Below are positions 1-62,499 of a stretch of DNA of 62,499 nucleotides, one piece after another. Numbering within the stretch: the stretch's first letter is position 1; the number at the start of each line of letters is the position of its first letter. A model generated the notes under the pieces. The model had not been told where the DNA came from, searched no databases, and saw only the letters and a program-made list of their open reading frames with translations. This stretch comes from a virus (taxonomy: Duplodnaviria > Caudoviricetes): the IMG/VR virus record IMGVR_UViG_3300049235_000005, positions 1 to 62,499 of that record; one strand, given 5' to 3'. A program made the translations under genes and the position numbers.

Positions 1-45
1 CTCGCTGTAGAGCAGGTGGAATACACCCACCTGCTCTACAGCGAG
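1..45. other. Perfect 19-bp fold-back at the contig start (probable library or assembly chimera)
   Basis: 1-19 ctcgctgtagagcaggtgg is the reverse complement of 27-45; bases 1-12 do not match the sequence preceding the repeat at 62362-62373. Confidence 0.75.
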
Positions 46-138
46 AGGTTACGGCAGCAGTTTGAAGCGCGGAGTTTCGCAGGTCGCACGGCCATCGTGC
101 AGTTTGAGCCCGACAAGGTGCGGCTATCATCGCTTAAC
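13..138. repeat. 126-bp terminal direct repeat, left copy (circular assembly overlap)
   Basis: caggtggaatacacccacc...cggctatcatcgcttaac at 13-138 is identical to 62374-62499, and the reading frame is continuous across the join. Confidence 0.97.
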
Positions 139-1263
139 GAGGGCGCAACGACCGCCACCTTCGACACCCGCTACCGCGACTTCGAGTCCGGCCATCGAGT
201 GCTGTTCTACGAGGATGACGATACCTATGAGTACGCCACTCTGGTTGATGTCACCAGCGACAGCATTGAGTGGGGGGAGCCACTCAGCCGTGGCTACACC
301 AACGTCTGGGTGAAACCTGCACGAGTGGCGCGACTGCCGTTGGAGCAGGAACTAGAACTTCAGTCCGACATCTACGCCGACACCTCCACGATCTATGAGT
401 ATCTCTCTGAAGATGAACCACTCAGCCCTCGTCGCATCGTCCCCTACGCGTCCACTCTCACCTACCACGACCGTGAGGTGTTCGATTTGGCCGCGTGGCA
501 GGGCCACGACTACAGCGAGCTGCCCACCGTCACCTTCACTGGTGACAGAAGCGAACTGGACGACGGTACTGGGGTTGTAACCAGCAAGCAGTACCGCTGG
601 GGTAGCGACATGGTCCAGCCCTACAACATGAACCTTGAGGGACGGGAGACAATTGCCCGCTATCTCGGCTGGTTGTACGCACGAGCAGGCCAGTACGCCC
701 CCTTCTGGATGCCGACGTTTCGCAACGATCTGGCGCGGGTGAGTCGTGACGGGAGCGAGCTAACCGTGCGTGGGCATGAATACACCGACTACTACGCAGC
801 AGCGGACACACGGCTGGACCTCGCCTTCGTCTACTTCGACAACACGACGGTGATGCGGCGGATAGTGTCAGCAACAGTGGACGGGGCGGATGACGTGCTC
901 ACCCTTGACGCCGCTGTGCCAACCTTCGCGGCCCTGCGGTGGCTATCGTTTCTCCGCCGCGTGGTGTTGAGCAGCGACGATCTGGAAATCGCTTGGGAGA
1001 CTGATGATGTGGTTCGGGTGGCGTTTGCCGTGACTGACGCCCCACTGGATGCCGAGTTTGGCTCACCGTCTATCAGCCCCTCACCATCAGCGTCAATCTC
1101 AACATCCACTTCCCCGTCAGGTTCCAGCAGCCGCTCACTTTCACCTTCCGCCAGCGGCTCTCCGTCTGCTAGTATCAGTCCGACGATCTCTCCCAGTTCG
1201 TCCACCTCTCACAGCGCGTCACAGTCTCTTAGCCCTAGCCCGTCGGCTAGTCCATCAATATGA
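16..1263 (+). CDS. Minor tail/baseplate protein, C-terminal part, ending in a ~65-aa Ser/Pro tract
   Basis: GWLYARAGQYAPFWMPTF and LSSDDLEIAWETD resemble siphovirus tail-tip proteins; C-terminus SPSISPSPSAS...SPSPSASPSI. Confidence 0.8.
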   Translation: MEYTHLLYSERLRQQFEARSFAGRTAIVQFEPDKVRLSSLNEGATTATFDTRYRDFESGHRVLFYEDDDTYEYATLVDVTSDSIEWGEPLSRGYTNVWVKPARVARLPLEQELELQSDIYADTSTIYEYLSEDEPLSPRRIVPYASTLTYHDREVFDLAAWQGHDYSELPTVTFTGDRSELDDGTGVVTSKQYRWGSDMVQPYNMNLEGRETIARYLGWLYARAGQYAPFWMPTFRNDLARVSRDGSELTVRGHEYTDYYAAADTRLDLAFVYFDNTTVMRRIVSATVDGADDVLTLDAAVPTFAALRWLSFLRRVVLSSDDLEIAWETDDVVRVAFAVTDAPLDAEFGSPSISPSPSASISTSTSPSGSSSRSLSPSASGSPSASISPTISPSSSTSHSASQSLSPSPSASPSI

Positions 1264-1284
1264 TTACTGAAAGGAATCCCCCAA

Positions 1285-3291
1285 ATGGCCCGTATTGGCA
1301 AACGCCTTATTATGCTTGCAGGTGGGGCAGTTGCGGCAACGTCTATCACGATGTTTACGCTGCTCTCCGCCGACGATTTACAAACCAGAATTAACAACGC
1401 GCCCTGTGGCAGTGTGATTGAGCTTGAGGCAGGGGCCACGGTCACGGCCAACCTGAAACTGCCCAACAAAAGCTGTACCGACTACATCACCATCCAGTCG
1501 TCGCGTGCGAGTGAGCTGCCCGTGGGCCAGCGTGTCAACCCGGCCACACAGGCCCACCTGCTCGCCAAGATTCAGGGGGGTGTTGCCGCTGAGCCTGTCA
1601 TCCAGACTGCGTTAGCTGCCCATCACTACAAGTTTATCGGCGTGGAGATTTCCACAGTGAGTGCCGACACCCCCATCTACGACCTTGTGCGGTTTGGCGA
1701 CGGACGGGAGACGCAGCGGACGTTGGCCGACGTGGCCCATCATCTAGTCATCGACCGTAGCTGGGTCCACGGCTGGTCCACGCAGGATCTGCAAGGTGGC
1801 GTGACCATGAACTGCGCCGACTGCTGGTTGATAAACTCCTTTGTGACTGACATTCACTGGGAAGGAATTGAGGCGCAGGCGGTACGGGGATGGAACGGCA
1901 CGAATGGCGCGCACATCGTCAATAACCGTCTCGAAGGAGCGGCACAGAACATTCTTATCGGTGGGGCGGATTCAGCAACCGCCGAGTTAATGCCGAGAGA
2001 CATTGAGATTCGCGGCAACCACTTGTTCAAGCCGCTCTCGTGGAAAGTGGGCCATGCCACATACGCAGGCCACCACTGGACAGTAAAGAACCTGCTGGAG
2101 TTGAAGTCGGCGGTGAACGTCATCATCGACGGAAACGTCATGGAGCATAACTGGACTGACGGGCAGGACGGCAAGGCGATACTGTTCACGGTACGCAATC
2201 AGGAGTGCTCCGCGCCGTGGTCCACGATCCAAAACGTCACGTTCACTAACAATTCAGTTATCGACGCGGAGGGTGGGTTGAACCTGCTCGGCAGAGACAA
2301 CGAAGCGACCGTCGAGTATGTCACCGCGCATCCCGACAAATGCAACCTCAACACGGCCAAGCTGGGTTCAGTGCGTGGGTCGAACCTCACCATCAGCAAC
2401 AACCTGTTCCACGACATCAACGGCAACTTCCTGACGATGAGCGGGTTTGACAACGTGGACATCAACCACAACACGCACGTGCAGCAGGGTAACTTGATGA
2501 CGCTGTACGGGGAGGTGTCGAGCGGGTTTCGCTACACCGACAACCTGACCATTGACCATGACTTTGGGATCGTTGGCGACGGCGTGGGTGGTGGGATGAC
2601 GGGGTTGAACAAGCTGACGCCGAGTTGGGTAGTCAGCGGGAACCTGATTGCAGCCCCGTACGACAACGGCACCAACTACCCGCCGGACAACCTCTACCCT
2701 AAGGCAATTACGATCACACCCGACTGGCGCAGTCCAGTGGCTGGAGTCGGCGCAGGCATCGACCAGCTACTGGCCGCACAGGCAGGAGTAGTCGTCGCTC
2801 AACCTTCGCCATCACCTAGCCCCTCTGCAACTGCCACGGTTACAGTGAGTCCGAGCCCAACGGCGACAGCGACACCTATCGCTACGCCGACGGCGACGCC
2901 TCTGGCGACCTCTCCTGACAATACGCGCGTACCGCCCGCCACTCAACTTGTCGATTCGACCTTCGGCATCTGGACGCTCGTCAACGGCATCATGTCGCGC
3001 AACAGTATCGACTCCGGTGGCCGAGGATCACTCATCCTGTGGTTCAGCGGGCAGGTTTACGCGATTGGTACAGACGGGAACTGGTGGAGGTATGTGAGCG
3101 GGGTGGAGTGGACGCGCGTGGCAGGTGATCCGGCTGTACAAGTGACGCCGACGCCAACACCGACGCCGACAGTGAGCCCGACACCATCACCATCCCCTTC
3201 ACCTGTCACCTTCTGTCGATCTGGGACGCGCCCAGCGGGCGGGTGTGTGTGTAGGAACGGATTTCTTGGTAATAGTGGCAAATGCCGCTAA
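1285..3291 (+). CDS. Secreted or membrane-anchored right-handed beta-helix (pectin-lyase-like) polysaccharide-active protein with Pro/Thr/Ser linkers and a Cys-rich C-terminus
   Basis: Basic then hydrophobic N-terminus; Asn-ladder repeats (IVNNRLEG, IEIRGNHL, IIDGNVME, VTFTNN, ISNNLF); SPSPSPSATAT and TPTPTPTP linkers; CVCRNGFLGNSGKC. Confidence 0.75.
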   Translation: MARIGKRLIMLAGGAVAATSITMFTLLSADDLQTRINNAPCGSVIELEAGATVTANLKLPNKSCTDYITIQSSRASELPVGQRVNPATQAHLLAKIQGGVAAEPVIQTALAAHHYKFIGVEISTVSADTPIYDLVRFGDGRETQRTLADVAHHLVIDRSWVHGWSTQDLQGGVTMNCADCWLINSFVTDIHWEGIEAQAVRGWNGTNGAHIVNNRLEGAAQNILIGGADSATAELMPRDIEIRGNHLFKPLSWKVGHATYAGHHWTVKNLLELKSAVNVIIDGNVMEHNWTDGQDGKAILFTVRNQECSAPWSTIQNVTFTNNSVIDAEGGLNLLGRDNEATVEYVTAHPDKCNLNTAKLGSVRGSNLTISNNLFHDINGNFLTMSGFDNVDINHNTHVQQGNLMTLYGEVSSGFRYTDNLTIDHDFGIVGDGVGGGMTGLNKLTPSWVVSGNLIAAPYDNGTNYPPDNLYPKAITITPDWRSPVAGVGAGIDQLLAAQAGVVVAQPSPSPSPSATATVTVSPSPTATATPIATPTATPLATSPDNTRVPPATQLVDSTFGIWTLVNGIMSRNSIDSGGRGSLILWFSGQVYAIGTDGNWWRYVSGVEWTRVAGDPAVQVTPTPTPTPTVSPTPSPSPSPVTFCRSGTRPAGGCVCRNGFLGNSGKCR

Positions 3292-3363
3292 CTGCACGCT
3301 ACCGTACTAACGGCATGCAACTTTTTCGCCACAGGTTCGACAAACGGTGGTAACATCCTGTCG

Positions 3364-3633
3364 ATGCGACTACGACTTGAGCCAGCGAGGATACTTGGCC
3401 TGATCGGTGCAGGGCTGGCGCTCGCACTCGGCTTTGGCCTGCAAATCAGCGGGCAGCAGGTGAATCACATTATGGTGTTCTCGGCTGCGGCCATCGCGCT
3501 ATTTGTCGGTGAGACTACCCGCACGCAGGTCGTACCCACCGTGGTGGCCGACAAGCAGATCGAAGTAGCAAAGGCGTCGTCAATCGACCGCCCGACCAGT
3601 GAGATTATCCAGCAAGCGAAGGAGACTGTCTAA
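3364..3633 (+). CDS. Putative holin (2 TM helices)
   Basis: EPARILGLIGAGLALALGFG...IMVFSAAAIALFV..TRTQVVP holin-like pattern; located after the tail genes. Confidence 0.6.
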   Translation: MRLRLEPARILGLIGAGLALALGFGLQISGQQVNHIMVFSAAAIALFVGETTRTQVVPTVVADKQIEVAKASSIDRPTSEIIQQAKETV

Positions 3634-3876
3634 ATGGCGTCCGTAAACCCTCTTTATCAAATCCTCGTACCAGTGGGAATGCTTTCCATCGGCCAGTACC
3701 TACAGGGCCGTGACACTAATCGGACAGGTGCGGATGACGCGGTGGGTCAGATCCTCGTCGCCGCCGCCCCCGCTGTCACGGCAGCGCTGGACGGAACGCA
3801 GGGAGGTCCGGCAGTAAAGCGTGCTATTACGTCCATTCGAGACGCGGCGCAGTCGTACCTCGACTCCAATCCGTAA
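3634..3876 (+). CDS. Hypothetical protein, lysis region
   Basis: Abuts the previous stop; 80 aa. Confidence 0.6.
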   Translation: MASVNPLYQILVPVGMLSIGQYLQGRDTNRTGADDAVGQILVAAAPAVTAALDGTQGGPAVKRAITSIRDAAQSYLDSNP

Positions 3877-3893
3877 AGAGGGGAGAGTTCGCC

Positions 3894-4286
3894 ATGAGCG
3901 ATCTGGTTACAATCGACCCTAAACAGTTACAGGAACTGAGCGTACTACTGACCGCGATTAACGCCACAATGGCCCACGTCGAACGTACCCTGCACGACGG
4001 ACTTGAGCTACAGGCTCTGACAGCAATTAACAATCTTGATAGAAAGGTGAGTGAGTTTATGTCAACACAAGAAAGCAGACTACAGGGCGTTCAGTCGGCC
4101 CTGACCAGCATTGCAGAAGGAATCAACACGCTGCAACAGCAAGTGACCGATCTTAAGGCCAACAACCCCGCACTGGAAGATGAAATCTCCGGTATCGAAG
4201 GAACGGTGAAGGCGATTGCCGATGATATCAACGGCGTCGTGCCTGATAGCGGTGGTGGCGAGCCCGTCATCGAGGAGCCTGCCTAG
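3894..4286 (+). CDS. Coiled-coil protein (possible internal start at MSTQES)
   Basis: GAGGGGAG RBS; heptad-like Leu/Ile pattern. Confidence 0.65.
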   Translation: MSDLVTIDPKQLQELSVLLTAINATMAHVERTLHDGLELQALTAINNLDRKVSEFMSTQESRLQGVQSALTSIAEGINTLQQQVTDLKANNPALEDEISGIEGTVKAIADDINGVVPDSGGGEPVIEEPA

Positions 4287-4678
4287 TGCTCGCTCTCACT
4301 CTCGCGCTACTCCTGCAAACGCAGACAGTAGCCATCACCCCCGACCCGGGTAAACCCGCCATCGTCATCGAGCGCGTGGAAGCAGAGGCGCTATTCGTCA
4401 AACTGTGCCGGGATCGCAGTGACGACGGCCTGCTGCGCGCGCTCGCCGCCGGACTGAACCCCATGCCCGACTGGGTGCAGTTGGTGATGAATGGCGAGCG
4501 GACGGTGTGTAATCGTGAGCCTAGACCGACTGTACCAGTCCCTTTAACGACTTTCGCAGCGCTTAACCAGCCGGGTAGTCTCGATGGTATTTCGATGAAC
4601 TCCAACGCAACGGCAGGCGGGCGCTGCGATACTTTTAACCAACGGCAACACCCGATCCCCCAACCCGATGAGCGATGA
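4286..4678 (+). CDS. Hypothetical protein with N-terminal hydrophobic signal
   Basis: MLALTLALLLQ start; overlaps both neighbours. Confidence 0.5.
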   Translation: MLALTLALLLQTQTVAITPDPGKPAIVIERVEAEALFVKLCRDRSDDGLLRALAAGLNPMPDWVQLVMNGERTVCNREPRPTVPVPLTTFAALNQPGSLDGISMNSNATAGGRCDTFNQRQHPIPQPDER

Positions 4679-5015
4679 GACGGAACTTGTCAAACTTGTT
4701 ACACAAGGACTAGCTGGAATACATGAGCAGCTACGCGAGCGTGACACGCGCGTCTCAGCGCTATCAGACAAGATCATCGGCATGGAGTATCGACTGGACG
4801 AGTACAACCGCACGCTAAATCGCATGGGAGACGAAATCTCTAAGGCGGAAACCGTCAAGCTGCAAATGCGGGTAGGCCTACTGGAAACAGCCGCCGATGA
4901 GTCAAAAAAGAAACAAGCAGAGAACGTCAAGTGGATTAAAGGGCTCATCGCCAGTGTTATCATGCTGCTACTCGGCGTTCTCTTTAACTTTATCCGTATC
5001 GGACTAAGGCCATGA
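4668..5015 (+). CDS. Coiled-coil protein with C-terminal TM helix (XhlA/holin-like architecture)
   Basis: Coiled coil followed by WIKGLIASVIMLLLGVLFNFI. Confidence 0.7.
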   Translation: MSDETELVKLVTQGLAGIHEQLRERDTRVSALSDKIIGMEYRLDEYNRTLNRMGDEISKAETVKLQMRVGLLETAADESKKKQAENVKWIKGLIASVIMLLLGVLFNFIRIGLRP

Positions 5016-5446
5016 GCAACGAACTTGACGACTTGGTGAAAGTGGTCCATGAAATTGATCCTGCCGTGCTGAGCGAGAAAGACATTACGGAGATCAAGAT
5101 GTGGGGCGCTGACAAGGTCGGGTTTGTGCTGGTGGACGTGGAGACGCAGAAGATTGTTTATGCTACTCCTGGCGCGGAGGGGATATTTGGCTATGTAACA
5201 GAGGAGATGCGCGGGCTGGACCTAGTCGCGCTGGTGCCCGAGGGGTTACGCGGTGCCCACGCTAAACACGTCGAGGGGTTCAGCAAGGCTATGGTTACAA
5301 GATCGATGGGCAAGCGTGATGGTGTGCTACAAGGCCGGGAACGTGACGGGCGCACTTTTCCGGTTGAAATCGGCCTCTTTCCGCGTAGTTTTCACGGGCG
5401 TAAGCTATGTCTTGCTAACGTCGTTAGGTTAAGCAAGGAAGCCTAA
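5012..5446 (+). CDS. Stand-alone PAS domain protein (FixL/DosP heme-PAS-like)
   Basis: IVYATPGAEGIFGYVTEEMRGLDLVALVPEGLRGAH...GRERDGRTFPVEIGL; ATGA-coupled to the upstream gene. Confidence 0.88.
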   Translation: MSNELDDLVKVVHEIDPAVLSEKDITEIKMWGADKVGFVLVDVETQKIVYATPGAEGIFGYVTEEMRGLDLVALVPEGLRGAHAKHVEGFSKAMVTRSMGKRDGVLQGRERDGRTFPVEIGLFPRSFHGRKLCLANVVRLSKEA

Positions 5447-5469
5447 GTGTACGAACTCGTACAAAAAAG

Positions 5470-5498
5470 TTGACGAATCACCAAACTTCAGGTAAGTT
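5470..5498 (+). promoter_or_regulatory. Sigma70-type promoter
   Basis: TTGACG-17 bp-TAAGTT, just after a TGTACGA/TCGTACA hairpin. Confidence 0.5.
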
Positions 5499-5501
5499 CA
5501 A

Positions 5502-5594
5502 AGCTGACGCGCAGATCAAACGGGATTACAGGTTTTGCTCCATCCCCCAACAGAGAATTCCCGCATCTGGGCCGTTCCCCTCCACGCGCCAGCT
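5502..5594 (+). ncRNA. Candidate structured RNA or 5' leader
   Basis: Nested stems AGCTGACGCG/CGCGCCAGCT, CAGAT/ATCTG and CGGGA/TCCCG starting just downstream of the promoter. Confidence 0.3.
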
Positions 5595-5813
5595 ACTCGC
5601 TTTGCTGACGTTCAGCGTACACAAGTCTTAGCCTATTCCCCCGGCAACGCAAGTACAACGGCGTACACAACACAGTAATGTGAGCTTTATGTGACCCGCG
5701 CGACACCAACAAGGGGAAATGACGACAAATGACAAGGTGGTTAAGTGATAATATCCCCCCGATCTCGAATGCGTTCCGCGAGGCATGACCTCGACTGGAG
5801 AAAGGCTCTACAA

Positions 5814-5978
5814 ATGACCGACACCACCAAACAGCCAAACCTGAACAAGCCCGAGAATCCACCGGAGCCACCGGGGCGCGACAAGCCAACCCCGACAGGC
5901 GTGGTCGATGCACCGGGCCGACAAGATCCACCGCCACCGCCACCTGAGCCCGATCCCGCACCCGGCGGGGGCGATTAA
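5814..5978 (+). CDS. Small Pro-rich peptide
   Basis: GGAG-containing RBS; PPPPPEPDPAPGGGD; stop overlaps the next start. Confidence 0.5.
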   Translation: MTDTTKQPNLNKPENPPEPPGRDKPTPTGVVDAPGRQDPPPPPPEPDPAPGGGD

Positions 5979-6481
5979 TGCGAGCTGAACGTCAGGTTAA
6001 CGTGCCCAAGAAGATCTGGAAGGTCAGTGTCTGGAAGTCAGAGCTAGACCCTGAAGCCCGCTGGTGGCAAAAACTTTTCCACGGATACATTTACCTGCCG
6101 TTTCAGGACTTCTCGTTTGGCGTGATGAAGATCCCGACCACGAAGGAAGTGTCTGTTGAGTCGGACGCGAATGGAAACATCCGGCGCACCTACCACTGGT
6201 TTGAGGACGTGGGCACGTTTGACACCGTGGAAGAAGCGGACGCCAATTGCCTGACTGAGAGGTACGGCTACACGTGTTACACGCACGGGCAACTCATGCC
6301 CTTTCGCTCTGCGCAGACATCAGGTATCGGTACGGTGTTCCCCCGCCGCAAAGACGGCCAGCGCTGGGCCAAGCCGCGACTACTTGCGGTCATCAAAGAC
6401 CGAAAAGAAGATGAAGAGGAGCATCTTGTATTAGCTGAATGTCTAAACCAGATAAATCGAACACTGGAACCACGGCGATGA
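5978..6481 (+). CDS. Hypothetical protein
   Basis: 167-aa ORF coupled to the upstream ORF. Confidence 0.7.
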   Translation: MRAERQVNVPKKIWKVSVWKSELDPEARWWQKLFHGYIYLPFQDFSFGVMKIPTTKEVSVESDANGNIRRTYHWFEDVGTFDTVEEADANCLTERYGYTCYTHGQLMPFRSAQTSGIGTVFPRRKDGQRWAKPRLLAVIKDRKEDEEEHLVLAECLNQINRTLEPRR

Positions 6482-6491
6482 TCCCCCGACC

Positions 6492-6917
6492 ATGCTGCAA
6501 GAATCCCCCGTCATTCCTCACAACTTGGCACAAGTCCTGTGGTTTGCGCTTGCAAGCTCTCTTGGATGGGCCGGGGCTGAGTTTCGTAGCTGGATGGCCC
6601 GGCGCAAACGCGAACCTGTTGAACTAGCAAAGATCTCCGCTGAAACCCGCCAGATAACCATCAGTACAGACGTATCATTAATTCAGGCTGCGACTGAGGC
6701 GCTTAGTAAGGCTTGTCGCGTGCAGGATGAGCGCGAGCACTGGGAGCGTAAGGCGGCGGCGTTGCAGTTACAGGTGGATCAGTCGGTGACACAGGAGCGC
6801 ATGGACAACTTGCAGATTCGGCAACTAAAGGGCGCGATTGACGTGCTGACTTCGATTCTGGATGAGCAGAAGATTGACTACCCGAGGTGGGATTACGTCA
6901 ACCGTGTAAAGCCGTAG
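6492..6917 (+). CDS. Membrane protein with N-terminal TM and coiled coil (spanin/holin-like architecture)
   Basis: VLWFALASSLGWAG hydrophobic segment followed by a coiled coil. Confidence 0.6.
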   Translation: MLQESPVIPHNLAQVLWFALASSLGWAGAEFRSWMARRKREPVELAKISAETRQITISTDVSLIQAATEALSKACRVQDEREHWERKAAALQLQVDQSVTQERMDNLQIRQLKGAIDVLTSILDEQKIDYPRWDYVNRVKP

Positions 6918-6920
6918 ACA

Positions 6921-6960
6921 GCAAAAGAGACGCCCCGAGACTCCTTCATCGGGAGCGCCC
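6921..6960 (-). terminator. Intrinsic terminator between convergent arms
   Basis: Minus strand GGGCGCTCCCGA-loop-TCGGGGCGTC followed by TCTTTT. Confidence 0.55.
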
Positions 6961-7000
6961 CTCCTGCTCTCTTCTCAGCCCTCCTTTCTAGCTTAGTTTC

Positions 7001-7498
7001 TCAAATGCCTCCACGCCTGAAATCTGCCCATAGTCGCAACGCTGTCGTCAATGGCATCCTAAGTGCGAGTAGATCATCCTTCTTCGTACGGCCCGCAACC
7101 TCAAACCCAGCCAATAGGTAACACCGGCCAAAATCCGGCTTCTCTCGCACTTTGTCCTCGTCAACAAACGTCACCATGCCAAGATGCGGCAGCGGATCAA
7201 CGGCCCATGACGGTCTGTCGAAGTGATACTGCACTGTCATCGCTACAGCAGCTTTAATCAACTCCGATGCCAGCGGGCCACGCTCGCGCCGGAACGCTGA
7301 ACAAACCCACGCACCTGCCCACTCGTGCTTGACGTAACGGGCAAAAGGAAACGATGTTACCCAATAGCAACCCTTACGTTTAAGCACCATGCAGCGACCG
7401 GGTGGCACAAACTGCGGAGTACCGGGTTTTTGGCGGCTGTAGTGGCGGTCAGCGATCTCTCGCGCTTCGGGGTCAGCTCGGTGTGATAGTTGCCACAT
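7001..7498 (-). CDS. Mom-like GNAT-fold protein (possible DNA base modification)
   Basis: ADRHYSRQ...WVCSAFRRE..LASELI...GMVTFVD..KV....GRCYLLAGF...GRT matches the Mom-type GNAT layout. Confidence 0.5.
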   Translation of the reverse strand: MWQLSHRADPEAREIADRHYSRQKPGTPQFVPPGRCMVLKRKGCYWVTSFPFARYVKHEWAGAWVCSAFRRERGPLASELIKAAVAMTVQYHFDRPSWAVDPLPHLGMVTFVDEDKVREKPDFGRCYLLAGFEVAGRTKKDDLLALRMPLTTALRLWADFRRGGI

Positions 7499-7528
7499 TG
7501 GGGGATTACACGATTGATCCTTTCTGCT

Positions 7529-8566
7529 TTATAGATCCTCCAGATTTAGATACCACGCGATGATGAAGCTGACGCATTTCTGTCGTCCGCCTTCATTCTT
7601 ACGGAGGATTTGCCCGATAACCAGCGGATCACCTACCGCTGCGCTTGGTTGTCGCCTGCGGGGCTGTGGTCGTATTACCCGCCCCTTGGCCGCCTTCTGA
7701 ACAGGGAGGCAAGCACCGATTTGGTCGAACACTTTCTCCTCCATCGCCTTAGCCACGGCGCGCATGATTGGTGAACGGGCAGTAGTTGACGGGAAGGTAA
7801 TCGGGCCGACAGGCTTTCCCGAGCGCGTTACATTCGTGTACCATCGTGGTTCACCGCGTTCCTGCGCATTGGGTGCCTTGTTTTCCCATTGATTCCAAAA
7901 CGTTTGCGGTTCAGGATTGCGATACTCCCCGGCACCCGCAGGGGCGCAGTCCGCTTGCGCGGCACGGCCCTGTTGGGTATCGGACGAATGGGGCGAGTTG
8001 ATGTAGGTTTGACTCTCTCGTTTCTCCAATGCGCCCTGCCGCACCGCAAACACTTCCACCGGAAACTCCGGGATGATTGTATGCCCTGCCTCCACGGCCA
8101 TGAGGATCTTGTTGTAGTAAGTCTCATCATCAACCAGCCGGTTGCGCGCAGAGGTTAACGCCCCTGTGGCCCAGCCGTTACGTCGCGCTTCACTCAGCGC
8201 TTTGTTCGCTTCCACGATCTCACGTTCAATAACAGTTAGCTTCTGTTCTAGGTGGGTTTTCAAGTCGCCCTGCGCGGCATGCATCTCCAGCGGGTTAACC
8301 GCCGTTAGATGTGTTTCAGGCACGCCGGGAGCGTCATCGTGGATGATCTCACCTTCGATAACGGCGGGCTCAAGTTCATCCGTTGTCACGCCACTGGTTA
8401 GCTGCTTTGGTGGTGGGAACTGCTCGGCAATTGCCGCCGCTCGCTCGGCCTTGCGCGCCTCTCGCCAGTTGCGGCCATAGCAACCGGAGCAGAGATCTTT
8501 GGCGAACACGTCGCGTTCGTTGCATTGTTTACATTTAGGCTTACTCATTTGCATTCTCCGTCTCAT
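7529..8566 (-). CDS. Hypothetical protein with N-terminal Zn finger and coiled coil
   Basis: CKQC...LCSGC at the N-terminus. Confidence 0.7.
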   Translation of the reverse strand: MRRRMQMSKPKCKQCNERDVFAKDLCSGCYGRNWREARKAERAAAIAEQFPPPKQLTSGVTTDELEPAVIEGEIIHDDAPGVPETHLTAVNPLEMHAAQGDLKTHLEQKLTVIEREIVEANKALSEARRNGWATGALTSARNRLVDDETYYNKILMAVEAGHTIIPEFPVEVFAVRQGALEKRESQTYINSPHSSDTQQGRAAQADCAPAGAGEYRNPEPQTFWNQWENKAPNAQERGEPRWYTNVTRSGKPVGPITFPSTTARSPIMRAVAKAMEEKVFDQIGACLPVQKAAKGRVIRPQPRRRQPSAAVGDPLVIGQILRKNEGGRQKCVSFIIAWYLNLEDL

Positions 8567-8793
8567 TCAACTGCCCCGCCCTTGCATCCGGCTTGCATCA
8601 CGTCGAGGGTCCTGTTCGGCGTGGGCGGTGGAGGCTGGCCGATGGACCAGCGGGCGGGGCAGAGGTCGTTGTAGTCGTCACCGTCACCGTCATCATCCCC
8701 GTCCCCGTACACGTATCCCGTATGCCACTTCGTCCCGTTGGCGAAGGTAAGGGTGTAGTTGTGGAGGGTGGGGTAGATGGGATTACGGATCAT
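8563..8793 (-). CDS. Small GDG-repeat phage protein
   Basis: GYVYGDGDDDGDGDDY; coupled stops and starts. Confidence 0.5.
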   Translation of the reverse strand: MIRNPIYPTLHNYTLTFANGTKWHTGYVYGDGDDDGDGDDYNDLCPARWSIGQPPPPTPNRTLDVMQAGCKGGAVE

Positions 8794-9017
8794 CGCAACC
8801 GATCTCCACTTGCGGCATCGGCGACATCGGCTACCACCGCTGCCTTACTGGCACGAAACTCGATTATAAACCGCCCGTTGCTACGCTGTCGCACGTCTTC
8901 CACTATCGACTTGTGGTGCTCCTTAAACGTAGTGTTCAGTAGATTGTTGTTTAAGTAGAACTGCACGATGGCGCGCATCTCGTCAGGATGGATGTCCATG
9001 ATAGTTAGTCCGATCAC
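8790..9017 (-). CDS. Hypothetical protein
   Basis: GGGAGG RBS; coupled. Confidence 0.55.
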   Translation of the reverse strand: MIGLTIMDIHPDEMRAIVQFYLNNNLLNTTFKEHHKSIVEDVRQRSNGRFIIEFRASKAAVVADVADAASGDRLR

Positions 9018-9019
9018 CT

Positions 9020-9490
9020 TTACCCTCCCGCCCCGGCTTCGTGGGCCACGTCAGTTGCCATGTCGGCATCATCGGCAAACCCGCTCACAACTGGCTCCGA
9101 TCCATTGTCCGCTGATGACTGTGCCGCCACGAACTCATGATAACCAGTCACCCCGCGCAGGTGATGAACGTTGGCGTCTGCTGCTTCATCGCAAAGAGTT
9201 CCGTCACGAAGTCTTTGCTGGCAGTGATAGTTAGGATCAACGGCTCGCTCAGCAGCCCGTGATTGCTGTAGGCTGCCGCCAATCGCCGCTGCCATGCCGG
9301 ATGCGCGCTGCGACTTATTAGCCGCCTTCTTCGCGGCCTTCTTCACCGCCGCCTTAGCCGGAGCCAGTGATTGGACCAGTAGGTCACGCTCACCCTCACT
9401 CAGCCCCCGCAGCGTCTCCAGTAGCGCCGATTCGTCATCGGTTAGCTGACGCAGCAGCGAGTAGGTGCGTAGTACGTTGCGGATGTTCAT
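9020..9490 (-). CDS. Hypothetical protein with Lys/Ala-rich segment and C/H motif
   Basis: AKAAVKKAAKKAA; C...C...H...HEF. Confidence 0.65.
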   Translation of the reverse strand: MNIRNVLRTYSLLRQLTDDESALLETLRGLSEGERDLLVQSLAPAKAAVKKAAKKAANKSQRASGMAAAIGGSLQQSRAAERAVDPNYHCQQRLRDGTLCDEAADANVHHLRGVTGYHEFVAAQSSADNGSEPVVSGFADDADMATDVAHEAGAGG

Positions 9491-9708
9491 CGATTCGTCT
9501 CCTTCTCAGCCTTCTCAACTCTAAACGTCAATAGGTTCCTGTCCGGCGCTTGCCGGTTCTTGAGCCATTGCAGGAATGTTTCAAACGGATACTCGTACGA
9601 ATATCTATCATCAGCAAGTGGCCCAAAGTGTGTGGCAACGAACTCGTCCATCAACGCCCGCAGCTGGTCTAAGTCAATGGTGATGCCGAGTTTGGTGGTG
9701 GGTGTCAT
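9487..9708 (-). CDS. Hypothetical protein
   Basis: ATGA coupling on both sides. Confidence 0.6.
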   Translation of the reverse strand: MTPTTKLGITIDLDQLRALMDEFVATHFGPLADDRYSYEYPFETFLQWLKNRQAPDRNLLTFRVEKAEKETNR

Positions 9709-9854
9709 TGGTTGTCCTCGAATCTTGCCCCGCAGCGGCAGCAGAACCGTGGCGGCTCATGTCCTGATGCGTCGTAAGTCAGACCGTCACAGTCGGAACA
9801 TGCCCACGCATCAGCCAGCATTGAGTCCGCGTGATCTAAAGTAGCAACACTCAT
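9705..9854 (-). CDS. 49-aa Zn-ribbon protein (absent from ORF track)
   Basis: MSVATLDH...WACSDC...FCCRCGARFEDNQ; ATGA overlaps at both ends. Confidence 0.6.
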   Translation of the reverse strand: MSVATLDHADSMLADAWACSDCDGLTYDASGHEPPRFCCRCGARFEDNQ

Positions 9855-10027
9855 CTCAACACCAGATCCTTATACACGTTAAGATCCACCTCCCCACACG
9901 CGCACCTATTACTGTAGTCCAGAAACACATGGGTCTTGTTGCCATCGTCACGCAGCACGCACGCGACAATCGCCTCCAGTGCCGCCTGTACCTCGTCGCC
10001 GGGGTCGTGGCTGATGTCGCTCACCAT
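9851..10027 (-). CDS. 58-aa hypothetical protein (absent from ORF track)
   Basis: MVSDISHDPGDEV...VLR; fills the gap with coupled start and stop. Confidence 0.5.
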   Translation of the reverse strand: MVSDISHDPGDEVQAALEAIVACVLRDDGNKTHVFLDYSNRCACGEVDLNVYKDLVLR

Positions 10028-12285
10028 CACGCCCCCACCTCACTAAACAACGTCGTCTGCTCGATGGTTGATTCGGCGTTGCGCAGGTTGGCGCAGGCTT
10101 GCTGGAAGTAGCTGGCTTTTAATTCCACGCCGATAAACCGCCGCCCGCGTTGCACGGCCACGTAACCAGTGCTACCAATGCCTGCAAACGGATCGCAAAC
10201 CACATCACCCCTCGCTGACCATAACCACACAGCCCTCTCGATCATATCCAGACTCATTGGGCAAATGTGTTTCTCGTCTTTATCCTCTCGCGCCGACTCC
10301 TTTTGCAGCGTTGCCGGGCTAACGTCATCCCACACCGGAGACGCATACCGTCGCCAGCGCTCATGTGAGAGGTTGCCCTGAGTAGGCGGATCTTCTCCGT
10401 AGAACACGTCCACGCCATCGGGGTGCACGATCGGCTTGTCGTTTTGGCCGGGCTTGCGAAAGGCAAGTAAGTATTGCGGGATGCCGGCGCGGACCATTGC
10501 CGAGTCCTTCATCAACTGCTTGTGCAACAACCCGAGCGACTTCGTGCGTGTCGCTTCGATCAGGGGATCTTTCCACACGCAATGCTCGGAGTGAAAGATA
10601 AATCCGGCTGATTGAAACGCGCGGATTACATCGCCGCGAAAGTCTTTGAGTCCGATATATCCATCGCGTTCTTTCATTGCTGGTAGGTTCATTACATCCA
10701 CGGCGACGATGCGGCCAACGCGTGTCAGTCGTAGTAACCCAGCAATCACGTAGTTGAAGTGTTCGTAGAATTGTGCGTCATCGCGACTATTGCCGAGGTC
10801 GCGGGAAGATGCAGAATATTGATAGAGGGCTGAGTATGGCGGCGAAAACAGTGTCAGATCAACAGACTCATCTGGCATGGACCGCAATACTTCCACGCTG
10901 TCCCCCAACCGCATCTCCCACCGCTCACCACGCTCAACTCCTGTTCGATAAGTATCCGCGGTGCGCACCGTCCCGGTGTGTACCGCCTCGGTGTTATAAA
11001 CACTCATATGCTTCACCATCTCCTTTGCCATGCGCGCGGCGTCGGCTTCCTTGCGCTGGATGTTGCGGACTACTGCGCCCTCGGCTTCGCTGGTAATTAG
11101 GTGACAGTAGACTTCATTAAGTTGACCAAAGCGCCAACTGCGCCGCGTGCCTTGATAGAGCGCCTCGAAGCTGTCACTCAGCCCGAGAAAGGCCATGTTG
11201 TGGCACTGTTGCAGGTTTAGCCCCCAGCCAAAGATCGACACCTTGCTGATTAGAATCCGTTTCTCTCTCCGTAACCACTGGGCTAGACGGGACTCCTTCT
11301 CGCTATCCGACAGCGACCCGTAAATCGACACGCACTCTTCACCACACAGTTTAGCCAGCGCGTCCTGCTCGGCGTTGAGCCCGCACCACACGATCCATTG
11401 CTCACTATCACCGCGCATCAGGCTGGCACACAACTCAACCCGCTCGCTCAGACTATCCCGCCGTGCGCCACGCCGCTCGAGCAATGTCTGCGCTTCCACT
11501 GGAAACAGATACCCGTCAAGGTTCTTCACCGACTCAACCACATGGCTAACGTAGTGGAGTTTTGGTAGCACGAACCCTTCGTCTGAGTAGTTGAGATCCG
11601 ACGGTCGTCGCATCATCACCGCCCACTGGCACATCCAGCGCCAGTACTCTTCCTCGGCATGCCCCTTGAGCCGCCATTTGCTGGTGTCGCCACCGTCGTG
11701 GACAAAGAAGGTGCTGAGCATTTCCGTGCGGGTGAGCACGCCGAGAAACTCGCTGTGGTTGCCAAGCTCCATGCGGTCGTTAGGCGCAGGGGTGGCGGAG
11801 CAGCACAGCTTCATTGGCGTGGACACGAACTTCTCGATAAGCAGATTGCGAGTGACGGCGGTAAATGACTTGAGACAGCTTGATTCGTCCAGCACCACAC
11901 CGACAAACACGCTCGGGTCAAAGTGGCGCAGCTTCTCATAGTTGGTGACGTAGATCCCCGGCCCATCAACCTCTGCCTGTGACGCCACCACGCGGCAGGG
12001 GATGCCAAACTTCTCGCCTTCCCGTGCAGTCTGGTGCGACACCGACAGTGGCGCGAGAATCAGCACTGGCGCGTTAAACTGCTCGACCACATGCTCGGCC
12101 CACGACAGCTCCATCAGGCTCTTACCAAGCCCACAATCAGCCCAGATGGCTGCTTTGCCGATGCGCAAGGCCCAGCGGACGAGATCGCGCTGAAACGGGA
12201 ACAGGTGCGGGTTAGCAGGCTCGCAGGTGAACCCACTCGCCGCCACCGTGATGCGCTTGCTGTCGAGGAAGTCAGCGTAGTCCAA
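10027..12285 (-). CDS. SNF2-type helicase fused to an N4-C/N6-A DNA methyltransferase
   Basis: ADCGLGKS, LDESS, SATPAPN, GLNLQ, RRSWRFGQ helicase motifs; FSPPY and DPFAGIGSTG MTase motifs; TTG start at 12285 after CAGGAG. Confidence 0.9.
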   Translation of the reverse strand: MDYADFLDSKRITVAASGFTCEPANPHLFPFQRDLVRWALRIGKAAIWADCGLGKSLMELSWAEHVVEQFNAPVLILAPLSVSHQTAREGEKFGIPCRVVASQAEVDGPGIYVTNYEKLRHFDPSVFVGVVLDESSCLKSFTAVTRNLLIEKFVSTPMKLCCSATPAPNDRMELGNHSEFLGVLTRTEMLSTFFVHDGGDTSKWRLKGHAEEEYWRWMCQWAVMMRRPSDLNYSDEGFVLPKLHYVSHVVESVKNLDGYLFPVEAQTLLERRGARRDSLSERVELCASLMRGDSEQWIVWCGLNAEQDALAKLCGEECVSIYGSLSDSEKESRLAQWLRREKRILISKVSIFGWGLNLQQCHNMAFLGLSDSFEALYQGTRRSWRFGQLNEVYCHLITSEAEGAVVRNIQRKEADAARMAKEMVKHMSVYNTEAVHTGTVRTADTYRTGVERGERWEMRLGDSVEVLRSMPDESVDLTLFSPPYSALYQYSASSRDLGNSRDDAQFYEHFNYVIAGLLRLTRVGRIVAVDVMNLPAMKERDGYIGLKDFRGDVIRAFQSAGFIFHSEHCVWKDPLIEATRTKSLGLLHKQLMKDSAMVRAGIPQYLLAFRKPGQNDKPIVHPDGVDVFYGEDPPTQGNLSHERWRRYASPVWDDVSPATLQKESAREDKDEKHICPMSLDMIERAVWLWSARGDVVCDPFAGIGSTGYVAVQRGRRFIGVELKASYFQQACANLRNAESTIEQTTLFSEVGA

Positions 12286-12447
12286 TGGTTCTCCTGATAA
12301 CCTGTAGCGCCACCCACGCCCCCGACAGGCTCCAGCTATATGCCAGAAACGTGCGACCTCGATAGATGGCAAAACTGAGCGGACGATTGCCGTCATGCGT
12401 CGGAAACCGTTGCGCGATGATGTAGAGGCGTGGCTGTCGCATCGTCC

Positions 12448-13584
12448 TCACCATTTCAAGTTAATCGTATTAACCAGATACTCGTAGCTGAACTCCCTTG
12501 CCGCCACTGGCGATAAGCGAACCACATGTAGCCCTTCGGTTAACTCAACCCGCGTCTTCTCACCGGCGATGTCAAGGTTCAGGTAATCAATCACCTGTGG
12601 GCCATTCATGCCGAGAGTGATAGTGTTCCCGTTGAGCGAGGGACAGGTAATAGGTAGTGACTCCTCGGACTTTCCCTGATCGCCATCACGCGATTCGATC
12701 TGTAACTCGCCGCCGCCCACCTGCCACTTGAGCCCGTTGATTACAAATGACGGTTTATCGTCACTGGTTACAAGCGCACGTTTCAGGGAGTCAGCCAGCA
12801 CGCCTGACTCAACCTCGGCCACATGGTCATAGTTGGCGGGGAACAGCGTCGCCCAGTCCAGCGGCTTATCAACCAGTAACCGCATGGTGAGCAGGCGATT
12901 GTCAGCCCGCACCATCATCAGGTTGCCATTGGCCGACACACCAATCTCCACGTCGCCGGTATTGAACTTGCGCAGGACCGGAATAACCTGTTGCGGAACG
13001 ATGACGGCGAAATCCAGCCCCGCCAGCGGCACGCGCGCAATCGCCAGCCGTAGTTTGTTTGTGGCGGCGATGGTTAGCTGGCCATTAGCAAGTGTCCAGT
13101 GCAGCCCGGTGAACTTTTGATCTCCTGTACGTACGTCACTCGCCATCGCAAACACAGCAAACGCCGTATGGTTGAGTATAGCGCTAAGCAGCTCACCCTT
13201 AATCACCACCGTCTCAGCTTCAACGGCGTCCGGCTCAGGGAAGTCGCTGGCGTGATGGCAGGGGAGGTAGTGACGGGAGCGCCCGCACTGTACCTTAACC
13301 CGCCCGTTATCGGTGCGCTCGAGAGTGATTTCGTCCTTCTCAAACAGCGCCACCAGCTGGGCCAGCGGTTTAATCGGCACACAGAAGGACTCGGGTTCGT
13401 TGACCAGTCCCGGCAGTGGGAGTTCACAGGTGAGCGTTACGTCAATTGAAGATGCGGTTAAGCGCAGCACCTCGCCAGCCTCCACGCGCACGGTTTGGAG
13501 TATCGGAATAGTCGCGTACTTGCTGATGACGGTTTGCAGCAGTGCGAGTTCAGTGGCGAGAGTGGCGCGAGAGAGGGTGATCAC
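12448..13584 (-). CDS. dnaN: DNA polymerase III beta sliding clamp
   Basis: LATELALLQTVISKYATIPIL...LTASSID...DFPE three-domain clamp pattern; GTG start at 13584 overlaps the upstream stop. Confidence 0.88.
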   Translation of the reverse strand: MITLSRATLATELALLQTVISKYATIPILQTVRVEAGEVLRLTASSIDVTLTCELPLPGLVNEPESFCVPIKPLAQLVALFEKDEITLERTDNGRVKVQCGRSRHYLPCHHASDFPEPDAVEAETVVIKGELLSAILNHTAFAVFAMASDVRTGDQKFTGLHWTLANGQLTIAATNKLRLAIARVPLAGLDFAVIVPQQVIPVLRKFNTGDVEIGVSANGNLMMVRADNRLLTMRLLVDKPLDWATLFPANYDHVAEVESGVLADSLKRALVTSDDKPSFVINGLKWQVGGGELQIESRDGDQGKSEESLPITCPSLNGNTITLGMNGPQVIDYLNLDIAGEKTRVELTEGLHVVRLSPVAAREFSYEYLVNTINLKW

Positions 13585-13982
13585 TGACGTTCTCCCAATT
13601 CTGCGCATCTTTCTTGGAGATCAACGATCTTGCCATTCAATCTCTCAATCTCATCTTCTAACCGCTCTATTTTTATATCTCGCGCAGCAAGTTTGTTTTC
13701 AAGATCAACGGTTTCATTACCTAGCATCTCAACCTGATTCTCCAGTCGCTCGATTTCCACATCGCCCATGTCGGCGGTTTCTTCTATCCGTTGCGCCAGA
13801 TACTCCACCTTCTCCGCGTCCGTCTTTACACCCAGATGCGGTGGCCAGTAGTTGAGCCGTGCGTCAGTTGCTAGTCGTTGTAATTGGTCTGCGTCCATTG
13901 TGATCGTCCTTCCAGCATAAATTTCTCCTGCGTTATCGCGGCTATCACCCGTCACTACGCCCATCGTGTGCCCCTCTCTCAC
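13581..13982 (-). CDS. Coiled-coil protein
   Basis: EIERLENQVEML...IERLEDEIERL heptads. Confidence 0.65.
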   Translation of the reverse strand: MREGHTMGVVTGDSRDNAGEIYAGRTITMDADQLQRLATDARLNYWPPHLGVKTDAEKVEYLAQRIEETADMGDVEIERLENQVEMLGNETVDLENKLAARDIKIERLEDEIERLNGKIVDLQERCAELGERQ

Positions 13983-14084
13983 TCATCATCCCAACACTGG
14001 CAATCAGGATCGTCGCTACCGCAGTGCGTACAGAACGCCGTGAACACTTCCAGCCGCTCCTCGTCGGTGAGCTGGGCCAGCTTG

Positions 14085-14528
14085 TCAACGGCTCGTTGGA
14101 TTGCTACTTGATCCATTGGTTAGCTCCCGCAATACGACTTCGACCTTCTCGTCCACCGAATCCACGCTGTCCCAACTACCCAACCGTGCGCGATAATCGT
14201 TAAAGCCACATTTTTCGGCAATGGTATCAATGGTCAGTTTAAGCAGGTTGGGAGCGTCGAATATCCTGGGCTTTCCGTTCCGGTAATGAAAAGGAAAATG
14301 GAATACGATATCGATCCGTACCGACGAAGCCGCATCCGTCAACCTGAACCTCGGCACGTGTTTCTTCGACTCTGATTTCCATTGGTAGCATTCCGTCTTA
14401 AGAAACACTTCCCTTGTGGTCCAACGGATCTGATACAACCCGTTTACGCTGACAGGTAACGACGGCAAGGTAAACCGAACCTCGTTAATCGGACTTACCA
14501 CTGCCGTCGTTGTCGTCCCATTATCCAC
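14085..14528 (-). CDS. rusA: RusA-like Holliday junction resolvase
   Basis: LPVSVNGLY...FDAPNLLKLTIDTI...FND. Confidence 0.75.
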   Translation of the reverse strand: MDNGTTTTAVVSPINEVRFTLPSLPVSVNGLYQIRWTTREVFLKTECYQWKSESKKHVPRFRLTDAASSVRIDIVFHFPFHYRNGKPRIFDAPNLLKLTIDTIAEKCGFNDYRARLGSWDSVDSVDEKVEVVLRELTNGSSSNPTSR

Positions 14529-14543
14529 CTGTCACCCCCCCCT

Positions 14544-15113
14544 TTACGCTGACGCTGCCGACTCCGCAGAGCGAAAGTTAGCTAACTCGTTTTTGAAGTC
14601 CCCGGTGCCCTCGTATTTCCCGCCAACCTTCGTCTTAATCTCTCGCCGTTTGATGTCGGCGATGAACTCGCGCCCGATCAGTGACCCGAGAAACTCATCG
14701 TTTACCCGCACGTTGCTGACATCTTCGCCCATCGCTTTAAGAAACTGCTTCGTCGGATACCTCGCCTCGTTCTGCCACCAGGGAGACTTATAAGTATCGG
14801 GAAAATCCCTGCTGTTAAACGTCAGCACCAGTTCGGGGAACAGTACCTTTTTCGCGTACTTCCCTTCGCCGTCCACTCCTTCGGGGCCGATCTGCGCCTC
14901 GATCACCAGACGTTTCACCATCCAGGTCTTCGTGTCCTTGTCCTCGGCGGTTCGAACACTCGCCTTCTTCACGTGGAAGTGAACCTTTGTCGCCGGTTCC
15001 AACACGCCCCCTTGCTGGTCTGAGAGATCCCCCACGTCCACTTCATCGGTTACATCAAAAGGGACATCGCTAGTGTCGGTATCGTCCACTGTTCCATAGT
15101 CTAATTCAGGCAT
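14544..15113 (-). CDS. Putative single-stranded DNA-binding protein (DUF669-like)
   Basis: Acidic N-terminus; KQFLKAMG...LIGREFIADIKR...KNEL; next to the AAA and nuclease genes. Confidence 0.6.
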   Translation of the reverse strand: MPELDYGTVDDTDTSDVPFDVTDEVDVGDLSDQQGGVLEPATKVHFHVKKASVRTAEDKDTKTWMVKRLVIEAQIGPEGVDGEGKYAKKVLFPELVLTFNSRDFPDTYKSPWWQNEARYPTKQFLKAMGEDVSNVRVNDEFLGSLIGREFIADIKRREIKTKVGGKYEGTGDFKNELANFRSAESAASA

Positions 15114-15150
15114 AGTTATTCCTCACTTGTGGTTAGTTGGTTAGAGTTAA

Positions 15151-15173
15151 GAAGCCCCTCAGTGACGGGCTTC
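15151..15173 (-). terminator. Hairpin, possible terminator or processing site
   Basis: GAAGCCC-9 nt-GGGCTTC. Confidence 0.35.
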
Positions 15174-15190
15174 AGTGAAAACACCTGTAG

Positions 15191-16057
15191 CTACGACGAG
15201 GTGGCGGGTTTAGCCGTTAGTGTCGGCGGCTTCAGTCCGTTGCGCGCGGTCGTCGTAAGAATTTCGTAAAAACTCTTGTTTGTAATGTCGATCTTCGGCG
15301 GCAGTCCATATTTATTCTTAGCTTGAATAATTGTTTGCATCGCCGGAGTCTTCTGGCAGTAGGCCCAGTAGTTAAGTGTTTGATTCCCTTTCTCGTCCTT
15401 GCCCACTTTGTGCTCAAGGTAGATGACCGCGCCAGGGAGTCCGTCGATGGTGTTGCGAAAGGAACCAATGATACGCGGCGCGATATCGCTGTCCTTAACT
15501 GTTTTCTTCTCCATTGCTTCGTCGCTCTCACGTTGAATGTGGCAGGTCATCACGACGTTCAACCGCAACCTCGTTGCCATTGTGAGAAAGTCGGCGCGAA
15601 TGAACTCGTTGAGGAAGATCGACAGTGAGTCGAAGGCGGCGAACTTGTTCGATTCGTTAGCGGGGTTCGCTTTGATCTGTGCCCACTTCATCTGCATAAA
15701 GTAGGTCAACCCGTCGAGAGTGATCGTCTTCACTTTACCCTCTTTCGCCAACTGTTTGGCGTGGGCGAGGATGCCATAGATCGACGAGCGGTCCTCCGCG
15801 TTCGTCGTTCGCTTGAACGCGTCTTTTAACTCACTCGACTGCTCACTGTTGAACTCTTCCAGATGCACGAGATTCTTCGCCAGCTGAACACTGCGGGCGC
15901 GTTGCAGCTTGAGAAACTCTAACCCGACAGGGTCGCACGCAATCACGTAGTTCGCGGGAAAGGTGAGGGCGAGATCCGACTTACCTGCATCCGGTGGTCC
16001 ATTGACCAGTAGGATGTAGATTGGGGCGGCGCTTAGAAACTCGGCTGCTGTTGGCAT
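15191..16057 (-). CDS. AAA-family NTPase (Sak4/AAA_24-like recombination protein)
   Basis: GPPDAGKS Walker A, ITLDGLT Walker B, VVMTCH; start MPTAAEF after AGAGGGA. Confidence 0.8.
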   Translation of the reverse strand: MPTAAEFLSAAPIYILLVNGPPDAGKSDLALTFPANYVIACDPVGLEFLKLQRARSVQLAKNLVHLEEFNSEQSSELKDAFKRTTNAEDRSSIYGILAHAKQLAKEGKVKTITLDGLTYFMQMKWAQIKANPANESNKFAAFDSLSIFLNEFIRADFLTMATRLRLNVVMTCHIQRESDEAMEKKTVKDSDIAPRIIGSFRNTIDGLPGAVIYLEHKVGKDEKGNQTLNYWAYCQKTPAMQTIIQAKNKYGLPPKIDITNKSFYEILTTTARNGLKPPTLTAKPATSS

Positions 16058-16067
16058 AGATCCCTCT

Positions 16068-17012
16068 TTAGACTTCGATTGTAATTTCCATCGGCGCGTC
16101 GTACAACACCACGTCGCCACACTTACCATCGTGGCCCACGTCCAATACGCATCGACGTAACTCCTCTGTCGGCTGGTTACACACTCGCCTGTATTGGACT
16201 TCGATCAGTTCATCGTCCTGCGGATAGGACCAGCCAGCGGAACAGATGGGACGATAGGAGCAGAAGCGGCAGGAGTTAGTGTTGATGCGCCAGATTCCAG
16301 TCTGACGGCTTCTCTCTATATCGGCGATCCAGTCCTGCTCAGATCTCTGTTCTATCGCCAACTGTTCCTCGTTGCGATTGAACATCTGACGCTCGAACGC
16401 ATACCAGAACCCGGCGGGTTCACCTTTATACGCATGTTGGCGAAATCGAAAGCTGAGTGCGTTGATATAGAACCCGTCGCATTCCCCGAACCGTTCTTTG
16501 ATATACCTGTAGTAGCCGGTGATCTGACTATTCGGGTTAAACTGTACCCAGTAGTCGGAGTTAAGATATTTACCTGTCGTCTTGTGGTCGAACCCGAACA
16601 CTCCGCCGATTTCCAAACTCTCCATCACGAGGTCTAAGTGGACGACGTGACCGTCTTCGCGGGCATCGGCCTTCTCGCAGGAGATTACACGCCACTTACG
16701 ATCCTCGTCAGCCCAGCGACGCGCGTAGGCAGCGAGTGCGACTACGCCGTTCTCTCGGGTTTTTGCTAGATCGCTCGGGTCTAACTGAACCGGATAGGTG
16801 GAGAGAAACGCCTGTTGAGACGACTTCAAAGTGTCGCCGAGGTAGAGATGTCGCAGCCCCTCATGGATCGCTTCTCCAAACCGCAGATGATGATCCGACG
16901 ATTCATCCCCTCGCTTACGCAACCCTACCTCGTACTCGTAGAAGTAACGCAATGGACACTGCTTGTAACTGTCCAGTTGACTGTGCGAGTAAGTAGGGGA
17001 CGGTGGCGGCAT
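16068..17012 (-). CDS. PD-(D/E)XK Cas4/RecB-like exonuclease
   Basis: SHSQLDSYKQCP, FGEAIH, DHKTT, QITGY, CRFCSYRPIC. Confidence 0.88.
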   Translation of the reverse strand: MPPPSPTYSHSQLDSYKQCPLRYFYEYEVGLRKRGDESSDHHLRFGEAIHEGLRHLYLGDTLKSSQQAFLSTYPVQLDPSDLAKTRENGVVALAAYARRWADEDRKWRVISCEKADAREDGHVVHLDLVMESLEIGGVFGFDHKTTGKYLNSDYWVQFNPNSQITGYYRYIKERFGECDGFYINALSFRFRQHAYKGEPAGFWYAFERQMFNRNEEQLAIEQRSEQDWIADIERSRQTGIWRINTNSCRFCSYRPICSAGWSYPQDDELIEVQYRRVCNQPTEELRRCVLDVGHDGKCGDVVLYDAPMEITIEV

Positions 17013-17017
17013 AGTGG

Positions 17018-17134
17018 TTAAAGTTTCGGTTTCTTATCCCAGTGTCGCGATTTACAATTAGGGCACTCTCTCGGCTTGATTACCCGTGGCGACCAGCGGT
17101 GATGACAGCGCTTGCATTTAATTGTCGTCGTCAT
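17018..17134 (-). CDS. 38-aa Zn-ribbon protein, probable DNA-binding regulator (absent from ORF track)
   Basis: MTTTIKCKRCHHRWSPRVIKPRECPNCKSRHWDKKPKL; promoter directly upstream. Confidence 0.75.
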   Translation of the reverse strand: MTTTIKCKRCHHRWSPRVIKPRECPNCKSRHWDKKPKL

Positions 17135-17142
17135 GGGTGAGC

Positions 17143-17171
17143 ATCATAATCATAGTCATAGCGGCTGTCAA
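17143..17171 (-). promoter_or_regulatory. Sigma70 promoter (leaderless-type) with three overlapping YTATGA direct repeats
   Basis: TTGACA-17 bp-TATGAT, then 8 nt to the ATG at 17134; CTATGA CTATGA TTATGA. Confidence 0.75.
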
Positions 17172-17184
17172 TAGGTTATTTCAG

Positions 17185-18531
17185 TTAAATCCATCTCGCC
17201 ACTCGTGGGTCGATCTTACAGCGGTTTGCCAACAGTTCCGGCGTACCAACTATCCGCAGTCCTTCCGGTGTGCGGCAACGGCTCACCGCAACGTACGTCA
17301 TCGCAGGGGATGAAAAGAAGAAGTTGCGCAGATCGAGTTGCACGCGGTCCAACGTCAACCCTTGCGATTTGTGAACAGTCGAGGCCCACGCGAGCCGCAA
17401 CGGCAGATATTGCACTGCGCCAATCACGTACTTCTCCGTCTGCTCGTCGAAGTGCGGCTGACCCCATGTCGGCGTAGGCGCTATCGCCCCGCACTCGTCG
17501 GGATCGACAGTGTGCACACTCCTCGTAATCACTCCCACGTCTACAACAGTGTCGTTGCGAGCCAGTCGTACTTGAATCCGTGTGGCGTCTCGGCCAACGA
17601 TTAGCCCGCAGTCACCGTTGGCGTAGTTAAACTCCTTCGTGTCGTTAGCGAGAATCATCACATAGGCTCCTATCTTCAACTCCAGTCGCGGTGGGATATG
17701 CGACCATTCACCCGGCGGACGCGCCACGTGCCAGCGTTTCGAGTTGACGACGAACTTCTCGCCTCGGACTCGTTGCAGCGCCTGCCAGTTGAACCTGTCC
17801 ACCTCGTCGTTCTTCGCCATGATGGTCGTGCCGGGGAAGTGGAGGTCGAGAGCGGAGGAGAACTCAGTGGTGGTCGATCTCAGCATCGTGGCAGAGTCGG
17901 CACCTTCCCCTGCCCGCAGGTGGTTGATCGCTCTGAGAAACTGCTCATCACCCTGTCGCCAGTTCTTCTCCAGTCGCGTCGTCTCTGCGTCGAACTCCGG
18001 CCAGCATTCGGCCTCAAACAACCACCGCGCCTTGATTGGCGGGAGCTGACAGAGATCGCCCACCAGCACCAATCCTAGCCCCTCGGGGTTCTTACCCTTC
18101 ATCACACTCTTCCGTTGATTCGCCTCCCTTACCGCCTGATACAGCGTGTCGAGCTGCTCGGCGGGCATCATCGACACTTCGTCAATGTAGAGGTTGCGGT
18201 AGGAGTGCGCGATCTTCGCCAGTCGCGTCACCAGTCGGCCTGATACGAACCCATTCACCATCGACTCAGTGTCGAAGTAGCGTAGCTGGGAATTGATCGT
18301 CACCGTGCCGAGATTGACGCCCGCGATCCCCGTAGTAGCGCACAGTAGTCCCTCGGCTGGATCGTTGCGGATCTGTTCGCGCACTTGATAGGTTTTCCCG
18401 GTTCCGGCAGCCCCGGTGATGAACGCACAGCGAGGCGGCGCACCATAGTCGTCGAGATCGAGGTCGAAACTGTCGTTAATGTCAGTGTCGTTGTTAGTGT
18501 TAATTTCAGTCATCATTGGCTGTACCATCAC
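17185..18531 (-). CDS. Pif1/RecD-like SF1B helicase
   Basis: ITGAAGTGKT, IDEVSM, VGDLCQLPP, NWRQ, STVHKSQGLT, YVAVSR. Confidence 0.93.
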   Translation of the reverse strand: MMVQPMMTEINTNNDTDINDSFDLDLDDYGAPPRCAFITGAAGTGKTYQVREQIRNDPAEGLLCATTGIAGVNLGTVTINSQLRYFDTESMVNGFVSGRLVTRLAKIAHSYRNLYIDEVSMMPAEQLDTLYQAVREANQRKSVMKGKNPEGLGLVLVGDLCQLPPIKARWLFEAECWPEFDAETTRLEKNWRQGDEQFLRAINHLRAGEGADSATMLRSTTTEFSSALDLHFPGTTIMAKNDEVDRFNWQALQRVRGEKFVVNSKRWHVARPPGEWSHIPPRLELKIGAYVMILANDTKEFNYANGDCGLIVGRDATRIQVRLARNDTVVDVGVITRSVHTVDPDECGAIAPTPTWGQPHFDEQTEKYVIGAVQYLPLRLAWASTVHKSQGLTLDRVQLDLRNFFFSSPAMTYVAVSRCRTPEGLRIVGTPELLANRCKIDPRVARWI

Positions 18532-21500
18532 TCTCCACCTTGCTGCCCCACCGGCGCGGGCTCTCCCTTTAGTTGCTCAAGGGCGGCGACGATATTCGCA
18601 GACGGGTTTCCTATCGAGTCCGCGTAAGAGTCAACGGTTTGGATCGCTTCGCCAATAGCGTCAGCGCGGGCCGCGGCTTTGCCAGCCGCCCGCATTCGAT
18701 CAGAGGTTTTGTGATAGTCGAGTTGCATTGCGACCCACGTAGATAGTAAGTCGCGCCAAATCTCGGGTATTGATCGCCCTAGCTCACTTGCCACGTTCAT
18801 CCTCGCCTCCGTAGTCAGGTTCGGTTGTTAACTGGAACCAAAAGCAGAACCAATGGAGCACGGTCGTTTTAGGCCATCCATCGCGGTCGCGGTAAACACG
18901 CGGAAGGATGCGCCAATCTTTCCATTCGGAGCAGATGGTCAACTCTGGCGTCGTCTTAAACCTCATCTCCTGTGGTTGCGCCTCTGGTGAATTAGTAGGC
19001 GTCATTCCTGTGGCTTCCCTTCTCTGATAGCGGCGGCGAGGTGCTCATGGTCTAACCCCCAGCTTTGACATCAAGGCGCGAGCGCGTTGGCACTCTTCAT
19101 CGTGATCGTCGTGTCCGCGATCCGGGCCACGCTCACAACACCAGCACGGCGTACCGGCTGGTACTTCATAAGGCGCTACGGCTGCGAGCGCTTCCCGTAC
19201 TTCTTGAAGCGCTTGGTCAACACGCTCGGCATGATTGCTAGTCGAGTCGAATAATTCAGAGATCTCATCGGCGAGCCCGCTTACCATCACCCGTCACCTT
19301 CTCCCTTGCCGCTGAGGGCGGCGCGCGCGTCCAGTGGTTCACTGTAGCCGGGATTACGAGCGATATAGACAGACGTACCGCGCCGTTTGACTTTATACTT
19401 CTGTAATTTGGCGCACTCTCTCAGCCGATGAGCTTGTCGCTTCGTTCCGCACGTAATAGGCAACCAGTCGTCTACTTCCAGCTTGTCAACCTGTGCGTAA
19501 ATTTCTGCGTAACGACCCGCGAATCCGCCAGCGGGCGGTGGAACAGCCTTGACGGGCTTACCTATTTCGACAGTGTCTCTTTCAGACCGCCTCACTTGCT
19601 TACCGCTTCTCTCAGTGCCCGTGACGCAATACATCGCGGACAAAACACATTATTCAATTCACAGCAATTCTCATTATTGTGCTCACAGTGACACTCAAAG
19701 TCGAAGTCTATTAACTTTTGCAGCGCCTCCCGCAGTCGGCCCACCTGCGCGATCAACTCCGTCATTAACGCAGGCCCGCGCATATCGAACAGATAAGCAT
19801 CGGCACCATTCGTAATCTTGCCTTTTGGTGCCACCTTCATTAATAAAGCTTGGGCCTCATCGCGTGCTGTCGCCTGTCTATTGCTCATTGGGTTGCTCCT
19901 CAAATTAACGGGATGTCCCGCAGTTTCAACTCATCGCGCAAGTCCATGTACAAGTAATCTATGGCGTCGTGTTCAGTCGGCCCGGCGCCGATACCAATGC
20001 CCGTTAAAACCGGAACGGCTGCAACCCATATTGAAACGAGCGCTTGTGCCGGAAATAAGACCGTTCTCTGTTGTGTCGTAATCGGTCCGTATCGATTCTC
20101 GATCCACGCTCGGCGCTCGGCTTCTGCTACCTCGTCAGCCATCTATTTCCCCTTTCCCTGCAATCACTGGAGTCGTTCGAACACGTGGAACACTAGATCG
20201 CCGTCGTGGACCTGATACGTGCCGAGATGACGACGCTCTACGCCTATGTCGCAATAAATTGGCTGACCCGTGCCGAAAGTTTCGACGATGTAGTCAGTAT
20301 CAGGTCGTTCAGGATTGACCAGCGCCCAGAGACAAGGATTATCATACTGGACTTGTACGGCTAGGATCTCCGCGCCTTCGGGCATGGTAATAGTCTGAGG
20401 GTTGATAACCGTCAACGGGTATTTGTAGATTCGCTTAATCATCGTCTAATGTCCCCCGTTCCCTGCAACCACCACCACACCCGGCTCAGCAACCACCGCC
20501 ACACCCGCCTGCGCCACGGTACCCGACGCCTGTCCTGCGCTCGTACCGCACTCCAGTAGGCGGCTGGTTTAGGTGCATGAAGTTCATGGCCCACGCAGCC
20601 ATCGGCTGATTTGCCGACGAGGGAGTCGCGGGTATCGTCGTAGCGTTGCGGGGGGCTGGTGCGAGTCATAAGTATTTCTCGATCACGTCAGCTATATAGC
20701 TGAAATCCTCACCGTCGTCGTTCAAGCCCGCTAGTGTATTTTTCTTTGGTTTCACAATTGGATTGTCATCATCCATGCCAGCCCATCCCTGAACCTCCAG
20801 TGCTAAGGTAGCGACCTCACCGGCATACTGATCACCCGTCCATCGCGCGGGCGTTTTACTGTGTCGGCGATGTAGTTCGCATAGTACACCTAAGCAGCAA
20901 TAGCGAGCGGACTTACCAGAACCTTCACGCAGGGTACTTGTGGTCTGCCTAAATTCCCCGCTCCGCAGCGCCTTGATCCATAGCTTTTTAATTCGTTTGT
21001 TCATCACCCCTCCCGTCGCACTCTCGTCAACCGCCCCACTTCCTCGCTATCCCCTTCCATCACCGAATCACCACGCAGAGTCGCATCGAAGTTGTGCGGC
21101 GGAGCTTGCAGTTGGGCAATGCGCGCAATGACGGCATCGACAAACCTATCTCGCAGCTGTAAATCATCGTCATTCGGCTGTGCGTCTCCGGCGAACATCT
21201 CAGTTGGGAAGGCCCACGGATGCCTTAAGTCGCAACTCCTACTACATTGCCAGCCTGCGTCAATCACATCAAACAGTGCCGCTCGCACCGTGGTTATCGA
21301 CGCCATCTGACGGTCCTCCCTGATTGCAGTCAGGATACGTTGCGCGTGGGTATGGGTGAGTGGCTCACCGTCGCTGATGTCGGCGCGCGCCCGGCTCAAC
21401 GCCAGTCTTGCCAGCGCGTCCTTCTCCGAGTCGGTGAGCGTTGTTGTCGGATGTGGGGGAACGCCGCAGACGTGCGGATCACTCGCATTCAACCACTCGT

Positions 21501-22019
21501 AGCACAACGGACACTCAATCAGCCCCTCCGATTCATTTGCCATGCGGCACATGGGGCAGGCCCGCCCGCTGTCAGTACGACAAGCGTGGGAGTCGTGGAC
21601 TTCGGTAGTGGTAGTCATTGGCCCGCCTCCACGCTGTCGATTATCCCTTGAATACGAGCGGCGGCCTGTTTGGGTGATTCGATAGACCAGTCGTGGAATA
21701 GATCGTAAGCATCTAAGCCCTTGTCGGACTGTCCTGATCCATCGAGCCATTTCGCGTAAGGCAGTCCCATCTCGCGTGCTGCGCGTCTCATCGCCGATGG
21801 AACCCTGCGACCCTTAGGCGAGTAAAAAGTTCCCCCACCCTGTAGGTTAAACCTTAATCTGAACCCTTGAAGATCCAGCACGTGACCCGCGATACACATT
21901 GCCGCTCCGCATTCGGTCTTAACTGCAACGTGCTCCATGTCGAAGTGTTCCGCATGTCGCATTCGCAAAAATCGCGCGCGGAGTCGTTTGAGTAGCGGGA
22001 TGTTTGGTTTAGTGATCAC
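18528..22019 (-). other. Array of about 12 small, coupled hypothetical genes (e.g. 20164-20442, 20666-21007, 21004-21618, 21615-22019)
   Basis: Consecutive minus-strand ORFs with ATGA overlaps; common phage-type motifs KRIYKYPL..MPEGAEIL, WIKALRSGE..YCCLGVLC, CGAAMCIAGH. Confidence 0.7.
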
Positions 22020-22050
22020 AATCAATCCTTTCTCCCTTGTGGGCGTGGGG

Positions 22051-22254
22051 CTAGTCGTCTTCGCTGTCGCCGCGCATATTCCACTGTTCAACCGCGTCTT
22101 CCCGCTTGAAGTCAGTTGGGCCACACGCCTGACACAGGTTACAGTACACGTAGAAGTACTGCCGTTGCGCGCCGCCCTGTTCGCGCTCGTTGCAGGTATC
22201 GTCAAGGTTGCGGTTGCCGCAGAACGGGCAGGGTTTAAGTTTCGTTTCATTCAT
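22051..22254 (-). CDS. Lar-family restriction alleviation Zn-finger protein
   Basis: LKPCPFCG...YVYCNLCQACGP...AVEQWNMR; start MNETK at 22254. Confidence 0.75.
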   Translation of the reverse strand: MNETKLKPCPFCGNRNLDDTCNEREQGGAQRQYFYVYCNLCQACGPTDFKREDAVEQWNMRGDSEDD

Positions 22255-22288
22255 CTGTCCACCATTCCTTTCAACGCGGCGCGGGAGG

Positions 22289-23110
22289 CTAGCTGTCAAA
22301 GCCAAACACGATTCGTACGTCTTTAGGATCACCCAGCTTCCGTAGCTCCGGTAGGATCTGCTCGTAGAACCGTCCCGCTGCGTCCCTGTATGGCATTTTC
22401 CACTCAACGTAGCAGTAGTAATGCCGCCCTTCGGCAATCGCGGCACCAACGGAACCTTTAGGCAGGCCCCACGTTTTCATCGAGCGTGAGAGCGAGTCTG
22501 AATATTTGCGTCCGTCCCACGAACCCTTCGCCGGCTCCGGCCCTTCCCATTGAATATCGCCCTCGTCAATCTTGTGGGCCATCTCACGCGCGGAAATATG
22601 CTCAATACCTTGACCGCTGACGCCTTTGCACCACGCATCCGGTCTGCTCTGTCCGCGTTGACGCCACAGCTCGAAGTTCCACGGGTCAACCCAGCCGCCT
22701 TCCATCGTTTCTTGATCCCAGTTGTAATCGAGTAGCTCCTGCACGGTTAAACACGAGTGCGAGTGATCGCCCAGCCAGACATCGTTACTGTCGTCGTCGT
22801 CAGACGGATCTGTGAGTTTGACTACCTCCGCACTCAGGTCGTCTGGTAGGCCACGAGGCCCAGCAATTGGCTTAAAGTCGAAATCGTTACGGACATCGGC
22901 AAGGATGGCAAATAGGTTGTAATTACGATCACCGTACCAGACATATCTCACGCGATTACTGTAGTAGCTATCCTTGCCTGCCTTCTTCTCGGCTTGCTCT
23001 TTCAACCACGGATCGTACGCTTCCGGCGGTGGCAGCACGCGCTCCCATTGACCGTTGCCATTGCGTCGTTCAACCACTAAGTGAATATCACATCCCATTG
23101 CTATTACCAT
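22289..23110 (-). CDS. Conserved phage protein (MGCDIH...FGFDS type)
   Basis: MGCDIH, RNYNLFAILADVRN, RGLPDD, GDHSHS, RIVFGFDS. Confidence 0.8.
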   Translation of the reverse strand: MVIAMGCDIHLVVERRNGNGQWERVLPPPEAYDPWLKEQAEKKAGKDSYYSNRVRYVWYGDRNYNLFAILADVRNDFDFKPIAGPRGLPDDLSAEVVKLTDPSDDDDSNDVWLGDHSHSCLTVQELLDYNWDQETMEGGWVDPWNFELWRQRGQSRPDAWCKGVSGQGIEHISAREMAHKIDEGDIQWEGPEPAKGSWDGRKYSDSLSRSMKTWGLPKGSVGAAIAEGRHYYCYVEWKMPYRDAAGRFYEQILPELRKLGDPKDVRIVFGFDS

Positions 23111-23133
23111 CCTCCCGTTTCATAATGCAGCGG

Positions 23134-23240
23134 AGTCTAGCACCGCGAAATCACCATGTCAACTATTATTTGCATTGCTCAGAGATTAATTTTACCACGT
23201 GAAAACAGTTGTTGACGACGGCGGGGCAGCCACGTAAGAT
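23134..23240. promoter_or_regulatory. Divergent sigma70 promoter pair
   Basis: Minus: TTGACA(23162-57)-17-TAGACT; plus: TTGACG(23212)-17-TAAGAT(23235). Confidence 0.8.
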
Positions 23241-23249
23241 GGCTCGCGC

Positions 23250-23477
23250 ATGTCTGTAAAAGAACTGGAAATCGATGCAGTGCGACTGAAAAAGGCACGC
23301 GGCCAACGCCGGATGCAGGAAGTAGCTGACACTATCGGCATCACGCGTCAGTATCTCTGGAAGTTAGAGACGGGCAAGTCCGCGCCTTCTGGTAAGATTC
23401 TCGCGCAGCTTTGCTGGCTTTACGACAAGAAGATCGAAGACTTCACTATCAAGTCCAACGGCAACGGTCACAGGTAA
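23250..23477 (+). CDS. Cro/CI-type (XRE) HTH regulator
   Basis: RLKKARG..MQEVADTIGITRQYLWKLETGKSAPS. Confidence 0.9.
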   Translation: MSVKELEIDAVRLKKARGQRRMQEVADTIGITRQYLWKLETGKSAPSGKILAQLCWLYDKKIEDFTIKSNGNGHR

Positions 23478-23514
23478 GCAGACTGGGTAGCACTTTTTCA
23501 ACTAAATAACAACC

Positions 23515-24486
23515 GTGGCAAATCCCCCACTGCGGCTAATCCCCGCCGACAAACTGGCCGAGTTACCACCGACCGAGATCCTCGGCACCACTCGTTTCGT
23601 CGCTCGTGGGCTCAATGTCGTGTTTGGCCCCTCCGGTGCATACAAGTCCTTCTACACGCTCGACGCCAGTTTGAGGATCGCTCAGACCCAGCCGATTGTC
23701 TACGTGGCTGCCGAGGGCGTCGGCGGGCTCTATCGCCGCGTGGCCGCATGGTGCGAACATAATCAGTGCGGGCCGGGACTCGCCTACTTCGTTGATCGGG
23801 AAGTAAACTTGTTGAGCAGCGAACAGGTGGCCGCGTTTGGCAAGTGTGCAGCGGGGGTGAAGCCCGTCATGGTGGTGTTCGACACCCTCGCCCGCTGTAT
23901 TCCTGGCGGGGATGAAAACTCAGCTAAGGATATGGGTGTGGCGGTACAGGCGGCTGGCGTACTGCAACGCGGGCTGAAGGCGGCAGTTAGCTGGATTCAC
24001 CACAGTAACCGAGCTGAACGCGGCGAACGTGGGTCGGGGGCGTTACGTGGGGCATCGGACTCGATGATCGAGATCTTCCCGAACGGCGATGGCTCCATTC
24101 GCGTGAGCTGTTCCAAGAGCAAAGACGAGGAGCCGTGGGTCGGCGAGCAACTTAGCTTCAAGCCTGTCGGCAGATCCGGCGTGCTCGTGCCAACTATAGG
24201 CTACGCTGCCTTCGAGTACTCGGAGATGGAAGTACGCATCCTCGAATTCCTTTCCCTGTCCACCTTCAAAACCGCCGGAGCTCGCGTGCAGCAAATCGTC
24301 AATGCCTTGAATATCCCTGAACGCTCTGTTTACCGCCTTCTTTCCCACTTAAAACAGGACGAAATGATTAGTCAGGGCAAGCAGGGCGACCCGTTCAGGT
24401 TGACCGAAGAAGGTTCTGCCAAACTCTGCCAAGTAAAGAGCGGTTCTGCCAAATCACCGGAAATCATGGAAATTGTTGTAGAGTAA
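23515..24486 (+). CDS. RecA-fold (AAA_25/RepA-like) replicative helicase with C-terminal winged HTH
   Basis: GPSGAYKS, YVAAEG, VVFDTL, DENSAKDM, IHH, RGSGALRGASD. Confidence 0.85.
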   Translation: MANPPLRLIPADKLAELPPTEILGTTRFVARGLNVVFGPSGAYKSFYTLDASLRIAQTQPIVYVAAEGVGGLYRRVAAWCEHNQCGPGLAYFVDREVNLLSSEQVAAFGKCAAGVKPVMVVFDTLARCIPGGDENSAKDMGVAVQAAGVLQRGLKAAVSWIHHSNRAERGERGSGALRGASDSMIEIFPNGDGSIRVSCSKSKDEEPWVGEQLSFKPVGRSGVLVPTIGYAAFEYSEMEVRILEFLSLSTFKTAGARVQQIVNALNIPERSVYRLLSHLKQDEMISQGKQGDPFRLTEEGSAKLCQVKSGSAKSPEIMEIVVE

Positions 24487-24700
24487 GGGATTAAAGGAAT
24501 TCACAAACACTGCCTAACAATCGTCAACGTTCTTCTACTGCCACCTGTCTGCCACTTGCAAGTTACTGCAAGCTCGGCATTTGCCATCTCTGCCAAACCT
24601 CTGCCAAATATTTCGCCACCCCTGCTGCATCCTTCTGCCGCCACTGCCACACTCCTTTAGGAGTGGCAGGTGGCAGGAGCAGTGACAAACAGAATGACAG
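24411..24700. repeat. Putative replication origin: clustered CTGCCA repeats converging on an imperfect palindrome
   Basis: About a dozen (C/T)TGCC(A) motifs that switch to TGGCAG after actcct-ttag-gagt near 24657; directly after the helicase gene. Confidence 0.6.
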
Positions 24701-24910
24701 GTTAGATAATCGCATACGACGAAGCCAGTCTGATGCAGGTCTGTCTGATGCCGGTGCAATCAGCGCAAGTCCACTGGTACGGAGTCGAGTCGCCCGTACT
24801 GTTCAGCCATCGCATCGGCAATACCCTGAAATGTACGGCTGCGTTCTTTCCAGCGGCCTAGCGATGGAGGTTCAGCTATCGCATCGGCTGCAACGAGTCT
24901 ACTTCATCCA

Positions 24911-27900
24911 TCATTCCCCTCCGGCGCGCACGGTGTTGAGGGCATCGTCAGCCAAGCTTGTGATATCCTGTAGCTCTAGTTGGTAGCTGGAGACCTTTGC
25001 ATAGTTTGCCAATATTGCGTTTCCTGTTTTGAGCTTAATCCGTTCAAGTACCGCCACGAGTTTCGGGACGGCGGCGTGGTCGCGGACGATCTGGCGCATC
25101 AACTGGCGCACGTCTTCCATTTCTAGCAATCCATCCCAATGCGCTCGTAGCCTGATAGGCCGCGTGTCCACTTCGGCTCCGTGTCTCGTCTTAACGTAGC
25201 ACCACTCGCCAGCGTCCGGCGTGGGTTGCGTAGGCGACTGCGAGCAGTGACTGTAATGCTGACCTTGTGTGTAATCGTTCCAGCCGAAACCGCATTCTGA
25301 ACAAGCTATTTTAGTCTCCGGTGTCATCATCTGATCCCCTTTCTGAGTGGTTGTCTGATCCGGTTTCCAAGTGCGCCTGTAACTCCTCAACCCAGCGCAC
25401 CGGATCGACGGAAGACGCAAACCTGCCTAGCGTCGTAACGTCACGACAGGAGTTTATTGCCACGTCGATAATTGCCAGCAAGGCGTCGAAGTCCCGCGTC
25501 TCTTGGCCCATGTTGTTGTACCAAATGCACCTGTTTTGTTTAATTTGCTCAAGTACCGTCATCCTTCCCGCTCCCCTTTCGTGGCTGGGTACTGTCACTG
25601 TCTGACGGTGCTTGCCGGTAATAACCGTAGACGCATCGATCAGGACTAACGTGAGCAGCTTTACCAGCGGCGTATTCACCCTCACCATACCAGTACGTTG
25701 GGCCGCGTTGCGGGTTGTACGTGTCGTGGATCACGCCATCGATAACCGTCGTTAAATGCTTTGATAAGCGCACGATGATCGTTCCTCTGGGTAGTTCTTC
25801 TTCGACAAGGTGAACCTTACAACCGGAACCTATCAGCATCGTTGGCGTCCACTGAAAACCTAAAGCGAGTAGATAATGTTCATAGACTGACCGAGCCACT
25901 CCATCACGAGGACTGGTAGATCTTCCTGCTCCGGTTCGTTGCTTTCGTTCTTTAGCCTTGACGTGGAGAGCGTCGTAAACCTCTCGGTACGGCAAACCGG
26001 ATGCAATAGCAATCGCACGCACGACACAATCGCCTGTCGAGCCTCTAAATCCCGCTGTCGCGCGCCCGCCATCGTTATAAACAAACTTCATCATCGTTCC
26101 CTTTCTCACCACTCTCCCGCTCAAGCCGCTCCGCCTCCGCCCTGACCGCCTCCAACAGCGCCGGTGTCTCGTGCCACTCCCGGCAACCGGGGCAGTAGAA
26201 GGTTTGGGTGGGTACGGCGTGGTTGCCTGTCTCTTCGGTTGTAGTCGTGGTCATCCTGCCAGCTCCTCGTTTTCGTCTTCGTCGCAAAGCCACACCGCAT
26301 CCTGCGAATCGAGTCTGAATCGTGCGGCCATGCCACAGTGGAGACAGGCAGTGCGAAACAGTCCGGCTTCGCCGCTCAGGTGGTACTCATAAGCCAGTTT
26401 CTCAAAGTCGGGTTCGTGGAACCCGCTCTCGGCCTTATCGCATCGTTCGATCATCGCTGCACCGCTTTCTGATCACCTAAATCAACCCCGTAGTTTGGTG
26501 ATCGAGTATCGAAGTAACCCGACTCGCGTAGCCGTTGCTCGATGTTAGCCATAGCCATCGCAGCCTCGACGTATCGATCCCTGTCGGCAGTGAAGTCAAA
26601 GCCCGGATGTGCGTAAACTGTTTTCAGTATCGGATACGGCCCGCCTTTGCCCCGGCTGAGCCAGCCACGTTTCACGTACTTGTTCAGCGTGTAGAGGTCT
26701 GACTTTGATAGTTGGCCGATGTCGGTAACAGTCTCAACCAGCGCACGTTTGACAATCTCGGGTAAGTCACCACCGCACGAACAAACGTCTCTCGCCGCGC
26801 TTCGTGCCCCAAACTTCGCCCGCTGTCGAACGCAGTCGCTTGTATGAGTACTAACGATGTTCTTCATCTGATCTCCTTTGCTGCCCGTCGCCTGCGTTTC
26901 GGCTGTTTGCTTAGTTTTTCCTACGCTGTCTGATTAACGTCGGTAGACAGTCGATGCTTGCCTTCGGGTAGCCAGTTCATGCGCCGCCCGATCTCTTCCC
27001 ATTCAGACTTTCGCAGCGCTAACGGCGGCAGTTCCCTGACCGTGTAGACACCCGCGCCGCCTTCCAGTGGAATCCGCGCAACGTCCGGCGCGTTCGGTAT
27101 TTTTAGATCATTCGACCAAGCTTCTGTTTGTTCTGCGCGTAGATTTGAGTGTCCGCGTTTCATTGTACCTATGCTCCTTTGCGTTTTAACGGCGTCCTAA
27201 GACGTTTTTACCTCCCGGTCTGATGGTTGATATGGGTTGGCGGTACAAAATGCGTCCTACCCCGGCCAATCCTAAGCTCTGACCACTCATCCACTGGTCA
27301 CGGCAAGGGATGGCGAGAGTTAACGTCGCTCGCCACGACGAGCAGGACCGATGCTCCCTCCGTTCACGCTGCCGCATAATCCCAGTTCGCCACTTCATAC
27401 CTGTCCGACGCGCCGACAATCGCTCGTGCCACTCGGCCAATCAACCGCTCAAGCTTCTGGTACGTCTCCGATTTCTCGCACTCGCCTTCGCAGCATTGGT
27501 ACGAGAGACATTCGAGGTACTTAAGCAACTGCTCGTCTGACCACTTTGGCAATCCACTGGCTTCGACGAACCGGAGCGGCTGCGGTTGATCGTTCTGATC
27601 GTAGCGCTGGTTCACGCTCGCCACGTTCAGCTCGTAGCAGTCAACGGCGAATAACTGGACCTTCCGCTCGACATGATTGAACTCGTCACCGCGCAAGTCG
27701 AGTGAATACGTCACGGCCCAGTTCAACTTCGAATGCCGCAACGTGGCATGCGCGAATAGCTCTGACGCCAGTTTGTCGAAAAATCTCTCATCCATTACAA
27801 ATGCGCTCATCGTCTGATCCTCCCGTTGTTTTGTACCGCTGGGTTGATGGTTAGTTACTGCCTGCTCGCAGTATCCGAATTAGCAGCCTTTTCAGCCTCG

Positions 27901-28539
27901 CGAATCAGGTAGGCAAGTTGATCGCGTCTGCGCTCACCCGCGTTACGCACGTATACCGAGACACCGTGGCCCACGTTGACATAGCCCATAAACTCACGCT
28001 TGAATCCCCTACGCGTACAAGCTATGTCAAACTGCGCTTTGGTTAGATCGCGTGTTGTTCGTGTCGTCATCGTCTCCCTCTCCTGTCTGACTGTTCAACT
28101 AACCCGCCCTGCGCTACCCGCGTGCGTGTTTGAGTGCCGTACGGATCTTCTCCGTGCTAATTTGCAACCCGTTGCGTACCTCGGCCGGGATGCCGCGTGC
28201 TGATTGCCAGACGCGAATTGCTTCCAGTTCATCTTCCAGCGCCGCTACCAGCTGCGCGTGCGCGTTGACCGCTCGTGCAATCAGCCGCGCATCTGCTTCC
28301 AGCGCCGTGCCGACAAACGCTGGCCCGTACGGCTGCGTGTCTGCGAGAATCTGTCGCCACGAGGTTCCGCTACTATCGCCGGGATGCCCACCGACACGCC
28401 ACGGCAGCGGCGTATGCGCTGCTCGCTCTCCGTCAACCCTCTCCGCTTCCTGCTCATTGCGATAGTCATAACTATCCTGTTCTTCCTGTTCGCGATCAAC
28501 GTCACTGCTTAACTCGCTAGTTGTTGTCGTCAATTGCAT
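24911..28539 (-). other. Leftward early operon of small hypothetical genes (e.g. 26451-26867, 27364-27810, 27855-28070, 28114-28539)
   Basis: Strong SD sequences; driven by the promoter at 28574-28602. Confidence 0.7.
25549..26094 (-). CDS. Papain-like/C39-type fold phage protein
   Basis: GDCVVRAIAIA...HLTTVIDGVIHDT gives a putative Cys-His-Asp triad. Confidence 0.55.
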   Translation of the reverse strand: MMKFVYNDGGRATAGFRGSTGDCVVRAIAIASGLPYREVYDALHVKAKERKQRTGAGRSTSPRDGVARSVYEHYLLALGFQWTPTMLIGSGCKVHLVEEELPRGTIIVRLSKHLTTVIDGVIHDTYNPQRGPTYWYGEGEYAAGKAAHVSPDRCVYGYYRQAPSDSDSTQPRKGSGKDDGT

Positions 28540-28573
28540 TGTCGTCTACTCCTCTTTTCGTTAAGGTGAACGC

Positions 28574-28662
28574 ATCGTACTCCTGCTATTTACCGCTGTC
28601 AACAATTATTTTCATCTTTCACGAATTATTTTATTGACAAGGGTAAACAGTGCGGCTATAGT
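28574..28662. promoter_or_regulatory. Divergent sigma70 promoter pair sharing a GGTAAAYAG spacer element
   Basis: Minus: TTGACAgcGGTAAAtAGcaggagTACGAT; plus: TTGACAagGGTAAAcAGtgcggcTATAGT. Confidence 0.85.
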
Positions 28663-28671
28663 GCCTACACG

Positions 28672-28857
28672 ATGCTGTTAACCATTCCACAAGCTGCCGA
28701 CGAATTAGACCTGAGCCGCCAACGGGTTTGGTTGCTGGTTACGACCGGGCGCATCAAGGCGCAGCGAATTGGGCAGTCGTGGCTAATCAGTCAGCGGGAT
28801 CTGGAAAAGTTCGACAGGCAGCGCAACGGGGCAGGTCGCCCGCAGCGAAAGGGATGA
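28672..28857 (+). CDS. Excisionase-like (HTH_17) DNA-binding protein
   Basis: LLTIPQAADELDLSRQRVWLLVTTGRIKAQRIGQSWLI; C-terminal GRP motif. Confidence 0.88.
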   Translation: MLLTIPQAADELDLSRQRVWLLVTTGRIKAQRIGQSWLISQRDLEKFDRQRNGAGRPQRKG

Positions 28858-28860
28858 GAG

Positions 28861-29337
28861 ATGAGCAACTACCGCAAACACTACAATGTCATCTACCAGC
28901 TCTGGGAACTGGAACAACGGCAACCGTCGAGTTTTGTCGAAGGCGCGACTACTTGGCAGATAATCGCCTGTCGTGAGACAGAGGCGGAGTTAGACAGAGA
29001 GATCGAGCGGCGACTTAAAACCAGCACGCAGGGAGGGGGCAGGATGAGTGAAACAATGACCATTGAACCCGGTACTAAAATCTACGTCGAATCATTTGGC
29101 GTCACCCGTCACGGAGCGGTGATACGTCAGATTGACAGCAACCACGTTGAACTTACGATTGATGATTATCCCGGCAATGTTTACACGGCTGCCATCAAGG
29201 ATATTCAATTGCGAGTAAGCGAGATTCACGTCAAAGCTCCGGTACATAACTTTCAATCAATGCACGGCACAGACGCTTGCTGGCACTGCGACAGCGACTA
29301 CGGGCAGCATGTAACCACCACACAACGAAGGACTTAA
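28861..29337 (+). CDS. Hypothetical protein (possible internal start at MSETM)
   Basis: ORF with an internal GGAGGGGG RBS. Confidence 0.55.
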   Translation: MSNYRKHYNVIYQLWELEQRQPSSFVEGATTWQIIACRETEAELDREIERRLKTSTQGGGRMSETMTIEPGTKIYVESFGVTRHGAVIRQIDSNHVELTIDDYPGNVYTAAIKDIQLRVSEIHVKAPVHNFQSMHGTDACWHCDSDYGQHVTTTQRRT

Positions 29338-29516
29338 TCCAGTGACCACACTACGTAACGATTTCATTCCCTTCCTACTCGCCGTCATCTTACTTCTCGT
29401 CGGCCTGACTTACGCTCCGGCGATAATCGAACTACTCTCAGCACGACTAGCGCAGGCGACAACGGTGCAGCAGCGTAACCCACGATAACCAGCCACTGTG
29501 CTATAATCCCTCCACC

Positions 29517-30002
29517 ATGACCACCGCCCACGACCCGCAAGTTGTTGACCCGCAAGAGTTTATCGACATACTAGATTATCAGTTTCTAGGTGACAGTTAT
29601 ACACTCGAAAGAAAACGCACGTTCATCACACTGTACCGTGAACACGGATCCATCTTCCACGCAGCGAAGCTCACACCAGTATCTCGTAAGACTGTGTACA
29701 ACTGGATGGAGGCGGATGAGCAGTTTGCGGAGGCGGTAGCAGACTCTAAGGAGGATTCACTGGATGACTTGGAAACGTCCGTATACAAGCGCGCCTTCAA
29801 TGACTCCCTGCTCGCTATGTTCTACCTGAAAGCTCACCGCCACAAGTTCCGCGACAAAGTGACTATCGACATCGACTCGGTGAACGATGAGATTAACGAG
29901 CGCATGCAACAACTGGGGTTGAAACAGTTACCGTCACAAGGCTTAGAACCTTCAAGGCAAGCTAAACCAGACATGTTATTAATAGAAGGCAAGAAGGCAT
30001 GA
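29517..30002 (+). CDS. terS: Terminase small subunit (HTH type)
   Basis: FITLYREHGSIFHAAK..VSRKTVYNW..D..FAEA...LETSVYKRA...LAMFYLKAHRHKFRD; upstream of terL. Confidence 0.8.
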   Translation: MTTAHDPQVVDPQEFIDILDYQFLGDSYTLERKRTFITLYREHGSIFHAAKLTPVSRKTVYNWMEADEQFAEAVADSKEDSLDDLETSVYKRAFNDSLLAMFYLKAHRHKFRDKVTIDIDSVNDEINERMQQLGLKQLPSQGLEPSRQAKPDMLLIEGKKA

Positions 30003-30209
30003 ACCTCGCTGAGTTTATCCGTGATCCACCTAAAACACACTTACTTGCGCCTATGTTGTACAGCCGTGAAATTAGAACCCTGTGCGGCCTTAGTGGTGGG
30101 TTTACATATACGGTTAAGTCCGAACTATCAGACTGTGAGGAATGTTTGAGAGCGATTAATATCACGCAATCTCCCCCTCCCTCCACCGATTTGCAAAAAG
30201 AGGAGGGGG

Positions 30210-30458
30210 GTGATAGCGATGGTGAGTAGCATACCTAATGCGATAGACACGTGCGCGTGTGAGTGCGGGTTTGTAGTGACTGACTCAGCTACCGGCGCAG
30301 GCTTCTTCTGGTGTATCTGTGGAGAGAATAAGTCGTGTACGTGTGGCTGCGATCACTGTCACGAGTATCGCGCTAATCCTCACGACGTAGAGTGCCGCTA
30401 CTTTACTGCCTCACCGGCCACTAGCCAACACCCAACAGGGAGAGACGCTCAACCATGA
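30210..30458 (+). CDS. Small Cys-rich metal-binding protein
   Basis: CACECG...WCICG..SCTCGCDHCH. Confidence 0.5.
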   Translation: MIAMVSSIPNAIDTCACECGFVVTDSATGAGFFWCICGENKSCTCGCDHCHEYRANPHDVECRYFTASPATSQHPTGRDAQP

Positions 30459-30673
30459 CCCCGCTTACTTTCAAGCTCAGCAGCAACCTGCGCTATCGTG
30501 TGGTGGCCATTGGCACACGCTACCACTGGCTGGACCGGGCGACTAAGCTGCCTGTGCCATACGCCGATGGTAGTAAGGCGCGCTTCACTACCTTAGACGA
30601 GGCCATCGCCGCCTTCACTGAGGGTAAGCTCACGGTCAAGCAGAATGTCGAGCTTAAACAACCCGTAACATAA
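30455..30673 (+). CDS. Hypothetical protein
   Basis: ATGA-coupled 72-aa ORF. Confidence 0.55.
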   Translation: MTPLTFKLSSNLRYRVVAIGTRYHWLDRATKLPVPYADGSKARFTTLDEAIAAFTEGKLTVKQNVELKQPVT

Positions 30674-30783
30674 TGCCAATTATCAGACGTACTAGCTGTA
30701 GTAGTCGCTGGTAGTGGTCTACACTACACCTCGTGCCACCTCCCTGCTGCGTACTTCGCAGGTGGGCATGCGCTGGTTAGAGT

Positions 30784-30797
30784 GGGGGGGGGGGGGG
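30784..30797. repeat. G14 homopolymer
   Basis: agt-G14-tga in the gap between convergent genes. Confidence 0.9.
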
Positions 30798-30992
30798 TGA
30801 TGGTAGGTAACGGCGATAATGGCCCATGACGACTGCGACAAGTGCCGACGATCACCTCGACCCCCGGTAGCCGGGAGTTTGATCGCTGGGCCGGGGAGGC
30901 TGGGGGCAGCCGCAAACCTACGCGGCCTAGCTTTTCCCATCGCCGTTAACCCCGGTTAAACAAACCAATCGTCAATTTTTAGCTGGTGGAAT

Positions 30993-31364
30993 TTACAAAA
31001 AGGATAGTTAGCGTCCGATAACCATGAACGTAAATTTGCGATTCGCTGAATCCGGCTTCTTTAGCGGCACGAATCATATCCAGCGTACCCATAGAATCGG
31101 CATCCGGAATCGCCAGATTGGCCCCGCGCCGCGACCGTACATGCCCCACTTAGCTTTGATTGTTCGGAATGGTATTGAGTTGACTAGCGCCCATTGCTTT
31201 GCAAGGTAGTCAATACCGCCGATAATGGCCGTTTTCTCGGCGTTCCACGTCCGTTGACCACCTTCGATGACTTCGGTCACTGTGAATCCAGACTTTTTGA
31301 CCGCTTCTTCGACAATGGCCGGATCTGTGAATCGACGAGAGCCTGAGATTATAGTTATCATCAA
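30993..31364 (-). pseudogene. SLOG-family (DUF2493/YspA-like) gene with internal deletion and frameshift
   Basis: IISGSRRFTD...EVIEGG...GIDYLA..WA...KWGMYGRGAGPI in one frame; LAIPDADSMGTLDMIRAAKEAG in another; the usual RN..MA segment is missing. Confidence 0.7.
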
Positions 31365-31762
31365 CTAATTCAACGCCGCCCCTCTCAGTTTCACCTCCGC
31401 GTACACAGCCAGCGCGTGGATCATCGCATAACTCATCTCGTCCGGTGTCTCGGCAGTCAATTTGACGATTTCAGCCGCGTATTCGGGAATATGGCAGTCT
31501 TCAATCACGACGACGAGGGGCCACAGGGCGAGAGTAGGGCGATCGCTCAAAGCTTACGTCTCTCAACTTCTTCTGTGGGCATTGTGAATTGTAAAAACTT
31601 GTCATCATCAGTAGTGCCGTAAAACGCCCAACCCTGTTTCTTCCTGCGGCGAATCACTGCTTTATAGTCGGCACTTTTAGCAACGTAGTCACAAGTTCCG
31701 CCCCGTGCGCTGACACGCATTCCACCGTAAGCTTCCGCGATTCTCTGTAGCCCCTGACCCAT
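31365..31762 (-). other. Two small leftward genes (31547-31762 and 31365-31550) with their own promoter
   Basis: Minus-strand TGcTATAAT at 31771-31779, 8 nt before ATG 31762. Confidence 0.6.
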
Positions 31763-31814
31763 AATCAACGATTATAGCAACCATTCCCGTCATCCTGTTG
31801 TATCATCCTGACCG

Positions 31815-33449
31815 ATGCCCCGCCCCCGCCAACGTCGCCAACCCATCCTCGGCCCCAACTGGGAAACATGGCCCATTGAGGCCAAGCTGCAATGGCTGGA
31901 GCAACTGCGCGCACTGGACAAACCCGGCGAGCAGTTCAAGCGCACCTATCGCAACAACTACGTCGGGTTCGCCCACGACTGCATCACCTGGCCTGAAGGT
32001 GAAGGGTTGACGACCTACCAGGACGAGATCCTCACTGAGCTGCCCATCCGCCATAGGGTTGCTGTACGCGGGCCACACGGGCTGGGGAAAACCTGTCTCG
32101 CCGCTATCTCGCTCATCTGTTTCGCTACTACCTTTGACGGCGACGACTGGAAAATCCCCACCACGGCATCAGCATGGCGACAACTCAGCGAGTTCTTCTG
32201 GCCTGAGGTGCATAAGTGGGCCATGCGGGTGAAGTGGGACAAGGTGGGCAGACCGCAGTTCACTCAGTACGAACTCCAGACCATGCTGCTCAAGCTCACC
32301 ACCGGACGCGCGTTTGCAATGGCCTCGTCCGACGACGAACTAACCGAGGGCGCACACGCTGACCACCTGCTCTACGTGTTCGATGAGGCCAAAGCCATCC
32401 CGTCCGGTCGCTGGGACGCGGCTGAAGGTGCGCTGATGACAGGCGACACCTACGCGCTGGCTATCTCAACCCCCGGTGAGCCGCAGGGTCGCTTCTACGA
32501 CATCCACACGCACAAGCCGGGTTATGAGAACTGGTGGACGCGCCACGTCACGGTGGATGAGTGTATCGCCGCCGGACGCATCAAGCCACAGGACGTGGAG
32601 CAACTCGCCCGCCAGTGGGGTGAGAACTCAGCGGTGTTTAAGAATCGCGTGCTGGGTGAGTTTTGCGAGTCATCAGAGGACTGCGTGATCCCACTCGCGT
32701 GGATCGAGGCTGCCAACCGCCGCTGGGAGGAACGGATCGAGCTACTCGATCGCAACTGGAACTGGATCGAAGGGGCAAAACAGGGAACATGGCCCAAGTG
32801 GCGCTGGCGCTGTCCTCGACACGAAAGCTTCCAGTGTTCCTGCGACAACACACAGCCGCTTGTTTCGTTAGGCGTGGACATCGCGCGCTCCGACCTCGGC
32901 GATAAAACGGTTATTGCACGGCGACAGGGTCAGACGATCACCAAACTGGATCGTTACTCAATCGCGGACACGCAGCCCGTCGTCGGCTACGTTAGTAACC
33001 TTCTTGAGCGCAGCGAAGAAGTCTACGCAATGGTGGACGTAATCGGAATCGGCGCTGGGCCGTTTGACCAGTTACGTGAGAGGTTTAACCGCCGTGCGGT
33101 GCCGTTCAACGCGAGTGAGTCAACTGACATGAAAGACAGATCGAAAGAACTGGAGTTTGCTAACAAGCGAGCGGCGGCACTGTGGAATCTGCGAGAACTG
33201 CTAGATCCGGCGTTTGGTGCGACTATTGCTCTGCCGCCCTGCCCGTTACTACTAGGAGACCTGACTGCCCCACGTCGAGGACGTATGACAGCCAGCGGGA
33301 AGCTCACCGTGGAGTCGAAGGACGATATTCGCAAACGTATCGGCAGATCTACCGACGACGGTGACGCTGTCGTAATGGCCTTCTTTCCGCGTCGCAGGAT
33401 GGTTGAGCAAGTTGCGGTTGAGAGCTACTCGTACATGGAGTACGTGTAA
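31815..33449 (+). CDS. terL: Terminase large subunit
   Basis: VAVRGPHGLGKT Walker A, YVFDEAK Walker B, ISTP, RVLGEF, LGVDIAR, VDVIGIG, RSTDDGDAVVMAF. Confidence 0.95.
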   Translation: MPRPRQRRQPILGPNWETWPIEAKLQWLEQLRALDKPGEQFKRTYRNNYVGFAHDCITWPEGEGLTTYQDEILTELPIRHRVAVRGPHGLGKTCLAAISLICFATTFDGDDWKIPTTASAWRQLSEFFWPEVHKWAMRVKWDKVGRPQFTQYELQTMLLKLTTGRAFAMASSDDELTEGAHADHLLYVFDEAKAIPSGRWDAAEGALMTGDTYALAISTPGEPQGRFYDIHTHKPGYENWWTRHVTVDECIAAGRIKPQDVEQLARQWGENSAVFKNRVLGEFCESSEDCVIPLAWIEAANRRWEERIELLDRNWNWIEGAKQGTWPKWRWRCPRHESFQCSCDNTQPLVSLGVDIARSDLGDKTVIARRQGQTITKLDRYSIADTQPVVGYVSNLLERSEEVYAMVDVIGIGAGPFDQLRERFNRRAVPFNASESTDMKDRSKELEFANKRAAALWNLRELLDPAFGATIALPPCPLLLGDLTAPRRGRMTASGKLTVESKDDIRKRIGRSTDDGDAVVMAFFPRRRMVEQVAVESYSYMEYV

Positions 33450-33467
33450 AGGACCAGCAGGCCACTA

Positions 33468-33561
33468 ACAACTAAGGCCAGCTCAAGCTCACCTTGCGAG
33501 TTACCTGAACCGGCCTCAATCGTTTCACTTCATGGGTTGAAGTAACAGCGATCCTACCACG
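33468..33561 (-). ncRNA. Candidate small RNA, copy A
   Basis: TGgTAGGAT extended -10; ACTTCA/TGAAGT hairpin; long GAGGCCGGTTCAGG/CTTGAGCTGGCCTT hairpin; TAGTTGT tail. Confidence 0.45.
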
Positions 33562-33582
33562 GCTGGGAAAATCCGTCCAAAC

Positions 33583-33675
33583 ACAACTAGGGCCAGTCGG
33601 TCCCTCGATGAATCGACCAGCCCCGGTTGCGCTTATTTACGTCCACGATGGTGGAAGTGAGGTGATTGTAGCACG
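33583..33675 (-). ncRNA. Candidate small RNA, copy B (paralogue of A)
   Basis: TGcTACAAT extended -10; TCCAC/GTGGA hairpin; GGGCTGGTCG/CGACTGGCCC hairpin; TAGTTGT tail. Confidence 0.45.
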
Positions 33676-33784
33676 ATTAACCACAGTCTCCCAGCCCCGC
33701 CACCGAGAAAGACTCCCGCCTCACCGCTATCCGTGGTACAACACCACTGTTATGCCATCCCCCGTTTCTCATCGGATACGCTAA

Positions 33785-36592
33785 GTGGCTGGCGCGGTTC
33801 GTACCAGCGCCGTTGGCGGGTCGTCCACGGGTACCGCTGATCGTACCGCCACCATCACCCCTGCGTCAGGCGATCTCCTCGTCGTCTTCTGCTGCGTCGC
33901 CGCCAACGCCAACGACACACCCACTTGCTCCGATAACAACGGTGGGGGCACCTACGACCGCATCGACGTAATGAATTTCGCCATCGCAGCGGTGAACTAC
34001 CGGATGAGTGTGTTCATCCGCACGGCGCTGATGGTCAATACCACCTCGACCGTCGTGACCGTTGCCACGGGCAGCAATACTTCCGGCGCAGTCCACGTAC
34101 TAGCTCTCACCGGCGTAACCAAGCTGGGTGCCAACGCCGTCCGTAGCAAGGGCAAGCAGGACAACCAGGCGTCAGGTGGCACGCCCACTCCAGTACTCAA
34201 CCAGAACGCCCTCACTACCAACCCTACCCTCGTAGCCATCGGCAGCGCCGATACCACCACCACGCCCAACGCCTCGTGGACTGAGATTCAGGATACGAAC
34301 TTTGCCAACGACACGGTGGCGCTGGAAACGGCGTTTCGTGCCTCAGGTTTCACCGGCACGTCGATCCCGTGCGGCGCTACTCAGTCCAGTGCGTTCTGCT
34401 CCTTTGCGATGGAGTTGGACATCACAGCGGTGAGCGCGAGTCCCAGTCTCAGCCCCTCCGCTTCTGTTTCTCCTTCATCGTCCAACTCGCCTTCTGTCAG
34501 CCCGAGCCCCAGTGTTTCGCCCAGTTCCAGTAACTCGCCCAGCGTGTCGCCGAGTAGTTCGACCTCACCATCATCGTCAGTCAGTCCATCGCTGTCACCA
34601 TCGTCCTCCACTAGTCCCTCCTCGTCAGTTTCTCCCAGTGTCAGTCCGTCGTCGAGTGTCTCACCCAGTAGCAGCACCAGCCCGAGTGTTTCGCCATCGT
34701 CAAGCGTCTCCCCGTCAAGTTCGACCTCCCCCAGCGTGTCACCTAGCGCGTCCACCAGTCCCAGCAGCAGCGTCTCGCCCAGTACCTCGCCCAGCGAAAG
34801 TGAGAGTCCGTCACCCAGCGAGTCTCCCTCAGTCTCACCAAGCGAGAGCGTGTCTCCCAGCAGTAGCGCAAGCCCCTCGCCCGCACCTGTAACAACACTC
34901 GGGTTGAACTTCCGGCAAACGTCAGACTTCGTTGCCGATGACGTAGATCAAACTTACGTCATTAACGACTCCTACTCCACTCTCAGGGCAGGGTTCACTT
35001 TCGGGTATCAGTCACTTGGAGTCTTGCGCCGGAATCGATCCACCGGAGTTGACGTGCGACTGGCAGGTTGTCACGCCGCTCCCAACGAGGAAGAGACTGC
35101 CTATGTCTTTCGGGTAGATCTGCCCGCGACTGGAACTTATCAAATCAGCCTTGCTCTTGGAGATGCCAGTGCCGCTGGTCGTAGCTATCTTGCAATACGA
35201 GACAACGTTACTACTCTTTTCAGTCTTGGCCCAATTGATACCGCACCAGGTGAATTTGCCGACGCGGAAGGCGCGGTACACACTGCTGCAAACTGGCCTG
35301 TTAACAACGTTGCAGTTGAGTCCGTCTTCACTACCTCTATCCTACGGCTGATATTGGGCACCTCGTCTCCCGATATCGGCGAATCCGTCTTAGCGCATCT
35401 CTCGTTTGCGTTGGTGGAAGGCAGTCCATCATCCTCGGAGTCCCCCTCAATCTCCCCCAGTGCGAGCGTTAGTCCCTCGTCTTCAACGAGTCCAAGTGGC
35501 AGCGAGTCAGCGTCAACTTCTCCTTCACCTTCAGTCTCACCAAGTAGTAGTGTCAGTCCATCGCTGAGTCCATCACCCAGCCTCTCTCCATCGGCAAGCG
35601 AGAGTCCGAGTGTCAGTCCCAGTAGTTCAACGTCGCCGAGTTCGTCTACTTCACCGTCGCTCTCGCCAAGCAGTTCAGTATCGCCTTCATCAAGCGAATC
35701 CCTGTCCACTTCACCGTCGAGCAGCGGGAGTCCTAGTCCCAGCGTGTCGCCTTCGCTCAGCCCCAGTTCATCCACTTCGCCCAGCTCAAGCGAGAGTACA
35801 AGCGTTTCACCGTCGTCTTCAACCAGTCCATCAAGTTCCACGAGCCCCAGTGTCTCCCCGAGCGCGAGTCAGTCACCCTCGTCGTCCTCGTCACGCAGCG
35901 TCTCCCCGTCGTCGTCCAACAGTCCGTCATCCAGTGCCTCACCATCCATCAGCCCTTCGTCAAGCGTTAGTCCGTCATCGTCAACATCCGCCTCAGTATC
36001 ACCCTCTCCCTCACTCAGCCCCAGTGCCAGCGCGTCGCGCTCGGCCTCTCCTTCCGCTTCAACATCCCCATCCAGTTCATCATCCCTGTCACAATCCCCA
36101 AGCAGTTCCGCATCACCCTCCGCTTCCGAGAGTCCGAGCGTGTCGCCGAGTGGTAGCACGAGTCCAAGTAGTAGCGCCTCTGCCAGCGCGAGTCCGAGCG
36201 CTAGTACCAGCCCGAGTGGCTCCACTTCCCTGTCGCCGTCGCCAAGTGGGAGTGAGAGTGCGTCGGCGAGCAGTAGTCAGTCGCCGAGCGCAAGCGGTTC
36301 GTCGTCCCCGTCACCTAGTTCATCCACCAGTGCTAGTGAATCGCCATCGTCGAGCGTGAGCGCCAGTGAGTCCGCGTCCTTGTCGCCGTCATCCTCGCCA
36401 TCAGCCAGTCTCTCACCCAGCGAATCCCTCTCGCCCAGCTCATCCGCTTCATCCAGCCCCTCACCCAGCGCCCCACCTCCGCATCGCGTCACCGTGACGT
36501 TTAGTGCCCGACAGTCGCAGGTAACGATGGTTGGGCGTAGTGGCGGGGCGAGGTTCAGCGCGCGACAGGCGCGGGTTGAGTTCAGCGTGTAG
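33785..36592 (+). CDS. Mucin-like putative virion protein: two beta-rich domains and two long (Ser-X)n/Ser-Pro tracts
   Basis: Tracts at about 34433-34883 and 35423-36469; globular parts ITPASGDLLVVFC and FRVDLPATGTYQISLALGD; C-terminal FSARQ twice. Confidence 0.88.
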   Translation: MAGAVRTSAVGGSSTGTADRTATITPASGDLLVVFCCVAANANDTPTCSDNNGGGTYDRIDVMNFAIAAVNYRMSVFIRTALMVNTTSTVVTVATGSNTSGAVHVLALTGVTKLGANAVRSKGKQDNQASGGTPTPVLNQNALTTNPTLVAIGSADTTTTPNASWTEIQDTNFANDTVALETAFRASGFTGTSIPCGATQSSAFCSFAMELDITAVSASPSLSPSASVSPSSSNSPSVSPSPSVSPSSSNSPSVSPSSSTSPSSSVSPSLSPSSSTSPSSSVSPSVSPSSSVSPSSSTSPSVSPSSSVSPSSSTSPSVSPSASTSPSSSVSPSTSPSESESPSPSESPSVSPSESVSPSSSASPSPAPVTTLGLNFRQTSDFVADDVDQTYVINDSYSTLRAGFTFGYQSLGVLRRNRSTGVDVRLAGCHAAPNEEETAYVFRVDLPATGTYQISLALGDASAAGRSYLAIRDNVTTLFSLGPIDTAPGEFADAEGAVHTAANWPVNNVAVESVFTTSILRLILGTSSPDIGESVLAHLSFALVEGSPSSSESPSISPSASVSPSSSTSPSGSESASTSPSPSVSPSSSVSPSLSPSPSLSPSASESPSVSPSSSTSPSSSTSPSLSPSSSVSPSSSESLSTSPSSSGSPSPSVSPSLSPSSSTSPSSSESTSVSPSSSTSPSSSTSPSVSPSASQSPSSSSSRSVSPSSSNSPSSSASPSISPSSSVSPSSSTSASVSPSPSLSPSASASRSASPSASTSPSSSSSLSQSPSSSASPSASESPSVSPSGSTSPSSSASASASPSASTSPSGSTSLSPSPSGSESASASSSQSPSASGSSSPSPSSSTSASESPSSSVSASESASLSPSSSPSASLSPSESLSPSSSASSSPSPSAPPPHRVTVTFSARQSQVTMVGRSGGARFSARQARVEFSV

Positions 36593-36608
36593 TTCAATTA
36601 GAAAATTG

Positions 36609-36638
36609 TTGACAGGTTAGACAGACGTGCGTTACTAT
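36609..36638 (+). promoter_or_regulatory. Sigma70 promoter (leaderless-type)
   Basis: TTGACA-18 bp-TACTAT, 8 nt before ATG 36647. Confidence 0.65.
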
Positions 36639-36646
36639 CTCGTTTC

Positions 36647-36847
36647 ATGGTAATCGGACAGGTAATCTATAGCTGGCGACAGAAGCACGACATCGGTGTG
36701 CGTGAGATGGGCCAACGGCTGGGGCTGTCACACGGAACCGTCTCCCGGATTGAGCGCGGCGGTCAAGTTGATGCGGAGACGATGTTGAAGCTGGTCAACT
36801 GGCTATTCAGCGGGACCAACGGCACGCGGAAAGGGCGGGGGAAGTGA
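36647..36847 (+). CDS. XRE-family HTH regulator
   Basis: WRQKHDIGVREMGQRLGLSHGTVSRIERG. Confidence 0.88.
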   Translation: MVIGQVIYSWRQKHDIGVREMGQRLGLSHGTVSRIERGGQVDAETMLKLVNWLFSGTNGTRKGRGK

Positions 36848-37443
36848 CCAAAGCCGAGCGCGAACAACGTAGACAGTGGTTACTATTGGAGCCCTGCATT
36901 GGCGGTTGTCCGCACTTCAAACTGGAACGACGACTGTCGAAGCGACTGTTAAGCTGCGGCAAATGTCATCGTGAGAAATGCCTGAAACCAGCACGGAGCC
37001 CGAGCGATGAGTGAGCGGGATGACGGGGATCGCGTGTTTTACCTACTGCTTGTGTTTATCGCCGTAATCGCGCTGAGCTTAAACGCTAAAGGATGCATGG
37101 ATAAGCAGGAGTTGAGCGGTGAACTACGCGACCTCCAGCGGAGAGTGGGCCAGCTAGAAACGGAGCGACGGTGAGCAAGGGTCTTTGCGAATGCGGCAGA
37201 CCGATCTTCGTGGTGAAGTACTGCCGTCCTATGTGGTCCCTTGTGTTGGCGACTATAATCGTTGCGGGTGTCACGCTGGTGTTTCTTGTGGCCTTAATAG
37301 GATTGCTGGTAAGGCAGTCGCGATGAACCAATTCGAAACTGAAGGCCCAACGCTGAGCGAGGTTGCCGTGTTCCTTGCGCTCGTTGTCGGCGTGGTGATG
37401 CTGTGGTATGCAGCGTGTTGATTGACGGATTGATAACTTGAAC

Positions 37444-37629
37444 TTGCGCGGGCGCATTGAGGGCGGTGCGGACAACCGTTTATGGCTATCGGATGATTAA
37501 GCATTACAACGGGTAGCCAGCCGAGCGACCTGAACGCCCACGCAACCAGACCCACGAGACTCCCTTACGCTGCCTGTGGGAGGGCCAGCGGCGGGTTTTC
37601 ATTGAGCCCGTTCCCGAGGGGGTCTCGTG
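37444..37629 (+). ncRNA. Candidate two-domain structured RNA
   Basis: Closing stems TTGCGCGGGCG/CGCCCACGCAA and CACGAGACTCCCT/AGGGGGTCTCGTG, each enclosing two hairpins. Confidence 0.45.
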
Positions 37630-37952
37630 ATTGATTGATACAGAGGACTGTGATGGACGACGACGACAATAAACCTCTCTGGCATTGGGAGTACTTCTAC
37701 TGCGAGATTACGATCCCCAACGACGTGGTCACTAGCCGTCAGTCGGAAGTAACCTGTCCCGAATGTCGGCAAAAACTCGAACAAGTTAAACGGAGACGAA
37801 GTGGCTGAACTCTCCGTAGCAATTCAGGCTGTCAGCCTTGCGTGCGCCGTAGCCGGGGCTGTCGTCAATCAGCGGACTCGTCCACATTTGAAACTGTACC
37901 TTTGGGTGGCCGCATACTCGTTAGTTAATTTTGCCGATATAATCAGGAAAAT

Positions 37953-40082
37953 ATGAGCAAACTCTCAATCTGTATCCCCTCCCGCAACGAACCCTACCTG
38001 AACCGTACCATCGAGGACATCTTCGCCAACGCGCGCGGAGAAGTCGAAGTGGTAGTTGCGCTCGACGGTTACTGGCCCGAGGGCTGGAAGGAGCTAACCG
38101 CTAAATACCCCAACCTCCACTCGGTCCACTCCGGCGAGCCCATCGGCATGCGCGGTGGGATTAACCGCGCAGTAGCCTCCGCCGCCAGTCGTGGCGCAAA
38201 GTACATCGCCAAGTTCGACGCCCACTGCTCCTTCGGTGAAGGGTTCGACGAGATTCTCAAAGCCGACCTCGCACCCGACTGGATCGTCGTGCCACGCCGC
38301 AAGCGCCTCAACCCCGAGACGTGGACACTGACCGATACCAATAAACCCGACGTTGACTACCATTATCTCAGCTTCCCCGACGACCCGAGCGACTTCGGTG
38401 GTAAGGGACTGAACGGCAAGATCTGGCCGGGGCGTGCAATTACCCGTGCGGAGCACGAGATCGACGAGGAAATGTCATCACAGGGTTCCGGCTGGGCCAT
38501 GCACACGGACTATTTCTACCGGCTTGAGCTAATGGACGAGGCCAACTACGGGAAGTTCTGGAATGAGTTTCAGGAACTCGGGCTCAAGTGCTGGCTCTCC
38601 GGTGGGCGCGTCATGGTCAACAAGAAAACATGGTACTCCCACTGGCATAAAGGGAAATCAGGACGCGGCTACAAACTCCCCGAATCATGGCTCCAGCAAG
38701 GGGCGACCTTCACCCGTAACTGGATCTACAACGACGCATGGGCCAAACAAACCCTCCCCTTTAGCTGGCTCATCGAGCGCTTCTGGCCCGTGCCAAGCTG
38801 GCCGGAGAACTGGCAGGAGGTGTTGTATGCGGAGAGAAAGCCGAGGACGATAGTAGCAGTGACAGGTGCAACGCTTCAGGACATTGATGATCCCGATCAG
38901 GCCAAGCGAGATGAGGAGTTTCCGCCCTTGTTGTTAGGCAAGCCACTCGAAGCCGCCGCAAGCAGCGTGAAGGCGGATGATTATGCGCCAATGGATGGGC
39001 TGGTAATCCAGCACGCTTACTACGGCGTCAAGGACACCTCTGAACATATCGACGTAAGCGAACGTCTCACATCGATGGTAGTTAACGACTCTCTGGACAT
39101 CGTGGTAAACAACTCTACGCTCGTCCCCGGCCAGAATCCGTATCGTGGCAAGAAGAAGACGTTGACGGTTTTCTATTACTACGGCGATGGGCCACTTCAG
39201 ACTATCGAGAGAGATGAGAAGGAATGGTTGATTATTGGAGAAGCGCAGAGAACGGCTAAGCCGGATTTGAAGATTGTGTTCGATAACCCGATGAGCACGC
39301 AGGTTGAGGACTATATCAAAAACACGTCGGTGGAAGTTGGCGGCAAGCGATTCACGCCGTTTGAAGTAGTCCCCGCTCCCGTGAAATCCTATATAGAAAC
39401 TGTCATGGAAGATAAGCCAACCCTGTACGTCCCTGACGGAGTTAACACGCTGGTACCAACCACTCCCGCCGCCCTCAACGACTACCTCATCCGCAAGTTC
39501 TCCATCAGCCCGCAACGCCTCCGTGGGCCAATGCCGATTGAACTGCGGGACTTCCATCGTAACGATCTAGCGCAAATGTTTGCTGAGTTGGGGTTCAAGC
39601 GCGGCGCGGAGATTGGCGTGGCGGAGGGTCGCTACTCCGAGGTGCTGCTCAAGGCCAACCCCGACTGCGAACTACTCCTCGTTGACCCGTGGCACCGTTA
39701 TAGCGATAACCCGCAGGGAAAGTCAGCGGAAAAACACGAGTACGCGTATCAAGAGATGCTGAGGAAGACAAAGGGCTATCACGTGCGGATCGTAAAAGAC
39801 TACTCAATGCACGCGGTGAGAGACGTGCCGCTTCAATTTCTGGACTGGGTTTATATCGACGCTCAGCATCAGTTCGACTACGTGGTTTCCGATCTGGTCG
39901 AATGGTCCAAGCGGGTGCGAAGTGGCGGGATAGTATCAGGGGATGACTACTATCAGCTAAGCGACAGGTGGGGAGCCGGACCAGTGGAGGCGGTACAGGC
40001 GTATACTAACGCTCATAAGATTTCGACGTGGTTTATTTGCGGGGCTCACAAATCGGTGGATTATTTCTGGGTCAAGCCGTGA
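37953..40082 (+). CDS. GT-A glycosyltransferase (ppGalNAc-T-like) + SUEL-like lectin domain + class I SAM methyltransferase
   Basis: SICIPSRNE, KFDAHC, ELGLKCWLSGG, YSHWHK; IQHAYYG..DVS..L...NPYRGKKKTLTVFY; GAEIGVAEG, LVDPW, VYIDAQH, GIVSGDDY. Confidence 0.88.
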   Translation: MSKLSICIPSRNEPYLNRTIEDIFANARGEVEVVVALDGYWPEGWKELTAKYPNLHSVHSGEPIGMRGGINRAVASAASRGAKYIAKFDAHCSFGEGFDEILKADLAPDWIVVPRRKRLNPETWTLTDTNKPDVDYHYLSFPDDPSDFGGKGLNGKIWPGRAITRAEHEIDEEMSSQGSGWAMHTDYFYRLELMDEANYGKFWNEFQELGLKCWLSGGRVMVNKKTWYSHWHKGKSGRGYKLPESWLQQGATFTRNWIYNDAWAKQTLPFSWLIERFWPVPSWPENWQEVLYAERKPRTIVAVTGATLQDIDDPDQAKRDEEFPPLLLGKPLEAAASSVKADDYAPMDGLVIQHAYYGVKDTSEHIDVSERLTSMVVNDSLDIVVNNSTLVPGQNPYRGKKKTLTVFYYYGDGPLQTIERDEKEWLIIGEAQRTAKPDLKIVFDNPMSTQVEDYIKNTSVEVGGKRFTPFEVVPAPVKSYIETVMEDKPTLYVPDGVNTLVPTTPAALNDYLIRKFSISPQRLRGPMPIELRDFHRNDLAQMFAELGFKRGAEIGVAEGRYSEVLLKANPDCELLLVDPWHRYSDNPQGKSAEKHEYAYQEMLRKTKGYHVRIVKDYSMHAVRDVPLQFLDWVYIDAQHQFDYVVSDLVEWSKRVRSGGIVSGDDYYQLSDRWGAGPVEAVQAYTNAHKISTWFICGAHKSVDYFWVKP

Positions 40083-40292
40083 ACGACGATGAGGTGATCA
40101 CCGACGTTCGGCTGTTTCACTGTATTGAGCAGTCGAAACTTGTCCTAACTCTCTGCATAGAAAAGCGACAAGGGGATATACGGCTGTACCACGCAGACTT
40201 TTCGCTTACGCTCTTGGAGGCGATGGTCTTGAAGGCTAGTATAGATCAAGCTGAACTAGACAAGCGGTAAATTATGCTACAATCCCCACCCG

Positions 40293-42038
40293 ATGGCATC
40301 CCCCGCGTTCGATCTCTCGTTCATTATCCCCGCGCGCAATGAGTTCTTCCACGATCTCGATCTGCTCCACCACACTGTCAATAACGTCTTAGCGAACACC
40401 TCCGACCGCTCCCAGATCATCGTCATCCTCGACGGTTACGACTCCGGCTGGCCCCCGACGCCCTTACCAATCAACCCGCGCGTCACGGTCCTGCATCACG
40501 CCAAGTCCATCGGCCAACGTGCCGCGTGCAACGAAGGCGTGCGCGTGTCTAGCGCTAAGTGGATCTGTAAGCTGGACGCCCATTGCGCCGTTGGCCCACG
40601 GTTCGACGAACTGATGACGGCCCAGTGCGATTATCTGACCACGTTGATACCCGTCCAGTACAACCTCCACGCCTTCTCGTGGTGCTGCAAGCAGTGCAAG
40701 CACGAAACCTATCAAGGGCCAAAACCTGCGAAGTGCGCCAAGTGTGGCAGTCGCTACAGCAAGATTGCCATCAAGTGGCAACCGCGTGGCTGGAAGGAGC
40801 GGGACGGGGTCTGGGAGGGCAGGCCGAAGACGACGGCGTGGCGCTTCGATTCAGCTCTGCATTTCCAGTACTGGGGCGAACTTGGCAAGCGCTACCCGCC
40901 CGGCCAGCAACTAACCCCGACTCTCTCCTGTCTCGGCGCGTGCTGGATGCTGCAACGGGAAAGGTACTGGGAACTGGAAGGGATGGACGAGCAGCACGGT
41001 AGCTGGGGTCAGCAGGGGACTGAGTTAGCCTGCAAGTCGTGGCTTAGTGGCGGGCAGATGCTGGTTAACCACGATACCTGGTTTGCGCACTTGTTCCGCA
41101 CGCAGCAGGGGTTTGGGTTTCCCTATGCCAACCCCGGTATCGAGAAGGCCCGTGCGCGCAGTAAGGAGATATGGTTGAACGGCAAGTGGCCCAAAGCCAA
41201 GTATCCGCTGAAGTGGCTGATTGACAAGTTTGCCCCAGTGCCTGACTGGTCCAATACGAAACCGAAGGGCGCGGCGATTTACTACACATGCGGTTCGCAT
41301 GATCAAACGCTAGAACTCGCCGCTCGCAACAATCTGCGCCACTCCACCAACGGCCACGAACTCGGCTGTGTCGCGCTCCAGCGTACCGACTTTGGTGACT
41401 GGACAGTGGTGCTCAACAGGGAGAAGTCTGGGGCGACGATGCACTACCAGATTGTCGCTGGACTGGAGCGGTCTACCGCCGACTACGTGTTTCTGTGTGA
41501 GAGTGACGTGATGTATCACCCGTCACATTTTGAGTTCGTTCCACCTGACGACAACACTATCTACTACAACACCAACGTGTGGCGAGTGCGTTACGGCGAC
41601 GGTCACGCGGTTCGTACCGCCAACCTCCAACAGGTCTCCGGTATCTGCGCCAACCGTGAACTGCTACTAGCCCACTACCGCAAACGAATCGCGTTCATCG
41701 AAGCCCACGGCGGCATCTTCGACACTCGCCGCATGGCCTACGAACCCGGTACGCGCGGCAAGTTTGGCGACGAGCAAATCGACAACTGGCAGTCGGCTTA
41801 TCCGAACCTCGATATCACCGGGCATGGGCAGACGTTGACGACCCCGCACTTTTCCGTTGACAGTTTTCGTAATAAGAAACATGCTGAAGGCTGGCAGGAG
41901 ACTGACGAGGCTCTGCCGGGATGGCCCAAAGTGGCAGGGCGAGTAAAGGAATGGTTGCACGGGCTTGCTACAGGAAGTGCTAATGAAGATGAGCGACCAC
42001 GACTATCGGCGGTTGGTCAAGGAACTGAAAGACCCTGA
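40293..42038 (+). CDS. GT-A glycosyltransferase (ppGalNAc-T-like) with Zn-ribbon insert and a second GT-like domain
   Basis: SFIIPARNE, KLDAHC, CKQC..CAKC, WGQQGTELACKSWLSGG, FAHLFR; C-terminal YVFLCESDVMY. Confidence 0.88.
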   Translation: MASPAFDLSFIIPARNEFFHDLDLLHHTVNNVLANTSDRSQIIVILDGYDSGWPPTPLPINPRVTVLHHAKSIGQRAACNEGVRVSSAKWICKLDAHCAVGPRFDELMTAQCDYLTTLIPVQYNLHAFSWCCKQCKHETYQGPKPAKCAKCGSRYSKIAIKWQPRGWKERDGVWEGRPKTTAWRFDSALHFQYWGELGKRYPPGQQLTPTLSCLGACWMLQRERYWELEGMDEQHGSWGQQGTELACKSWLSGGQMLVNHDTWFAHLFRTQQGFGFPYANPGIEKARARSKEIWLNGKWPKAKYPLKWLIDKFAPVPDWSNTKPKGAAIYYTCGSHDQTLELAARNNLRHSTNGHELGCVALQRTDFGDWTVVLNREKSGATMHYQIVAGLERSTADYVFLCESDVMYHPSHFEFVPPDDNTIYYNTNVWRVRYGDGHAVRTANLQQVSGICANRELLLAHYRKRIAFIEAHGGIFDTRRMAYEPGTRGKFGDEQIDNWQSAYPNLDITGHGQTLTTPHFSVDSFRNKKHAEGWQETDEALPGWPKVAGRVKEWLHGLATGSANEDERPRLSAVGQGTERP

Positions 42039-42106
42039 ACTAATCGCTGAAGTTTTGAAGTGGGTCGAGCAGGACTGGCCGGAAGCTCACCGAGACGCAG
42101 AATCCA

Positions 42107-42499
42107 ATGGCTAACGAATGTCTCGCACAGTTTAACGAGCGCTCCACCGTAACCGTCACGGCTACCTTCATTGACGAGTCCGGTACCGAAGTTGAGCCCG
42201 ACGCTGCTACTTATCGCATTGACGATGAAGCTTCCCGTACCAGTATCCAACCCGCTACCACCATCAGCCCGCTTGGCGAATCAGTTGACCTCGTCATCAC
42301 CAGCGACCAGAACTTCATCGTCAAGTCACGCAACCAGTCGGAGATTCGCACGGTGACAGTGGAATGGGATTATACGTCGGACAATGGCCCGGCCCACGGC
42401 ACGGCGCAGTATCGGTACAAGCTGGTTAATCTGTATGGCGTGGTGGATGTGGCCAGTGCGAGTGTTAGCCCATCAGCGAGTGCATCACCGTCGGCTTGA
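42107..42499 (+). CDS. Ig/BppU-like putative virion protein with C-terminal SP tag
   Basis: Beta-rich TVTVTATFIDESG..EPDAATYRIDD; ends ASASVSPSASASPSA. Confidence 0.7.
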   Translation: MANECLAQFNERSTVTVTATFIDESGTEVEPDAATYRIDDEASRTSIQPATTISPLGESVDLVITSDQNFIVKSRNQSEIRTVTVEWDYTSDNGPAHGTAQYRYKLVNLYGVVDVASASVSPSASASPSA

Positions 42500-42786
42500 T
42501 TATGATCACCTTAACCGAACTTGAAAGACGAGTGATAAGCGCCGCGATTTACGCGGTCTGTGGTTCGGGTAGCATTACAGCTCAGTGCCGTAGTGACGCG
42601 GCGGTGCTAGTGCTGGTTTGGGCGCGAGCTTCGGGTAAGACGCAGTTCGACGCTGACGACATAGACGCTAAAACCGAGCAGGCTTATCGGTACTTTGAGT
42701 TTGGTGATTCATTTGGCGAGCCGGAACCCGAGTGGGCTATCTGGGACGATCCAAGTCCGAGTGCCAGTACCAGTCCGAGTGCATAA
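42496..42786 (+). CDS. Hypothetical protein with C-terminal SP tag
   Basis: Ends PSPSASTSPSA. Confidence 0.65.
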   Translation: MIMITLTELERRVISAAIYAVCGSGSITAQCRSDAAVLVLVWARASGKTQFDADDIDAKTEQAYRYFEFGDSFGEPEPEWAIWDDPSPSASTSPSA

Positions 42787-42798
42787 AAGGAGATAGCA

Positions 42799-43134
42799 AT
42801 GAATCCGTATTCAGGCGATATTGAACGATTTCCACGAGAGTTACTGAACAACATTCCCGTACGCGAGAGTCAGTTCCCGTTTAAGCAACCACCGCCACAG
42901 CAGGAAGTCCCCGAAGGCTGGCTGTCGCTGACAGAAGAAGAGGCTGCCGAGTTTGAGACGCTTCCTAAGCGAATGCGAATTGAGCGCTACATGAAATATC
43001 ACCGTGCCGAGAAATGCGCGGCCTGCGGTGGCTTTGTCGGCAATCACAGCACGAATAAGTTTCTCAAGTGCGCGGCGGGTGAGCTAGCAAGGATCGACTT
43101 ACTCCGATTGGAGAAGGAAGAAGTTACCGCGTAG
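42799..43134 (+). CDS. Hypothetical protein with CxxC-H-C motif
   Basis: AAAAGGAG RBS; CAACG...HS...C. Confidence 0.65.
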   Translation: MNPYSGDIERFPRELLNNIPVRESQFPFKQPPPQQEVPEGWLSLTEEEAAEFETLPKRMRIERYMKYHRAEKCAACGGFVGNHSTNKFLKCAAGELARIDLLRLEKEEVTA

Positions 43135-43137
43135 TCA

Positions 43138-44835
43138 ATGGGCAAACCTTTCCCATCATGGACCTACGATGACGCCGCCAACCGCATTGGCGCACGGTTC
43201 GCCCTCCCGACTGAGGGTACGCGAGACTTTCGCTTACCATCCATTCTCGAAGATCTCATCGGCGTCAGCGATCACCGCCCTGCTACTCGCCGTACGGAGA
43301 CTGCGCTACGCGCGACAATGTTCTATCAGGCAGACCACTGGCAAGGCGGGACTGGGTTCATCGGTCAGTTACCGCCCGCTTCCCTCCCCGGTGCGGAATC
43401 AATGAAGAACGCGATTCGCAAAGCTTTCGTCTCGGAGAACGTGGTCAAAGAGGTAGTGAAAACCCACGTCGGCGGGATACTGGGCCGCGAACCTTCGTGG
43501 TCCTTCATGGTTACAGAAGGCGAGGAATCTCGTAACCAGTTCTCCAAAGAGACAGGTAATACGCTGACTCGCTGGTGGAATGATCGACTCGCGCTCAAGG
43601 ATCTCCAGAAGGCCGCGCGTATCATGGTTTGCGAAGGGACGGTTGTGCGGCGGCTGGTGTTCCCGCGTGGGCGATTAGCAGGCGGGACTAAACCTAATGC
43701 TTCCACTCTACTTGCCGCTCTCGACTTCATCTTCTTCGAGACGGTGTACGCAGATCGCGGCATGGTCTACACCGACCCTGAGACGATGGCGGATGTTGGT
43801 ATCTTCCTGTTTGATGAACTGGATGCGAACGGTGACGTGAAGACCAACTGTGCCGAACTCAGTTATCTCAACGATGACGGAGACACTGTTTGCAAGATTG
43901 TCCGCGACAAAGGCGCGCCAACTGAGTACCCACCCTATCCTCTCGGCGGTCGCCTACTCATCTACGAGATGACCCGAGACGCGCTAATCACCGAACAGAT
44001 CCAGTCGAACCAGCGCGCGGTCAATCTGGCCCATACGCAGATGATCCGCAACGTCAACCTCGCAGGCCATCGCCAGCAGACGATTACCAACGCGGTTCCA
44101 CCGGGGCCAACCAATGAGAAGCCGACGATCACCGAGGATACGACGAAGGTGGACGCGACTCCCGCTACTACTAGCCCTGTGACCAAAAAGTTTCCCGGCA
44201 CGTTCAAAACAGGTGCAGGGGCAGTCAACTTCCTGATGGGTATGCCGATCTACAGCGAAGAGGGCATCGTCGTCGGCTACACCGACCCCGGCATCAACAT
44301 CAGTGATCCAGTGTCGGTTGAAACCTTTGAGCGCACGATTGAGCGCGAGAAGGCGGCTATTTACGCACAGGCCCATCAGCGTCATGTGCTCATCGTTGAC
44401 AAGGCCGACACCAGTGGACGTGCCCGTGAAGTAGCCCGGCGTGAGTACGAGCGCTCGCTGAAGGAGTCGAAGACTGAACTCGACGCCTGTGGTCGCTGGC
44501 AGTTGGAAACAACCTTGCGTCTCGGCGCGTTCATCATCGGCGAATCGTCCCGCTATCTTCCCCTCCGCGCCGACTTCAACACGCTAATTGACGCTGGAGC
44601 ACCTGACCCTGAACAGCAGCAGATGGCCTTGCAGATGCGCCAACCGGGCGGCATGAAGAATCGTCCGTTGATTAGCGATGAGACTGCGCGGGCGCTTAGT
44701 GGCGTGGAGGATAACGCGGCTGAAGAAGCACGGATCGACAAAGAGGCAACGATGCCCGAGGCCGATCTACCCGAGAATCCGCAAGCTGTACCCGGCCAGC
44801 AAACGCCCAAACCTGCCAGCGAATCCGTTAATTAA
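43138..44835 (+). CDS. Portal protein
   Basis: 565 aa; FYQADHWQGG...ENVVKEVVKTHVGGILGREP...SGRARE...ISDETA; precedes scaffold and capsid. Confidence 0.8.
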   Translation: MGKPFPSWTYDDAANRIGARFALPTEGTRDFRLPSILEDLIGVSDHRPATRRTETALRATMFYQADHWQGGTGFIGQLPPASLPGAESMKNAIRKAFVSENVVKEVVKTHVGGILGREPSWSFMVTEGEESRNQFSKETGNTLTRWWNDRLALKDLQKAARIMVCEGTVVRRLVFPRGRLAGGTKPNASTLLAALDFIFFETVYADRGMVYTDPETMADVGIFLFDELDANGDVKTNCAELSYLNDDGDTVCKIVRDKGAPTEYPPYPLGGRLLIYEMTRDALITEQIQSNQRAVNLAHTQMIRNVNLAGHRQQTITNAVPPGPTNEKPTITEDTTKVDATPATTSPVTKKFPGTFKTGAGAVNFLMGMPIYSEEGIVVGYTDPGINISDPVSVETFERTIEREKAAIYAQAHQRHVLIVDKADTSGRAREVARREYERSLKESKTELDACGRWQLETTLRLGAFIIGESSRYLPLRADFNTLIDAGAPDPEQQQMALQMRQPGGMKNRPLISDETARALSGVEDNAAEEARIDKEATMPEADLPENPQAVPGQQTPKPASESVN

Positions 44836-44841
44836 CCACTT

Positions 44842-45048
44842 ATGACCACCCCTATCCCCTGCGACCGTGACGACTGCAAACTACCGTCTGCGCGAGTTCA
44901 AAACGGCGTACTCGTCATCGAATCCCGCCATCACGGCGAAGTCCACCGCTGCACAATATCGCTACACTGGCTAGAGAAACTATTGACTAACTGTGACAAA
45001 CCTGTGTTAGAGTGTGCCGGAACGGTTTCAAGTCTACCTGACCGTTAG
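44842..45048 (+). CDS. Small hypothetical protein
   Basis: 68-aa ORF between portal and scaffold. Confidence 0.5.
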   Translation: MTTPIPCDRDDCKLPSARVQNGVLVIESRHHGEVHRCTISLHWLEKLLTNCDKPVLECAGTVSSLPDR

Positions 45049-45078
45049 TTGACAATCTTCTCGCTGCTTCTCCTGTAA

Positions 45079-45126
45079 GCCCGCTATTGAGTGAGTCTTA
45101 GTACTCCTTCGATGGCGGGCTTTTTT
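45079..45126 (+). terminator. Long hairpin terminator or attenuator upstream of the head genes
   Basis: GCCCGCTATTGA...TCGATGGCGGGC followed by T6. Confidence 0.7.
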
Positions 45127-45158
45127 ACTTTTACGCAACGCAGAAAGCCAGAGGCTCA

Positions 45159-45887
45159 ATGCTGAAAATCTACAACACGCTGGAAGATGTGCCAGAGGCA
45201 GATCGCCAGCATTACGTTAAATCGGACGGGAAGTACGTGCCCCAGCTTTCCGACGACCATCCCGTGCTCGTGCATAACAAGCAGCTGCTTTCCGAGAAAG
45301 CGACCGCAACGGCGCGAGTAAAGGAACTAGAGGCCGACGCGGCGGTTGCTTCCGAGAAGTCGATCCCCCGTGGTCACGTGGCGATAGCGAAGGCCGATGC
45401 CGATCTCCTCGGCAAGTACAAGGAGCACGGCACACCGGACGAAGTGGCAGTCAAAGTGACCGAACACGACACGATGAAGGCCGATCTCGACAAGCGTCAG
45501 CGTGACGACTCGCTACGGCAGGCGTCTAAGGCCCTCGGGTTCAACGGGGAGGCGTTTATCCGACTGCCCAACCTCCCTGAGTTCATCTCAAAACCCGGCA
45601 AGGACGGCAAGACCGTCGAGTGGTTTGCGCAGTTAAAGGACGACAAGGGCGTGATTACCGAGAAGCCTGCGAAAGAGTTTGTCGAGTCGTCCGCCGACAT
45701 TACCCCGTTTTTACCGTCGCTGAAAGCAGCTACGAAACAAGTCGAGCTTCACGGCAGTCAACTCTCAACCGAACCATCATCCGGCGACCCCTTCGAATGG
45801 GCGCGTAACTTTGGCAAGAACTGGAATGAAAGCAGGCCCAGCACCGATGTCAAGGCTGCTTTTGGAATTGGCAACGCGGCGTCATAG
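45159..45887 (+). CDS. Capsid scaffolding protein
   Basis: LEDVPEADRQHYVKSDGKYV N-terminus, coiled coil, position. Confidence 0.75.
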   Translation: MLKIYNTLEDVPEADRQHYVKSDGKYVPQLSDDHPVLVHNKQLLSEKATATARVKELEADAAVASEKSIPRGHVAIAKADADLLGKYKEHGTPDEVAVKVTEHDTMKADLDKRQRDDSLRQASKALGFNGEAFIRLPNLPEFISKPGKDGKTVEWFAQLKDDKGVITEKPAKEFVESSADITPFLPSLKAATKQVELHGSQLSTEPSSGDPFEWARNFGKNWNESRPSTDVKAAFGIGNAAS

Positions 45888-45899
45888 GAGACTGAATCC

Positions 45900-46319
45900 A
45901 TGCCTCTATCGATGAAGAAAACAGTTGGAACCAGCACCTATGGGCCAGTGTTTATTGGCGACGTGCTGGGTATGCAGCAGGTGGTGGTCGATATCAGCGA
46001 GCTAACCACCGCTGAAGTGGACGCCGACGGTTGGCTCAAACCCGGCGTGGCGTTCAAGAAAGACGGCACCGTGGCGGACGGTACGGGCGGTGAGTTTATC
46101 TACGCCGTCAACCCCGAGCCCCAAAACCTCCGTATGGCCGTCATCCCGCCAACCGACGCCACCCTCGCCGCCGACACTCGTCTCTACCCCCTCGGCATGG
46201 GCACGATTGGCGAAGTGAACCGCGACATTGCCGAGGACAACATGGGCCGTGCCTACAACTCCAACGAACTCGCGGCCTTCAACGCTGCCGGATCGATGAT
46301 TCACCTAACCAACACATAA
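45900..46319 (+). CDS. Head decoration protein (lambda gpD-like position)
   Basis: 139 aa; GWLKPGV; immediately before the capsid gene. Confidence 0.65.
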   Translation: MPLSMKKTVGTSTYGPVFIGDVLGMQQVVVDISELTTAEVDADGWLKPGVAFKKDGTVADGTGGEFIYAVNPEPQNLRMAVIPPTDATLAADTRLYPLGMGTIGEVNRDIAEDNMGRAYNSNELAAFNAAGSMIHLTNT

Positions 46320-46333
46320 GGAGCGCTTGAGCG

Positions 46334-47383
46334 ATGAGATCACTAATCCCCGTAGTTGAGGAGCTATCGCCTCCCTCTCTTACTGTGGTGGCACAGACCA
46401 TTTCCGCCAACGACTCCGGTCGCCTGCGCTGGTCCACCTTCTTCCCCCGGCAGGACGTAGACTCGGTTGACCTGCGTGAAGTGACGACAATCGACTTCCG
46501 CCCCACCTCGGATCGACGTGAGTGGAACTCGCGCGGGCGACTCATCCCCGATAAGACCCCACCGACTCGTGAACTCTCGATCATTCCCGTCGAGGGCTAC
46601 TACAAGTGGAACGAGTACGAGATGCAGAAGCTGGCCGAGCGGGCAGCGGCTAACTCAGAAGTCATCGACCAGATCATCGGGCGTTCCATCCCCGGCAAGG
46701 TGGCGCAGATCGTCGAAGCCAACTATCGCCGTATTGAAGTTGATGCTTTCACCGCATGGGCTACCGGCACCAACGTGGCAATGAACCCGCAGACAGGGCA
46801 GACCACGGCGTTCACCTTCGGCTTCCCGGCAGACCGTCTCACCACGGCAGGCACCGCATGGGACGACCCCGGCCAGAATGCCTACGATTTACTGATCTCC
46901 TTTATCGAAGATGCAATTGACAAGATTGGCCCGGTGGTCGGCGTGGTCCTACGTACCGCTCTCCATCGCGCCATCCACGCTGACGCCCCCAACGGCCCAC
47001 TGGGCACAATCATCCCGCGTGGGCGTATCGCCGAGCAGGTCAGCGACGACCTCGGCATTCCCTTCAACTTCTTCCTGTTTGACGACACGCTGGAGGTGTT
47101 TACCGATGGCGGTATCACAACCACCCCGGCAAACGTCTGGCCTGCTGGCTACATTGCCGCAGTGCCATCAGGCGGGGTAGTTGGCCGCACGGCCTTTGCG
47201 CCAGTGAAGCGCGCAATGGAGATGGTGCGGTCGTTGCCAAAAGCTGGCATAGACCAGCGCGGGCAAACAGTCTACTACGACGAGTCGGTGATGGGACGTG
47301 ATTTGACGGTTGAGGTCCAGGTTAACCCACTGACGATCCCGAACGAGCAGAAGCTTCGGGTCGAAAACACACTCGTCACATAG
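46334..47383 (+). CDS. Major capsid protein (lambda gpE-like, HK97 fold)
   Basis: 349 aa; FFPRQDV...RRIEVDAFTAWATG...TAWDD...; position. Confidence 0.8.
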   Translation: MRSLIPVVEELSPPSLTVVAQTISANDSGRLRWSTFFPRQDVDSVDLREVTTIDFRPTSDRREWNSRGRLIPDKTPPTRELSIIPVEGYYKWNEYEMQKLAERAAANSEVIDQIIGRSIPGKVAQIVEANYRRIEVDAFTAWATGTNVAMNPQTGQTTAFTFGFPADRLTTAGTAWDDPGQNAYDLLISFIEDAIDKIGPVVGVVLRTALHRAIHADAPNGPLGTIIPRGRIAEQVSDDLGIPFNFFLFDDTLEVFTDGGITTTPANVWPAGYIAAVPSGGVVGRTAFAPVKRAMEMVRSLPKAGIDQRGQTVYYDESVMGRDLTVEVQVNPLTIPNEQKLRVENTLVT

Positions 47384-47394
47384 GAGTCGAATCG

Positions 47395-47613
47395 ATGGCC
47401 AAGGACAATCGCGAAATAATCCACGGCATCCGCGTGATGGTAGCCCCGAGCGAGGGACGTAGAACGCCGCAGTCGAAAACCCTCGCCTCCGGCATGGAAG
47501 ACGAGCTCGCCAACGCCTTCACGCAGAAGGAGCTGGACGCGATGAAAGAGCGGGGCGACATTACCGGCAACTGGAAGTCCACCAAAGGCAAGTTCACGGC
47601 TAAGGAAACTTAA
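47395..47613 (+). CDS. Small post-capsid protein
   Basis: TAGGAG RBS; 72 aa. Confidence 0.65.
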   Translation: MAKDNREIIHGIRVMVAPSEGRRTPQSKTLASGMEDELANAFTQKELDAMKERGDITGNWKSTKGKFTAKET

Positions 47614-47661
47614 CGAGCTACGCACGGCTAACGCCGGAGATCCCAGTGGTCAGGAGAGCTT

Positions 47662-48069
47662 ATGTGGTTTCAAAAGATTAACAACCGCCTCATGCGCACT
47701 TATTCGAACAACGGGCGCACCTATGGGGCGATTGCGTTTGGACGAGACTCAGCAGGGAAGTATGTGGTCGTGGGTTGTGAGACTGATCTTGTAGTCGACT
47801 CATTGTTTACGAATGGCTCAGCAAGTGGCTATGGCAAGGGCTCCATCTGTATGCGTATCGCAGGTGGGATGAGCGTGGTTGACGCAGACGGCCTGTGGCA
47901 GACGGTCACGTTGACGACGGTGAGCCAGTCGGTTTCTCCAAGCCACTCGGTTTCGCCTAGTTCGTCAGCTTCAGCCAGTGCCAGCTCGTCGGCTTCGTTA
48001 TCGCAGTCGCCGAGTGCGTCGGCGTCGCGAAGTGTTTCGCCCAGCGCATCGGCCAGTCCGTCGGCGTGA
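47662..48069 (+). CDS. Putative capsid decoration/fibre protein with ~48-aa C-terminal Ser/Pro tract
   Basis: YGKGSICMR domain followed by SQSVSPSHSVSP...SASASPSA. Confidence 0.75.
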   Translation: MWFQKINNRLMRTYSNNGRTYGAIAFGRDSAGKYVVVGCETDLVVDSLFTNGSASGYGKGSICMRIAGGMSVVDADGLWQTVTLTTVSQSVSPSHSVSPSSSASASASSSASLSQSPSASASRSVSPSASASPSA

Positions 48070-48075
48070 TGAGTT

Positions 48076-48408
48076 ATGCCAAGCCCTACTCCGACAGACG
48101 AGGATATCGACTTCGTACGCGAGGTCGCAGGTGAGGGCAGTTTTGAATTCGTCGCCACGCTCATTGACAACTTGAACGACGCGCAGTGGTCCCGAGCGTT
48201 GGACTTCGTTACCGCTTGGAACAACTACGAACCCGGTAGTGTGATGGAGTTGGTGAATGGTGGCAGAGAGGGTGTGAACGAGAAGGATCAGGACGCGCTG
48301 ATGGATATTCGACGAAGGTTGCGACTCCTGCTGGGCCTGCTCGAGTTCAGAGATGGAGACGCTAGCTTCTTCCGCTCAACTTCAGTGCCGGTGCTATGGG
48401 TATTTTAA
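48076..48408 (+). CDS. Putative head-tail adaptor
   Basis: Helical 110 aa; position. Confidence 0.5.
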   Translation: MPSPTPTDEDIDFVREVAGEGSFEFVATLIDNLNDAQWSRALDFVTAWNNYEPGSVMELVNGGREGVNEKDQDALMDIRRRLRLLLGLLEFRDGDASFFRSTSVPVLWVF

Positions 48409-48411
48409 CCA

Positions 48412-48774
48412 ATGGACCGATCAACACGTATCGCCCGAGCAATAGCCCGCGCACACGACCGACTGCGACCGATCTTTGTGCAGGAACAATGCGTGAAGCT
48501 GCTGGCAGGAGACCAGAACAACTGGGGCGAGCCGATTGCGAGCTACGACTCCCACTGGTATCTCGACAAGCACGAGTATTTAGATGTCGCGGCGGGCAAG
48601 CGTTACAAGCGGCTGCTGATCGACGACGTGGAGGGATGCAGGTTGGCTAAATTGAAAGCAATGACAGCGGTGCAGATTGGCGATGACATCTACACCTTTC
48701 ACGGCAAGGATTCATTCGTTGGCGCGGTGCCGAATTACGAGTTTAAGGTGGTCCATGCGGGAGTGAGGATTTAG
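48412..48774 (+). CDS. Putative head closure protein
   Basis: Beta-rich 120 aa; position. Confidence 0.5.
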   Translation: MDRSTRIARAIARAHDRLRPIFVQEQCVKLLAGDQNNWGEPIASYDSHWYLDKHEYLDVAAGKRYKRLLIDDVEGCRLAKLKAMTAVQIGDDIYTFHGKDSFVGAVPNYEFKVVHAGVRI

Positions 48775-49215
48775 ATGGGCGAGTTAGTCACAATCGAACT
48801 TGGCTCAATCTTCCATAACTTCCGCTCGCGAGTGGAAGGGTTGCGCGACAGTGTCACCGCAGCCGGTGGCAAGATTCTCCGCACCGAGGAAGAGTCCAGT
48901 ATCCGCCTCCGCTGGTACGACCGAGGGGTGACGTTGCGCTCGCTACAGGAGCAGACCACCACCGAGGGAGAGGCGCGTATCTACCGCCTGTTTCCCACCG
49001 CCACCAGCAAAGGCGGTGCTCCTTATCCGCTGTTTGGTGAGTACGGTACGGGACGCGAAGGGGCGCGGACAGGTGGACCACCTCCAGCGAGCTATCGGTA
49101 CGGCGATTCAAAGGGCATGCGAGCACGGCGCTACGGTCGCATTGCGGTGACGCAGGCGAGGCCGAAGGTGATGGCGAAGGCTGGCGAACTAATACGGAAC
49201 TTTACGGTGAATTGA
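48775..49215 (+). CDS. HK97 gp10-like tail completion protein
   Basis: GVTLRSL...YPLFGEYGTG...GMRARRY. Confidence 0.7.
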   Translation: MGELVTIELGSIFHNFRSRVEGLRDSVTAAGGKILRTEEESSIRLRWYDRGVTLRSLQEQTTTEGEARIYRLFPTATSKGGAPYPLFGEYGTGREGARTGGPPPASYRYGDSKGMRARRYGRIAVTQARPKVMAKAGELIRNFTVN

Positions 49216-49383
49216 GATGAACTACTGGGAACGTTCAGACAGGCGTGCAATAGCGCGAGTAAAGGAGTCCGAGGACATGCTTTACCTCCCTGACTATCTT
49301 GACGCTGAGGGCCTACAGGTGTGGTACGGCGACATTCACCGCTGCGTGGTGGACGGTATTCTTGAATACGTTGGCTATTAAAT

Positions 49384-49947
49384 GTGCCAGTTCCAACCGC
49401 AAACCAGATTAAGACGCAGTTGAAAACCTTGCTGACCCCCGTTATCGGCACGGCGCAGACGAAGAAGGTAAAGATCTTTGACTACTTGGCACTGGCGTTC
49501 AAATCGGAAGAGGGGACGGAGGTAGCAATTCTGCGCTCACCTCTCGATGTAGCCACTCTTTCCGGCGGCGGCACCGTCCAGCGTGTGAATTGCTTAATGA
49601 TTAGCGAAGCATCGTTCACGCAGGCGAAGGTTCCCGCCAAAGAGGACTACACGCGACTGATTACCACTCCGCGTGGCAAGAACACCATCAGTCGCCAGTT
49701 TCGCCTGACCTACTTCTACCAGTTTGGCGACTCCAGTGAGAACACGTTCTCTACGAACGTCGAGCTAATCAGGACGACCCTGAATAACGTTCCTAAACTT
49801 GGATTCACGGTACCGGGAACAGGCGAGTGGGTAGAAGGACATGACGAGTTGCAGATGCAGGCAATGGACCCTGACAACTTTGGTACAACGGTGGTGCATG
49901 TGGGATTTGGGTTACTAATGGTGAGACTAATTGAGGCACTGGGATGA
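49384..49947 (+). CDS. Putative tail terminator
   Basis: Position before the tail tube gene; alpha/beta pattern. Confidence 0.5.
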   Translation: MPVPTANQIKTQLKTLLTPVIGTAQTKKVKIFDYLALAFKSEEGTEVAILRSPLDVATLSGGGTVQRVNCLMISEASFTQAKVPAKEDYTRLITTPRGKNTISRQFRLTYFYQFGDSSENTFSTNVELIRTTLNNVPKLGFTVPGTGEWVEGHDELQMQAMDPDNFGTTVVHVGFGLLMVRLIEALG

Positions 49948-50501
49948 AATTATCAGAAGCAATACGTGAAGGCTCCAAGCTCCGGCCCCGAGTCGGCGTG
50001 CTGGGCGAGAGATTCTCCCACGTCGAAGGGCGTGGGCTATGCTCTGACATTTGGGGCGCAGCGGTGGAAGCCGTTCAGCCAGCGGTGGCAAACTTCAACT
50101 GGAACAAATCCAACACCGATGCTTTTCAACGTTCGATGGATGCGTTTCGCGCTATCCAGCTTCAGTATTTCGCACCCTACTTCCAGATGCCCTTGCACTG
50201 TCCCGGCCTACGTCAAAACGTGATGAAGGTGGGCGGGCGGCTAATCAACCGCTTTGGCAAAGAGCCGGAACTGAAGACCTACGACAGCTACGCGCGTATT
50301 GAGAACTTCGGCGGTATCACCAGCGAGTGCCCAAAGGTGGAGCATCTTGCGGGTATGGTGGACCACTTGTATCACAAGCATCGTGTTCTAGCAGAGAAGA
50401 TCGCCAACTGTGTCGAGGAGTATGAAAACGCCTGCGAGCAGGGGGCACGACAAATCGCAATCAATCGTAATTTCACGCATTACGCAGCCAATTGGAGGTA
50501 A
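49944..50501 (+). CDS. Hypothetical protein inserted in the tail operon
   Basis: MKLSEAIREG N-terminus; ATGA-coupled. Confidence 0.7.
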   Translation: MKLSEAIREGSKLRPRVGVLGERFSHVEGRGLCSDIWGAAVEAVQPAVANFNWNKSNTDAFQRSMDAFRAIQLQYFAPYFQMPLHCPGLRQNVMKVGGRLINRFGKEPELKTYDSYARIENFGGITSECPKVEHLAGMVDHLYHKHRVLAEKIANCVEEYENACEQGARQIAINRNFTHYAANWR

Positions 50502-50504
50502 CTT

Positions 50505-51335
50505 ATGGGACTCTGGTCAGGACAAGGCCCGGTATTCTGGGCCAATCGAGACGCGAACGGCGATCCAATCGCTCCTTTCACGTGGTTTGGTAATGCGCCC
50601 ACGTTCGAGTTCGGCATGGCCGTGGAGGAACTGACGCACAAAGAGTCGTACTCCGGCCTGCGCGCTATTGACGCGCGCATCGATACCGAACTGAACTCCA
50701 GTGTCAATCTCACGGTTGACGACTTCAAGGAAACGAATCTGGAGTTGGCTGCCCGTGGTGAGGCTTCAACTCTGGCTGGTGGAGTAGTTACAGCCGAAGT
50801 GGTACTCAGTGGCGCGCCTGCACTTAACACGCTTTACGCAGTTAAGGGCGCGACCGGGCGTGTGACCGGATTCACGCTCACCGACAACGGTTCTCCGATC
50901 ACGTCAACCAAGTACTCGTGGGACGCGTCAGGCGTGTTCCAGTTCAACGACATCGCAGGCATGACCGGGCCAATTGCTGCCACTTACACTAACGCGGCCT
51001 CGCGCCAGCTAGGTGTATTCAAGCGCGCCGCGCCTGAAATCTGGGTGCGGATGATTGGTAAGAACACGGCAGTAAACTCCGGTGTGGACTTCGAGCGGCT
51101 GATTGTTGATGCGTTCAAGGTACGGCTGAGTCCTGCCGAGACGATCAGCCTCATCAGCGACGAGTTCAATACGCTGGCGTTTACAGGTTCGGCGCTGGCT
51201 GATACTACTCGTGCGCAGTCCGACCCCGAAGGCCAATTCGCACGGTTCATCTACCTCGACCCCGGTTCCGCTGTAGCGTCAGCCTCGGTGAGCCCGTCGG
51301 TGTCGCCATCGGCTTCAGCGAGTCCGTCAGCCTAG
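50505..51335 (+). CDS. Major tail (tube) protein with C-terminal SP tag
   Basis: WSGQGPV...WFGNAPTFE...THKESYSGLR...KVRLSP...LISDEF..L.FTGSALAD; ends ASASVSPSVSPSASASPSA. Confidence 0.88.
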   Translation: MGLWSGQGPVFWANRDANGDPIAPFTWFGNAPTFEFGMAVEELTHKESYSGLRAIDARIDTELNSSVNLTVDDFKETNLELAARGEASTLAGGVVTAEVVLSGAPALNTLYAVKGATGRVTGFTLTDNGSPITSTKYSWDASGVFQFNDIAGMTGPIAATYTNAASRQLGVFKRAAPEIWVRMIGKNTAVNSGVDFERLIVDAFKVRLSPAETISLISDEFNTLAFTGSALADTTRAQSDPEGQFARFIYLDPGSAVASASVSPSVSPSASASPSA

Positions 51336-51348
51336 TGGGAGGATTAAC

Positions 51349-51804
51349 GTGAGCGACAATCAACAGGATCAACTCCCCGACATCGTCAACTCCCCCGTCA
51401 AGGTGAAGGCGTTTGGCCGCGAGCACGAGGTCAGGCGCTTTCCCCTCGGCAAGATGCAGCGGGCGTTGGAGCACATTGCCCCGTTGGGATACCTCATGCG
51501 CTCGGCAACTCAATCCGACGTGGCTGACATTCTCGTCAATGCGCTTGCCCTCGGTGGCCCACCGGCCATCGGCTTGCTCTCGGTCCAGACCAACGAACCG
51601 CCCGAGTGGCTGGAGGACAAAGATCCAATCGAAGCCCTTGAACTCCTTGCCGCCATCGTCGAGGTGAATGCCCGCTATTTTTTCGCTTCGGGGAACGTCG
51701 AGCGGTTGAAGAAGGCGGGCGCGCGCATTCAAAAAGTCATCGAGACATTTGGTGGAGCTACGTCAGTGAACTCGTCGAACACCGCCACGCCTATCGGGAC
51801 ATAG
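51349..51804 (+). CDS. Tail assembly chaperone G
   Basis: Between tail tube and tape measure; IVEVNARYFF motif. Confidence 0.8.
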   Translation: MSDNQQDQLPDIVNSPVKVKAFGREHEVRRFPLGKMQRALEHIAPLGYLMRSATQSDVADILVNALALGGPPAIGLLSVQTNEPPEWLEDKDPIEALELLAAIVEVNARYFFASGNVERLKKAGARIQKVIETFGGATSVNSSNTATPIGT

Positions 51805-52160
51805 TCCACGAGTACACGATAGACCACGTCGAGCGCTTCCTGTTCGAGGTTCGCGTGCAGGGGTTACGTGATCGGATCGTGGAAATCCACAACTACCGCG
51901 TCGCCCAGATTGCCGATGGGCGCAAATTCCAGACACAGGTCAATAAACTTGTCTTTGCGCTGAACCAGCTATTGCGCCGAGGTGTGCGTAACCTCCTTAC
52001 CCCGCAAGAGCAGGCGCTGTTCGACAGGCAGCAACACGTCGGGTTTGCGGAATTGAGCGAAGGAGAGAAACAGAAGCTCAACAGTGAGATTGATTCCATG
52101 TGGGGCCAGATTCCGGCGCATCTGCAACAGAAGGCGCGGACTCTGGCAGGTGCGAACTAG
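51678..52160 (+). CDS. Tail assembly chaperone GT extension via -1 frameshift
   Basis: In-frame T TTT TTC heptamer at 51678-84; the -1 frame is open from about 51642 to 52160 and encodes WWSYVSELVEHRH..DIVHEYTI. Confidence 0.6.
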   Translation, partial: FFRFGERRAVEEGGRAHSKSHRDIWWSYVSELVEHRHAYRDIVHEYTIDHVERFLFEVRVQGLRDRIVEIHNYRVAQIADGRKFQTQVNKLVFALNQLLRRGVRNLLTPQEQALFDRQQHVGFAELSEGEKQKLNSEIDSMWGQIPAHLQQKARTLAGAN

Positions 52161-55100
52161 ATGGCTGACGGAACCAAATTAATCATTGAACTGCAAACCA
52201 TCCTGCGCGGGTTGAACCAAACCCTGCGCGGGCTGGACCAGATCAAAAAGAAGCTGGATTCGGTTGCGGCAATCAAGGTTGGCGTTCAGCCTACTCAAAA
52301 TACCAGCAAGGCCACAATTGCTGCGCAGAAACTGTCTCAGCAGCAGGAAAAGCTGGGTGTACAGGCGCGGGAACTAGCTAACCGTCAAGAAAGGGCACGT
52401 CAAGTCACCGAGAGACTGGCTCTTTCGCAGCAGCGGCTTAGCACTGCCCAGCAACGCACAGCGCGAACTACCGGAGCACAGGCCGACGCGCACGTGCGCG
52501 CGTTCAGGGCTATTCAGAAGGGGATCGATACCGCCGATGGTCACGTTAAGGCATTTCGGGCAAGTGAAGCCGCGCTGGCCCGAGCGCCGCAACTGGACGC
52601 TCACGTGCGCGCGTTTCGTGCGGCCGAAGCGGCCACGGAGGCGTTTAATAAAAAGGTTGCAGGCTTAGGCAACTCGCTCCGCAGCATCGGTCAGGGACTA
52701 TCAACTGTGGGTGCAACGTTGAGCGCGACGCTAACCCTGCCGCTTGTTGCTGCTGGGGCCGCGTCGGTCAACGCGGCGGTCCAACTCGACTCGTTGAAAC
52801 GCGGCCTCACGGCCATCGTCGGGTCGTCAGTGGAGGCAAATCGCCAGCTTGAACGGTTGACGCAAATCGCCAAACTCCCCGGCATCGGGTTTGAAGAAGC
52901 GATTCAAGGGTCGATTAGGTTGCAGGCAGTGGGGTTCAGCGCCCTTGAGGCCGAGCGATCTCTGCGCCAGTTCAGCAACGCGATTGCGCTGACAGGTGGA
53001 GGACGCGATGAACTTGCCCGCGTAACTGTCCAACTGGGCCAACTCGCCGCAAAGGGCAAGGTGCTGAGTCAGGATCTCCGGCCTATCATCGAAGCGGCCC
53101 CTGCCGTGGGTCGCGCGCTACTGCAAGCGTTCGGTACAGTGAACGCTGCTGACATTCAGGAACTCGGACTCTCGTCGAAGGAGTTTCTCGGCATTCTGGT
53201 TGGTGAGCTTGAGCGCCTTCCGCGCGCCGCTGCTGGCGCAAAGAACTCGTTTGAAAACTTCCGTGACGAAGTGTTTCGTGCGGCAGCGACGGTAGGCGAG
53301 GCGCTACTGCCCGCGCTTACTCGGCTAGTGGAGGTAGTTGGACCAGTTATCACAACCCTTGCCAACGCCTTCGGTAAACTCCCTACCGCCGTGCAGGTTG
53401 TTGTCATCGGTTTCGGCGCACTACTAGCAGCACTTGGCCCGCTAGCGTTTATTACGGGTCAGTTAGCCACTGGATTCGGACGCCTGCTGGTTGGATTCGC
53501 TCAGCTCAACGCCATCGGCATCCTGCCCACGATTCGCAATCTTCGCGCCCTCGTGGCCGGAACCCTCACCGCCGCGCAGGCCAATCGAACCCTCGCCGCC
53601 ACTACTGCTCTCGTCACTGGCGCAGTTGGGCTTATCGCCGCCGCGATCACGCTCGCTGTCGGTATCTATGCTGGCTATAAAGCCACGCAGAAGGATTCGG
53701 TACGACTCAGTCGTGAACAAGCCGACGCGCTCACTGATCAAATCAACGGGCTCAAGAAGCAGTCAGAGTTTCTCGGCACGCTGGAGAGTGGAACGAAGCG
53801 CACTGCCGACGAACAGGATCGCCTGCTGGAGATTTACGAGAGCCTCAACCGCACGGCGAAGGTGCGTGTTACGGGGATTAAAGACGAAGAGGAACGACTA
53901 GCTGCCCTGCGAGAGGAAATCGCCCGAGTTGTTGCCCTTCGTGAACAGGAACGCATCCAGCAAGCCGCGTCCGTGACCGCCGAGCTTGCCAATAATCTAC
54001 TCAAGGTCAAAGCCAACGAAGAAGAACGAGATGCGATTGCGGGGCGCATCCAAGCGAACAATGAACTGGTCCAGACACTGGAAAAAGAACAGGTAATCAG
54101 CGCCGCATCCACTCGCGCGCTGGCTGAACGCAGTATCACCGCCAGTACGGTCCAGTCAGCAATCGGGGCCCTTAAGACTGAGTCGGAGAACCTGTCGGAG
54201 TCTCAGGATGAGTTGATCGCTTCCAGCAAGGAACTGACTGCGCTTACGAAAGACGAAGTTGAGATAGTTCGCGCGCTTGAGCGGCAGACCGGGCTCACCG
54301 CACGCCAACTACTCCTCGCCGCGCAAAGTTCAGGTAAGTTCCGAGGTGATATCGCAACCATCATCCCGATACTGGAGCGCTACGTTGAGCAGACCGACGC
54401 GGCCACTAAAGCTACTGACCGACTGAACAAATCGCTGAGCGAGAATGCAGCCAAGCTGAACGAGGCAGGTCAGCGTGCGGACGATGCCGCGAAAGCGCGC
54501 CAGACGATTATCTCGTCAGCGGCAGCAGTCGCCCGTGAAACCAGCCTCAACTTTGACGGAGCGCTGAAATCCCTGCGTCAGATGGTCAACGCTGTCCCTG
54601 AACTGGCGGCATCGCTGAAACGTGAGAGTGAGCTGACGGGTAAGACGCTGAATGAGCTATTACAGGAGGCGCTGGAAGGATCGTTTAGAGGCCGCGAGAA
54701 GGACAAGTCAGGTACCGCGCTCCGCAACGCACAGGAACAACTCAATGACGCCCTCGCTCGTGTCCAACAATCAGCCAACGACCGGACCATCGCCGAGGAG
54801 CAGGCGAAGAACGACCAACTGCTTCGTATTAACGAGCTGCGGTTTAACCGCGAGTTAACCAGTTTCAAGCAGTTCGTCGTTGAACGCGCACGGTTGCAAC
54901 GGCAACAGGTTCAAGGTGAGATAGATCGCCAGCAGGAGATTGCGCGGTTAGCTGACGAGGAGGCGCGACGACAGCGGGAACGGGCAGGTGTTACTACCGG
55001 CGCGGAGCGAATCAAAGCGCAGGCCGGTGAGCAAAAGGCGCTGGCCGAGCGAACGCAAGCCGAGACGAAGATTCTGGAACTCCAGTCACGCCAGCGTCAG

Positions 55101-56927
55101 GTGTTTGCCGACACGGCGCGCGACTTGGATCAATTCACCGAGGAGCGCCAACAGAGTTTCCGTGAACTGAACCGCGAACTGGACGAGATCATCGGTAAGG
55201 AAGGGCGCGCGGCAGAGGCGGCGATTGATGAGCGCTTTGCCAGCCAGCTACGTGAGCTACGCAATGAACTGAAGCTAGCCGGACAGGACTTAATCGGCGC
55301 GCAGGCTGCGGGGAGTCGTGCAGGACAGGCGGCGGCTGCGGCTACGTTGGGCCAGCTTAGAAACCAGATTGCCTCAATCGAGAACCACAAACGGCTGCTC
55401 AGGGCTGTCGGAGAAGTAGCGGAGGCGCAGGAGGAGATCCGTCGGGCCGAGGAGGCACAGAGGAACCTTGAGGAGCAGTTGACATCTCAGGTTGAGTTTC
55501 GCGGGCTGGCTGAAGAGGACGCGATTCGCAAACGGCTGGAAGGTGAGCAGAAGGTTCGCGCGGTTGTCGAGCAGCAGCAGGTGCGACTGGAGATTCTTGC
55601 AGCGACACTGAAAGCGGCAGGGCTGGAAATCCCACTGGCACTGGCCGAAGCTGTCGAGCGGCTGAAGGCAGCTATAGGCGGGCTGGGCGAACTGTCACTT
55701 GGCGAGCAGTTCCGACTAGTCCAGAAGGAATTCGACCGCCTCAACGAGGAGCGACTTCGCAAGATTGCCGACATCGAGCGAGCGATCCGAGAGCGCGACA
55801 TTGCCGAGATTGAAGGACTGTTGATTATTCGCCGTATCAACGGCCAGTACGCGGCTGATCTTGAACAGCAACTGGTCCTATTGAAACAGATCGCCGCCCA
55901 GTCCAACGACGCGAACCTTATTCGACAGGCTCAATCAGCGGAAGACACGGTTAAAGATGCGAACTCACAACTGGCTGACTTCAACCACCAGCTCCGCTCA
56001 GCCTCCATCGACGCGCTACGGGAAGGGTTCACTAACTTCTTTGCGTCAATCACTGACCGCACCAAAACCGCAAAGGAGAAACTGCTCGACCTCGTTAACT
56101 CCGTTACTGAACGTATCCAGCAGGTGATCGCAGAGAACCTGTCGGAGAAGTTGATCCAGTCGTTGTTTGGTGACGGGACCGAGAAGGGCGGGATACTGGC
56201 GTCGATTGGGCGACTGTTCGGATTAGGCGGTGGAGGTGGGATAGGTTCCGCAGGCGGGCTAGGCGAAGCTGCCGGTGCAGCGCAAACCGCTCAAGCCACC
56301 GCTGCCGCAACTGCACTCACCGCTGGGGCGACTGCCGCTTCTGCCGCGCTTGTGACAGGTGGAGTCACCGCCGGTACCGCACTTGTGACCTCCGCGACCG
56401 CCGCCGCCGCGTCAATCGTGGCTGCTGGGGTGGCATTTGCCGCCACAGTGGCAGCGGCTAGCGCGGCGTCAGGAGTAAGTCAGGGGCTGGGCGGACTAGG
56501 AGCTGGACTGGGCGCAGCAACTGGACTGTTTCCCGCTGTTCCCGGCGGAGTGGTACGGGTTGTTGAAGGCGGATTCCCTGAAGCGGTACTGACCACCGAT
56601 CCGAAACACGCGGTGCGACAGGTGGCTATCTTGCGCGAGTTTCTACGTCACACACGAGGGCTGGGCGGCAGGGTTCGCGGACTAGCAGCGGGTGGTTTTG
56701 CGATGCCGGAACTGGCGTTGAACGTACAGGGGATGGCGTTGGCAACTGGAGGATTAGGAGCGATGGAGATCTCAGGAGCGCCTACTGTCAACGTCCGCAA
56801 CATCAACCAGATCAACCGCGGCGAGATAGTGCGTGGGTATCTGCGCTCAGCCGAGGGTGTTACTGACATCCTTAACGTCATTTCAGAGAACGCGCCGGAT
56901 ATTGGGCGGCGGATAGGAGTGAAATAA
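52161..56927 (+). CDS. Tape measure protein
   Basis: 1588 aa, Ala/Gln/Glu-rich helical; LKRGLTAIVGS...QLGQLAAKGKV tape-measure domain; hydrophobic segments. Confidence 0.95.
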   Translation: MADGTKLIIELQTILRGLNQTLRGLDQIKKKLDSVAAIKVGVQPTQNTSKATIAAQKLSQQQEKLGVQARELANRQERARQVTERLALSQQRLSTAQQRTARTTGAQADAHVRAFRAIQKGIDTADGHVKAFRASEAALARAPQLDAHVRAFRAAEAATEAFNKKVAGLGNSLRSIGQGLSTVGATLSATLTLPLVAAGAASVNAAVQLDSLKRGLTAIVGSSVEANRQLERLTQIAKLPGIGFEEAIQGSIRLQAVGFSALEAERSLRQFSNAIALTGGGRDELARVTVQLGQLAAKGKVLSQDLRPIIEAAPAVGRALLQAFGTVNAADIQELGLSSKEFLGILVGELERLPRAAAGAKNSFENFRDEVFRAAATVGEALLPALTRLVEVVGPVITTLANAFGKLPTAVQVVVIGFGALLAALGPLAFITGQLATGFGRLLVGFAQLNAIGILPTIRNLRALVAGTLTAAQANRTLAATTALVTGAVGLIAAAITLAVGIYAGYKATQKDSVRLSREQADALTDQINGLKKQSEFLGTLESGTKRTADEQDRLLEIYESLNRTAKVRVTGIKDEEERLAALREEIARVVALREQERIQQAASVTAELANNLLKVKANEEERDAIAGRIQANNELVQTLEKEQVISAASTRALAERSITASTVQSAIGALKTESENLSESQDELIASSKELTALTKDEVEIVRALERQTGLTARQLLLAAQSSGKFRGDIATIIPILERYVEQTDAATKATDRLNKSLSENAAKLNEAGQRADDAAKARQTIISSAAAVARETSLNFDGALKSLRQMVNAVPELAASLKRESELTGKTLNELLQEALEGSFRGREKDKSGTALRNAQEQLNDALARVQQSANDRTIAEEQAKNDQLLRINELRFNRELTSFKQFVVERARLQRQQVQGEIDRQQEIARLADEEARRQRERAGVTTGAERIKAQAGEQKALAERTQAETKILELQSRQRQVFADTARDLDQFTEERQQSFRELNRELDEIIGKEGRAAEAAIDERFASQLRELRNELKLAGQDLIGAQAAGSRAGQAAAAATLGQLRNQIASIENHKRLLRAVGEVAEAQEEIRRAEEAQRNLEEQLTSQVEFRGLAEEDAIRKRLEGEQKVRAVVEQQQVRLEILAATLKAAGLEIPLALAEAVERLKAAIGGLGELSLGEQFRLVQKEFDRLNEERLRKIADIERAIRERDIAEIEGLLIIRRINGQYAADLEQQLVLLKQIAAQSNDANLIRQAQSAEDTVKDANSQLADFNHQLRSASIDALREGFTNFFASITDRTKTAKEKLLDLVNSVTERIQQVIAENLSEKLIQSLFGDGTEKGGILASIGRLFGLGGGGGIGSAGGLGEAAGAAQTAQATAAATALTAGATAASAALVTGGVTAGTALVTSATAAAASIVAAGVAFAATVAAASAASGVSQGLGGLGAGLGAATGLFPAVPGGVVRVVEGGFPEAVLTTDPKHAVRQVAILREFLRHTRGLGGRVRGLAAGGFAMPELALNVQGMALATGGLGAMEISGAPTVNVRNINQINRGEIVRGYLRSAEGVTDILNVISENAPDIGRRIGVK

Positions 56928-57157
56928 TGGACGCTGCTACTGCACTGAATCGTCTACGTGAACTGTTTCCGGTTACAGACGATTACGACACTGAATTAAT
57001 TATGTTTACTAACGGCGACGTTGAGATCGAGGTGTTCTACACCGTGGAAGGCGCTCGCAGAAGAGGCGAGGACTGCCAGAATGTTACACGAGTTGAAGGA
57101 AACTCGATTGACGAATGTATGAGCCAAGTTGAACGGTGGGTTTTGGGGGAGCGTTAA
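56927..57157 (+). CDS. Small acidic hypothetical protein
   Basis: Coupled to the tape measure stop. Confidence 0.6.
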   Translation: MDAATALNRLRELFPVTDDYDTELIMFTNGDVEIEVFYTVEGARRRGEDCQNVTRVEGNSIDECMSQVERWVLGER

Positions 57158-57571
57158 ATGGCCGGAGGAGCAACAGCGCTCGGCGCACAAATCATTCTCA
57201 ACTACTTCCTGCGCGGAGTAGCGCCGTCAATTCCGTCCACGGTGTACATGCGGCTGCTTACCACGCCTTCGACTAAGACGAGTAGCGGGAACGAGACAGT
57301 TTACGGATCATACGCCCGACTGGCGATGGTGCGCGGGGTGCTGCTGTTTACTAACCCACTACTGACCAGTCAGAGCACCAACGTCAGTCCGATCATCTAC
57401 CCTGCGCCGTCGAGCCTGGATGACGACCTCGTAGCATGGGACTGGGTAAACACGGCCAGCGGTGCATTTACTGAGACTTACCTATTCGGCGCGATTCGAC
57501 CATCGCGATCCATCGTCGTAGGAACCAAGCCGCTGAAGTTTCCCTCGGGAGTGATGGTGGTCACTGCATGA
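57158..57571 (+). CDS. Virion tail/fibre structural protein
   Basis: ILNYFLRG...VYMRL.T...SYARLAM...TNVSPIIYP motif seen in phage tail regions. Confidence 0.7.
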   Translation: MAGGATALGAQIILNYFLRGVAPSIPSTVYMRLLTTPSTKTSSGNETVYGSYARLAMVRGVLLFTNPLLTSQSTNVSPIIYPAPSSLDDDLVAWDWVNTASGAFTETYLFGAIRPSRSIVVGTKPLKFPSGVMVVTA

Positions 57572-57768
57572 AAATCATCGCAAATCTTGACGGTTGGCCT
57601 TCTCGGTTAACTTTTATACCAGAGAACGATGACGACAGGGCTTTCAATGCGTTACTTAGGGACAGGTTTCACCCCGAATACATTGAGGTTCAGTTTGAAG
57701 AATACGACGACAAACAGGAACACGGTGAAGGCGTTCTGAGCATTGAAGAAGTCTGTAACTACACATGA
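57568..57768 (+). CDS. Small acidic hypothetical protein
   Basis: ATGA overlaps on both sides. Confidence 0.6.
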   Translation: MKIIANLDGWPSRLTFIPENDDDRAFNALLRDRFHPEYIEVQFEEYDDKQEHGEGVLSIEEVCNYT

Positions 57769-58604
57769 GTGATCAATTCTTCATCTATCTCTTTGCCGAC
57801 TTCGCCCGCCAGTACCCACTCAGCGGCGTGGCCCACCGAGTCGTGTTTGACAACGTCGAATACCTACCCTCCACCAGTATCTCCCACACGCCGCCCACTT
57901 ACTCCAGCGATCCGTCACAGGCGCGAGTGACAGTGCGACTACGCGACAACCTCGATGTGGCAATCAACTACATCTCGCACCCGCCGCCGAGTGAGACGAG
58001 CTTACGAATCTTCGAGGTACTCGCCACTGAGGTTGACGGTAATCGTCTCATCGCCACTGAAACCCGCGCCCACTGGGCCGGGAAGATTGTCCGCGTCGCG
58101 TGGCGAGACTCCTTTCGCGCCGTGGAGATCATGTGTAAGACGCGACAGGAGATTCATTTTACCCGGGAAGCGAATACCGAATCACTCAACCCGCTGTGCA
58201 GGTTCCACCACGGTGACGGGCGGTGTCCGGTGAACATTGAAGACTTCAAAGAGACAGTGACAGTAGTGGACATCAGTGCTGACATTAGCGAGCCAACGAT
58301 AGAAGTGAGTGGGTTGACCCAGTCCGACACTTACTACAAGGCAGGGATGATTCGACTAGCCGACGGCGACATGCGAACCGTGGATCTCGCAGTCACGGAC
58401 AGTGGCAACAAAGTCCTCACCATCAGTCGCGCGTTCCCGTCAACCTCGGTGCAAATCGGCGATACCGTTGACGTATTCGCTGGCGACGATCTCACACAGG
58501 AGACGTGCAGCGTGGTGTTTGCCGCCGCGACTGGTAGTGGCCTCGCGTGGGGTGGATGGAAGCTGACGCCGAACCGTGATTATCAGAAGGACGGGATTCG
58601 ATGA
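57765..58604 (+). CDS. BR0599/DUF2163-like baseplate hub (lambda gpL-related) protein
   Basis: WAGKIV...CRFHHGDGRCPVN...GDTVDVFAGDDLTQETC...GGW..TP. Confidence 0.8.
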   Translation: MSDQFFIYLFADFARQYPLSGVAHRVVFDNVEYLPSTSISHTPPTYSSDPSQARVTVRLRDNLDVAINYISHPPPSETSLRIFEVLATEVDGNRLIATETRAHWAGKIVRVAWRDSFRAVEIMCKTRQEIHFTREANTESLNPLCRFHHGDGRCPVNIEDFKETVTVVDISADISEPTIEVSGLTQSDTYYKAGMIRLADGDMRTVDLAVTDSGNKVLTISRAFPSTSVQIGDTVDVFAGDDLTQETCSVVFAAATGSGLAWGGWKLTPNRDYQKDGIR

Positions 58605-61405
58605 GCGTCCAGTTCGCGCTGATTGCGGCGCAAATGTACTTGTCGATCATCACGCAGAAGCGTCCGAAGAAGATGACGTTTCAGGATCTCCTTGACTCTA
58701 ACAAAGGCGACGAAACCCGGCCCATCCCCTACATCCGGGGCCGCTGGAAAACCAAGCCGCAACGCATCTGGCTAGGCGACTTTTCCGCTCGTGCGGTAGA
58801 GCGCGACTCCGTCTGGACGGATTACGTGTTCTTTGGCCCGGTGCTCGCCACCCTACTCGACACCATCACCGTCGGTTATCGCTACTACGTCGGCCAGGGG
58901 TTCGCGCTGACCTGGGGGCCGATCAATCGTGTGCATCAGGTTTACGTGCAGGATTTGCCGTGTGCGGTTGCGCCAACGGTGGACAACGCGGGCGGGTCGT
59001 TGTTACTGGATGACCCCAGCCTGTTCGGTGGCGATCAACCTCCCGGTGGTGGGGGTGTTTATGGTGTGTGCGATGTGATCGCAGGCAACTACACCCAAGG
59101 GCGCAACGCCTATCTCGCCTCAGTGGAGGGTAACGTGCCTGCGCTGCATGGCGTGGCGGCGTTGATCATCCGTGGTCGCAGCGGGTTTACTGAGTCGGGC
59201 TACTTTGCCGCGAACGCGCTGGAACTCCGCGAGTGGCAAGTGGAGCTAATGGCGTGGCCCGACGTACTGAACACAGGCGACGCGCAGCTCCCCGACCAGT
59301 CCTACAACCGTATCCACTCCATGTACGAGTGGGCCACGGCGGCAGACTACGGGGCCGAGTACCCGGCTGCAAATATCCACCTGCCCAGCTGGCGGGCAGC
59401 GGCAGCGACTTGCTACGACGACGGTCTAGGGTTCTCAGGTGAGATTAACACTGGCGGGAATGTCGGCGAAGTGTTTGATCAGTTGCGGGCGTCAGTGGAC
59501 GCCGAGGTCTACGAGCACCCGCGTGACGGGTTGAAGATTAAACTCATCCGCAAGGACTACTCGCTACCTACCGTCAAGGTATTAGACGAGTCCAACGTCA
59601 GTACCGTGGACGAGTACACCCCCGGCGACAACGCCGACACCTTTAACCGCGTGACGCTCAACTACATCAACGCGGCAAACAACTATCAGCCCCGGCCAGC
59701 GGTCTATGAAGACCCGGCTAATTTCCACTTACAGCGACGGGTGAGTAGTCGCGAGCTAAGCTATCCCGGTGTCGCGTCGCCCACTTTGGCCCAGAAGCTC
59801 GTCACCCGCGATGGCCGCGCGCTGGCTCAGCCCTTCCCGCCGCTGAACCTGACCGCCAACGACGATGGCGAAGAACTATGGCCCGGCGAGGTCTACCACT
59901 TCCAGTGGCGTGATCCATTAGTCCGCAAGGTGTTTCGGGTTCACTCGCGCACACCGGGGGTGAGCTATGACGGTGAGCGGAACTTTAAGCTGACCTCCAC
60001 CGAAGACCAGTACAGCATCGGCATGTCGGTGTTCGGCGCACCAGCGGGCACCGATGCGACCAATCCGGCTGACATCTGGGCCACCGCGCCACCATCGGCA
60101 GCATGGGACAGTGTGGCAATCCCCGCCAACGGCCTGCGCATGGACATCACCACCGGGCTGTCCGGTGAACTGGAGAGCTTCATCACTGGAGCAATTGAGT
60201 TTGGAGTCTACGGCGGTGGGCAGTACGCGCGCATCTACCTGACCTACACGCCTGTCGGTGGGCCAGCGGGCACACAAACCCTCACGCCACTGAAACTCTC
60301 ACCCGACACTGACAACAAGGCGCAGTTTACCTGGCCCTCGCTGACAGCGGGCACTTATGAGTTCTGCGTGCAGACCTACTCGCTCACCGGAGCGACGAAC
60401 GGGGTGAAGGTGTGTGCCGACACGGTAGCGGCGAGTTTTAGTGTTTCGCCCAGCGCGTCGGAGAGTCCCAGCGACAGCGCAAGTCCCTCGCCCAGTTCAT
60501 CCGAGTCGCCGTCAGCGAGTGCGAGCACTAGCCCGTCATCTTCCACGTCGCCTTCGCTAAGTCCGTCAGCGTCAGTCAGCGCGTCGCAGTCTCCATCGTC
60601 GTCGGCCTCACCAAGTTCATCGCAGTCGCCCAGTGCCAGTGTTTCGCCGAGTAGTAGCACCAGCCCGTCGTCCAGTATCAGCGCGTCGGTTAGTCCGTCT
60701 TCTAGCGTCTCGCCCAGTCCTGCGCCGATTCCCGCAGTACTGGAGCTACGGGCGGATGCTGGGCTAAGCGGGTTAAGCGACGGCGATCCAATCACCACAT
60801 GGCTAGACCAAAGCGGTAACGCGCGTCACGGTACGGGCGTAGCTGATGGCGGGGTTTCTAAACCGATTTTTAAACAGACAGGTGGCCCCGGTGGGCGACC
60901 ATGTGTGCAATTCTTGGGTGATACACTGAATGCTTTCAACCGCACTGGATTTAGCTTGGCGTCAAGTATCCCGGTATCGAACTATACGATCCTTGCGGTG
61001 GTTAAGGCCGCGTCGGGATCATCTCCATATACGATCACTGGTGGTGGGGGAGGCTGTTTTCAGTATCGAATCGATCCACTAAAACAGAATGCGGTTAGAG
61101 AGAATCAAGCGAATCTCGGCTCAAGCTCAACAGATCTCTCTACGGCGGTATTTCAATTCATTGCTGTCACCTACGACGGTACGACTTTGCAGTTCTATCT
61201 TAGCGGTGTCGGCGACGGTACGGTGACTATCGCTAGTACGCAAACCAATCCCATCTCGAATGTCTTCGGTTGGAACGGGGCAAGCTTCTCGGATCGAGAG
61301 GAATACATCGGCGACGCCTGTATGATTAAAATCTGCGATTTCATACTGAACCCAACTGAACTGGTAAGCGAACGGGCTGACGTGCTCGCTGACTGGGGTG
61401 TATGA
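58601..61405 (+). CDS. Central tail/host-specificity protein (Phage-tail_3-like) with Ser/Pro linker and C-terminal LamG-like domain
   Basis: RPIPYIRG, LFGGDQPPGGGG, KLIRKDY, NRVTLNY; SP tract about 60434-60722; WLDQSGNARH...IAVTYDGTTLQFYLSG. Confidence 0.85.
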   Translation: MSVQFALIAAQMYLSIITQKRPKKMTFQDLLDSNKGDETRPIPYIRGRWKTKPQRIWLGDFSARAVERDSVWTDYVFFGPVLATLLDTITVGYRYYVGQGFALTWGPINRVHQVYVQDLPCAVAPTVDNAGGSLLLDDPSLFGGDQPPGGGGVYGVCDVIAGNYTQGRNAYLASVEGNVPALHGVAALIIRGRSGFTESGYFAANALELREWQVELMAWPDVLNTGDAQLPDQSYNRIHSMYEWATAADYGAEYPAANIHLPSWRAAAATCYDDGLGFSGEINTGGNVGEVFDQLRASVDAEVYEHPRDGLKIKLIRKDYSLPTVKVLDESNVSTVDEYTPGDNADTFNRVTLNYINAANNYQPRPAVYEDPANFHLQRRVSSRELSYPGVASPTLAQKLVTRDGRALAQPFPPLNLTANDDGEELWPGEVYHFQWRDPLVRKVFRVHSRTPGVSYDGERNFKLTSTEDQYSIGMSVFGAPAGTDATNPADIWATAPPSAAWDSVAIPANGLRMDITTGLSGELESFITGAIEFGVYGGGQYARIYLTYTPVGGPAGTQTLTPLKLSPDTDNKAQFTWPSLTAGTYEFCVQTYSLTGATNGVKVCADTVAASFSVSPSASESPSDSASPSPSSSESPSASASTSPSSSTSPSLSPSASVSASQSPSSSASPSSSQSPSASVSPSSSTSPSSSISASVSPSSSVSPSPAPIPAVLELRADAGLSGLSDGDPITTWLDQSGNARHGTGVADGGVSKPIFKQTGGPGGRPCVQFLGDTLNAFNRTGFSLASSIPVSNYTILAVVKAASGSSPYTITGGGGGCFQYRIDPLKQNAVRENQANLGSSSTDLSTAVFQFIAVTYDGTTLQFYLSGVGDGTVTIASTQTNPISNVFGWNGASFSDREEYIGDACMIKICDFILNPTELVSERADVLADWGV

Positions 61406-62499
61406 GTCTAATTTACCAGACAACCCGACTGAGCTTTAACCCTGCCCTCTACTACCGTACCGACATGGTTGGCCCAGCGGCAAACGGCGACGTAATCCCC
61501 GACCTGTCCGGCAACAGCCTCCACGGTACGCTGGGACTGGCGGTCGGCACAGCAGGTGGGCCGGGAGTGTCGCCGGGTGATGGAATTGTAGCGTTCCAAC
61601 TCCCCTACGGCCACCCGTCGCCAATTGAAACCGACGACGCCAGCCGCGAATTCTGCGGGCATAACTTCAACGGTGGGCCGGATACTGAGACTTCGCGTAT
61701 CTACCGGGCGAGTGATCCATTGATTGAGCCTTCGGGTGATTTCACCGCCGACGCGTGGATTCGCCCTTCCCGCTCCGACATGGGCCTCGCCTTCAACGGC
61801 ACCACTGGGCAGCAGTTAGTGTTTAAGGTCAACTCCTGCGGTATCTACGTTGACACCTTCACCCACCTTGCCGGGTTCTGCTTCGACTCCGCAGGCGGGT
61901 TCTGGAAGGTGGTGTGCCCGGAGAGTTTTGTCGTAGGCCAATCCTACTACGTAGCAGTGGTGAGGTTTGGTAACGCACTGGCACTCTACGTCAACGCGCA
62001 ACTCCGCGCCCTGACCACCATCACCTCCGGCCTACCTACTCGTGACACTGGGGAAGAGTTTCGTGTCCACCCGCAGCAGATCACCCCAGCCGACTGTCGC
62101 TATGACGAGGTGGCGTTTCAGCTCAACGCGCTCTCCGGGGCTGACATCCTGACGATCTACGAAGCCGCGTTACTGGAGTTGACCATGCGCGGCGAGTCAA
62201 ACATCCGCACGACGGCGGTGATTAACGGCACCGATGAGCCTGACCCGGCAGCTTACCCGATTCGGCACAACTGGGATAGACCTGTGGTTGAGCGGTTCAG
62301 GTGGCGTACGTCGGTGTTTAAGCCAGTGGACGGGAGTACCGGGTTACGTCGTCAACGCTCCGCTCCACGGCGACAGGTGGAATACACCCACCTGCTCTAC
62401 AGCGAGAGGTTACGGCAGCAGTTTGAAGCGCGGAGTTTCGCAGGTCGCACGGCCATCGTGCAGTTTGAGCCCGACAAGGTGCGGCTATCATCGCTTAAC
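61402..62499 (+). CDS. Minor tail/baseplate protein, N-terminal part (LamG/ConA-like domain); continues across the circular junction into 16..1263 (about 740 aa in total)
   Basis: ATG at 61402 overlaps the upstream stop (ATGA); open to the window end. DLSGNSLHG...FTADAWIRP...YYVAVVRFGNALALYVN...YDEVAF is LamG-like; in frame with the ORF at 16. Confidence 0.85.
   Translation, partial: MSLIYQTTRLSFNPALYYRTDMVGPAANGDVIPDLSGNSLHGTLGLAVGTAGGPGVSPGDGIVAFQLPYGHPSPIETDDASREFCGHNFNGGPDTETSRIYRASDPLIEPSGDFTADAWIRPSRSDMGLAFNGTTGQQLVFKVNSCGIYVDTFTHLAGFCFDSAGGFWKVVCPESFVVGQSYYVAVVRFGNALALYVNAQLRALTTITSGLPTRDTGEEFRVHPQQITPADCRYDEVAFQLNALSGADILTIYEAALLELTMRGESNIRTTAVINGTDEPDPAAYPIRHNWDRPVVERFRWRTSVFKPVDGSTGLRRQRSAPRRQVEYTHLLYSERLRQQFEARSFAGRTAIVQFEPDKVRLSSLN
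62374..62499. repeat. 126-bp terminal direct repeat, right copy
   Basis: Identical to 13-138. Confidence 0.97.

Follow-up and report, generated by a model that had tools for sequence, protein, structure and literature searches.

Mucin-type O-glycosylation is initiated by the ppGalNAc-Ts of family GT27. The animal enzymes generally prefer Thr as acceptor, and Pro at positions +3, +1 and -1 is favoured by GT27 enzymes. Giant viruses coat their particles in the cytoplasm with transferases of their own (chlorovirus capsid, mimivirus fibrils), but the hosts of these viruses are eukaryotes, and both the enzyme families and the acceptors differ. The serine-rich repeat systems (GtfA/GtfB) employ GT-B enzymes and accessory Sec export. 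Among phages, virion glycosylation was reportedly described for Che8 and other Cluster F mycobacteriophages by Freeman et al. in Cell Host Microbe in 2023, where the Che8 glycans are said to occupy the C-terminal ends of capsid and tail-tube subunits. Two papers present Che8 virion glycosylation as demonstrated by experiment (PMC11256854, PMC13445384). Two further papers describe Gram-positive serine-rich repeat glycoproteins as proteins with extended arrays of S-x dipeptides, which receive their O-glycans in the cytoplasm (PMC7948813, PMC6973325).

The window, i.e. the whole 62,499-nucleotide stretch of viral DNA analysed, is a 62.5-kb siphovirus genome with overlapping ends: Bases 13-138 repeat the window's end at 62374-62499 (126/126 bases identical). 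Sequence comparisons and structure models make it likely that this phage glycosylates its own virion proteins, using two GT27-like enzymes and Ser-rich tags.

The two transferases and their nearest relatives

The first part of the late module comprises the following features:

31815-33449, + strand: large terminase subunit (phrog_2, E 2.1e-25), start of the late (+ strand) module
37953-40082, + strand: GT-a, 709 aa, GT27-like GT-A domain, middle domain and SAM-dependent methyltransferase
40293-42038, + strand: GT-b, 581 aa, GT27-like GT-A domain followed by a second GT-A domain
43138-44835: putative portal, 565 aa, called from position and size alone
46334-47383, + strand: major capsid protein (phrog_29, E 9.8e-11), without tag

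As the first-pass annotation had stated, a pair of GT-A paralogues lies between the large terminase gene and the putative portal ORF, which matched none of the PHROG families. Both GT-a and GT-b match PF00535 in Pfam, and hhalign identifies the N-terminal domains of the two as paralogous (probability 99.9%). In GT-a, the GT27-like domain comprises residues 1-286, with DAH at about residues 89-91 and a His within a WYSH motif; D89, H91 and H230 are invariant in the GT-a alignment A6. A middle domain (about residues 290-540; Pfam match to PF11875 at 347-424) and a C-terminal Methyltransf_24 domain (residues 553-666, Pfam) follow. In GT-b, the GT27-like domain (residues 1-320) contains D95-x-H97, a WGQQGTE motif and H266, and is interrupted by a zinc-ribbon-like insert with four Cys (C132, C135, C148, C151). 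All 21 homologues in alignment A1 retain D95, H97 and H266. The second GT-A domain of GT-b (about residues 322-560) carries a CESD (ExD) motif. Its model (pLDDT 91) has a GT-A fold with heparosan synthase 2 as best match (E 7.1e-7), and E82, D84 and H91 of this domain are invariant in alignment A3.

According to profile and fold comparisons, the nearest solved relatives of both catalytic domains are eukaryotic ppGalNAc-Ts (GT27). When the A1 profile of the GT-b homologues was compared with PDB sequences, the 15 best matches were all ppGalNAc-Ts (E 6.5e-11 to 1.5e-5), and the alignment takes in DxH (LDAHC), the Gal/GalNAc-T motif (WGxxGxE) and the third His (WFAH). The A6 profile of GT-a, 286 positions long, aligned with ppGalNAc-Ts at positions 4-253 (E 3.9e-8 to 3.4e-5). 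Among its 17 matches with E < 1e-4, 14 were ppGalNAc-Ts, starting at profile position 3-4 and ending at 211-253 of 286; GT2 structures align to the first 85-100 positions only. A Foldseek search with the AF2 model of GT-b (pLDDT 85) listed exclusively GT27 chains above rank 50 (E 2.6e-14 to 4e-12). The first non-GT27 family, chondroitin polymerase, appeared at rank 50, and in this search the E-values of GT27 are better than those of other GT-A folds by a factor of roughly 100. The choice between GT27 and GT2, which the first-pass annotation had left to such searches, thus falls on GT27, by profile for both enzymes and by fold for GT-b.

Three GT-A domains and a methyltransferase mean that some of these domains must work on sugars and not on peptide. 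This would suit a scenario in which a host enzyme places the first sugar on the tracts and the phage enzymes merely extend or methylate the glycan. The retention of the full GT27-like site by both paralogues argues against it.

Serine tracts in late proteins

The first-pass annotation had placed Ser/Pro tracts in the late region and seen none in early genes. This distribution is confirmed: Among ORFs of at least 60 aa, a tract with at least two SP is present in 8 of 31 late ORFs and in 0 of 53 early ORFs (Fisher p = 1.8e-4). The marginal case among the eight is ORF 1285-3291, which has only the 8-aa SPSPSPSA. In a six-frame scan, long (S-x)n tracts were confined to the ORFs 33785-36592, 42107-42499, 42496-42786, 47662-48069, 50505-51335, 58601-61405 and 16-1263. 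They belong to the following features:

33785-36592, + strand: mucin-like protein, 935 aa, 35% Ser (translation, tract scan)
42107-42499, + strand: small protein, 130 aa, C-terminal tag SASVSPSASASPSA-stop at 42455-42496
42496-42786, + strand: 96-aa ORF with TTG start, terminus SPSASTSPSA-stop
47662-48069, + strand: 135-aa protein directly after the capsid gene, 87-aa globular part and 48-aa tag
50505-51335, + strand: major tail (tube) protein (phrog_807, E 3e-51)
58601-61405, + strand: tail hub or tip protein, 934 aa (phrog_1101, E 3.7e-70)
61402-62499, + strand: first part of a tail protein gene (phrog_1082; about 740 aa, crosses the record junction)
139-1263, + strand: second part of the same tail protein, tracts at 1063-1182 and 1189-1260, terminus SPSI-stop

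The last two entries, listed in the first-pass annotation as the tract carrier 61402/16-1263, are indeed one gene over the record junction (126/126-base end overlap).

In the mucin-like protein, residues 1-216 and 367-546 form non-repeat domains, and the two (S-x)n/SxSP tracts measure 150 aa (34433-34882) and 350 aa (35423-36472). It matched no Pfam or PHROG family, and in NCBIfam only serine-rich and MSCRAMM repeat models, far below cutoff. Its middle domain shares 55% identity with a portion of a 1421-aa ORF in L035. The 130-aa protein has a 14-aa terminal tag in every orthologue (8 relatives), and homologues are present in 15 of 80 GT loci. A protein atlas groups it with small viral proteins of unknown function, which is a lead only. 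ORF 42496-42786 has no homologue in the relatives, so this gene call is based solely on the in-frame terminal tag. In the 135-aa protein, the (S-x)n tag occupies 47923-48066 and ends with SPSA-stop; across 9 orthologues, Ser is invariant at alternate positions and x varies. Its position makes it a candidate head fibre or decoration protein. The tail tube ends in the 18-aa tag SASVSPSVSPSASASPSA-stop (51279-51332). Since the phrog_807 match comprises residues 3-250, this tag is extra to the family profile. All 7 of the 7 tail-tube orthologues in phages with the transferases are tagged, with invariant alternate Ser and variable x. In the tail hub, a 96-aa (S-x)n linker (60434-60721) connects the conserved N-terminal part with a concanavalin-like C-terminal domain (Laminin_G_3, PF13385, E 2.1e-7). 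Of the glycan coat that had been envisaged on head, tail tube and tail tip, the tagged tube and hub fit the tail portion, but the major capsid protein is untagged. Candidates for tags on the head side are rather the small proteins encoded at 42107, 42496 and 47662.

SPSA-stop closes four proteins and SPSI-stop one. All six Ser codons are used in the tags, and the same peptide is encoded by differing DNA in different genes, which means that the tags are not a DNA repeat. Their Ser positions are invariant among orthologues and their x positions variable. Judged from these patterns, the tags are selected at the peptide level. Thr is found in tracts at x positions only (7% in the window, 1% elsewhere), and acceptor positions are almost purely Ser. 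The low complexity of the tracts and the lack of a homologue for the 96-aa ORF might suggest functionless noise or assembly artefacts. This is hardly credible, as the tags are in frame with mixed codons, the stop codon lies exactly at the tag end in five genes, and the tag position is kept among 8 related contigs from different records.

Co-occurrence of enzyme and tracts

The association of enzyme and tracts, on which the first-pass annotation had staked its proposal, works both ways and extends to unrelated phages, although it is not absolute. A strict tract is present in 67 of 80 viral loci fetched by enzyme (33,032 aa in total in 1.32 Mb) and in 10 of 18 genome-bin loci with enzyme. Only about 8 of the 80 loci have structural or other genes in common with this phage. 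The enzyme module is itself conserved: GT-a is found in 60 of the 80 loci, the second GT-A domain in 67 and the methyltransferase in at least 57. No strict tract was detected in 13 of the 80 loci, and 8 had none even under a loose rule; for 5 of these 8, the scan was extended to the remainder of the record (21-49 kb; completeness 24-55%) and still yielded no tract. One of these 5 records carries a portal gene and further sugar enzymes.

Three terminal tags are present in 8 of 8 capsid relatives with the enzyme. Tracts are present in none of 7 relatives without it, including an untagged tail-tube orthologue; the 5 capsid relatives without the enzyme (0 of 5 records matched in the enzyme search) have no tags. 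L125 has the whole tail module in common with this phage and no enzyme in the 35 kb of sequence searched. Its tail-tube orthologue (54% identical) ends untagged with FARFIYFDA, and its hub orthologue (639 aa) terminates before linker and lectin-like domain. Three tagged tail tubes come from fragments that do not include the enzyme region and so have no bearing on the association. In the reverse test, contigs were selected with a DNA pattern encoding SPSxSPSxSPS, and their tracts were recorded before the enzyme was searched for. Among 66 searchable records, three contained large mixed tracts (708, 732 and 236 aa), and the same three were the only ones with the enzyme. The 63 others, with short (SP)n linkers or chance matches, were without it (Fisher p = 2.2e-5). 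In addition, 64 tract-bearing ORFs of unrelated enzyme-bearing phages were scanned against PHROGs. Of 25 among the 26 families matched, six have a functional description, and each of these names a component of the virion: tail, Dit, head closure, minor tail, tail fibre and structural protein. As tags on particle proteins are confined to phages with the enzymes, the phage very probably sugar-coats its own particle.

Alternatively, the transferases might act off the phage proteins, on a lipid carrier, on DNA or on a host envelope polysaccharide in the course of seroconversion or superinfection exclusion, and the tracts would be unmodified linkers or 'bristles' in the same exchangeable module. 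Many phage GT2-type enzymes are annotated as auxiliary or host-takeover genes, for example in PHROG descriptions, and some enzyme records encode further sugar genes (a GlmS-like aminotransferase, additional GTs) but show no tracts in the portions scanned. Nevertheless, this explanation is unlikely. The link between enzyme and tracts persists between phages without other detectable common genes as well as in the blind reverse test, and tracts occur in many different proteins across the structural module and not in a single cassette. The closest solved relatives are peptide-modifying enzymes, and strict conservation of alternate Ser with x free is more than a spacer requires. As for DNA, no hypermodification genes were found among the 10 largest early ORFs. 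Initiation by a host enzyme is improbable as well: There are no tracts where the phage enzymes are absent, and enzyme loci in genome bins of very different phyla make reliance on one host initiator implausible.

The proposed system and its described counterparts

Glycosylation of Ser-tagged virion proteins by the phage is thus supported, as far as computation goes, by enzyme fold and co-occurrence. Two soluble GT-A transferases, expressed with the late genes, would probably attach the first sugar to peptide Ser. The second GT-A domain of GT-b would probably extend the glycan and the SAM methyltransferase of GT-a methylate a sugar; GalNAc is only one possibility for the sugar used. The portable acceptor would be disordered tracts in which every second residue is Ser and Pro is frequent (SxSP). 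Three small late proteins, the tail tube and a tail protein carry them as C-terminal tags, the tail hub contains one as a linker, and the mucin-like protein has arrays of 150 and 350 aa. The enzymes would load these tracts in the host cytoplasm, using nucleotide sugars, and the particle would come to carry glycans on its tail, its tail tip and probably its head appendages. We infer both the acceptor role of the tract Ser residues and the order of the enzyme steps. Such a coat might serve for shielding, desiccation resistance or stiffening, as the first-pass annotation proposed.

With GT27, the phage enzymes share the closest profile and fold, the aligned DxH, Gal/GalNAc-T motif and third His, and acceptors in the form of disordered Ser/Pro-rich arrays; SxSP puts Pro at +3, +1 and -1 of its three serines. 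However, identity is just 16-20%, and the phage acceptor is Ser, not Thr. The phage enzymes lack the ricin-type lectin domain and a membrane anchor and would therefore be cytoplasmic. The zinc-ribbon-like insert of GT-b and the fusions to a second GT-A domain or a methyltransferase are further differences. Serine-rich repeat glycoproteins resemble the phage proteins in their S-x repeats, and the mucin-like protein weakly matches their repeat models, but here GT-A enzymes, Pro-rich tracts and phage parts are involved.

Like Che8, this phage would use its own phage-encoded glycosyltransferases for its own structural proteins. The domain pair of GT-a recurs in Che8 gp108, a GT2-Methyltransf_24 fusion, and here the tail tube is likewise tagged at the C-terminus. 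In contrast, there is no detectable homology (BLASTP E >= 0.7; hhalign probability 1.6%), and Che8 also has a GT25-type enzyme. The GT domains found no match in 50,697 GenBank phage records. Che8 proteins end in short TGS or DGS, whereas long SxSP arrays are found here, and the Che8 glycosyltransferase genes are located at the right genome end and not in the structural module. Furthermore, the capsid protein of the present phage has no tag, and tracts are also found as a linker and within a 935-aa mucin-like protein. Virion glycosylation is already known from Che8; GT27-like GT-A enzymes combined with SxSP tags would, if true, be a new form of it.

Genome organization and Ser-x tracts in late proteins

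The window (62,499 bases, an IMG/VR virus record listed as linear) is estimated to be ~90% complete. Positions 13-138 recur without a mismatch at its 3' end (62374-62499, 126 bases), and the first 12 bases are at odds with this overlap. The two ends of the assembly thus join up, so that the ORF at 61402-62499 runs on at 139-1263. This junction-spanning ORF (61402-62499 + 139-1263) encodes one tail protein of ~740 aa. The early region, in which most genes are located on the - strand, encodes among others an exonuclease, a primase, a Dda-like helicase, a sliding clamp-like factor and a helicase-DNA methyltransferase fusion. No tRNA genes were found in the window.

Features of the early and late regions (coordinates, strand, description)
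10027-12396, -, 789-aa helicase (phrog_62/16)-DNA methyltransferase (phrog_67) fusion, early region
31815-33449, +, large terminase, late genes
43138-44835, +, 565-aa ORF in portal-gene position, matched no family
46334-47383, +, major capsid protein, late genes
50505-51335, +, tail tube, late genes
+, tail chaperone, late genes
52161-56927, +, tape measure, late genes
+, tail assembly, hub and tail proteins, late genes

The two glycosyltransferase genes, GT-a (37953-40082, 709 aa) and GT-b (40293-42038, 581 aa), had been placed between terminase and portal by the first-pass annotation. The 565-aa ORF does occupy the portal position, but its identity is not backed by a family match. Blastn and tblastn of the GT region and of GT-b against 50,697 GenBank phage records yielded no match, and tblastn with GT-a matched via its methyltransferase part only. 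The phage is without a nucleotide-level or GT-level relative among these records. The capsid protein of the window (46334-47383) shares 97% identity with its counterparts on two contigs (L084 and L085), whereas GT-b is only 57% and 82% and the portal 57% and 85% identical, which indicates strong mosaicism inside the structural module.

A six-frame scan combined with inspection of the translations detected long alternate-Ser tracts only in the ORFs that had been named beforehand, which confirms the original observation. Tract-bearing ORFs account for 0/53 early and 8/31 late ORFs (p = 1.8e-4; one of the eight is marginal), in agreement with the earlier statement that early genes are free of them. 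Four proteins, those encoded at 42107, 42496 and 47662 and the tail tube, end with ...SPSA-stop. The two pieces originally listed as 61402/16-1263 proved to be the single tail gene across the junction; its product carries a tract and has the C-terminus ...SPSI-stop. The tail hub contains an internal tract of 96 aa, and two tracts, 150 and 350 aa long, are present in the 935-aa protein encoded at 33785. The proposed picture of a coated head, tail tube and tail tip needs one correction, since the capsid protein is devoid of a tag; tracts are found in the tail tube, the tail hub, the tail protein and further late proteins.

At the x positions of the tracts, Pro is most frequent (34%), followed by Ala, Ser, Val and Thr, and prolines are most often spaced by 6 or 4 residues. 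The presumed acceptor positions are Ser, not Thr. Across nine orthologues of the 47662 protein, the Ser at every second position never changes, and the positions in between are occupied by A, V, G, H, T, P, R, L or Q. The tail-tube tags likewise show fixed Ser and variable x. A DNA-level repeat or a regulatory element as the origin of the tags was considered and rejected, because different genes encode the same peptide with different Ser codons, using AGT, AGC and the four TCN codons.

A search of the protein atlas with two small tagged proteins matched only unnamed viral clusters. The family of the 42107-42499 protein comprises ~105-156 aa in the 15 GT loci holding homologues, including distant ones with 32-41% identity. 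According to the listed coordinates, GT-b is followed by the homologue within 0.1-1.8 kb in all but one of these loci (14/15). Such a protein could serve as a dedicated substrate or act as a helper. In the tail hub, the Ser-x linker adjoins a concanavalin-like (Laminin_G_3) domain (window 60722-61402). Both are absent from the hub orthologue (17593-19512) of L125, an enzyme-free relative of the tail module, so that the gain or loss of linker and domain seems to have been a joint event.

GT-a and GT-b, putative relatives of polypeptide GalNAc-transferases

Both enzymes match PF00535 (36.2 and 52.2 bits, gathering cutoff 23.3) and have paralogous N-terminal domains, as expected from the earlier description of two paralogous GT-A genes. 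For GT-b, the comparison with GT27 and GT2 structures that had been suggested there favours GT27, the CAZy family of polypeptide GalNAc-transferases (ppGalNAc-Ts). With a profile of 21 GT-b homologues (A1), the 15 best solved sequences in the PDB are all ppGalNAc-Ts (E 6.5e-11 to 1.5e-5), and the first GT2 match follows at E 1.8e-4. In a Foldseek search of the PDB with the AF2 model of GT-b (pLDDT 85), all chains listed above rank 50 belong to GT27, at a modest margin over other folds and with 16-20% identity. Judged from profile and predicted structure, GT27 is the solved GT family to which GT-b is nearest. A PDB search with the single GT-a sequence found no match, so that a profile was needed. 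The profile of the GT-a N-domain (A6) aligned to ppGalNAc-Ts over positions 4-253 of 286, whereas bacterial GT2 structures covered only the first ~85-100.

The catalytic motifs are conserved. Instead of DxD, a DxH metal motif is present, LDAHC in GT-b and FDAHC in GT-a, and the former aligns with LDAHC of GalNAc-T1. D95, H97 and H266 are invariant in A1, as are D89 and H91 in A6. Furthermore, SWGQQGTE...WFAH of GT-b pairs with IWGGENLE...HVGH of 1xhb, i.e. with the Gal/GalNAc-T motif WGGENxE and the subsequent third His. G239, E244 and H266 of GT-b are invariant. The third His, with which H266 is aligned in this GT27-like site, presumably binds metal.

The GT-b C-domain profile found no significant match among PDB sequences; hence, its fold was taken from a model. 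Modelled alone (pLDDT 91), it adopts a GT-A fold, with heparosan synthase, TarP, chondroitin polymerase and blood-group transferases as nearest structures. This second GT-A domain has an invariant ExD. All three transferase domains thus have the GT-A fold, and GT-a ends in a Methyltransf_24 domain. Neither enzyme has a Pfam match to a ricin-type lectin domain. Both start at the first strand of the fold (PF00535 from residues 5 and 9, model strand E8-14) and apparently lack an N-terminal anchor. The module thus combines three transferase domains with one methyltransferase, and all four are apparently cytoplasmic. A complex prediction for GT-b residues 1-325 and residues 80-135 of the 47662 protein scored 0.00; it was run without controls and has no bearing either way.

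Two additional elements were observed. The GT27-like domain of GT-b is interrupted by a four-Cys, zinc-ribbon-like insert (C132, C135, C148 and C151 in residues 131-152; window 40683-40748), whose Cys residues are invariant in the 21 homologues. It explains why some homologues bear database names like RpoP, rubrerythrin or Zn-ribbon regulator. In GT-a, a beta-rich middle domain between transferase and methyltransferase (residues 347-424; window 38991-39224) matches PF11875 (DnaJ-like C11 C-terminal) marginally, scoring 27.5 bits in the full-length sequence and 29.7 bits when the region is scanned by itself, at a cutoff of 27.1.

Co-occurrence of enzymes and tracts

The uncultured group with these enzymes is large: 431 family representatives among 1.84 billion reach E of 1e-30 or better. 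Genome bins with GT-b relatives (L097-L114), whose labels may include binning errors, are assigned to Anaerolineae, Actinobacteria, Gammaproteobacteria, Woesebacteria, Saccharibacteria, Microgenomates, Cytophagia and Gallionella as well as to a Thermoplasmatales archaeon and a Heimdallarchaeote, the latter with a weak, partial GT-b match.

If enzymes and tracts belong together, they should co-occur in other phages; a lack of co-occurrence had been named by the first-pass annotation as a refuting outcome. They were found to be linked in a forward test, a reverse test and a natural experiment, but the association is incomplete, as 13/80 enzyme loci are devoid of a strict tract (≥7 S-x units and ≥2 SP in an ORF of ≥60 aa).

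In the forward test, one scan of viral contigs with the A1 profile matched 125 relatives, and 80 loci were kept. Only ~8 of the 80 share other genes with this phage. A strict tract was present in 67/80 loci, and tracts total 33,032 aa in 1.32 Mb. Among the genome-bin loci, 10/18 had one. The module is preserved in this set, with GT-a in 60 or more of the 80 loci, the second GT-A domain in 67 or more and the methyltransferase in 57 or more; these are minimum numbers, since many loci are cut by contig ends. PHROG was scanned with 64 tract-bearing ORFs from unrelated enzyme-bearing loci. In the 25 of 26 families listed, six are described, and all six are virion parts; most are of unknown function.

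Eight of the 80 loci do not contain even a loose tract. For five of these, the rest of the record (21-49 kb, 24-55% complete) was scanned, and no tract was detected either; one of the five has a portal gene and extra sugar enzymes. This suggests that some relatives of the enzymes use another acceptor or do something else. Two enzyme-bearing records without a Ser-x tract in 49 kb each, G077 (L053, L249, L250) and G078 (L055, L251, L252), encode further glycosyltransferases and aminotransferases, one of them GlmS-like. They may therefore belong to a glycan cluster of another kind, larger and directed at a different acceptor.

A natural experiment was provided by 13 loci sharing the capsid gene. 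The eight from enzyme-bearing contigs have three terminal tags each (14, ~50 and 24 aa). In the five other records, the enzyme profile finds nothing, and no tract exceeds 12 aa. Among the tail-tube relatives, L125 has the whole tail module in common with the window (33-54% identity) and lacks the enzyme in 35 kb. Its tail tube ends untagged with ...FARFIYFDA, and its hub does not extend to the linker and the lectin-like domain. The tail tube of L126 (28% identical) is untagged, too. Three further tagged tail tubes are uninformative, because these short fragments end before the enzyme region.

For the reverse test, a DNA pattern for SPSxSPSxSPS retrieved at least 80 loci, which were scanned for tracts before the enzyme search. 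Most had short (SP)n linkers or chance matches, and three contained large mixed tracts: L136 (708 aa), L152 (732 aa) and L162 (236 aa). The enzyme, in both paralogues, was found in exactly these three of 66 records searched and was absent from 63 (p = 2.2e-5); 14 loci lay outside this search. The enzyme was missing from the records whose scanned loci carried short (SP)n linkers (14-38 aa), so that the idea of any SP-rich linker going with it was rejected.

Taken together, enzymes and tracts are very probably functionally linked. O-glycosylation of the tract serines by GT-a and GT-b is the best explanation and a likely one. A broader view can be put forward only tentatively: Uncultured phages of many host phyla might share a self-contained kit of soluble, cytoplasmic GT27-like enzymes, an extending GT-A and a sugar methyltransferase, which together would write dense O-glycan arrays on any virion protein tagged with a Ser-x/SxSP tract. 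Mucin-like glycoprotein coats would then be common on environmental phage particles, and the enzymes would be prokaryotic-world kin, possibly the source, of eukaryotic GT27.

Significance and relation to known glycosylation systems

If this is true, phage glycosylation would reach well beyond actinobacteriophages, into a large uncultured group. A short peptide tag, e.g. SASVSPSASASPSA at the C-terminus, is predicted to suffice for glycosylation of a protein within the bacterial cytoplasm, which would be of use for the production of mucin-like glycoproteins in bacteria and for the coating of therapeutic phages. In addition, such a coat would bear on the interplay of phage particles with mucus, grazers, antibodies and host defences, and the phage enzymes would offer a prokaryotic-virus relative for studying the origin of mucin-type O-glycosylation enzymes. 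The first-pass annotation knew of no description of the combination. Literature searches of main texts likewise gave no account of GT27-like phage enzymes or of Ser-x tags on phage proteins.

The phage enzymes share with GT27 the GT-A domain, the DxH, the Gal/GalNAc-T motif and the third His. They differ by the absence of the C-terminal ricin-type lectin domain, in place of which GT-b ends in a second GT-A domain and GT-a in a methyltransferase. Judged from the N-terminal start of the fold, they also have no type II membrane anchor and would not act in a secretory compartment. Further departures are the four-Cys insert and second GT-A domain of GT-b and the middle and Methyltransf_24 domains of GT-a. 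Two points speak against the glycosylation reading: The similarity to GT27 is distant (16-20% identity), and the presumed acceptors in the tracts are Ser, not Thr. Serine-rich repeat glycoprotein systems use GtfA/GtfB of the GT-B fold, whereas all three phage transferase domains are GT-A.

Glycosylated phage particles were reportedly found by Freeman et al. in 2023 only in some mycobacteriophages, with little sign of them in phages at large. Among known systems, the virion glycosylation of mycobacteriophage Che8 comes closest. Its gp108 is a GT2-Methyltransf_24 fusion, the same domain pair as in GT-a, gp109 has a weak GT2 match under the Pfam cutoff, and gp110 is a GT25. Of these three proteins, gp108 was aligned with the phage enzymes, and no homology was detected (BLASTP E ≥0.7, hhalign probability 1.6%). 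At an E limit of 1e-5, tblastn of GT-b against the GenBank phage set, which includes the whole Che8 record, was empty; at a limit of 1e-3, GT-a matched other phages by its methyltransferase part only. The acceptors differ, too: Che8-type acceptors are C-terminal, on capsid and tail tube, and these proteins end in ...TGS and ...DGS, whereas in the window the tail tube is tagged, the capsid is not, and other late proteins are tagged instead. Enzyme family and acceptor are both unlike those of Che8. Therefore, the phage seems to realize the same idea with different parts: other enzymes and a long repetitive acceptor, which is also found in a linker and in a mucin-like protein.

Follow-up and report, generated by a model that had tools for sequence, protein, structure and literature searches.

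Serine-repeat tracts and GalNAc-transferase-like enzymes in a tailed phage point to probable mucin-like glycosylation of virion proteins

Described glycosylation systems and the phage locus

The eukaryotic polypeptide GalNAc-transferases (CAZy GT27) act on Ser/Thr/Pro-rich mucin repeats, with UDP-GalNAc as donor and an alpha-linkage to Ser/Thr as product, and serine-rich repeat adhesins contain hundreds of residues of Ser-x dipeptides, in which x is mostly Ala, Val, Glu or Ile. In Gram-positive bacteria, adhesins of this type (Fap1, GspB, SraP, and PsrP) are described as being glycosylated by GtfA/GtfB (PMC8498110). The closest proven case to the locus analyzed here is mycobacteriophage virion glycosylation, which involves unrelated enzymes: these phages are described as glycosylating their own capsid and tail-tube proteins with phage-encoded enzymes (PMC12363180), and virion O-glycosylation in Che8, Corndog, and Myrna was reported by Freeman et al. 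(2023, Cell Host Microbe; as cited in PMC12363180 and PMC12582341). We analyzed a DNA stretch of 62,499 nucleotides from an uncultivated tailed virus, hereafter the window, which encodes two glycosyltransferases:

37953..40082, + strand, GT1, 709-aa glycosyltransferase with an N-terminal GT-A domain carrying DAHC, a middle domain, and a C-terminal Methyltransf_24 domain
40293..42038, + strand, GT2, 581-aa glycosyltransferase (Pfam Glycos_transf_2, E 9.2e-14)

As in the cited accounts of mycobacteriophages, the phage genome carries its own glycosyltransferases and the presumed targets include the high-copy tail tube. Unrelated proteins share their C-termini in both cases (the Che8 capsid protein ends in ...NKTGS and its tube in ...YSDGS), and the tube C-terminus of the window bears the presumed acceptor, a 25-residue add-on absent from enzyme-less homologues. 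Che8 gp108 also has the Glycos_transf_2 plus Methyltransf_24 architecture of GT1; however, BLASTP against Che8 gave no similarity (GT1-gp108, E 0.73; GT2-gp110, E 1.4), and the Pfam match of gp110 is Glyco_transf_25, which is not GalNAc-transferase-like. The locus further departs from the mycobacteriophage type in that the common ending comprises 2-3 residues in Che8 and an (S-x)n tract in the window, the capsid protein is modified in Che8 and untagged in the window, and internal tracts of great length, as well as entire mucin-like proteins, occur in the window. Glycosylation is proven in the mycobacteriophages, whereas we infer it here.

(Ser-x)n tracts in the virion gene block

The proteins with tracts are encoded in the virion gene block of the phage, and the features that bear them are as follows:

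42107..42499, + strand, 130-aa beta-sandwich protein (model pLDDT 74, tail <50) with a 14-residue C-terminal tail, SASVSPSASASPSA-stop (42455-42496)
42496..42786, + strand, 96-aa predicted frame with a TTG start, ending in SPSASTSPSA-stop (42754-42783)
47662..48069, + strand, 135-aa protein directly after the major capsid gene, with an 87-aa beta-rich body and a 48-residue (S-x) tract up to the stop, ...SVSPSASASPSA-stop (47923-48066)
50505..51335, + strand, major tail (tube) protein, 276 aa (phrog_807, E 3e-51 over aa 3-250), ending in SASVSPSVSPSASASPSA-stop (51279-51332)
33785..36592, + strand, 935-aa mucin-like protein, in which (S-x) tracts set apart two globular parts (aa 1-216 and aa 367-546)
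58601..61405, + strand, gpJ-like tail protein, 934 aa, with a Phage-tail_3 body and a Laminin_G_3 domain
61402..62499, + strand, tail-fibre-type protein, first part, with Laminin_G_3 (E 1.8e-9; phrog_1082 positions 506-573)
1..1263, + strand, tail-fibre-type protein, last part (phrog_1082 positions 550-902), ending in ...SPSASPSI-stop
2806..2829, + strand, short internal SPSPSPSA stretch inside a 668-aa protein (1285-3291), kept in the related genome G001

A first-pass annotation had described a shared C-terminal tag on these proteins, and all five C-termini indeed read as it stated. The motif SPSxSxSPSx-stop ended five window frames, four of them inside 42107-51335 and the fifth being the tail fibre, whose frame leaves the end of the record at 62499 and resumes at base 1. 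When stop-to-stop frames of at least 70 aa were counted, this motif was found in 5/347 window frames and in 0/5470 frames of 80 random viral loci (1.09 Mb), and the looser (S-x)5 at the C-terminus in 5/347 and 1/5470, respectively. The tagged proteins had no mutual similarity outside their tails. The description of four unrelated proteins held to that extent, but the number of independent cases is three plus the fibre. An orthologue of the 96-aa frame was absent from eight related loci, over its last 25-30 nucleotides it matched the relatives' 130-aa gene at the 3' end (82-88% identity), and the ribosome-binding site downstream of it, with the start codon after that, was by eye shared with the related locus L007. 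This frame probably arose by insertion of a gene, with the ancestral tail end of the 130-aa gene now serving as its 3' end; since this 3' DNA is homologous to the relatives' gene end, its tag is not independent.

The peptide, and not the DNA, had been claimed to be conserved, and this was borne out. Over their final 14 residues, the 130-aa and 135-aa proteins and the tail tube were identical at 13/14 positions, whereas only 20-24/42 nucleotides and 3-4/14 third positions were identical in the DNA encoding these residues. Mixed AGY and TCN serine codons, also part of the original description, were found in every tract except the tag of the 96-aa frame, where AGT is used five times. In the six orthologues of the 130-aa protein and the seven of the 135-aa protein, every tail Ser and its register were kept and x was variable. 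Because the tail Ser is invariant with x free and the codons are scrambled, the tracts are under selection at the peptide level. We considered whether the Ser residues may carry another modification (phosphate, glycerol- or ribitol-phosphate, or other non-sugar groups), or whether slippage-prone repeat DNA has hitch-hiked with a mobile enzyme cassette. The donor substrate is not readable from sequence, and tract length differs among close relatives, as in expanding and contracting repeats: the orthologues of the 935-aa protein have longer tracts and measure 1421 and 1408 aa. However, the mixed codons and near-random third positions disfavour recent slippage or gene conversion, and the only modifying enzymes recognized near tracts were GT-A glycosyltransferases and a methyltransferase, which makes this explanation very improbable.

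The tails were disordered in the structure models of the 130-aa and 135-aa proteins (pLDDT <50 there), the model of the latter being poor overall (pLDDT 52). In the tail tube, the family body extends to about aa 251 and is followed by an added tail (residues 252-276), whose last 18 residues are (S-x)9. For the 25 tube homologues listed, out of 233 in GenBank phages, the alignment stopped at aa 235-253, and three inspected homologous tube genes and the solved homologue 8rk3_q also end near aa 251. Tail tube, gpJ-like tail protein, and fibre-type protein were the virion roles recognized among the tract proteins, and no recognized role was found for the two small proteins or the 935-aa protein. 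For the 130-aa protein, fold comparison gave weak matches to neck or collar proteins of phages (best E 8e-3), and family searches gave no family for the 135-aa or the 935-aa protein. At other enzyme loci, 5/6 tract proteins with a named role were virion parts. The major capsid protein (46334-47383) carries no tag and ends in ...RVENTLVT, and its six homologues in relatives are likewise tractless (...RVENTL[VA][TV]); the 135-aa protein encoded beside it may fill the role of a tagged capsid protein.

The same (S-x)n grammar also builds internal tracts of 96-350 residues in three other proteins. The window contains nine tracts with 752 residues in total, and their lengths range from 10 to 350 residues, reaching up to 584 in other loci. 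In the 935-aa protein, the tracts span 34433-34882 (150 aa) and 35423-36472 (350 aa); in the gpJ-like protein, a 96-residue linker (60434-60721) lies between the Phage-tail_3 body and Laminin_G_3; and the fibre has tracts at 1063-1182 and 1189-1260, its orthologues in G001 and G002 (724 and 705 aa) having terminal tracts of 72 and 50 residues. The variable residue was mostly Pro, Ala, Val or Ile, with Pro accounting for 32% of x and Thr for 1.8%. A long Ser-x repeat that serves, in the window presumably, as a dense O-glycosylation acceptor on a surface fibre is a likeness to the serine-rich repeat adhesins; unlike these cell-wall proteins, the window proteins are virion parts, and the share of Pro is a further difference.

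The first-pass annotation had regarded the tag as dedicated to surface-exposed termini and had proposed for it a role as a sequon or in enzyme docking. SPSxSxSPSx-COOH could in principle be a specific recognition or docking signal, such as an enzyme priming or assembly mark, and not merely the last acceptor repeat. The fit of all five window tags to a motif missing from the random frames is consistent with this, as are the 13 terminal residues that three unrelated proteins share with scrambled codons, and tags of different proteins were slightly closer within a genome (8.5/10) than between genomes (8.0/10). This excess is small and comes from one or two lineage splits, and one tag was inherited by insertion. 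Moreover, internal tracts also close with an SPSx unit before the next domain (...SASPSP|APV, ...SPSPSA|PPP, and ...SVSPSP|API), showing that the motif is not C-terminus-specific, and the tract was C-terminal in only 18/103 tract-bearing frames of other enzyme-bearing phages. A docking signal is thus unlikely, and the idea of a dedicated tag was not upheld: the C-terminal tags represent the minimal version of a general (Ser-x)n acceptor-like tract, which more often lies inside a protein or forms an entire mucin-like one.

The two glycosyltransferases

In GT1, Pfam recognized Glycos_transf_2 at aa 5-124 (E 7.4e-9) and Methyltransf_24 at aa 553-666 (E 4.1e-13). Residues 4-283 are paralogous to GT2 (28% identity, E 1e-32), and GT1 matched the enzyme-family profile A4 with E 1.6e-98, whereas GT1 alone gave no match against the PDB. 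When GT2 alone was compared with the PDB, polypeptide GalNAc-transferases were 15/17 rows (E up to 1; best E 3.7e-5). With a 9-sequence GT2 profile they were 15 of the top 16 matches (best 1xhb, E 8.9e-11), the remaining one being 8uhv, an entry cited in a paper on a Toxoplasma O-glycosyltransferase. The profile alignment covered the DxH region ('ldahc' against LDAHCE of GalNAc-T1) and the Gal/GalNAc-T motif, and aa 207-296, which include the Gal/GalNAc-T region and the third His, were aligned in 15 of the top 16 matches. The N-terminal catalytic domain of GT2 contains D95-x-H97, a Zn-ribbon insert, WG..G.E...K.WLSGG, and H266, which we take, by alignment, to be the third metal-binding His. 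In 12 diverse family members, D95, A96, H97, E244, and W250-L251-x-G253-G254 were invariant, and G239 and H266 were at least 90% conserved; the Zn-ribbon Cys residues C132, C135, C148, and C151 were also invariant. Residues 326-581 of GT2 gave TM values of 0.61-0.66 to Glycos_transf_2 domains (Atlas structure rows), so that this half looks like a second GT-A domain, which we regard as a lead only.

The best solved relatives of GT2 are thus GT27 enzymes, with which the DxH (LDAHC in both), the Gal/GalNAc-T motif, and His-x-F-R align, and the presumed acceptors of the window are likewise disordered, Pro-containing repeats rich in hydroxy amino acids. Unlike GT27, the window enzymes have no ricin-type lectin domain (Pfam did not find Ricin_B_lectin in GT1 or GT2), and GT2 has a Zn-ribbon inserted in its catalytic domain. 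The GT27 enzymes have a type II membrane anchor and act in the secretory pathway, whereas the glycosyltransferase domain begins at residue 5 in GT1 and 9 in GT2, leaving no space for an N-terminal anchor, and a prokaryotic cytoplasm is the presumed compartment. The presumed acceptor also differs, since every second residue is invariably Ser and Thr is nearly absent. The GtfA/GtfB pair of the adhesins is GT-B (GT4) with dedicated accessory Sec export; by contrast, Pfam scans of 59 window frames named GT-A Glycos_transf_2 as the sole glycosyltransferase family, with no GT-B and no Sec family. Genes for nucleotide-sugar synthesis were not recognized in the window, and a tblastn search with GT2 against 50,697 GenBank phage records gave no match. 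Judged on their sequences, the catalytic domains of GT1 and GT2 resemble peptide O-glycosyltransferases, the similarity to GalNAc-transferases being remote.

Co-occurrence of tracts and enzymes, and what it suggests

An association of the tag with 'DAHC' glycosyltransferases had also been proposed, and the survey of other loci agreed with it. Both enzymes were present in 5/5 related records tested. Among 80 viral loci with the enzyme (GC 0.32-0.67), 62 have an (S-x) tract of at least six repeats on the strand of the enzyme, and at least 50 residues of tract were found in 57/80 of them and in 0/80 random viral loci. The tract residues at the enzyme loci numbered 28,286 on the enzyme's strand and 62 on the opposite strand, and the random loci had 320 in total (Fisher p 1e-24, which overstates independence, as the 80 enzyme loci contain near-duplicates such as L024/L025, L030/L031, and L068-L070). 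Tracts of this kind were also found at 48/80 enzyme loci in genome bins. Within 10 kb, no such tract was detected at 18/80 viral enzyme loci, and none of at least 50 residues at 32/80 genome-bin loci. In the reverse test, a DNA-pattern search, the enzyme was within 10 kb in 4/14 tract-bearing loci and not in the other 10, and in 0/65 loci without long tracts. When five further tract-bearing records were inspected whole, three giant-virus contigs with short tracts being left out, both records at least 90% complete matched the enzyme (one strongly, one weakly), and the three fragmentary ones gave no match. These comparisons show that tracts and enzyme family occur together in phages of very different kinds; we found no published account of this pairing.

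The proposed comparison with tail-tube homologues lacking the enzyme gave results in the same direction. Tubes at 53-56% identity fell into two classes, tailed and tailless. The loci L302, L304, and L308 encode GT2 and a tailed tube, and their 130-aa and 135-aa proteins are tagged, whereas in L300, L301, L303, L305, and L307 the tube (54-56% identity) has 251 aa and no tail (5/5), and the enzyme was found in 0/5 of these records (positive control 3/3). G008, a complete genome without the enzyme, has the tail module in common with the window (identities of 56% for the tube, 55% for the tape measure, 43% for the gpJ-like protein, and 37% for the fibre) and has 0 tracts, compared with the nine of the window; its gpJ-like protein has 649 aa (alignment of 628 columns) and lacks the C-terminal third, i.e., the linker and Laminin_G_3. 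Enzyme-less relatives thus have neither tails nor tracts.

These results bear on another explanation, in which the tracts carry no modification and work as disordered spacers or bristles (domain linkers, or entropic hairs on the tube), and the glycosyltransferases act elsewhere, e.g., on host envelope polymers for superinfection exclusion or receptor change. Ser/Pro-rich linkers are common in secreted enzymes, the tails are disordered in the models, and the gpJ-like tract lies at a linker position. However, the C-terminal tails have nothing to link, Ser is obligatory at every second residue with x free, and the nearest solved relatives of the enzyme modify peptides, not lipids or polysaccharides. 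In addition, the tracts travel with one enzyme family over the whole GC range, and enzyme-less relatives with homologous tail genes have none. We therefore consider that there is little chance of the tracts being mere spacers.

The best reading, to which we assign a probability of roughly 0.68, is a phage-encoded, mucin-like O-glycosylation of virion proteins. The two soluble enzymes, whose genes closely precede the 130-aa gene and the portal-position gene, would act during infection, and, with catalytic domains like those of polypeptide GalNAc-transferases, would use host nucleotide sugars as donors. The cytoplasm would be the place where sugar is attached to Ser of these disordered tracts, either ahead of assembly or in the course of it, and the second GT-A-like domain of GT2 and the methyltransferase domain of GT1 could serve glycan extension and methylation. 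With nine Ser in the last 18 residues of each tube subunit, the assembled particle would carry a dense brush of glycans on its fibres and over the length of its tail. Ser as the acceptor, the nature of the sugar, the timing of the modification, and the role of the coat are all points that we infer; candidate roles are shielding, colloidal stability, and adhesion to host or environmental polymers.

A broader proposal, to which we give slightly better than even odds, is that tailed phages infecting many different hosts, among them phages binned with candidate-phyla bacteria or DPANN archaea, perform cytoplasmic mucin-type O-glycosylation by soluble GT27 relatives on a portable (Ser-x)n acceptor, with VSPSASASPSA-COOH being sufficient as a mark on any protein. 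If true, this would be a widespread, undescribed means of sugar-coating viral particles, it would add a branch from viruses of prokaryotes to the enzyme family initiating animal mucin glycosylation, and it would provide a ready-made, genetically encoded glycosylation tag.

Ser-x tails and tracts in the virion proteins

The phage is a siphovirus, and the window is an entire IMG/VR virus record of 62,499 bases with a completeness estimate of 90%. The + strand carries the virion genes, which begin at about 31.8 kb, reach the record end, and resume at base 1; the replication genes are on the - strand. The record ends split the fibre-type gene, whose two parts match PHROG 1082 at positions 506-573 (end of the record) and 550-902 (from base 1), indicating that the record is either a circular permutation or a terminally cut genome copy, even though it is classed as linear. 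The features considered here are:

5012-5446, +, small protein with a borderline PAS-domain match, amid late genes
10027-12396, -, SNF2-type helicase fused to an N6/N4 DNA methylase
12448-13608, DNA polymerase III beta clamp
31815-33449, +, large terminase (Pfam/PHROG match)
33785-36592, mucin-like protein (38253-42518 in G001 and 39817-44043, reverse complement, in G002, both complete enzyme-bearing relatives)
37953-40082, +, glycosyltransferase GT1, Glycos_transf_2 with a C-terminal Methyltransf_24 domain (Pfam)
40293-42038, +, glycosyltransferase GT2, Glycos_transf_2 (Pfam)
42107-42499, 130-aa protein
42496-42786, 96-aa frame
43138-44835, +, 565-aa gene at the portal-gene position, placed by position alone, with no family match in Pfam or PHROGs
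46334-47383, +, major capsid protein (Pfam/PHROG match)
47662-48069, 135-aa protein
50505-51335, +, tail tube (Pfam/PHROG match)
+, tail chaperone (Pfam/PHROG match)
52161-56927, +, tape measure, 1588 aa (Pfam/PHROG match)
58601-61405, +, gpJ-like tail protein (Pfam/PHROG match)
61402-62499 then 1-1263, +, fibre-type protein (PHROG 1082)

Both Glycos_transf_2 genes directly precede the 130-aa gene. The first-pass annotation had proposed that a dedicated C-terminal serine tag is shared by four proteins, and the five C-termini it quoted are all present in the window. The ending SPSxSxSPSx-stop was found in 5 of the 347 window frames and in none of the 5470 frames from 80 random viral loci; for (S-x)5, i.e., serine at every second residue, at the C-terminus of open frames of at least 70 aa, the figures were 5/347 and 1/5470. 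When the C-terminal 14 residues are compared among the tail tube and the 130-aa and 135-aa proteins, 13 positions are identical, whereas nucleotide identity is 20-24/42 and third-position identity only 3-4/14, and serine codons are a mixture of AGY and TCN. These data indicated that the peptide rather than the DNA is under conservation, as had been claimed. Slippage and gene conversion, considered as the origin of the identical tags, were discarded in view of the codon evidence; tag likeness was 8.5/10 within genomes and 8.0/10 between genomes, a weak signal for concerted evolution. The tracts are under selection: in orthologues on related contigs (alignments of seven and six sequences) all the tail serines are invariant, and the x position is occupied by A, V, P, S, T, H, L, M, or Q. 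Structure models predicted the tails to be disordered (pLDDT <50). The major capsid protein bears no tag, either in the window or in its six homologues among the relatives.

The same repeat also makes up long tracts, most of them internal. In a six-frame scan, the mucin-like protein showed internal (S-x) tracts of 150 and 350 residues, the gpJ-like protein a 96-residue (S-x) linker ahead of a Laminin_G_3 domain, and the fibre-type protein 64 (S-x) residues at its end. The internal tracts finish in an SPSx unit, as do the C-terminal tags, and this identical grammar contradicts the notion of a tag that is a dedicated C-terminal device. The set of tract-bearing orthologous proteins is kept in G001 and G002, close relatives where expanded tracts bring the mucin-like protein to 1421 and 1408 aa, compared with 935 aa in the window. 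Neither the N-terminal domain of this protein nor its short C-terminal end (...ARFSARQARVEFSV) matches a family in Pfam or PHROGs.

The endings on the four proteins are all real, but that of the 96-aa frame is not an independent occurrence. This frame has no orthologue in eight related loci. Over its last 25-30 nt it matches the 3' end of the relatives' 130-aa gene at 82-88% identity, indicating that it is an insertion into the tail-coding sequence and that its tag was inherited. In agreement, a comparison by eye showed that the downstream ribosome-binding site and the next start codon are also common to the related locus L007. The slot after the 130-aa gene (42496-42798) is variable, with different DNA in each relative; in the window, the inserted 96-aa frame is followed by the former end of the tail, then by the ribosome-binding site and start codon of the next gene. 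Recombination that brings in small accessory genes may use the tag-coding DNA as a joint.

Searches of Pfam and PHROGs gave nothing usable for the 130-aa, 96-aa, and 135-aa proteins, both globular parts of the 935-aa protein, the C-terminal half of GT2, or the middle part of GT1; the sole matches were to phrog_912 (E 0.006) and, without clear meaning, to DnaJ-like_C11_C. No PDB fold matched the model of the 130-aa protein at E 0.001 or better, with phage neck/collar proteins coming closest (E 8e-3), whereas five unnamed viral models did reach that threshold. Since these matches are weak or unnamed, we refer to it simply as a beta-sandwich of probable virion location. The model of the 135-aa protein was poor (pLDDT 52), and its Atlas matches were unnamed viral clusters at 0.89-0.90.

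Glycosyltransferases beside the tagged genes

GT1 and GT2 are paralogues across their first ~320 residues (28% identity, E 1e-32). When GT2 was compared as a single sequence with the PDB, 15 of the 17 rows (E up to 1) corresponded to polypeptide GalNAc-transferases, the best at 3.7e-5, and the alignments spanned the Gal/GalNAc-T motif; GT1 alone had no PDB match. With a nine-member profile, 15 of the top 16 PDB matches were again polypeptide GalNAc-transferases (best 1xhb, E 8.9e-11), and the alignment additionally spanned the DxH region, with 'ldahc' against LDAHCE. The remaining top match, 8uhv, is cited in a paper on a Toxoplasma O-glycosyltransferase. All of 12 diverse members share D95-A96-H97, E244, and W250-L251-x-G253-G254, and H266 is conserved in nearly all of them. 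The lectin domain of the animal enzymes is absent from GT1 and GT2 by Pfam, and structure comparison in the Atlas likened the C-terminal half of GT2 to a second GT-A domain (TM 0.61-0.66), which is a lead only.

Within the GT-A catalytic domain of GT2, residues 132-151 (40686-40745) contain the invariant C132, C135, C148, and C151 in a Zn-ribbon-like CxxC arrangement that GT1 is without. This stretch presumably explains the names given at source to the homologues, namely RNA polymerase RPC12/RpoP, rubrerythrin, or Zn-ribbon regulator. The enzyme family comprises 1035 cluster representatives at E 0.001 or better, and at least 523 relatives were confirmed in the viral scan and 151 in the genome scan. 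Across 50,697 GenBank phage records, tblastn with GT2 gave no match, and GT1 matched solely via its methyltransferase domain.

Co-occurrence and co-absence of enzymes and tracts

Tail-tube homologues from glycosyltransferase-less relatives, a comparison proposed in the first-pass annotation, bore out the association. A tail-tube profile search returned relatives at 53-57% identity, with eight complete tubes and a ninth locus, L306, cut before its end. Three of the complete tubes (L302, L304, and L308) are of 281-287 aa with (S-x) tails, and are accompanied by a GT2 homologue and tagged 130-aa and 135-aa proteins. The other five (L300, L301, L303, L305, and L307) are of 251 aa and end in ...RLIYFDA or ...RFIYFDA, exactly where the tail of the window's tube starts, and neither a GT2 homologue nor the tagged 130-aa or 135-aa protein was found within 10 kb of them. 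The enzyme profile failed to match any of these five records, two of them at least 90% complete, and the same search detected the enzyme in all three positive controls (the window, G001, and G002). More distant tube homologues without the enzyme show the same: among the 25 matches listed of 233 GenBank phage records, the alignment stops at query residue 235-253, and three inspected tube genes and the solved homologue 8rk3_q end at that point.

We compared the window with G008, a complete enzyme-less genome that has the tail module in common with it (tube 56%, tape measure 55%, gpJ-like protein 43%, fibre 37%). No tract of at least six repeats occurs in G008, whereas the window has nine, amounting to 752 residues. 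The gpJ-like protein of G008 has 649 aa, against 934 in the window, and the alignment covers only 628 columns, indicating that it is without the C-terminal third holding the linker and the Laminin_G_3 domain. The sister phages G006 and G008 (loci L309-L316) resemble the window in the tail module (55% for the tape measure, 56% for the tube) and the helicase-methylase (62%), and are without its head module, enzymes, and tracts. This is clear module mosaicism, with tracts gained or lost together with the enzyme cassette. Among genome bins, the nearest capsid relatives (50-54%) are encoded on L319 and L320, two contigs assigned to Acidobacteriota, and the longer one carries no enzyme or tracts; the binning gives only a weak indication of the host phylum.

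Both enzymes are present in 5/5 related records, all close kin. For a broader sample, a profile of 12 aligned diverse catalytic domains was used to fetch 80 viral loci among the at least 523 relatives, at 44-53% identity (one, L021, at 80%) and with GC from 0.32 to 0.67; from the spread in GC and gene content, these are many lineages. A tract of at least six repeats was found on the enzyme's strand at 62 of the 80. As the first-pass annotation had supposed, tracts are linked to these glycosyltransferases: at least 50 tract residues were present at 57/80 enzyme loci and at 0/80 random viral loci, with a Fisher p of 1e-24 that overstates independence because of near-duplicates among the enzyme loci. 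The random loci, drawn with an arbitrary 14-mer, contained 320 tract residues altogether; the enzyme loci contained 28,286 on the enzyme's strand and 62 on the opposite one. The x position was Pro in 32%, Ala in 21%, Val in 13%, Ile in 9%, Glu in 7%, and Leu in 6%. When 55 of the 101 distinct tract-bearing frames from other enzyme loci were scanned against PHROGs, 16 had a match and six a named role, i.e., an amidase and five virion parts (minor tail/virion structural protein, tail terminator, head closure twice, and tail fibre assembly). In genome bins, such tracts accompanied 48/80 enzyme loci (L220-L299), most of the bins being candidate-phyla bacteria (Patescibacteria among them), DPANN archaea, and uncultured Gammaproteobacteria. 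Some of these enzyme and tract pairs sit on contigs of 100-900 kb, and they may stem from prophages, wrongly binned phages, or surface-protein systems of cells.

In the reverse search, 79 viral loci were picked up with a DNA pattern that encodes Ser-Pro-Ser-Ala repeats, and 14 of them (12 contigs) had at least 50 tract residues. The enzyme was within 10 kb at 4/14 of these, against 0/65 loci without long tracts and 0/80 random loci, and detection in the positive control was 80/80. Five tract-bearing records with no nearby enzyme were checked whole: the two at least 90% complete both matched, one strongly (3e-131) and one weakly (1.6e-8), and three fragments, 18-33% complete, had no enzyme match. 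The giant-virus-binned contigs L328, L361, and L370 showed 58-154 tract residues and no enzyme within 10 kb. In this small sample, no complete phage genome with long tracts but no enzyme was found.

Proposed O-glycosylation of the virion

The best-supported reading is a phage-encoded, mucin-like O-glycosylation with the (Ser-x)n tracts as putative acceptors, a system whose chemistry, sugar, and biological role we infer. The C-terminal tags would be the minimal acceptor form, placed on proteins with free C-termini. A tape measure spans about 1.5 Å per residue, and tube rings are hexameric and about 4 nm high. The 1588-aa tape measure would thus give a tail of roughly 240 nm with some 330-360 tube subunits, and at nine tail serines per subunit the tail alone could bear ~3000 candidate sites. 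Tube residue 251 probably faces outward, since its family is named 'major tail protein with Ig-like domain'.

Ser-x repeats likewise make up the serine-rich repeat adhesins of Gram-positive bacteria. One report (PMC8498110) describes their O-glycosylation on Ser/Thr by GtfA/GtfB. The fold of GtfA/GtfB differs from that of the window's enzymes. According to another report (PMC12363180), phage-encoded virion glycosylation has been demonstrated chemically in only a few mycobacteriophages, where it alters antibody recognition. In phage Che8, the capsid ends in ...NKTGS and the tube in ...YSDGS, a shared ending far shorter than that of the window; Che8 gp108 has the Glycos_transf_2 and Methyltransf_24 architecture of GT1, but Che8 gp108 and gp110 have no BLAST similarity to the window's enzymes. 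Both the enzyme family and the very simple acceptor grammar are different from the mycobacteriophage case, and titles and abstract openings in the literature yielded nothing on GalNAc-transferase-like phage enzymes or (S-x)n virion tracts.

The short tag on the small, readily expressed tail tube lends itself to testing, and such work could provide a compact, genetically encodable tag for O-glycosylation in the cytoplasm. Should the proposed chemistry prove right, phage particles with a sugar coat would be far commoner than known, which would matter for how phages adsorb, how stable they are in soil and water, and how the immune system recognizes therapeutic phages. Moreover, prokaryotic viruses would contain close functional relatives of the animal mucin-initiating enzymes, and the origin of GT27 would become a testable question.
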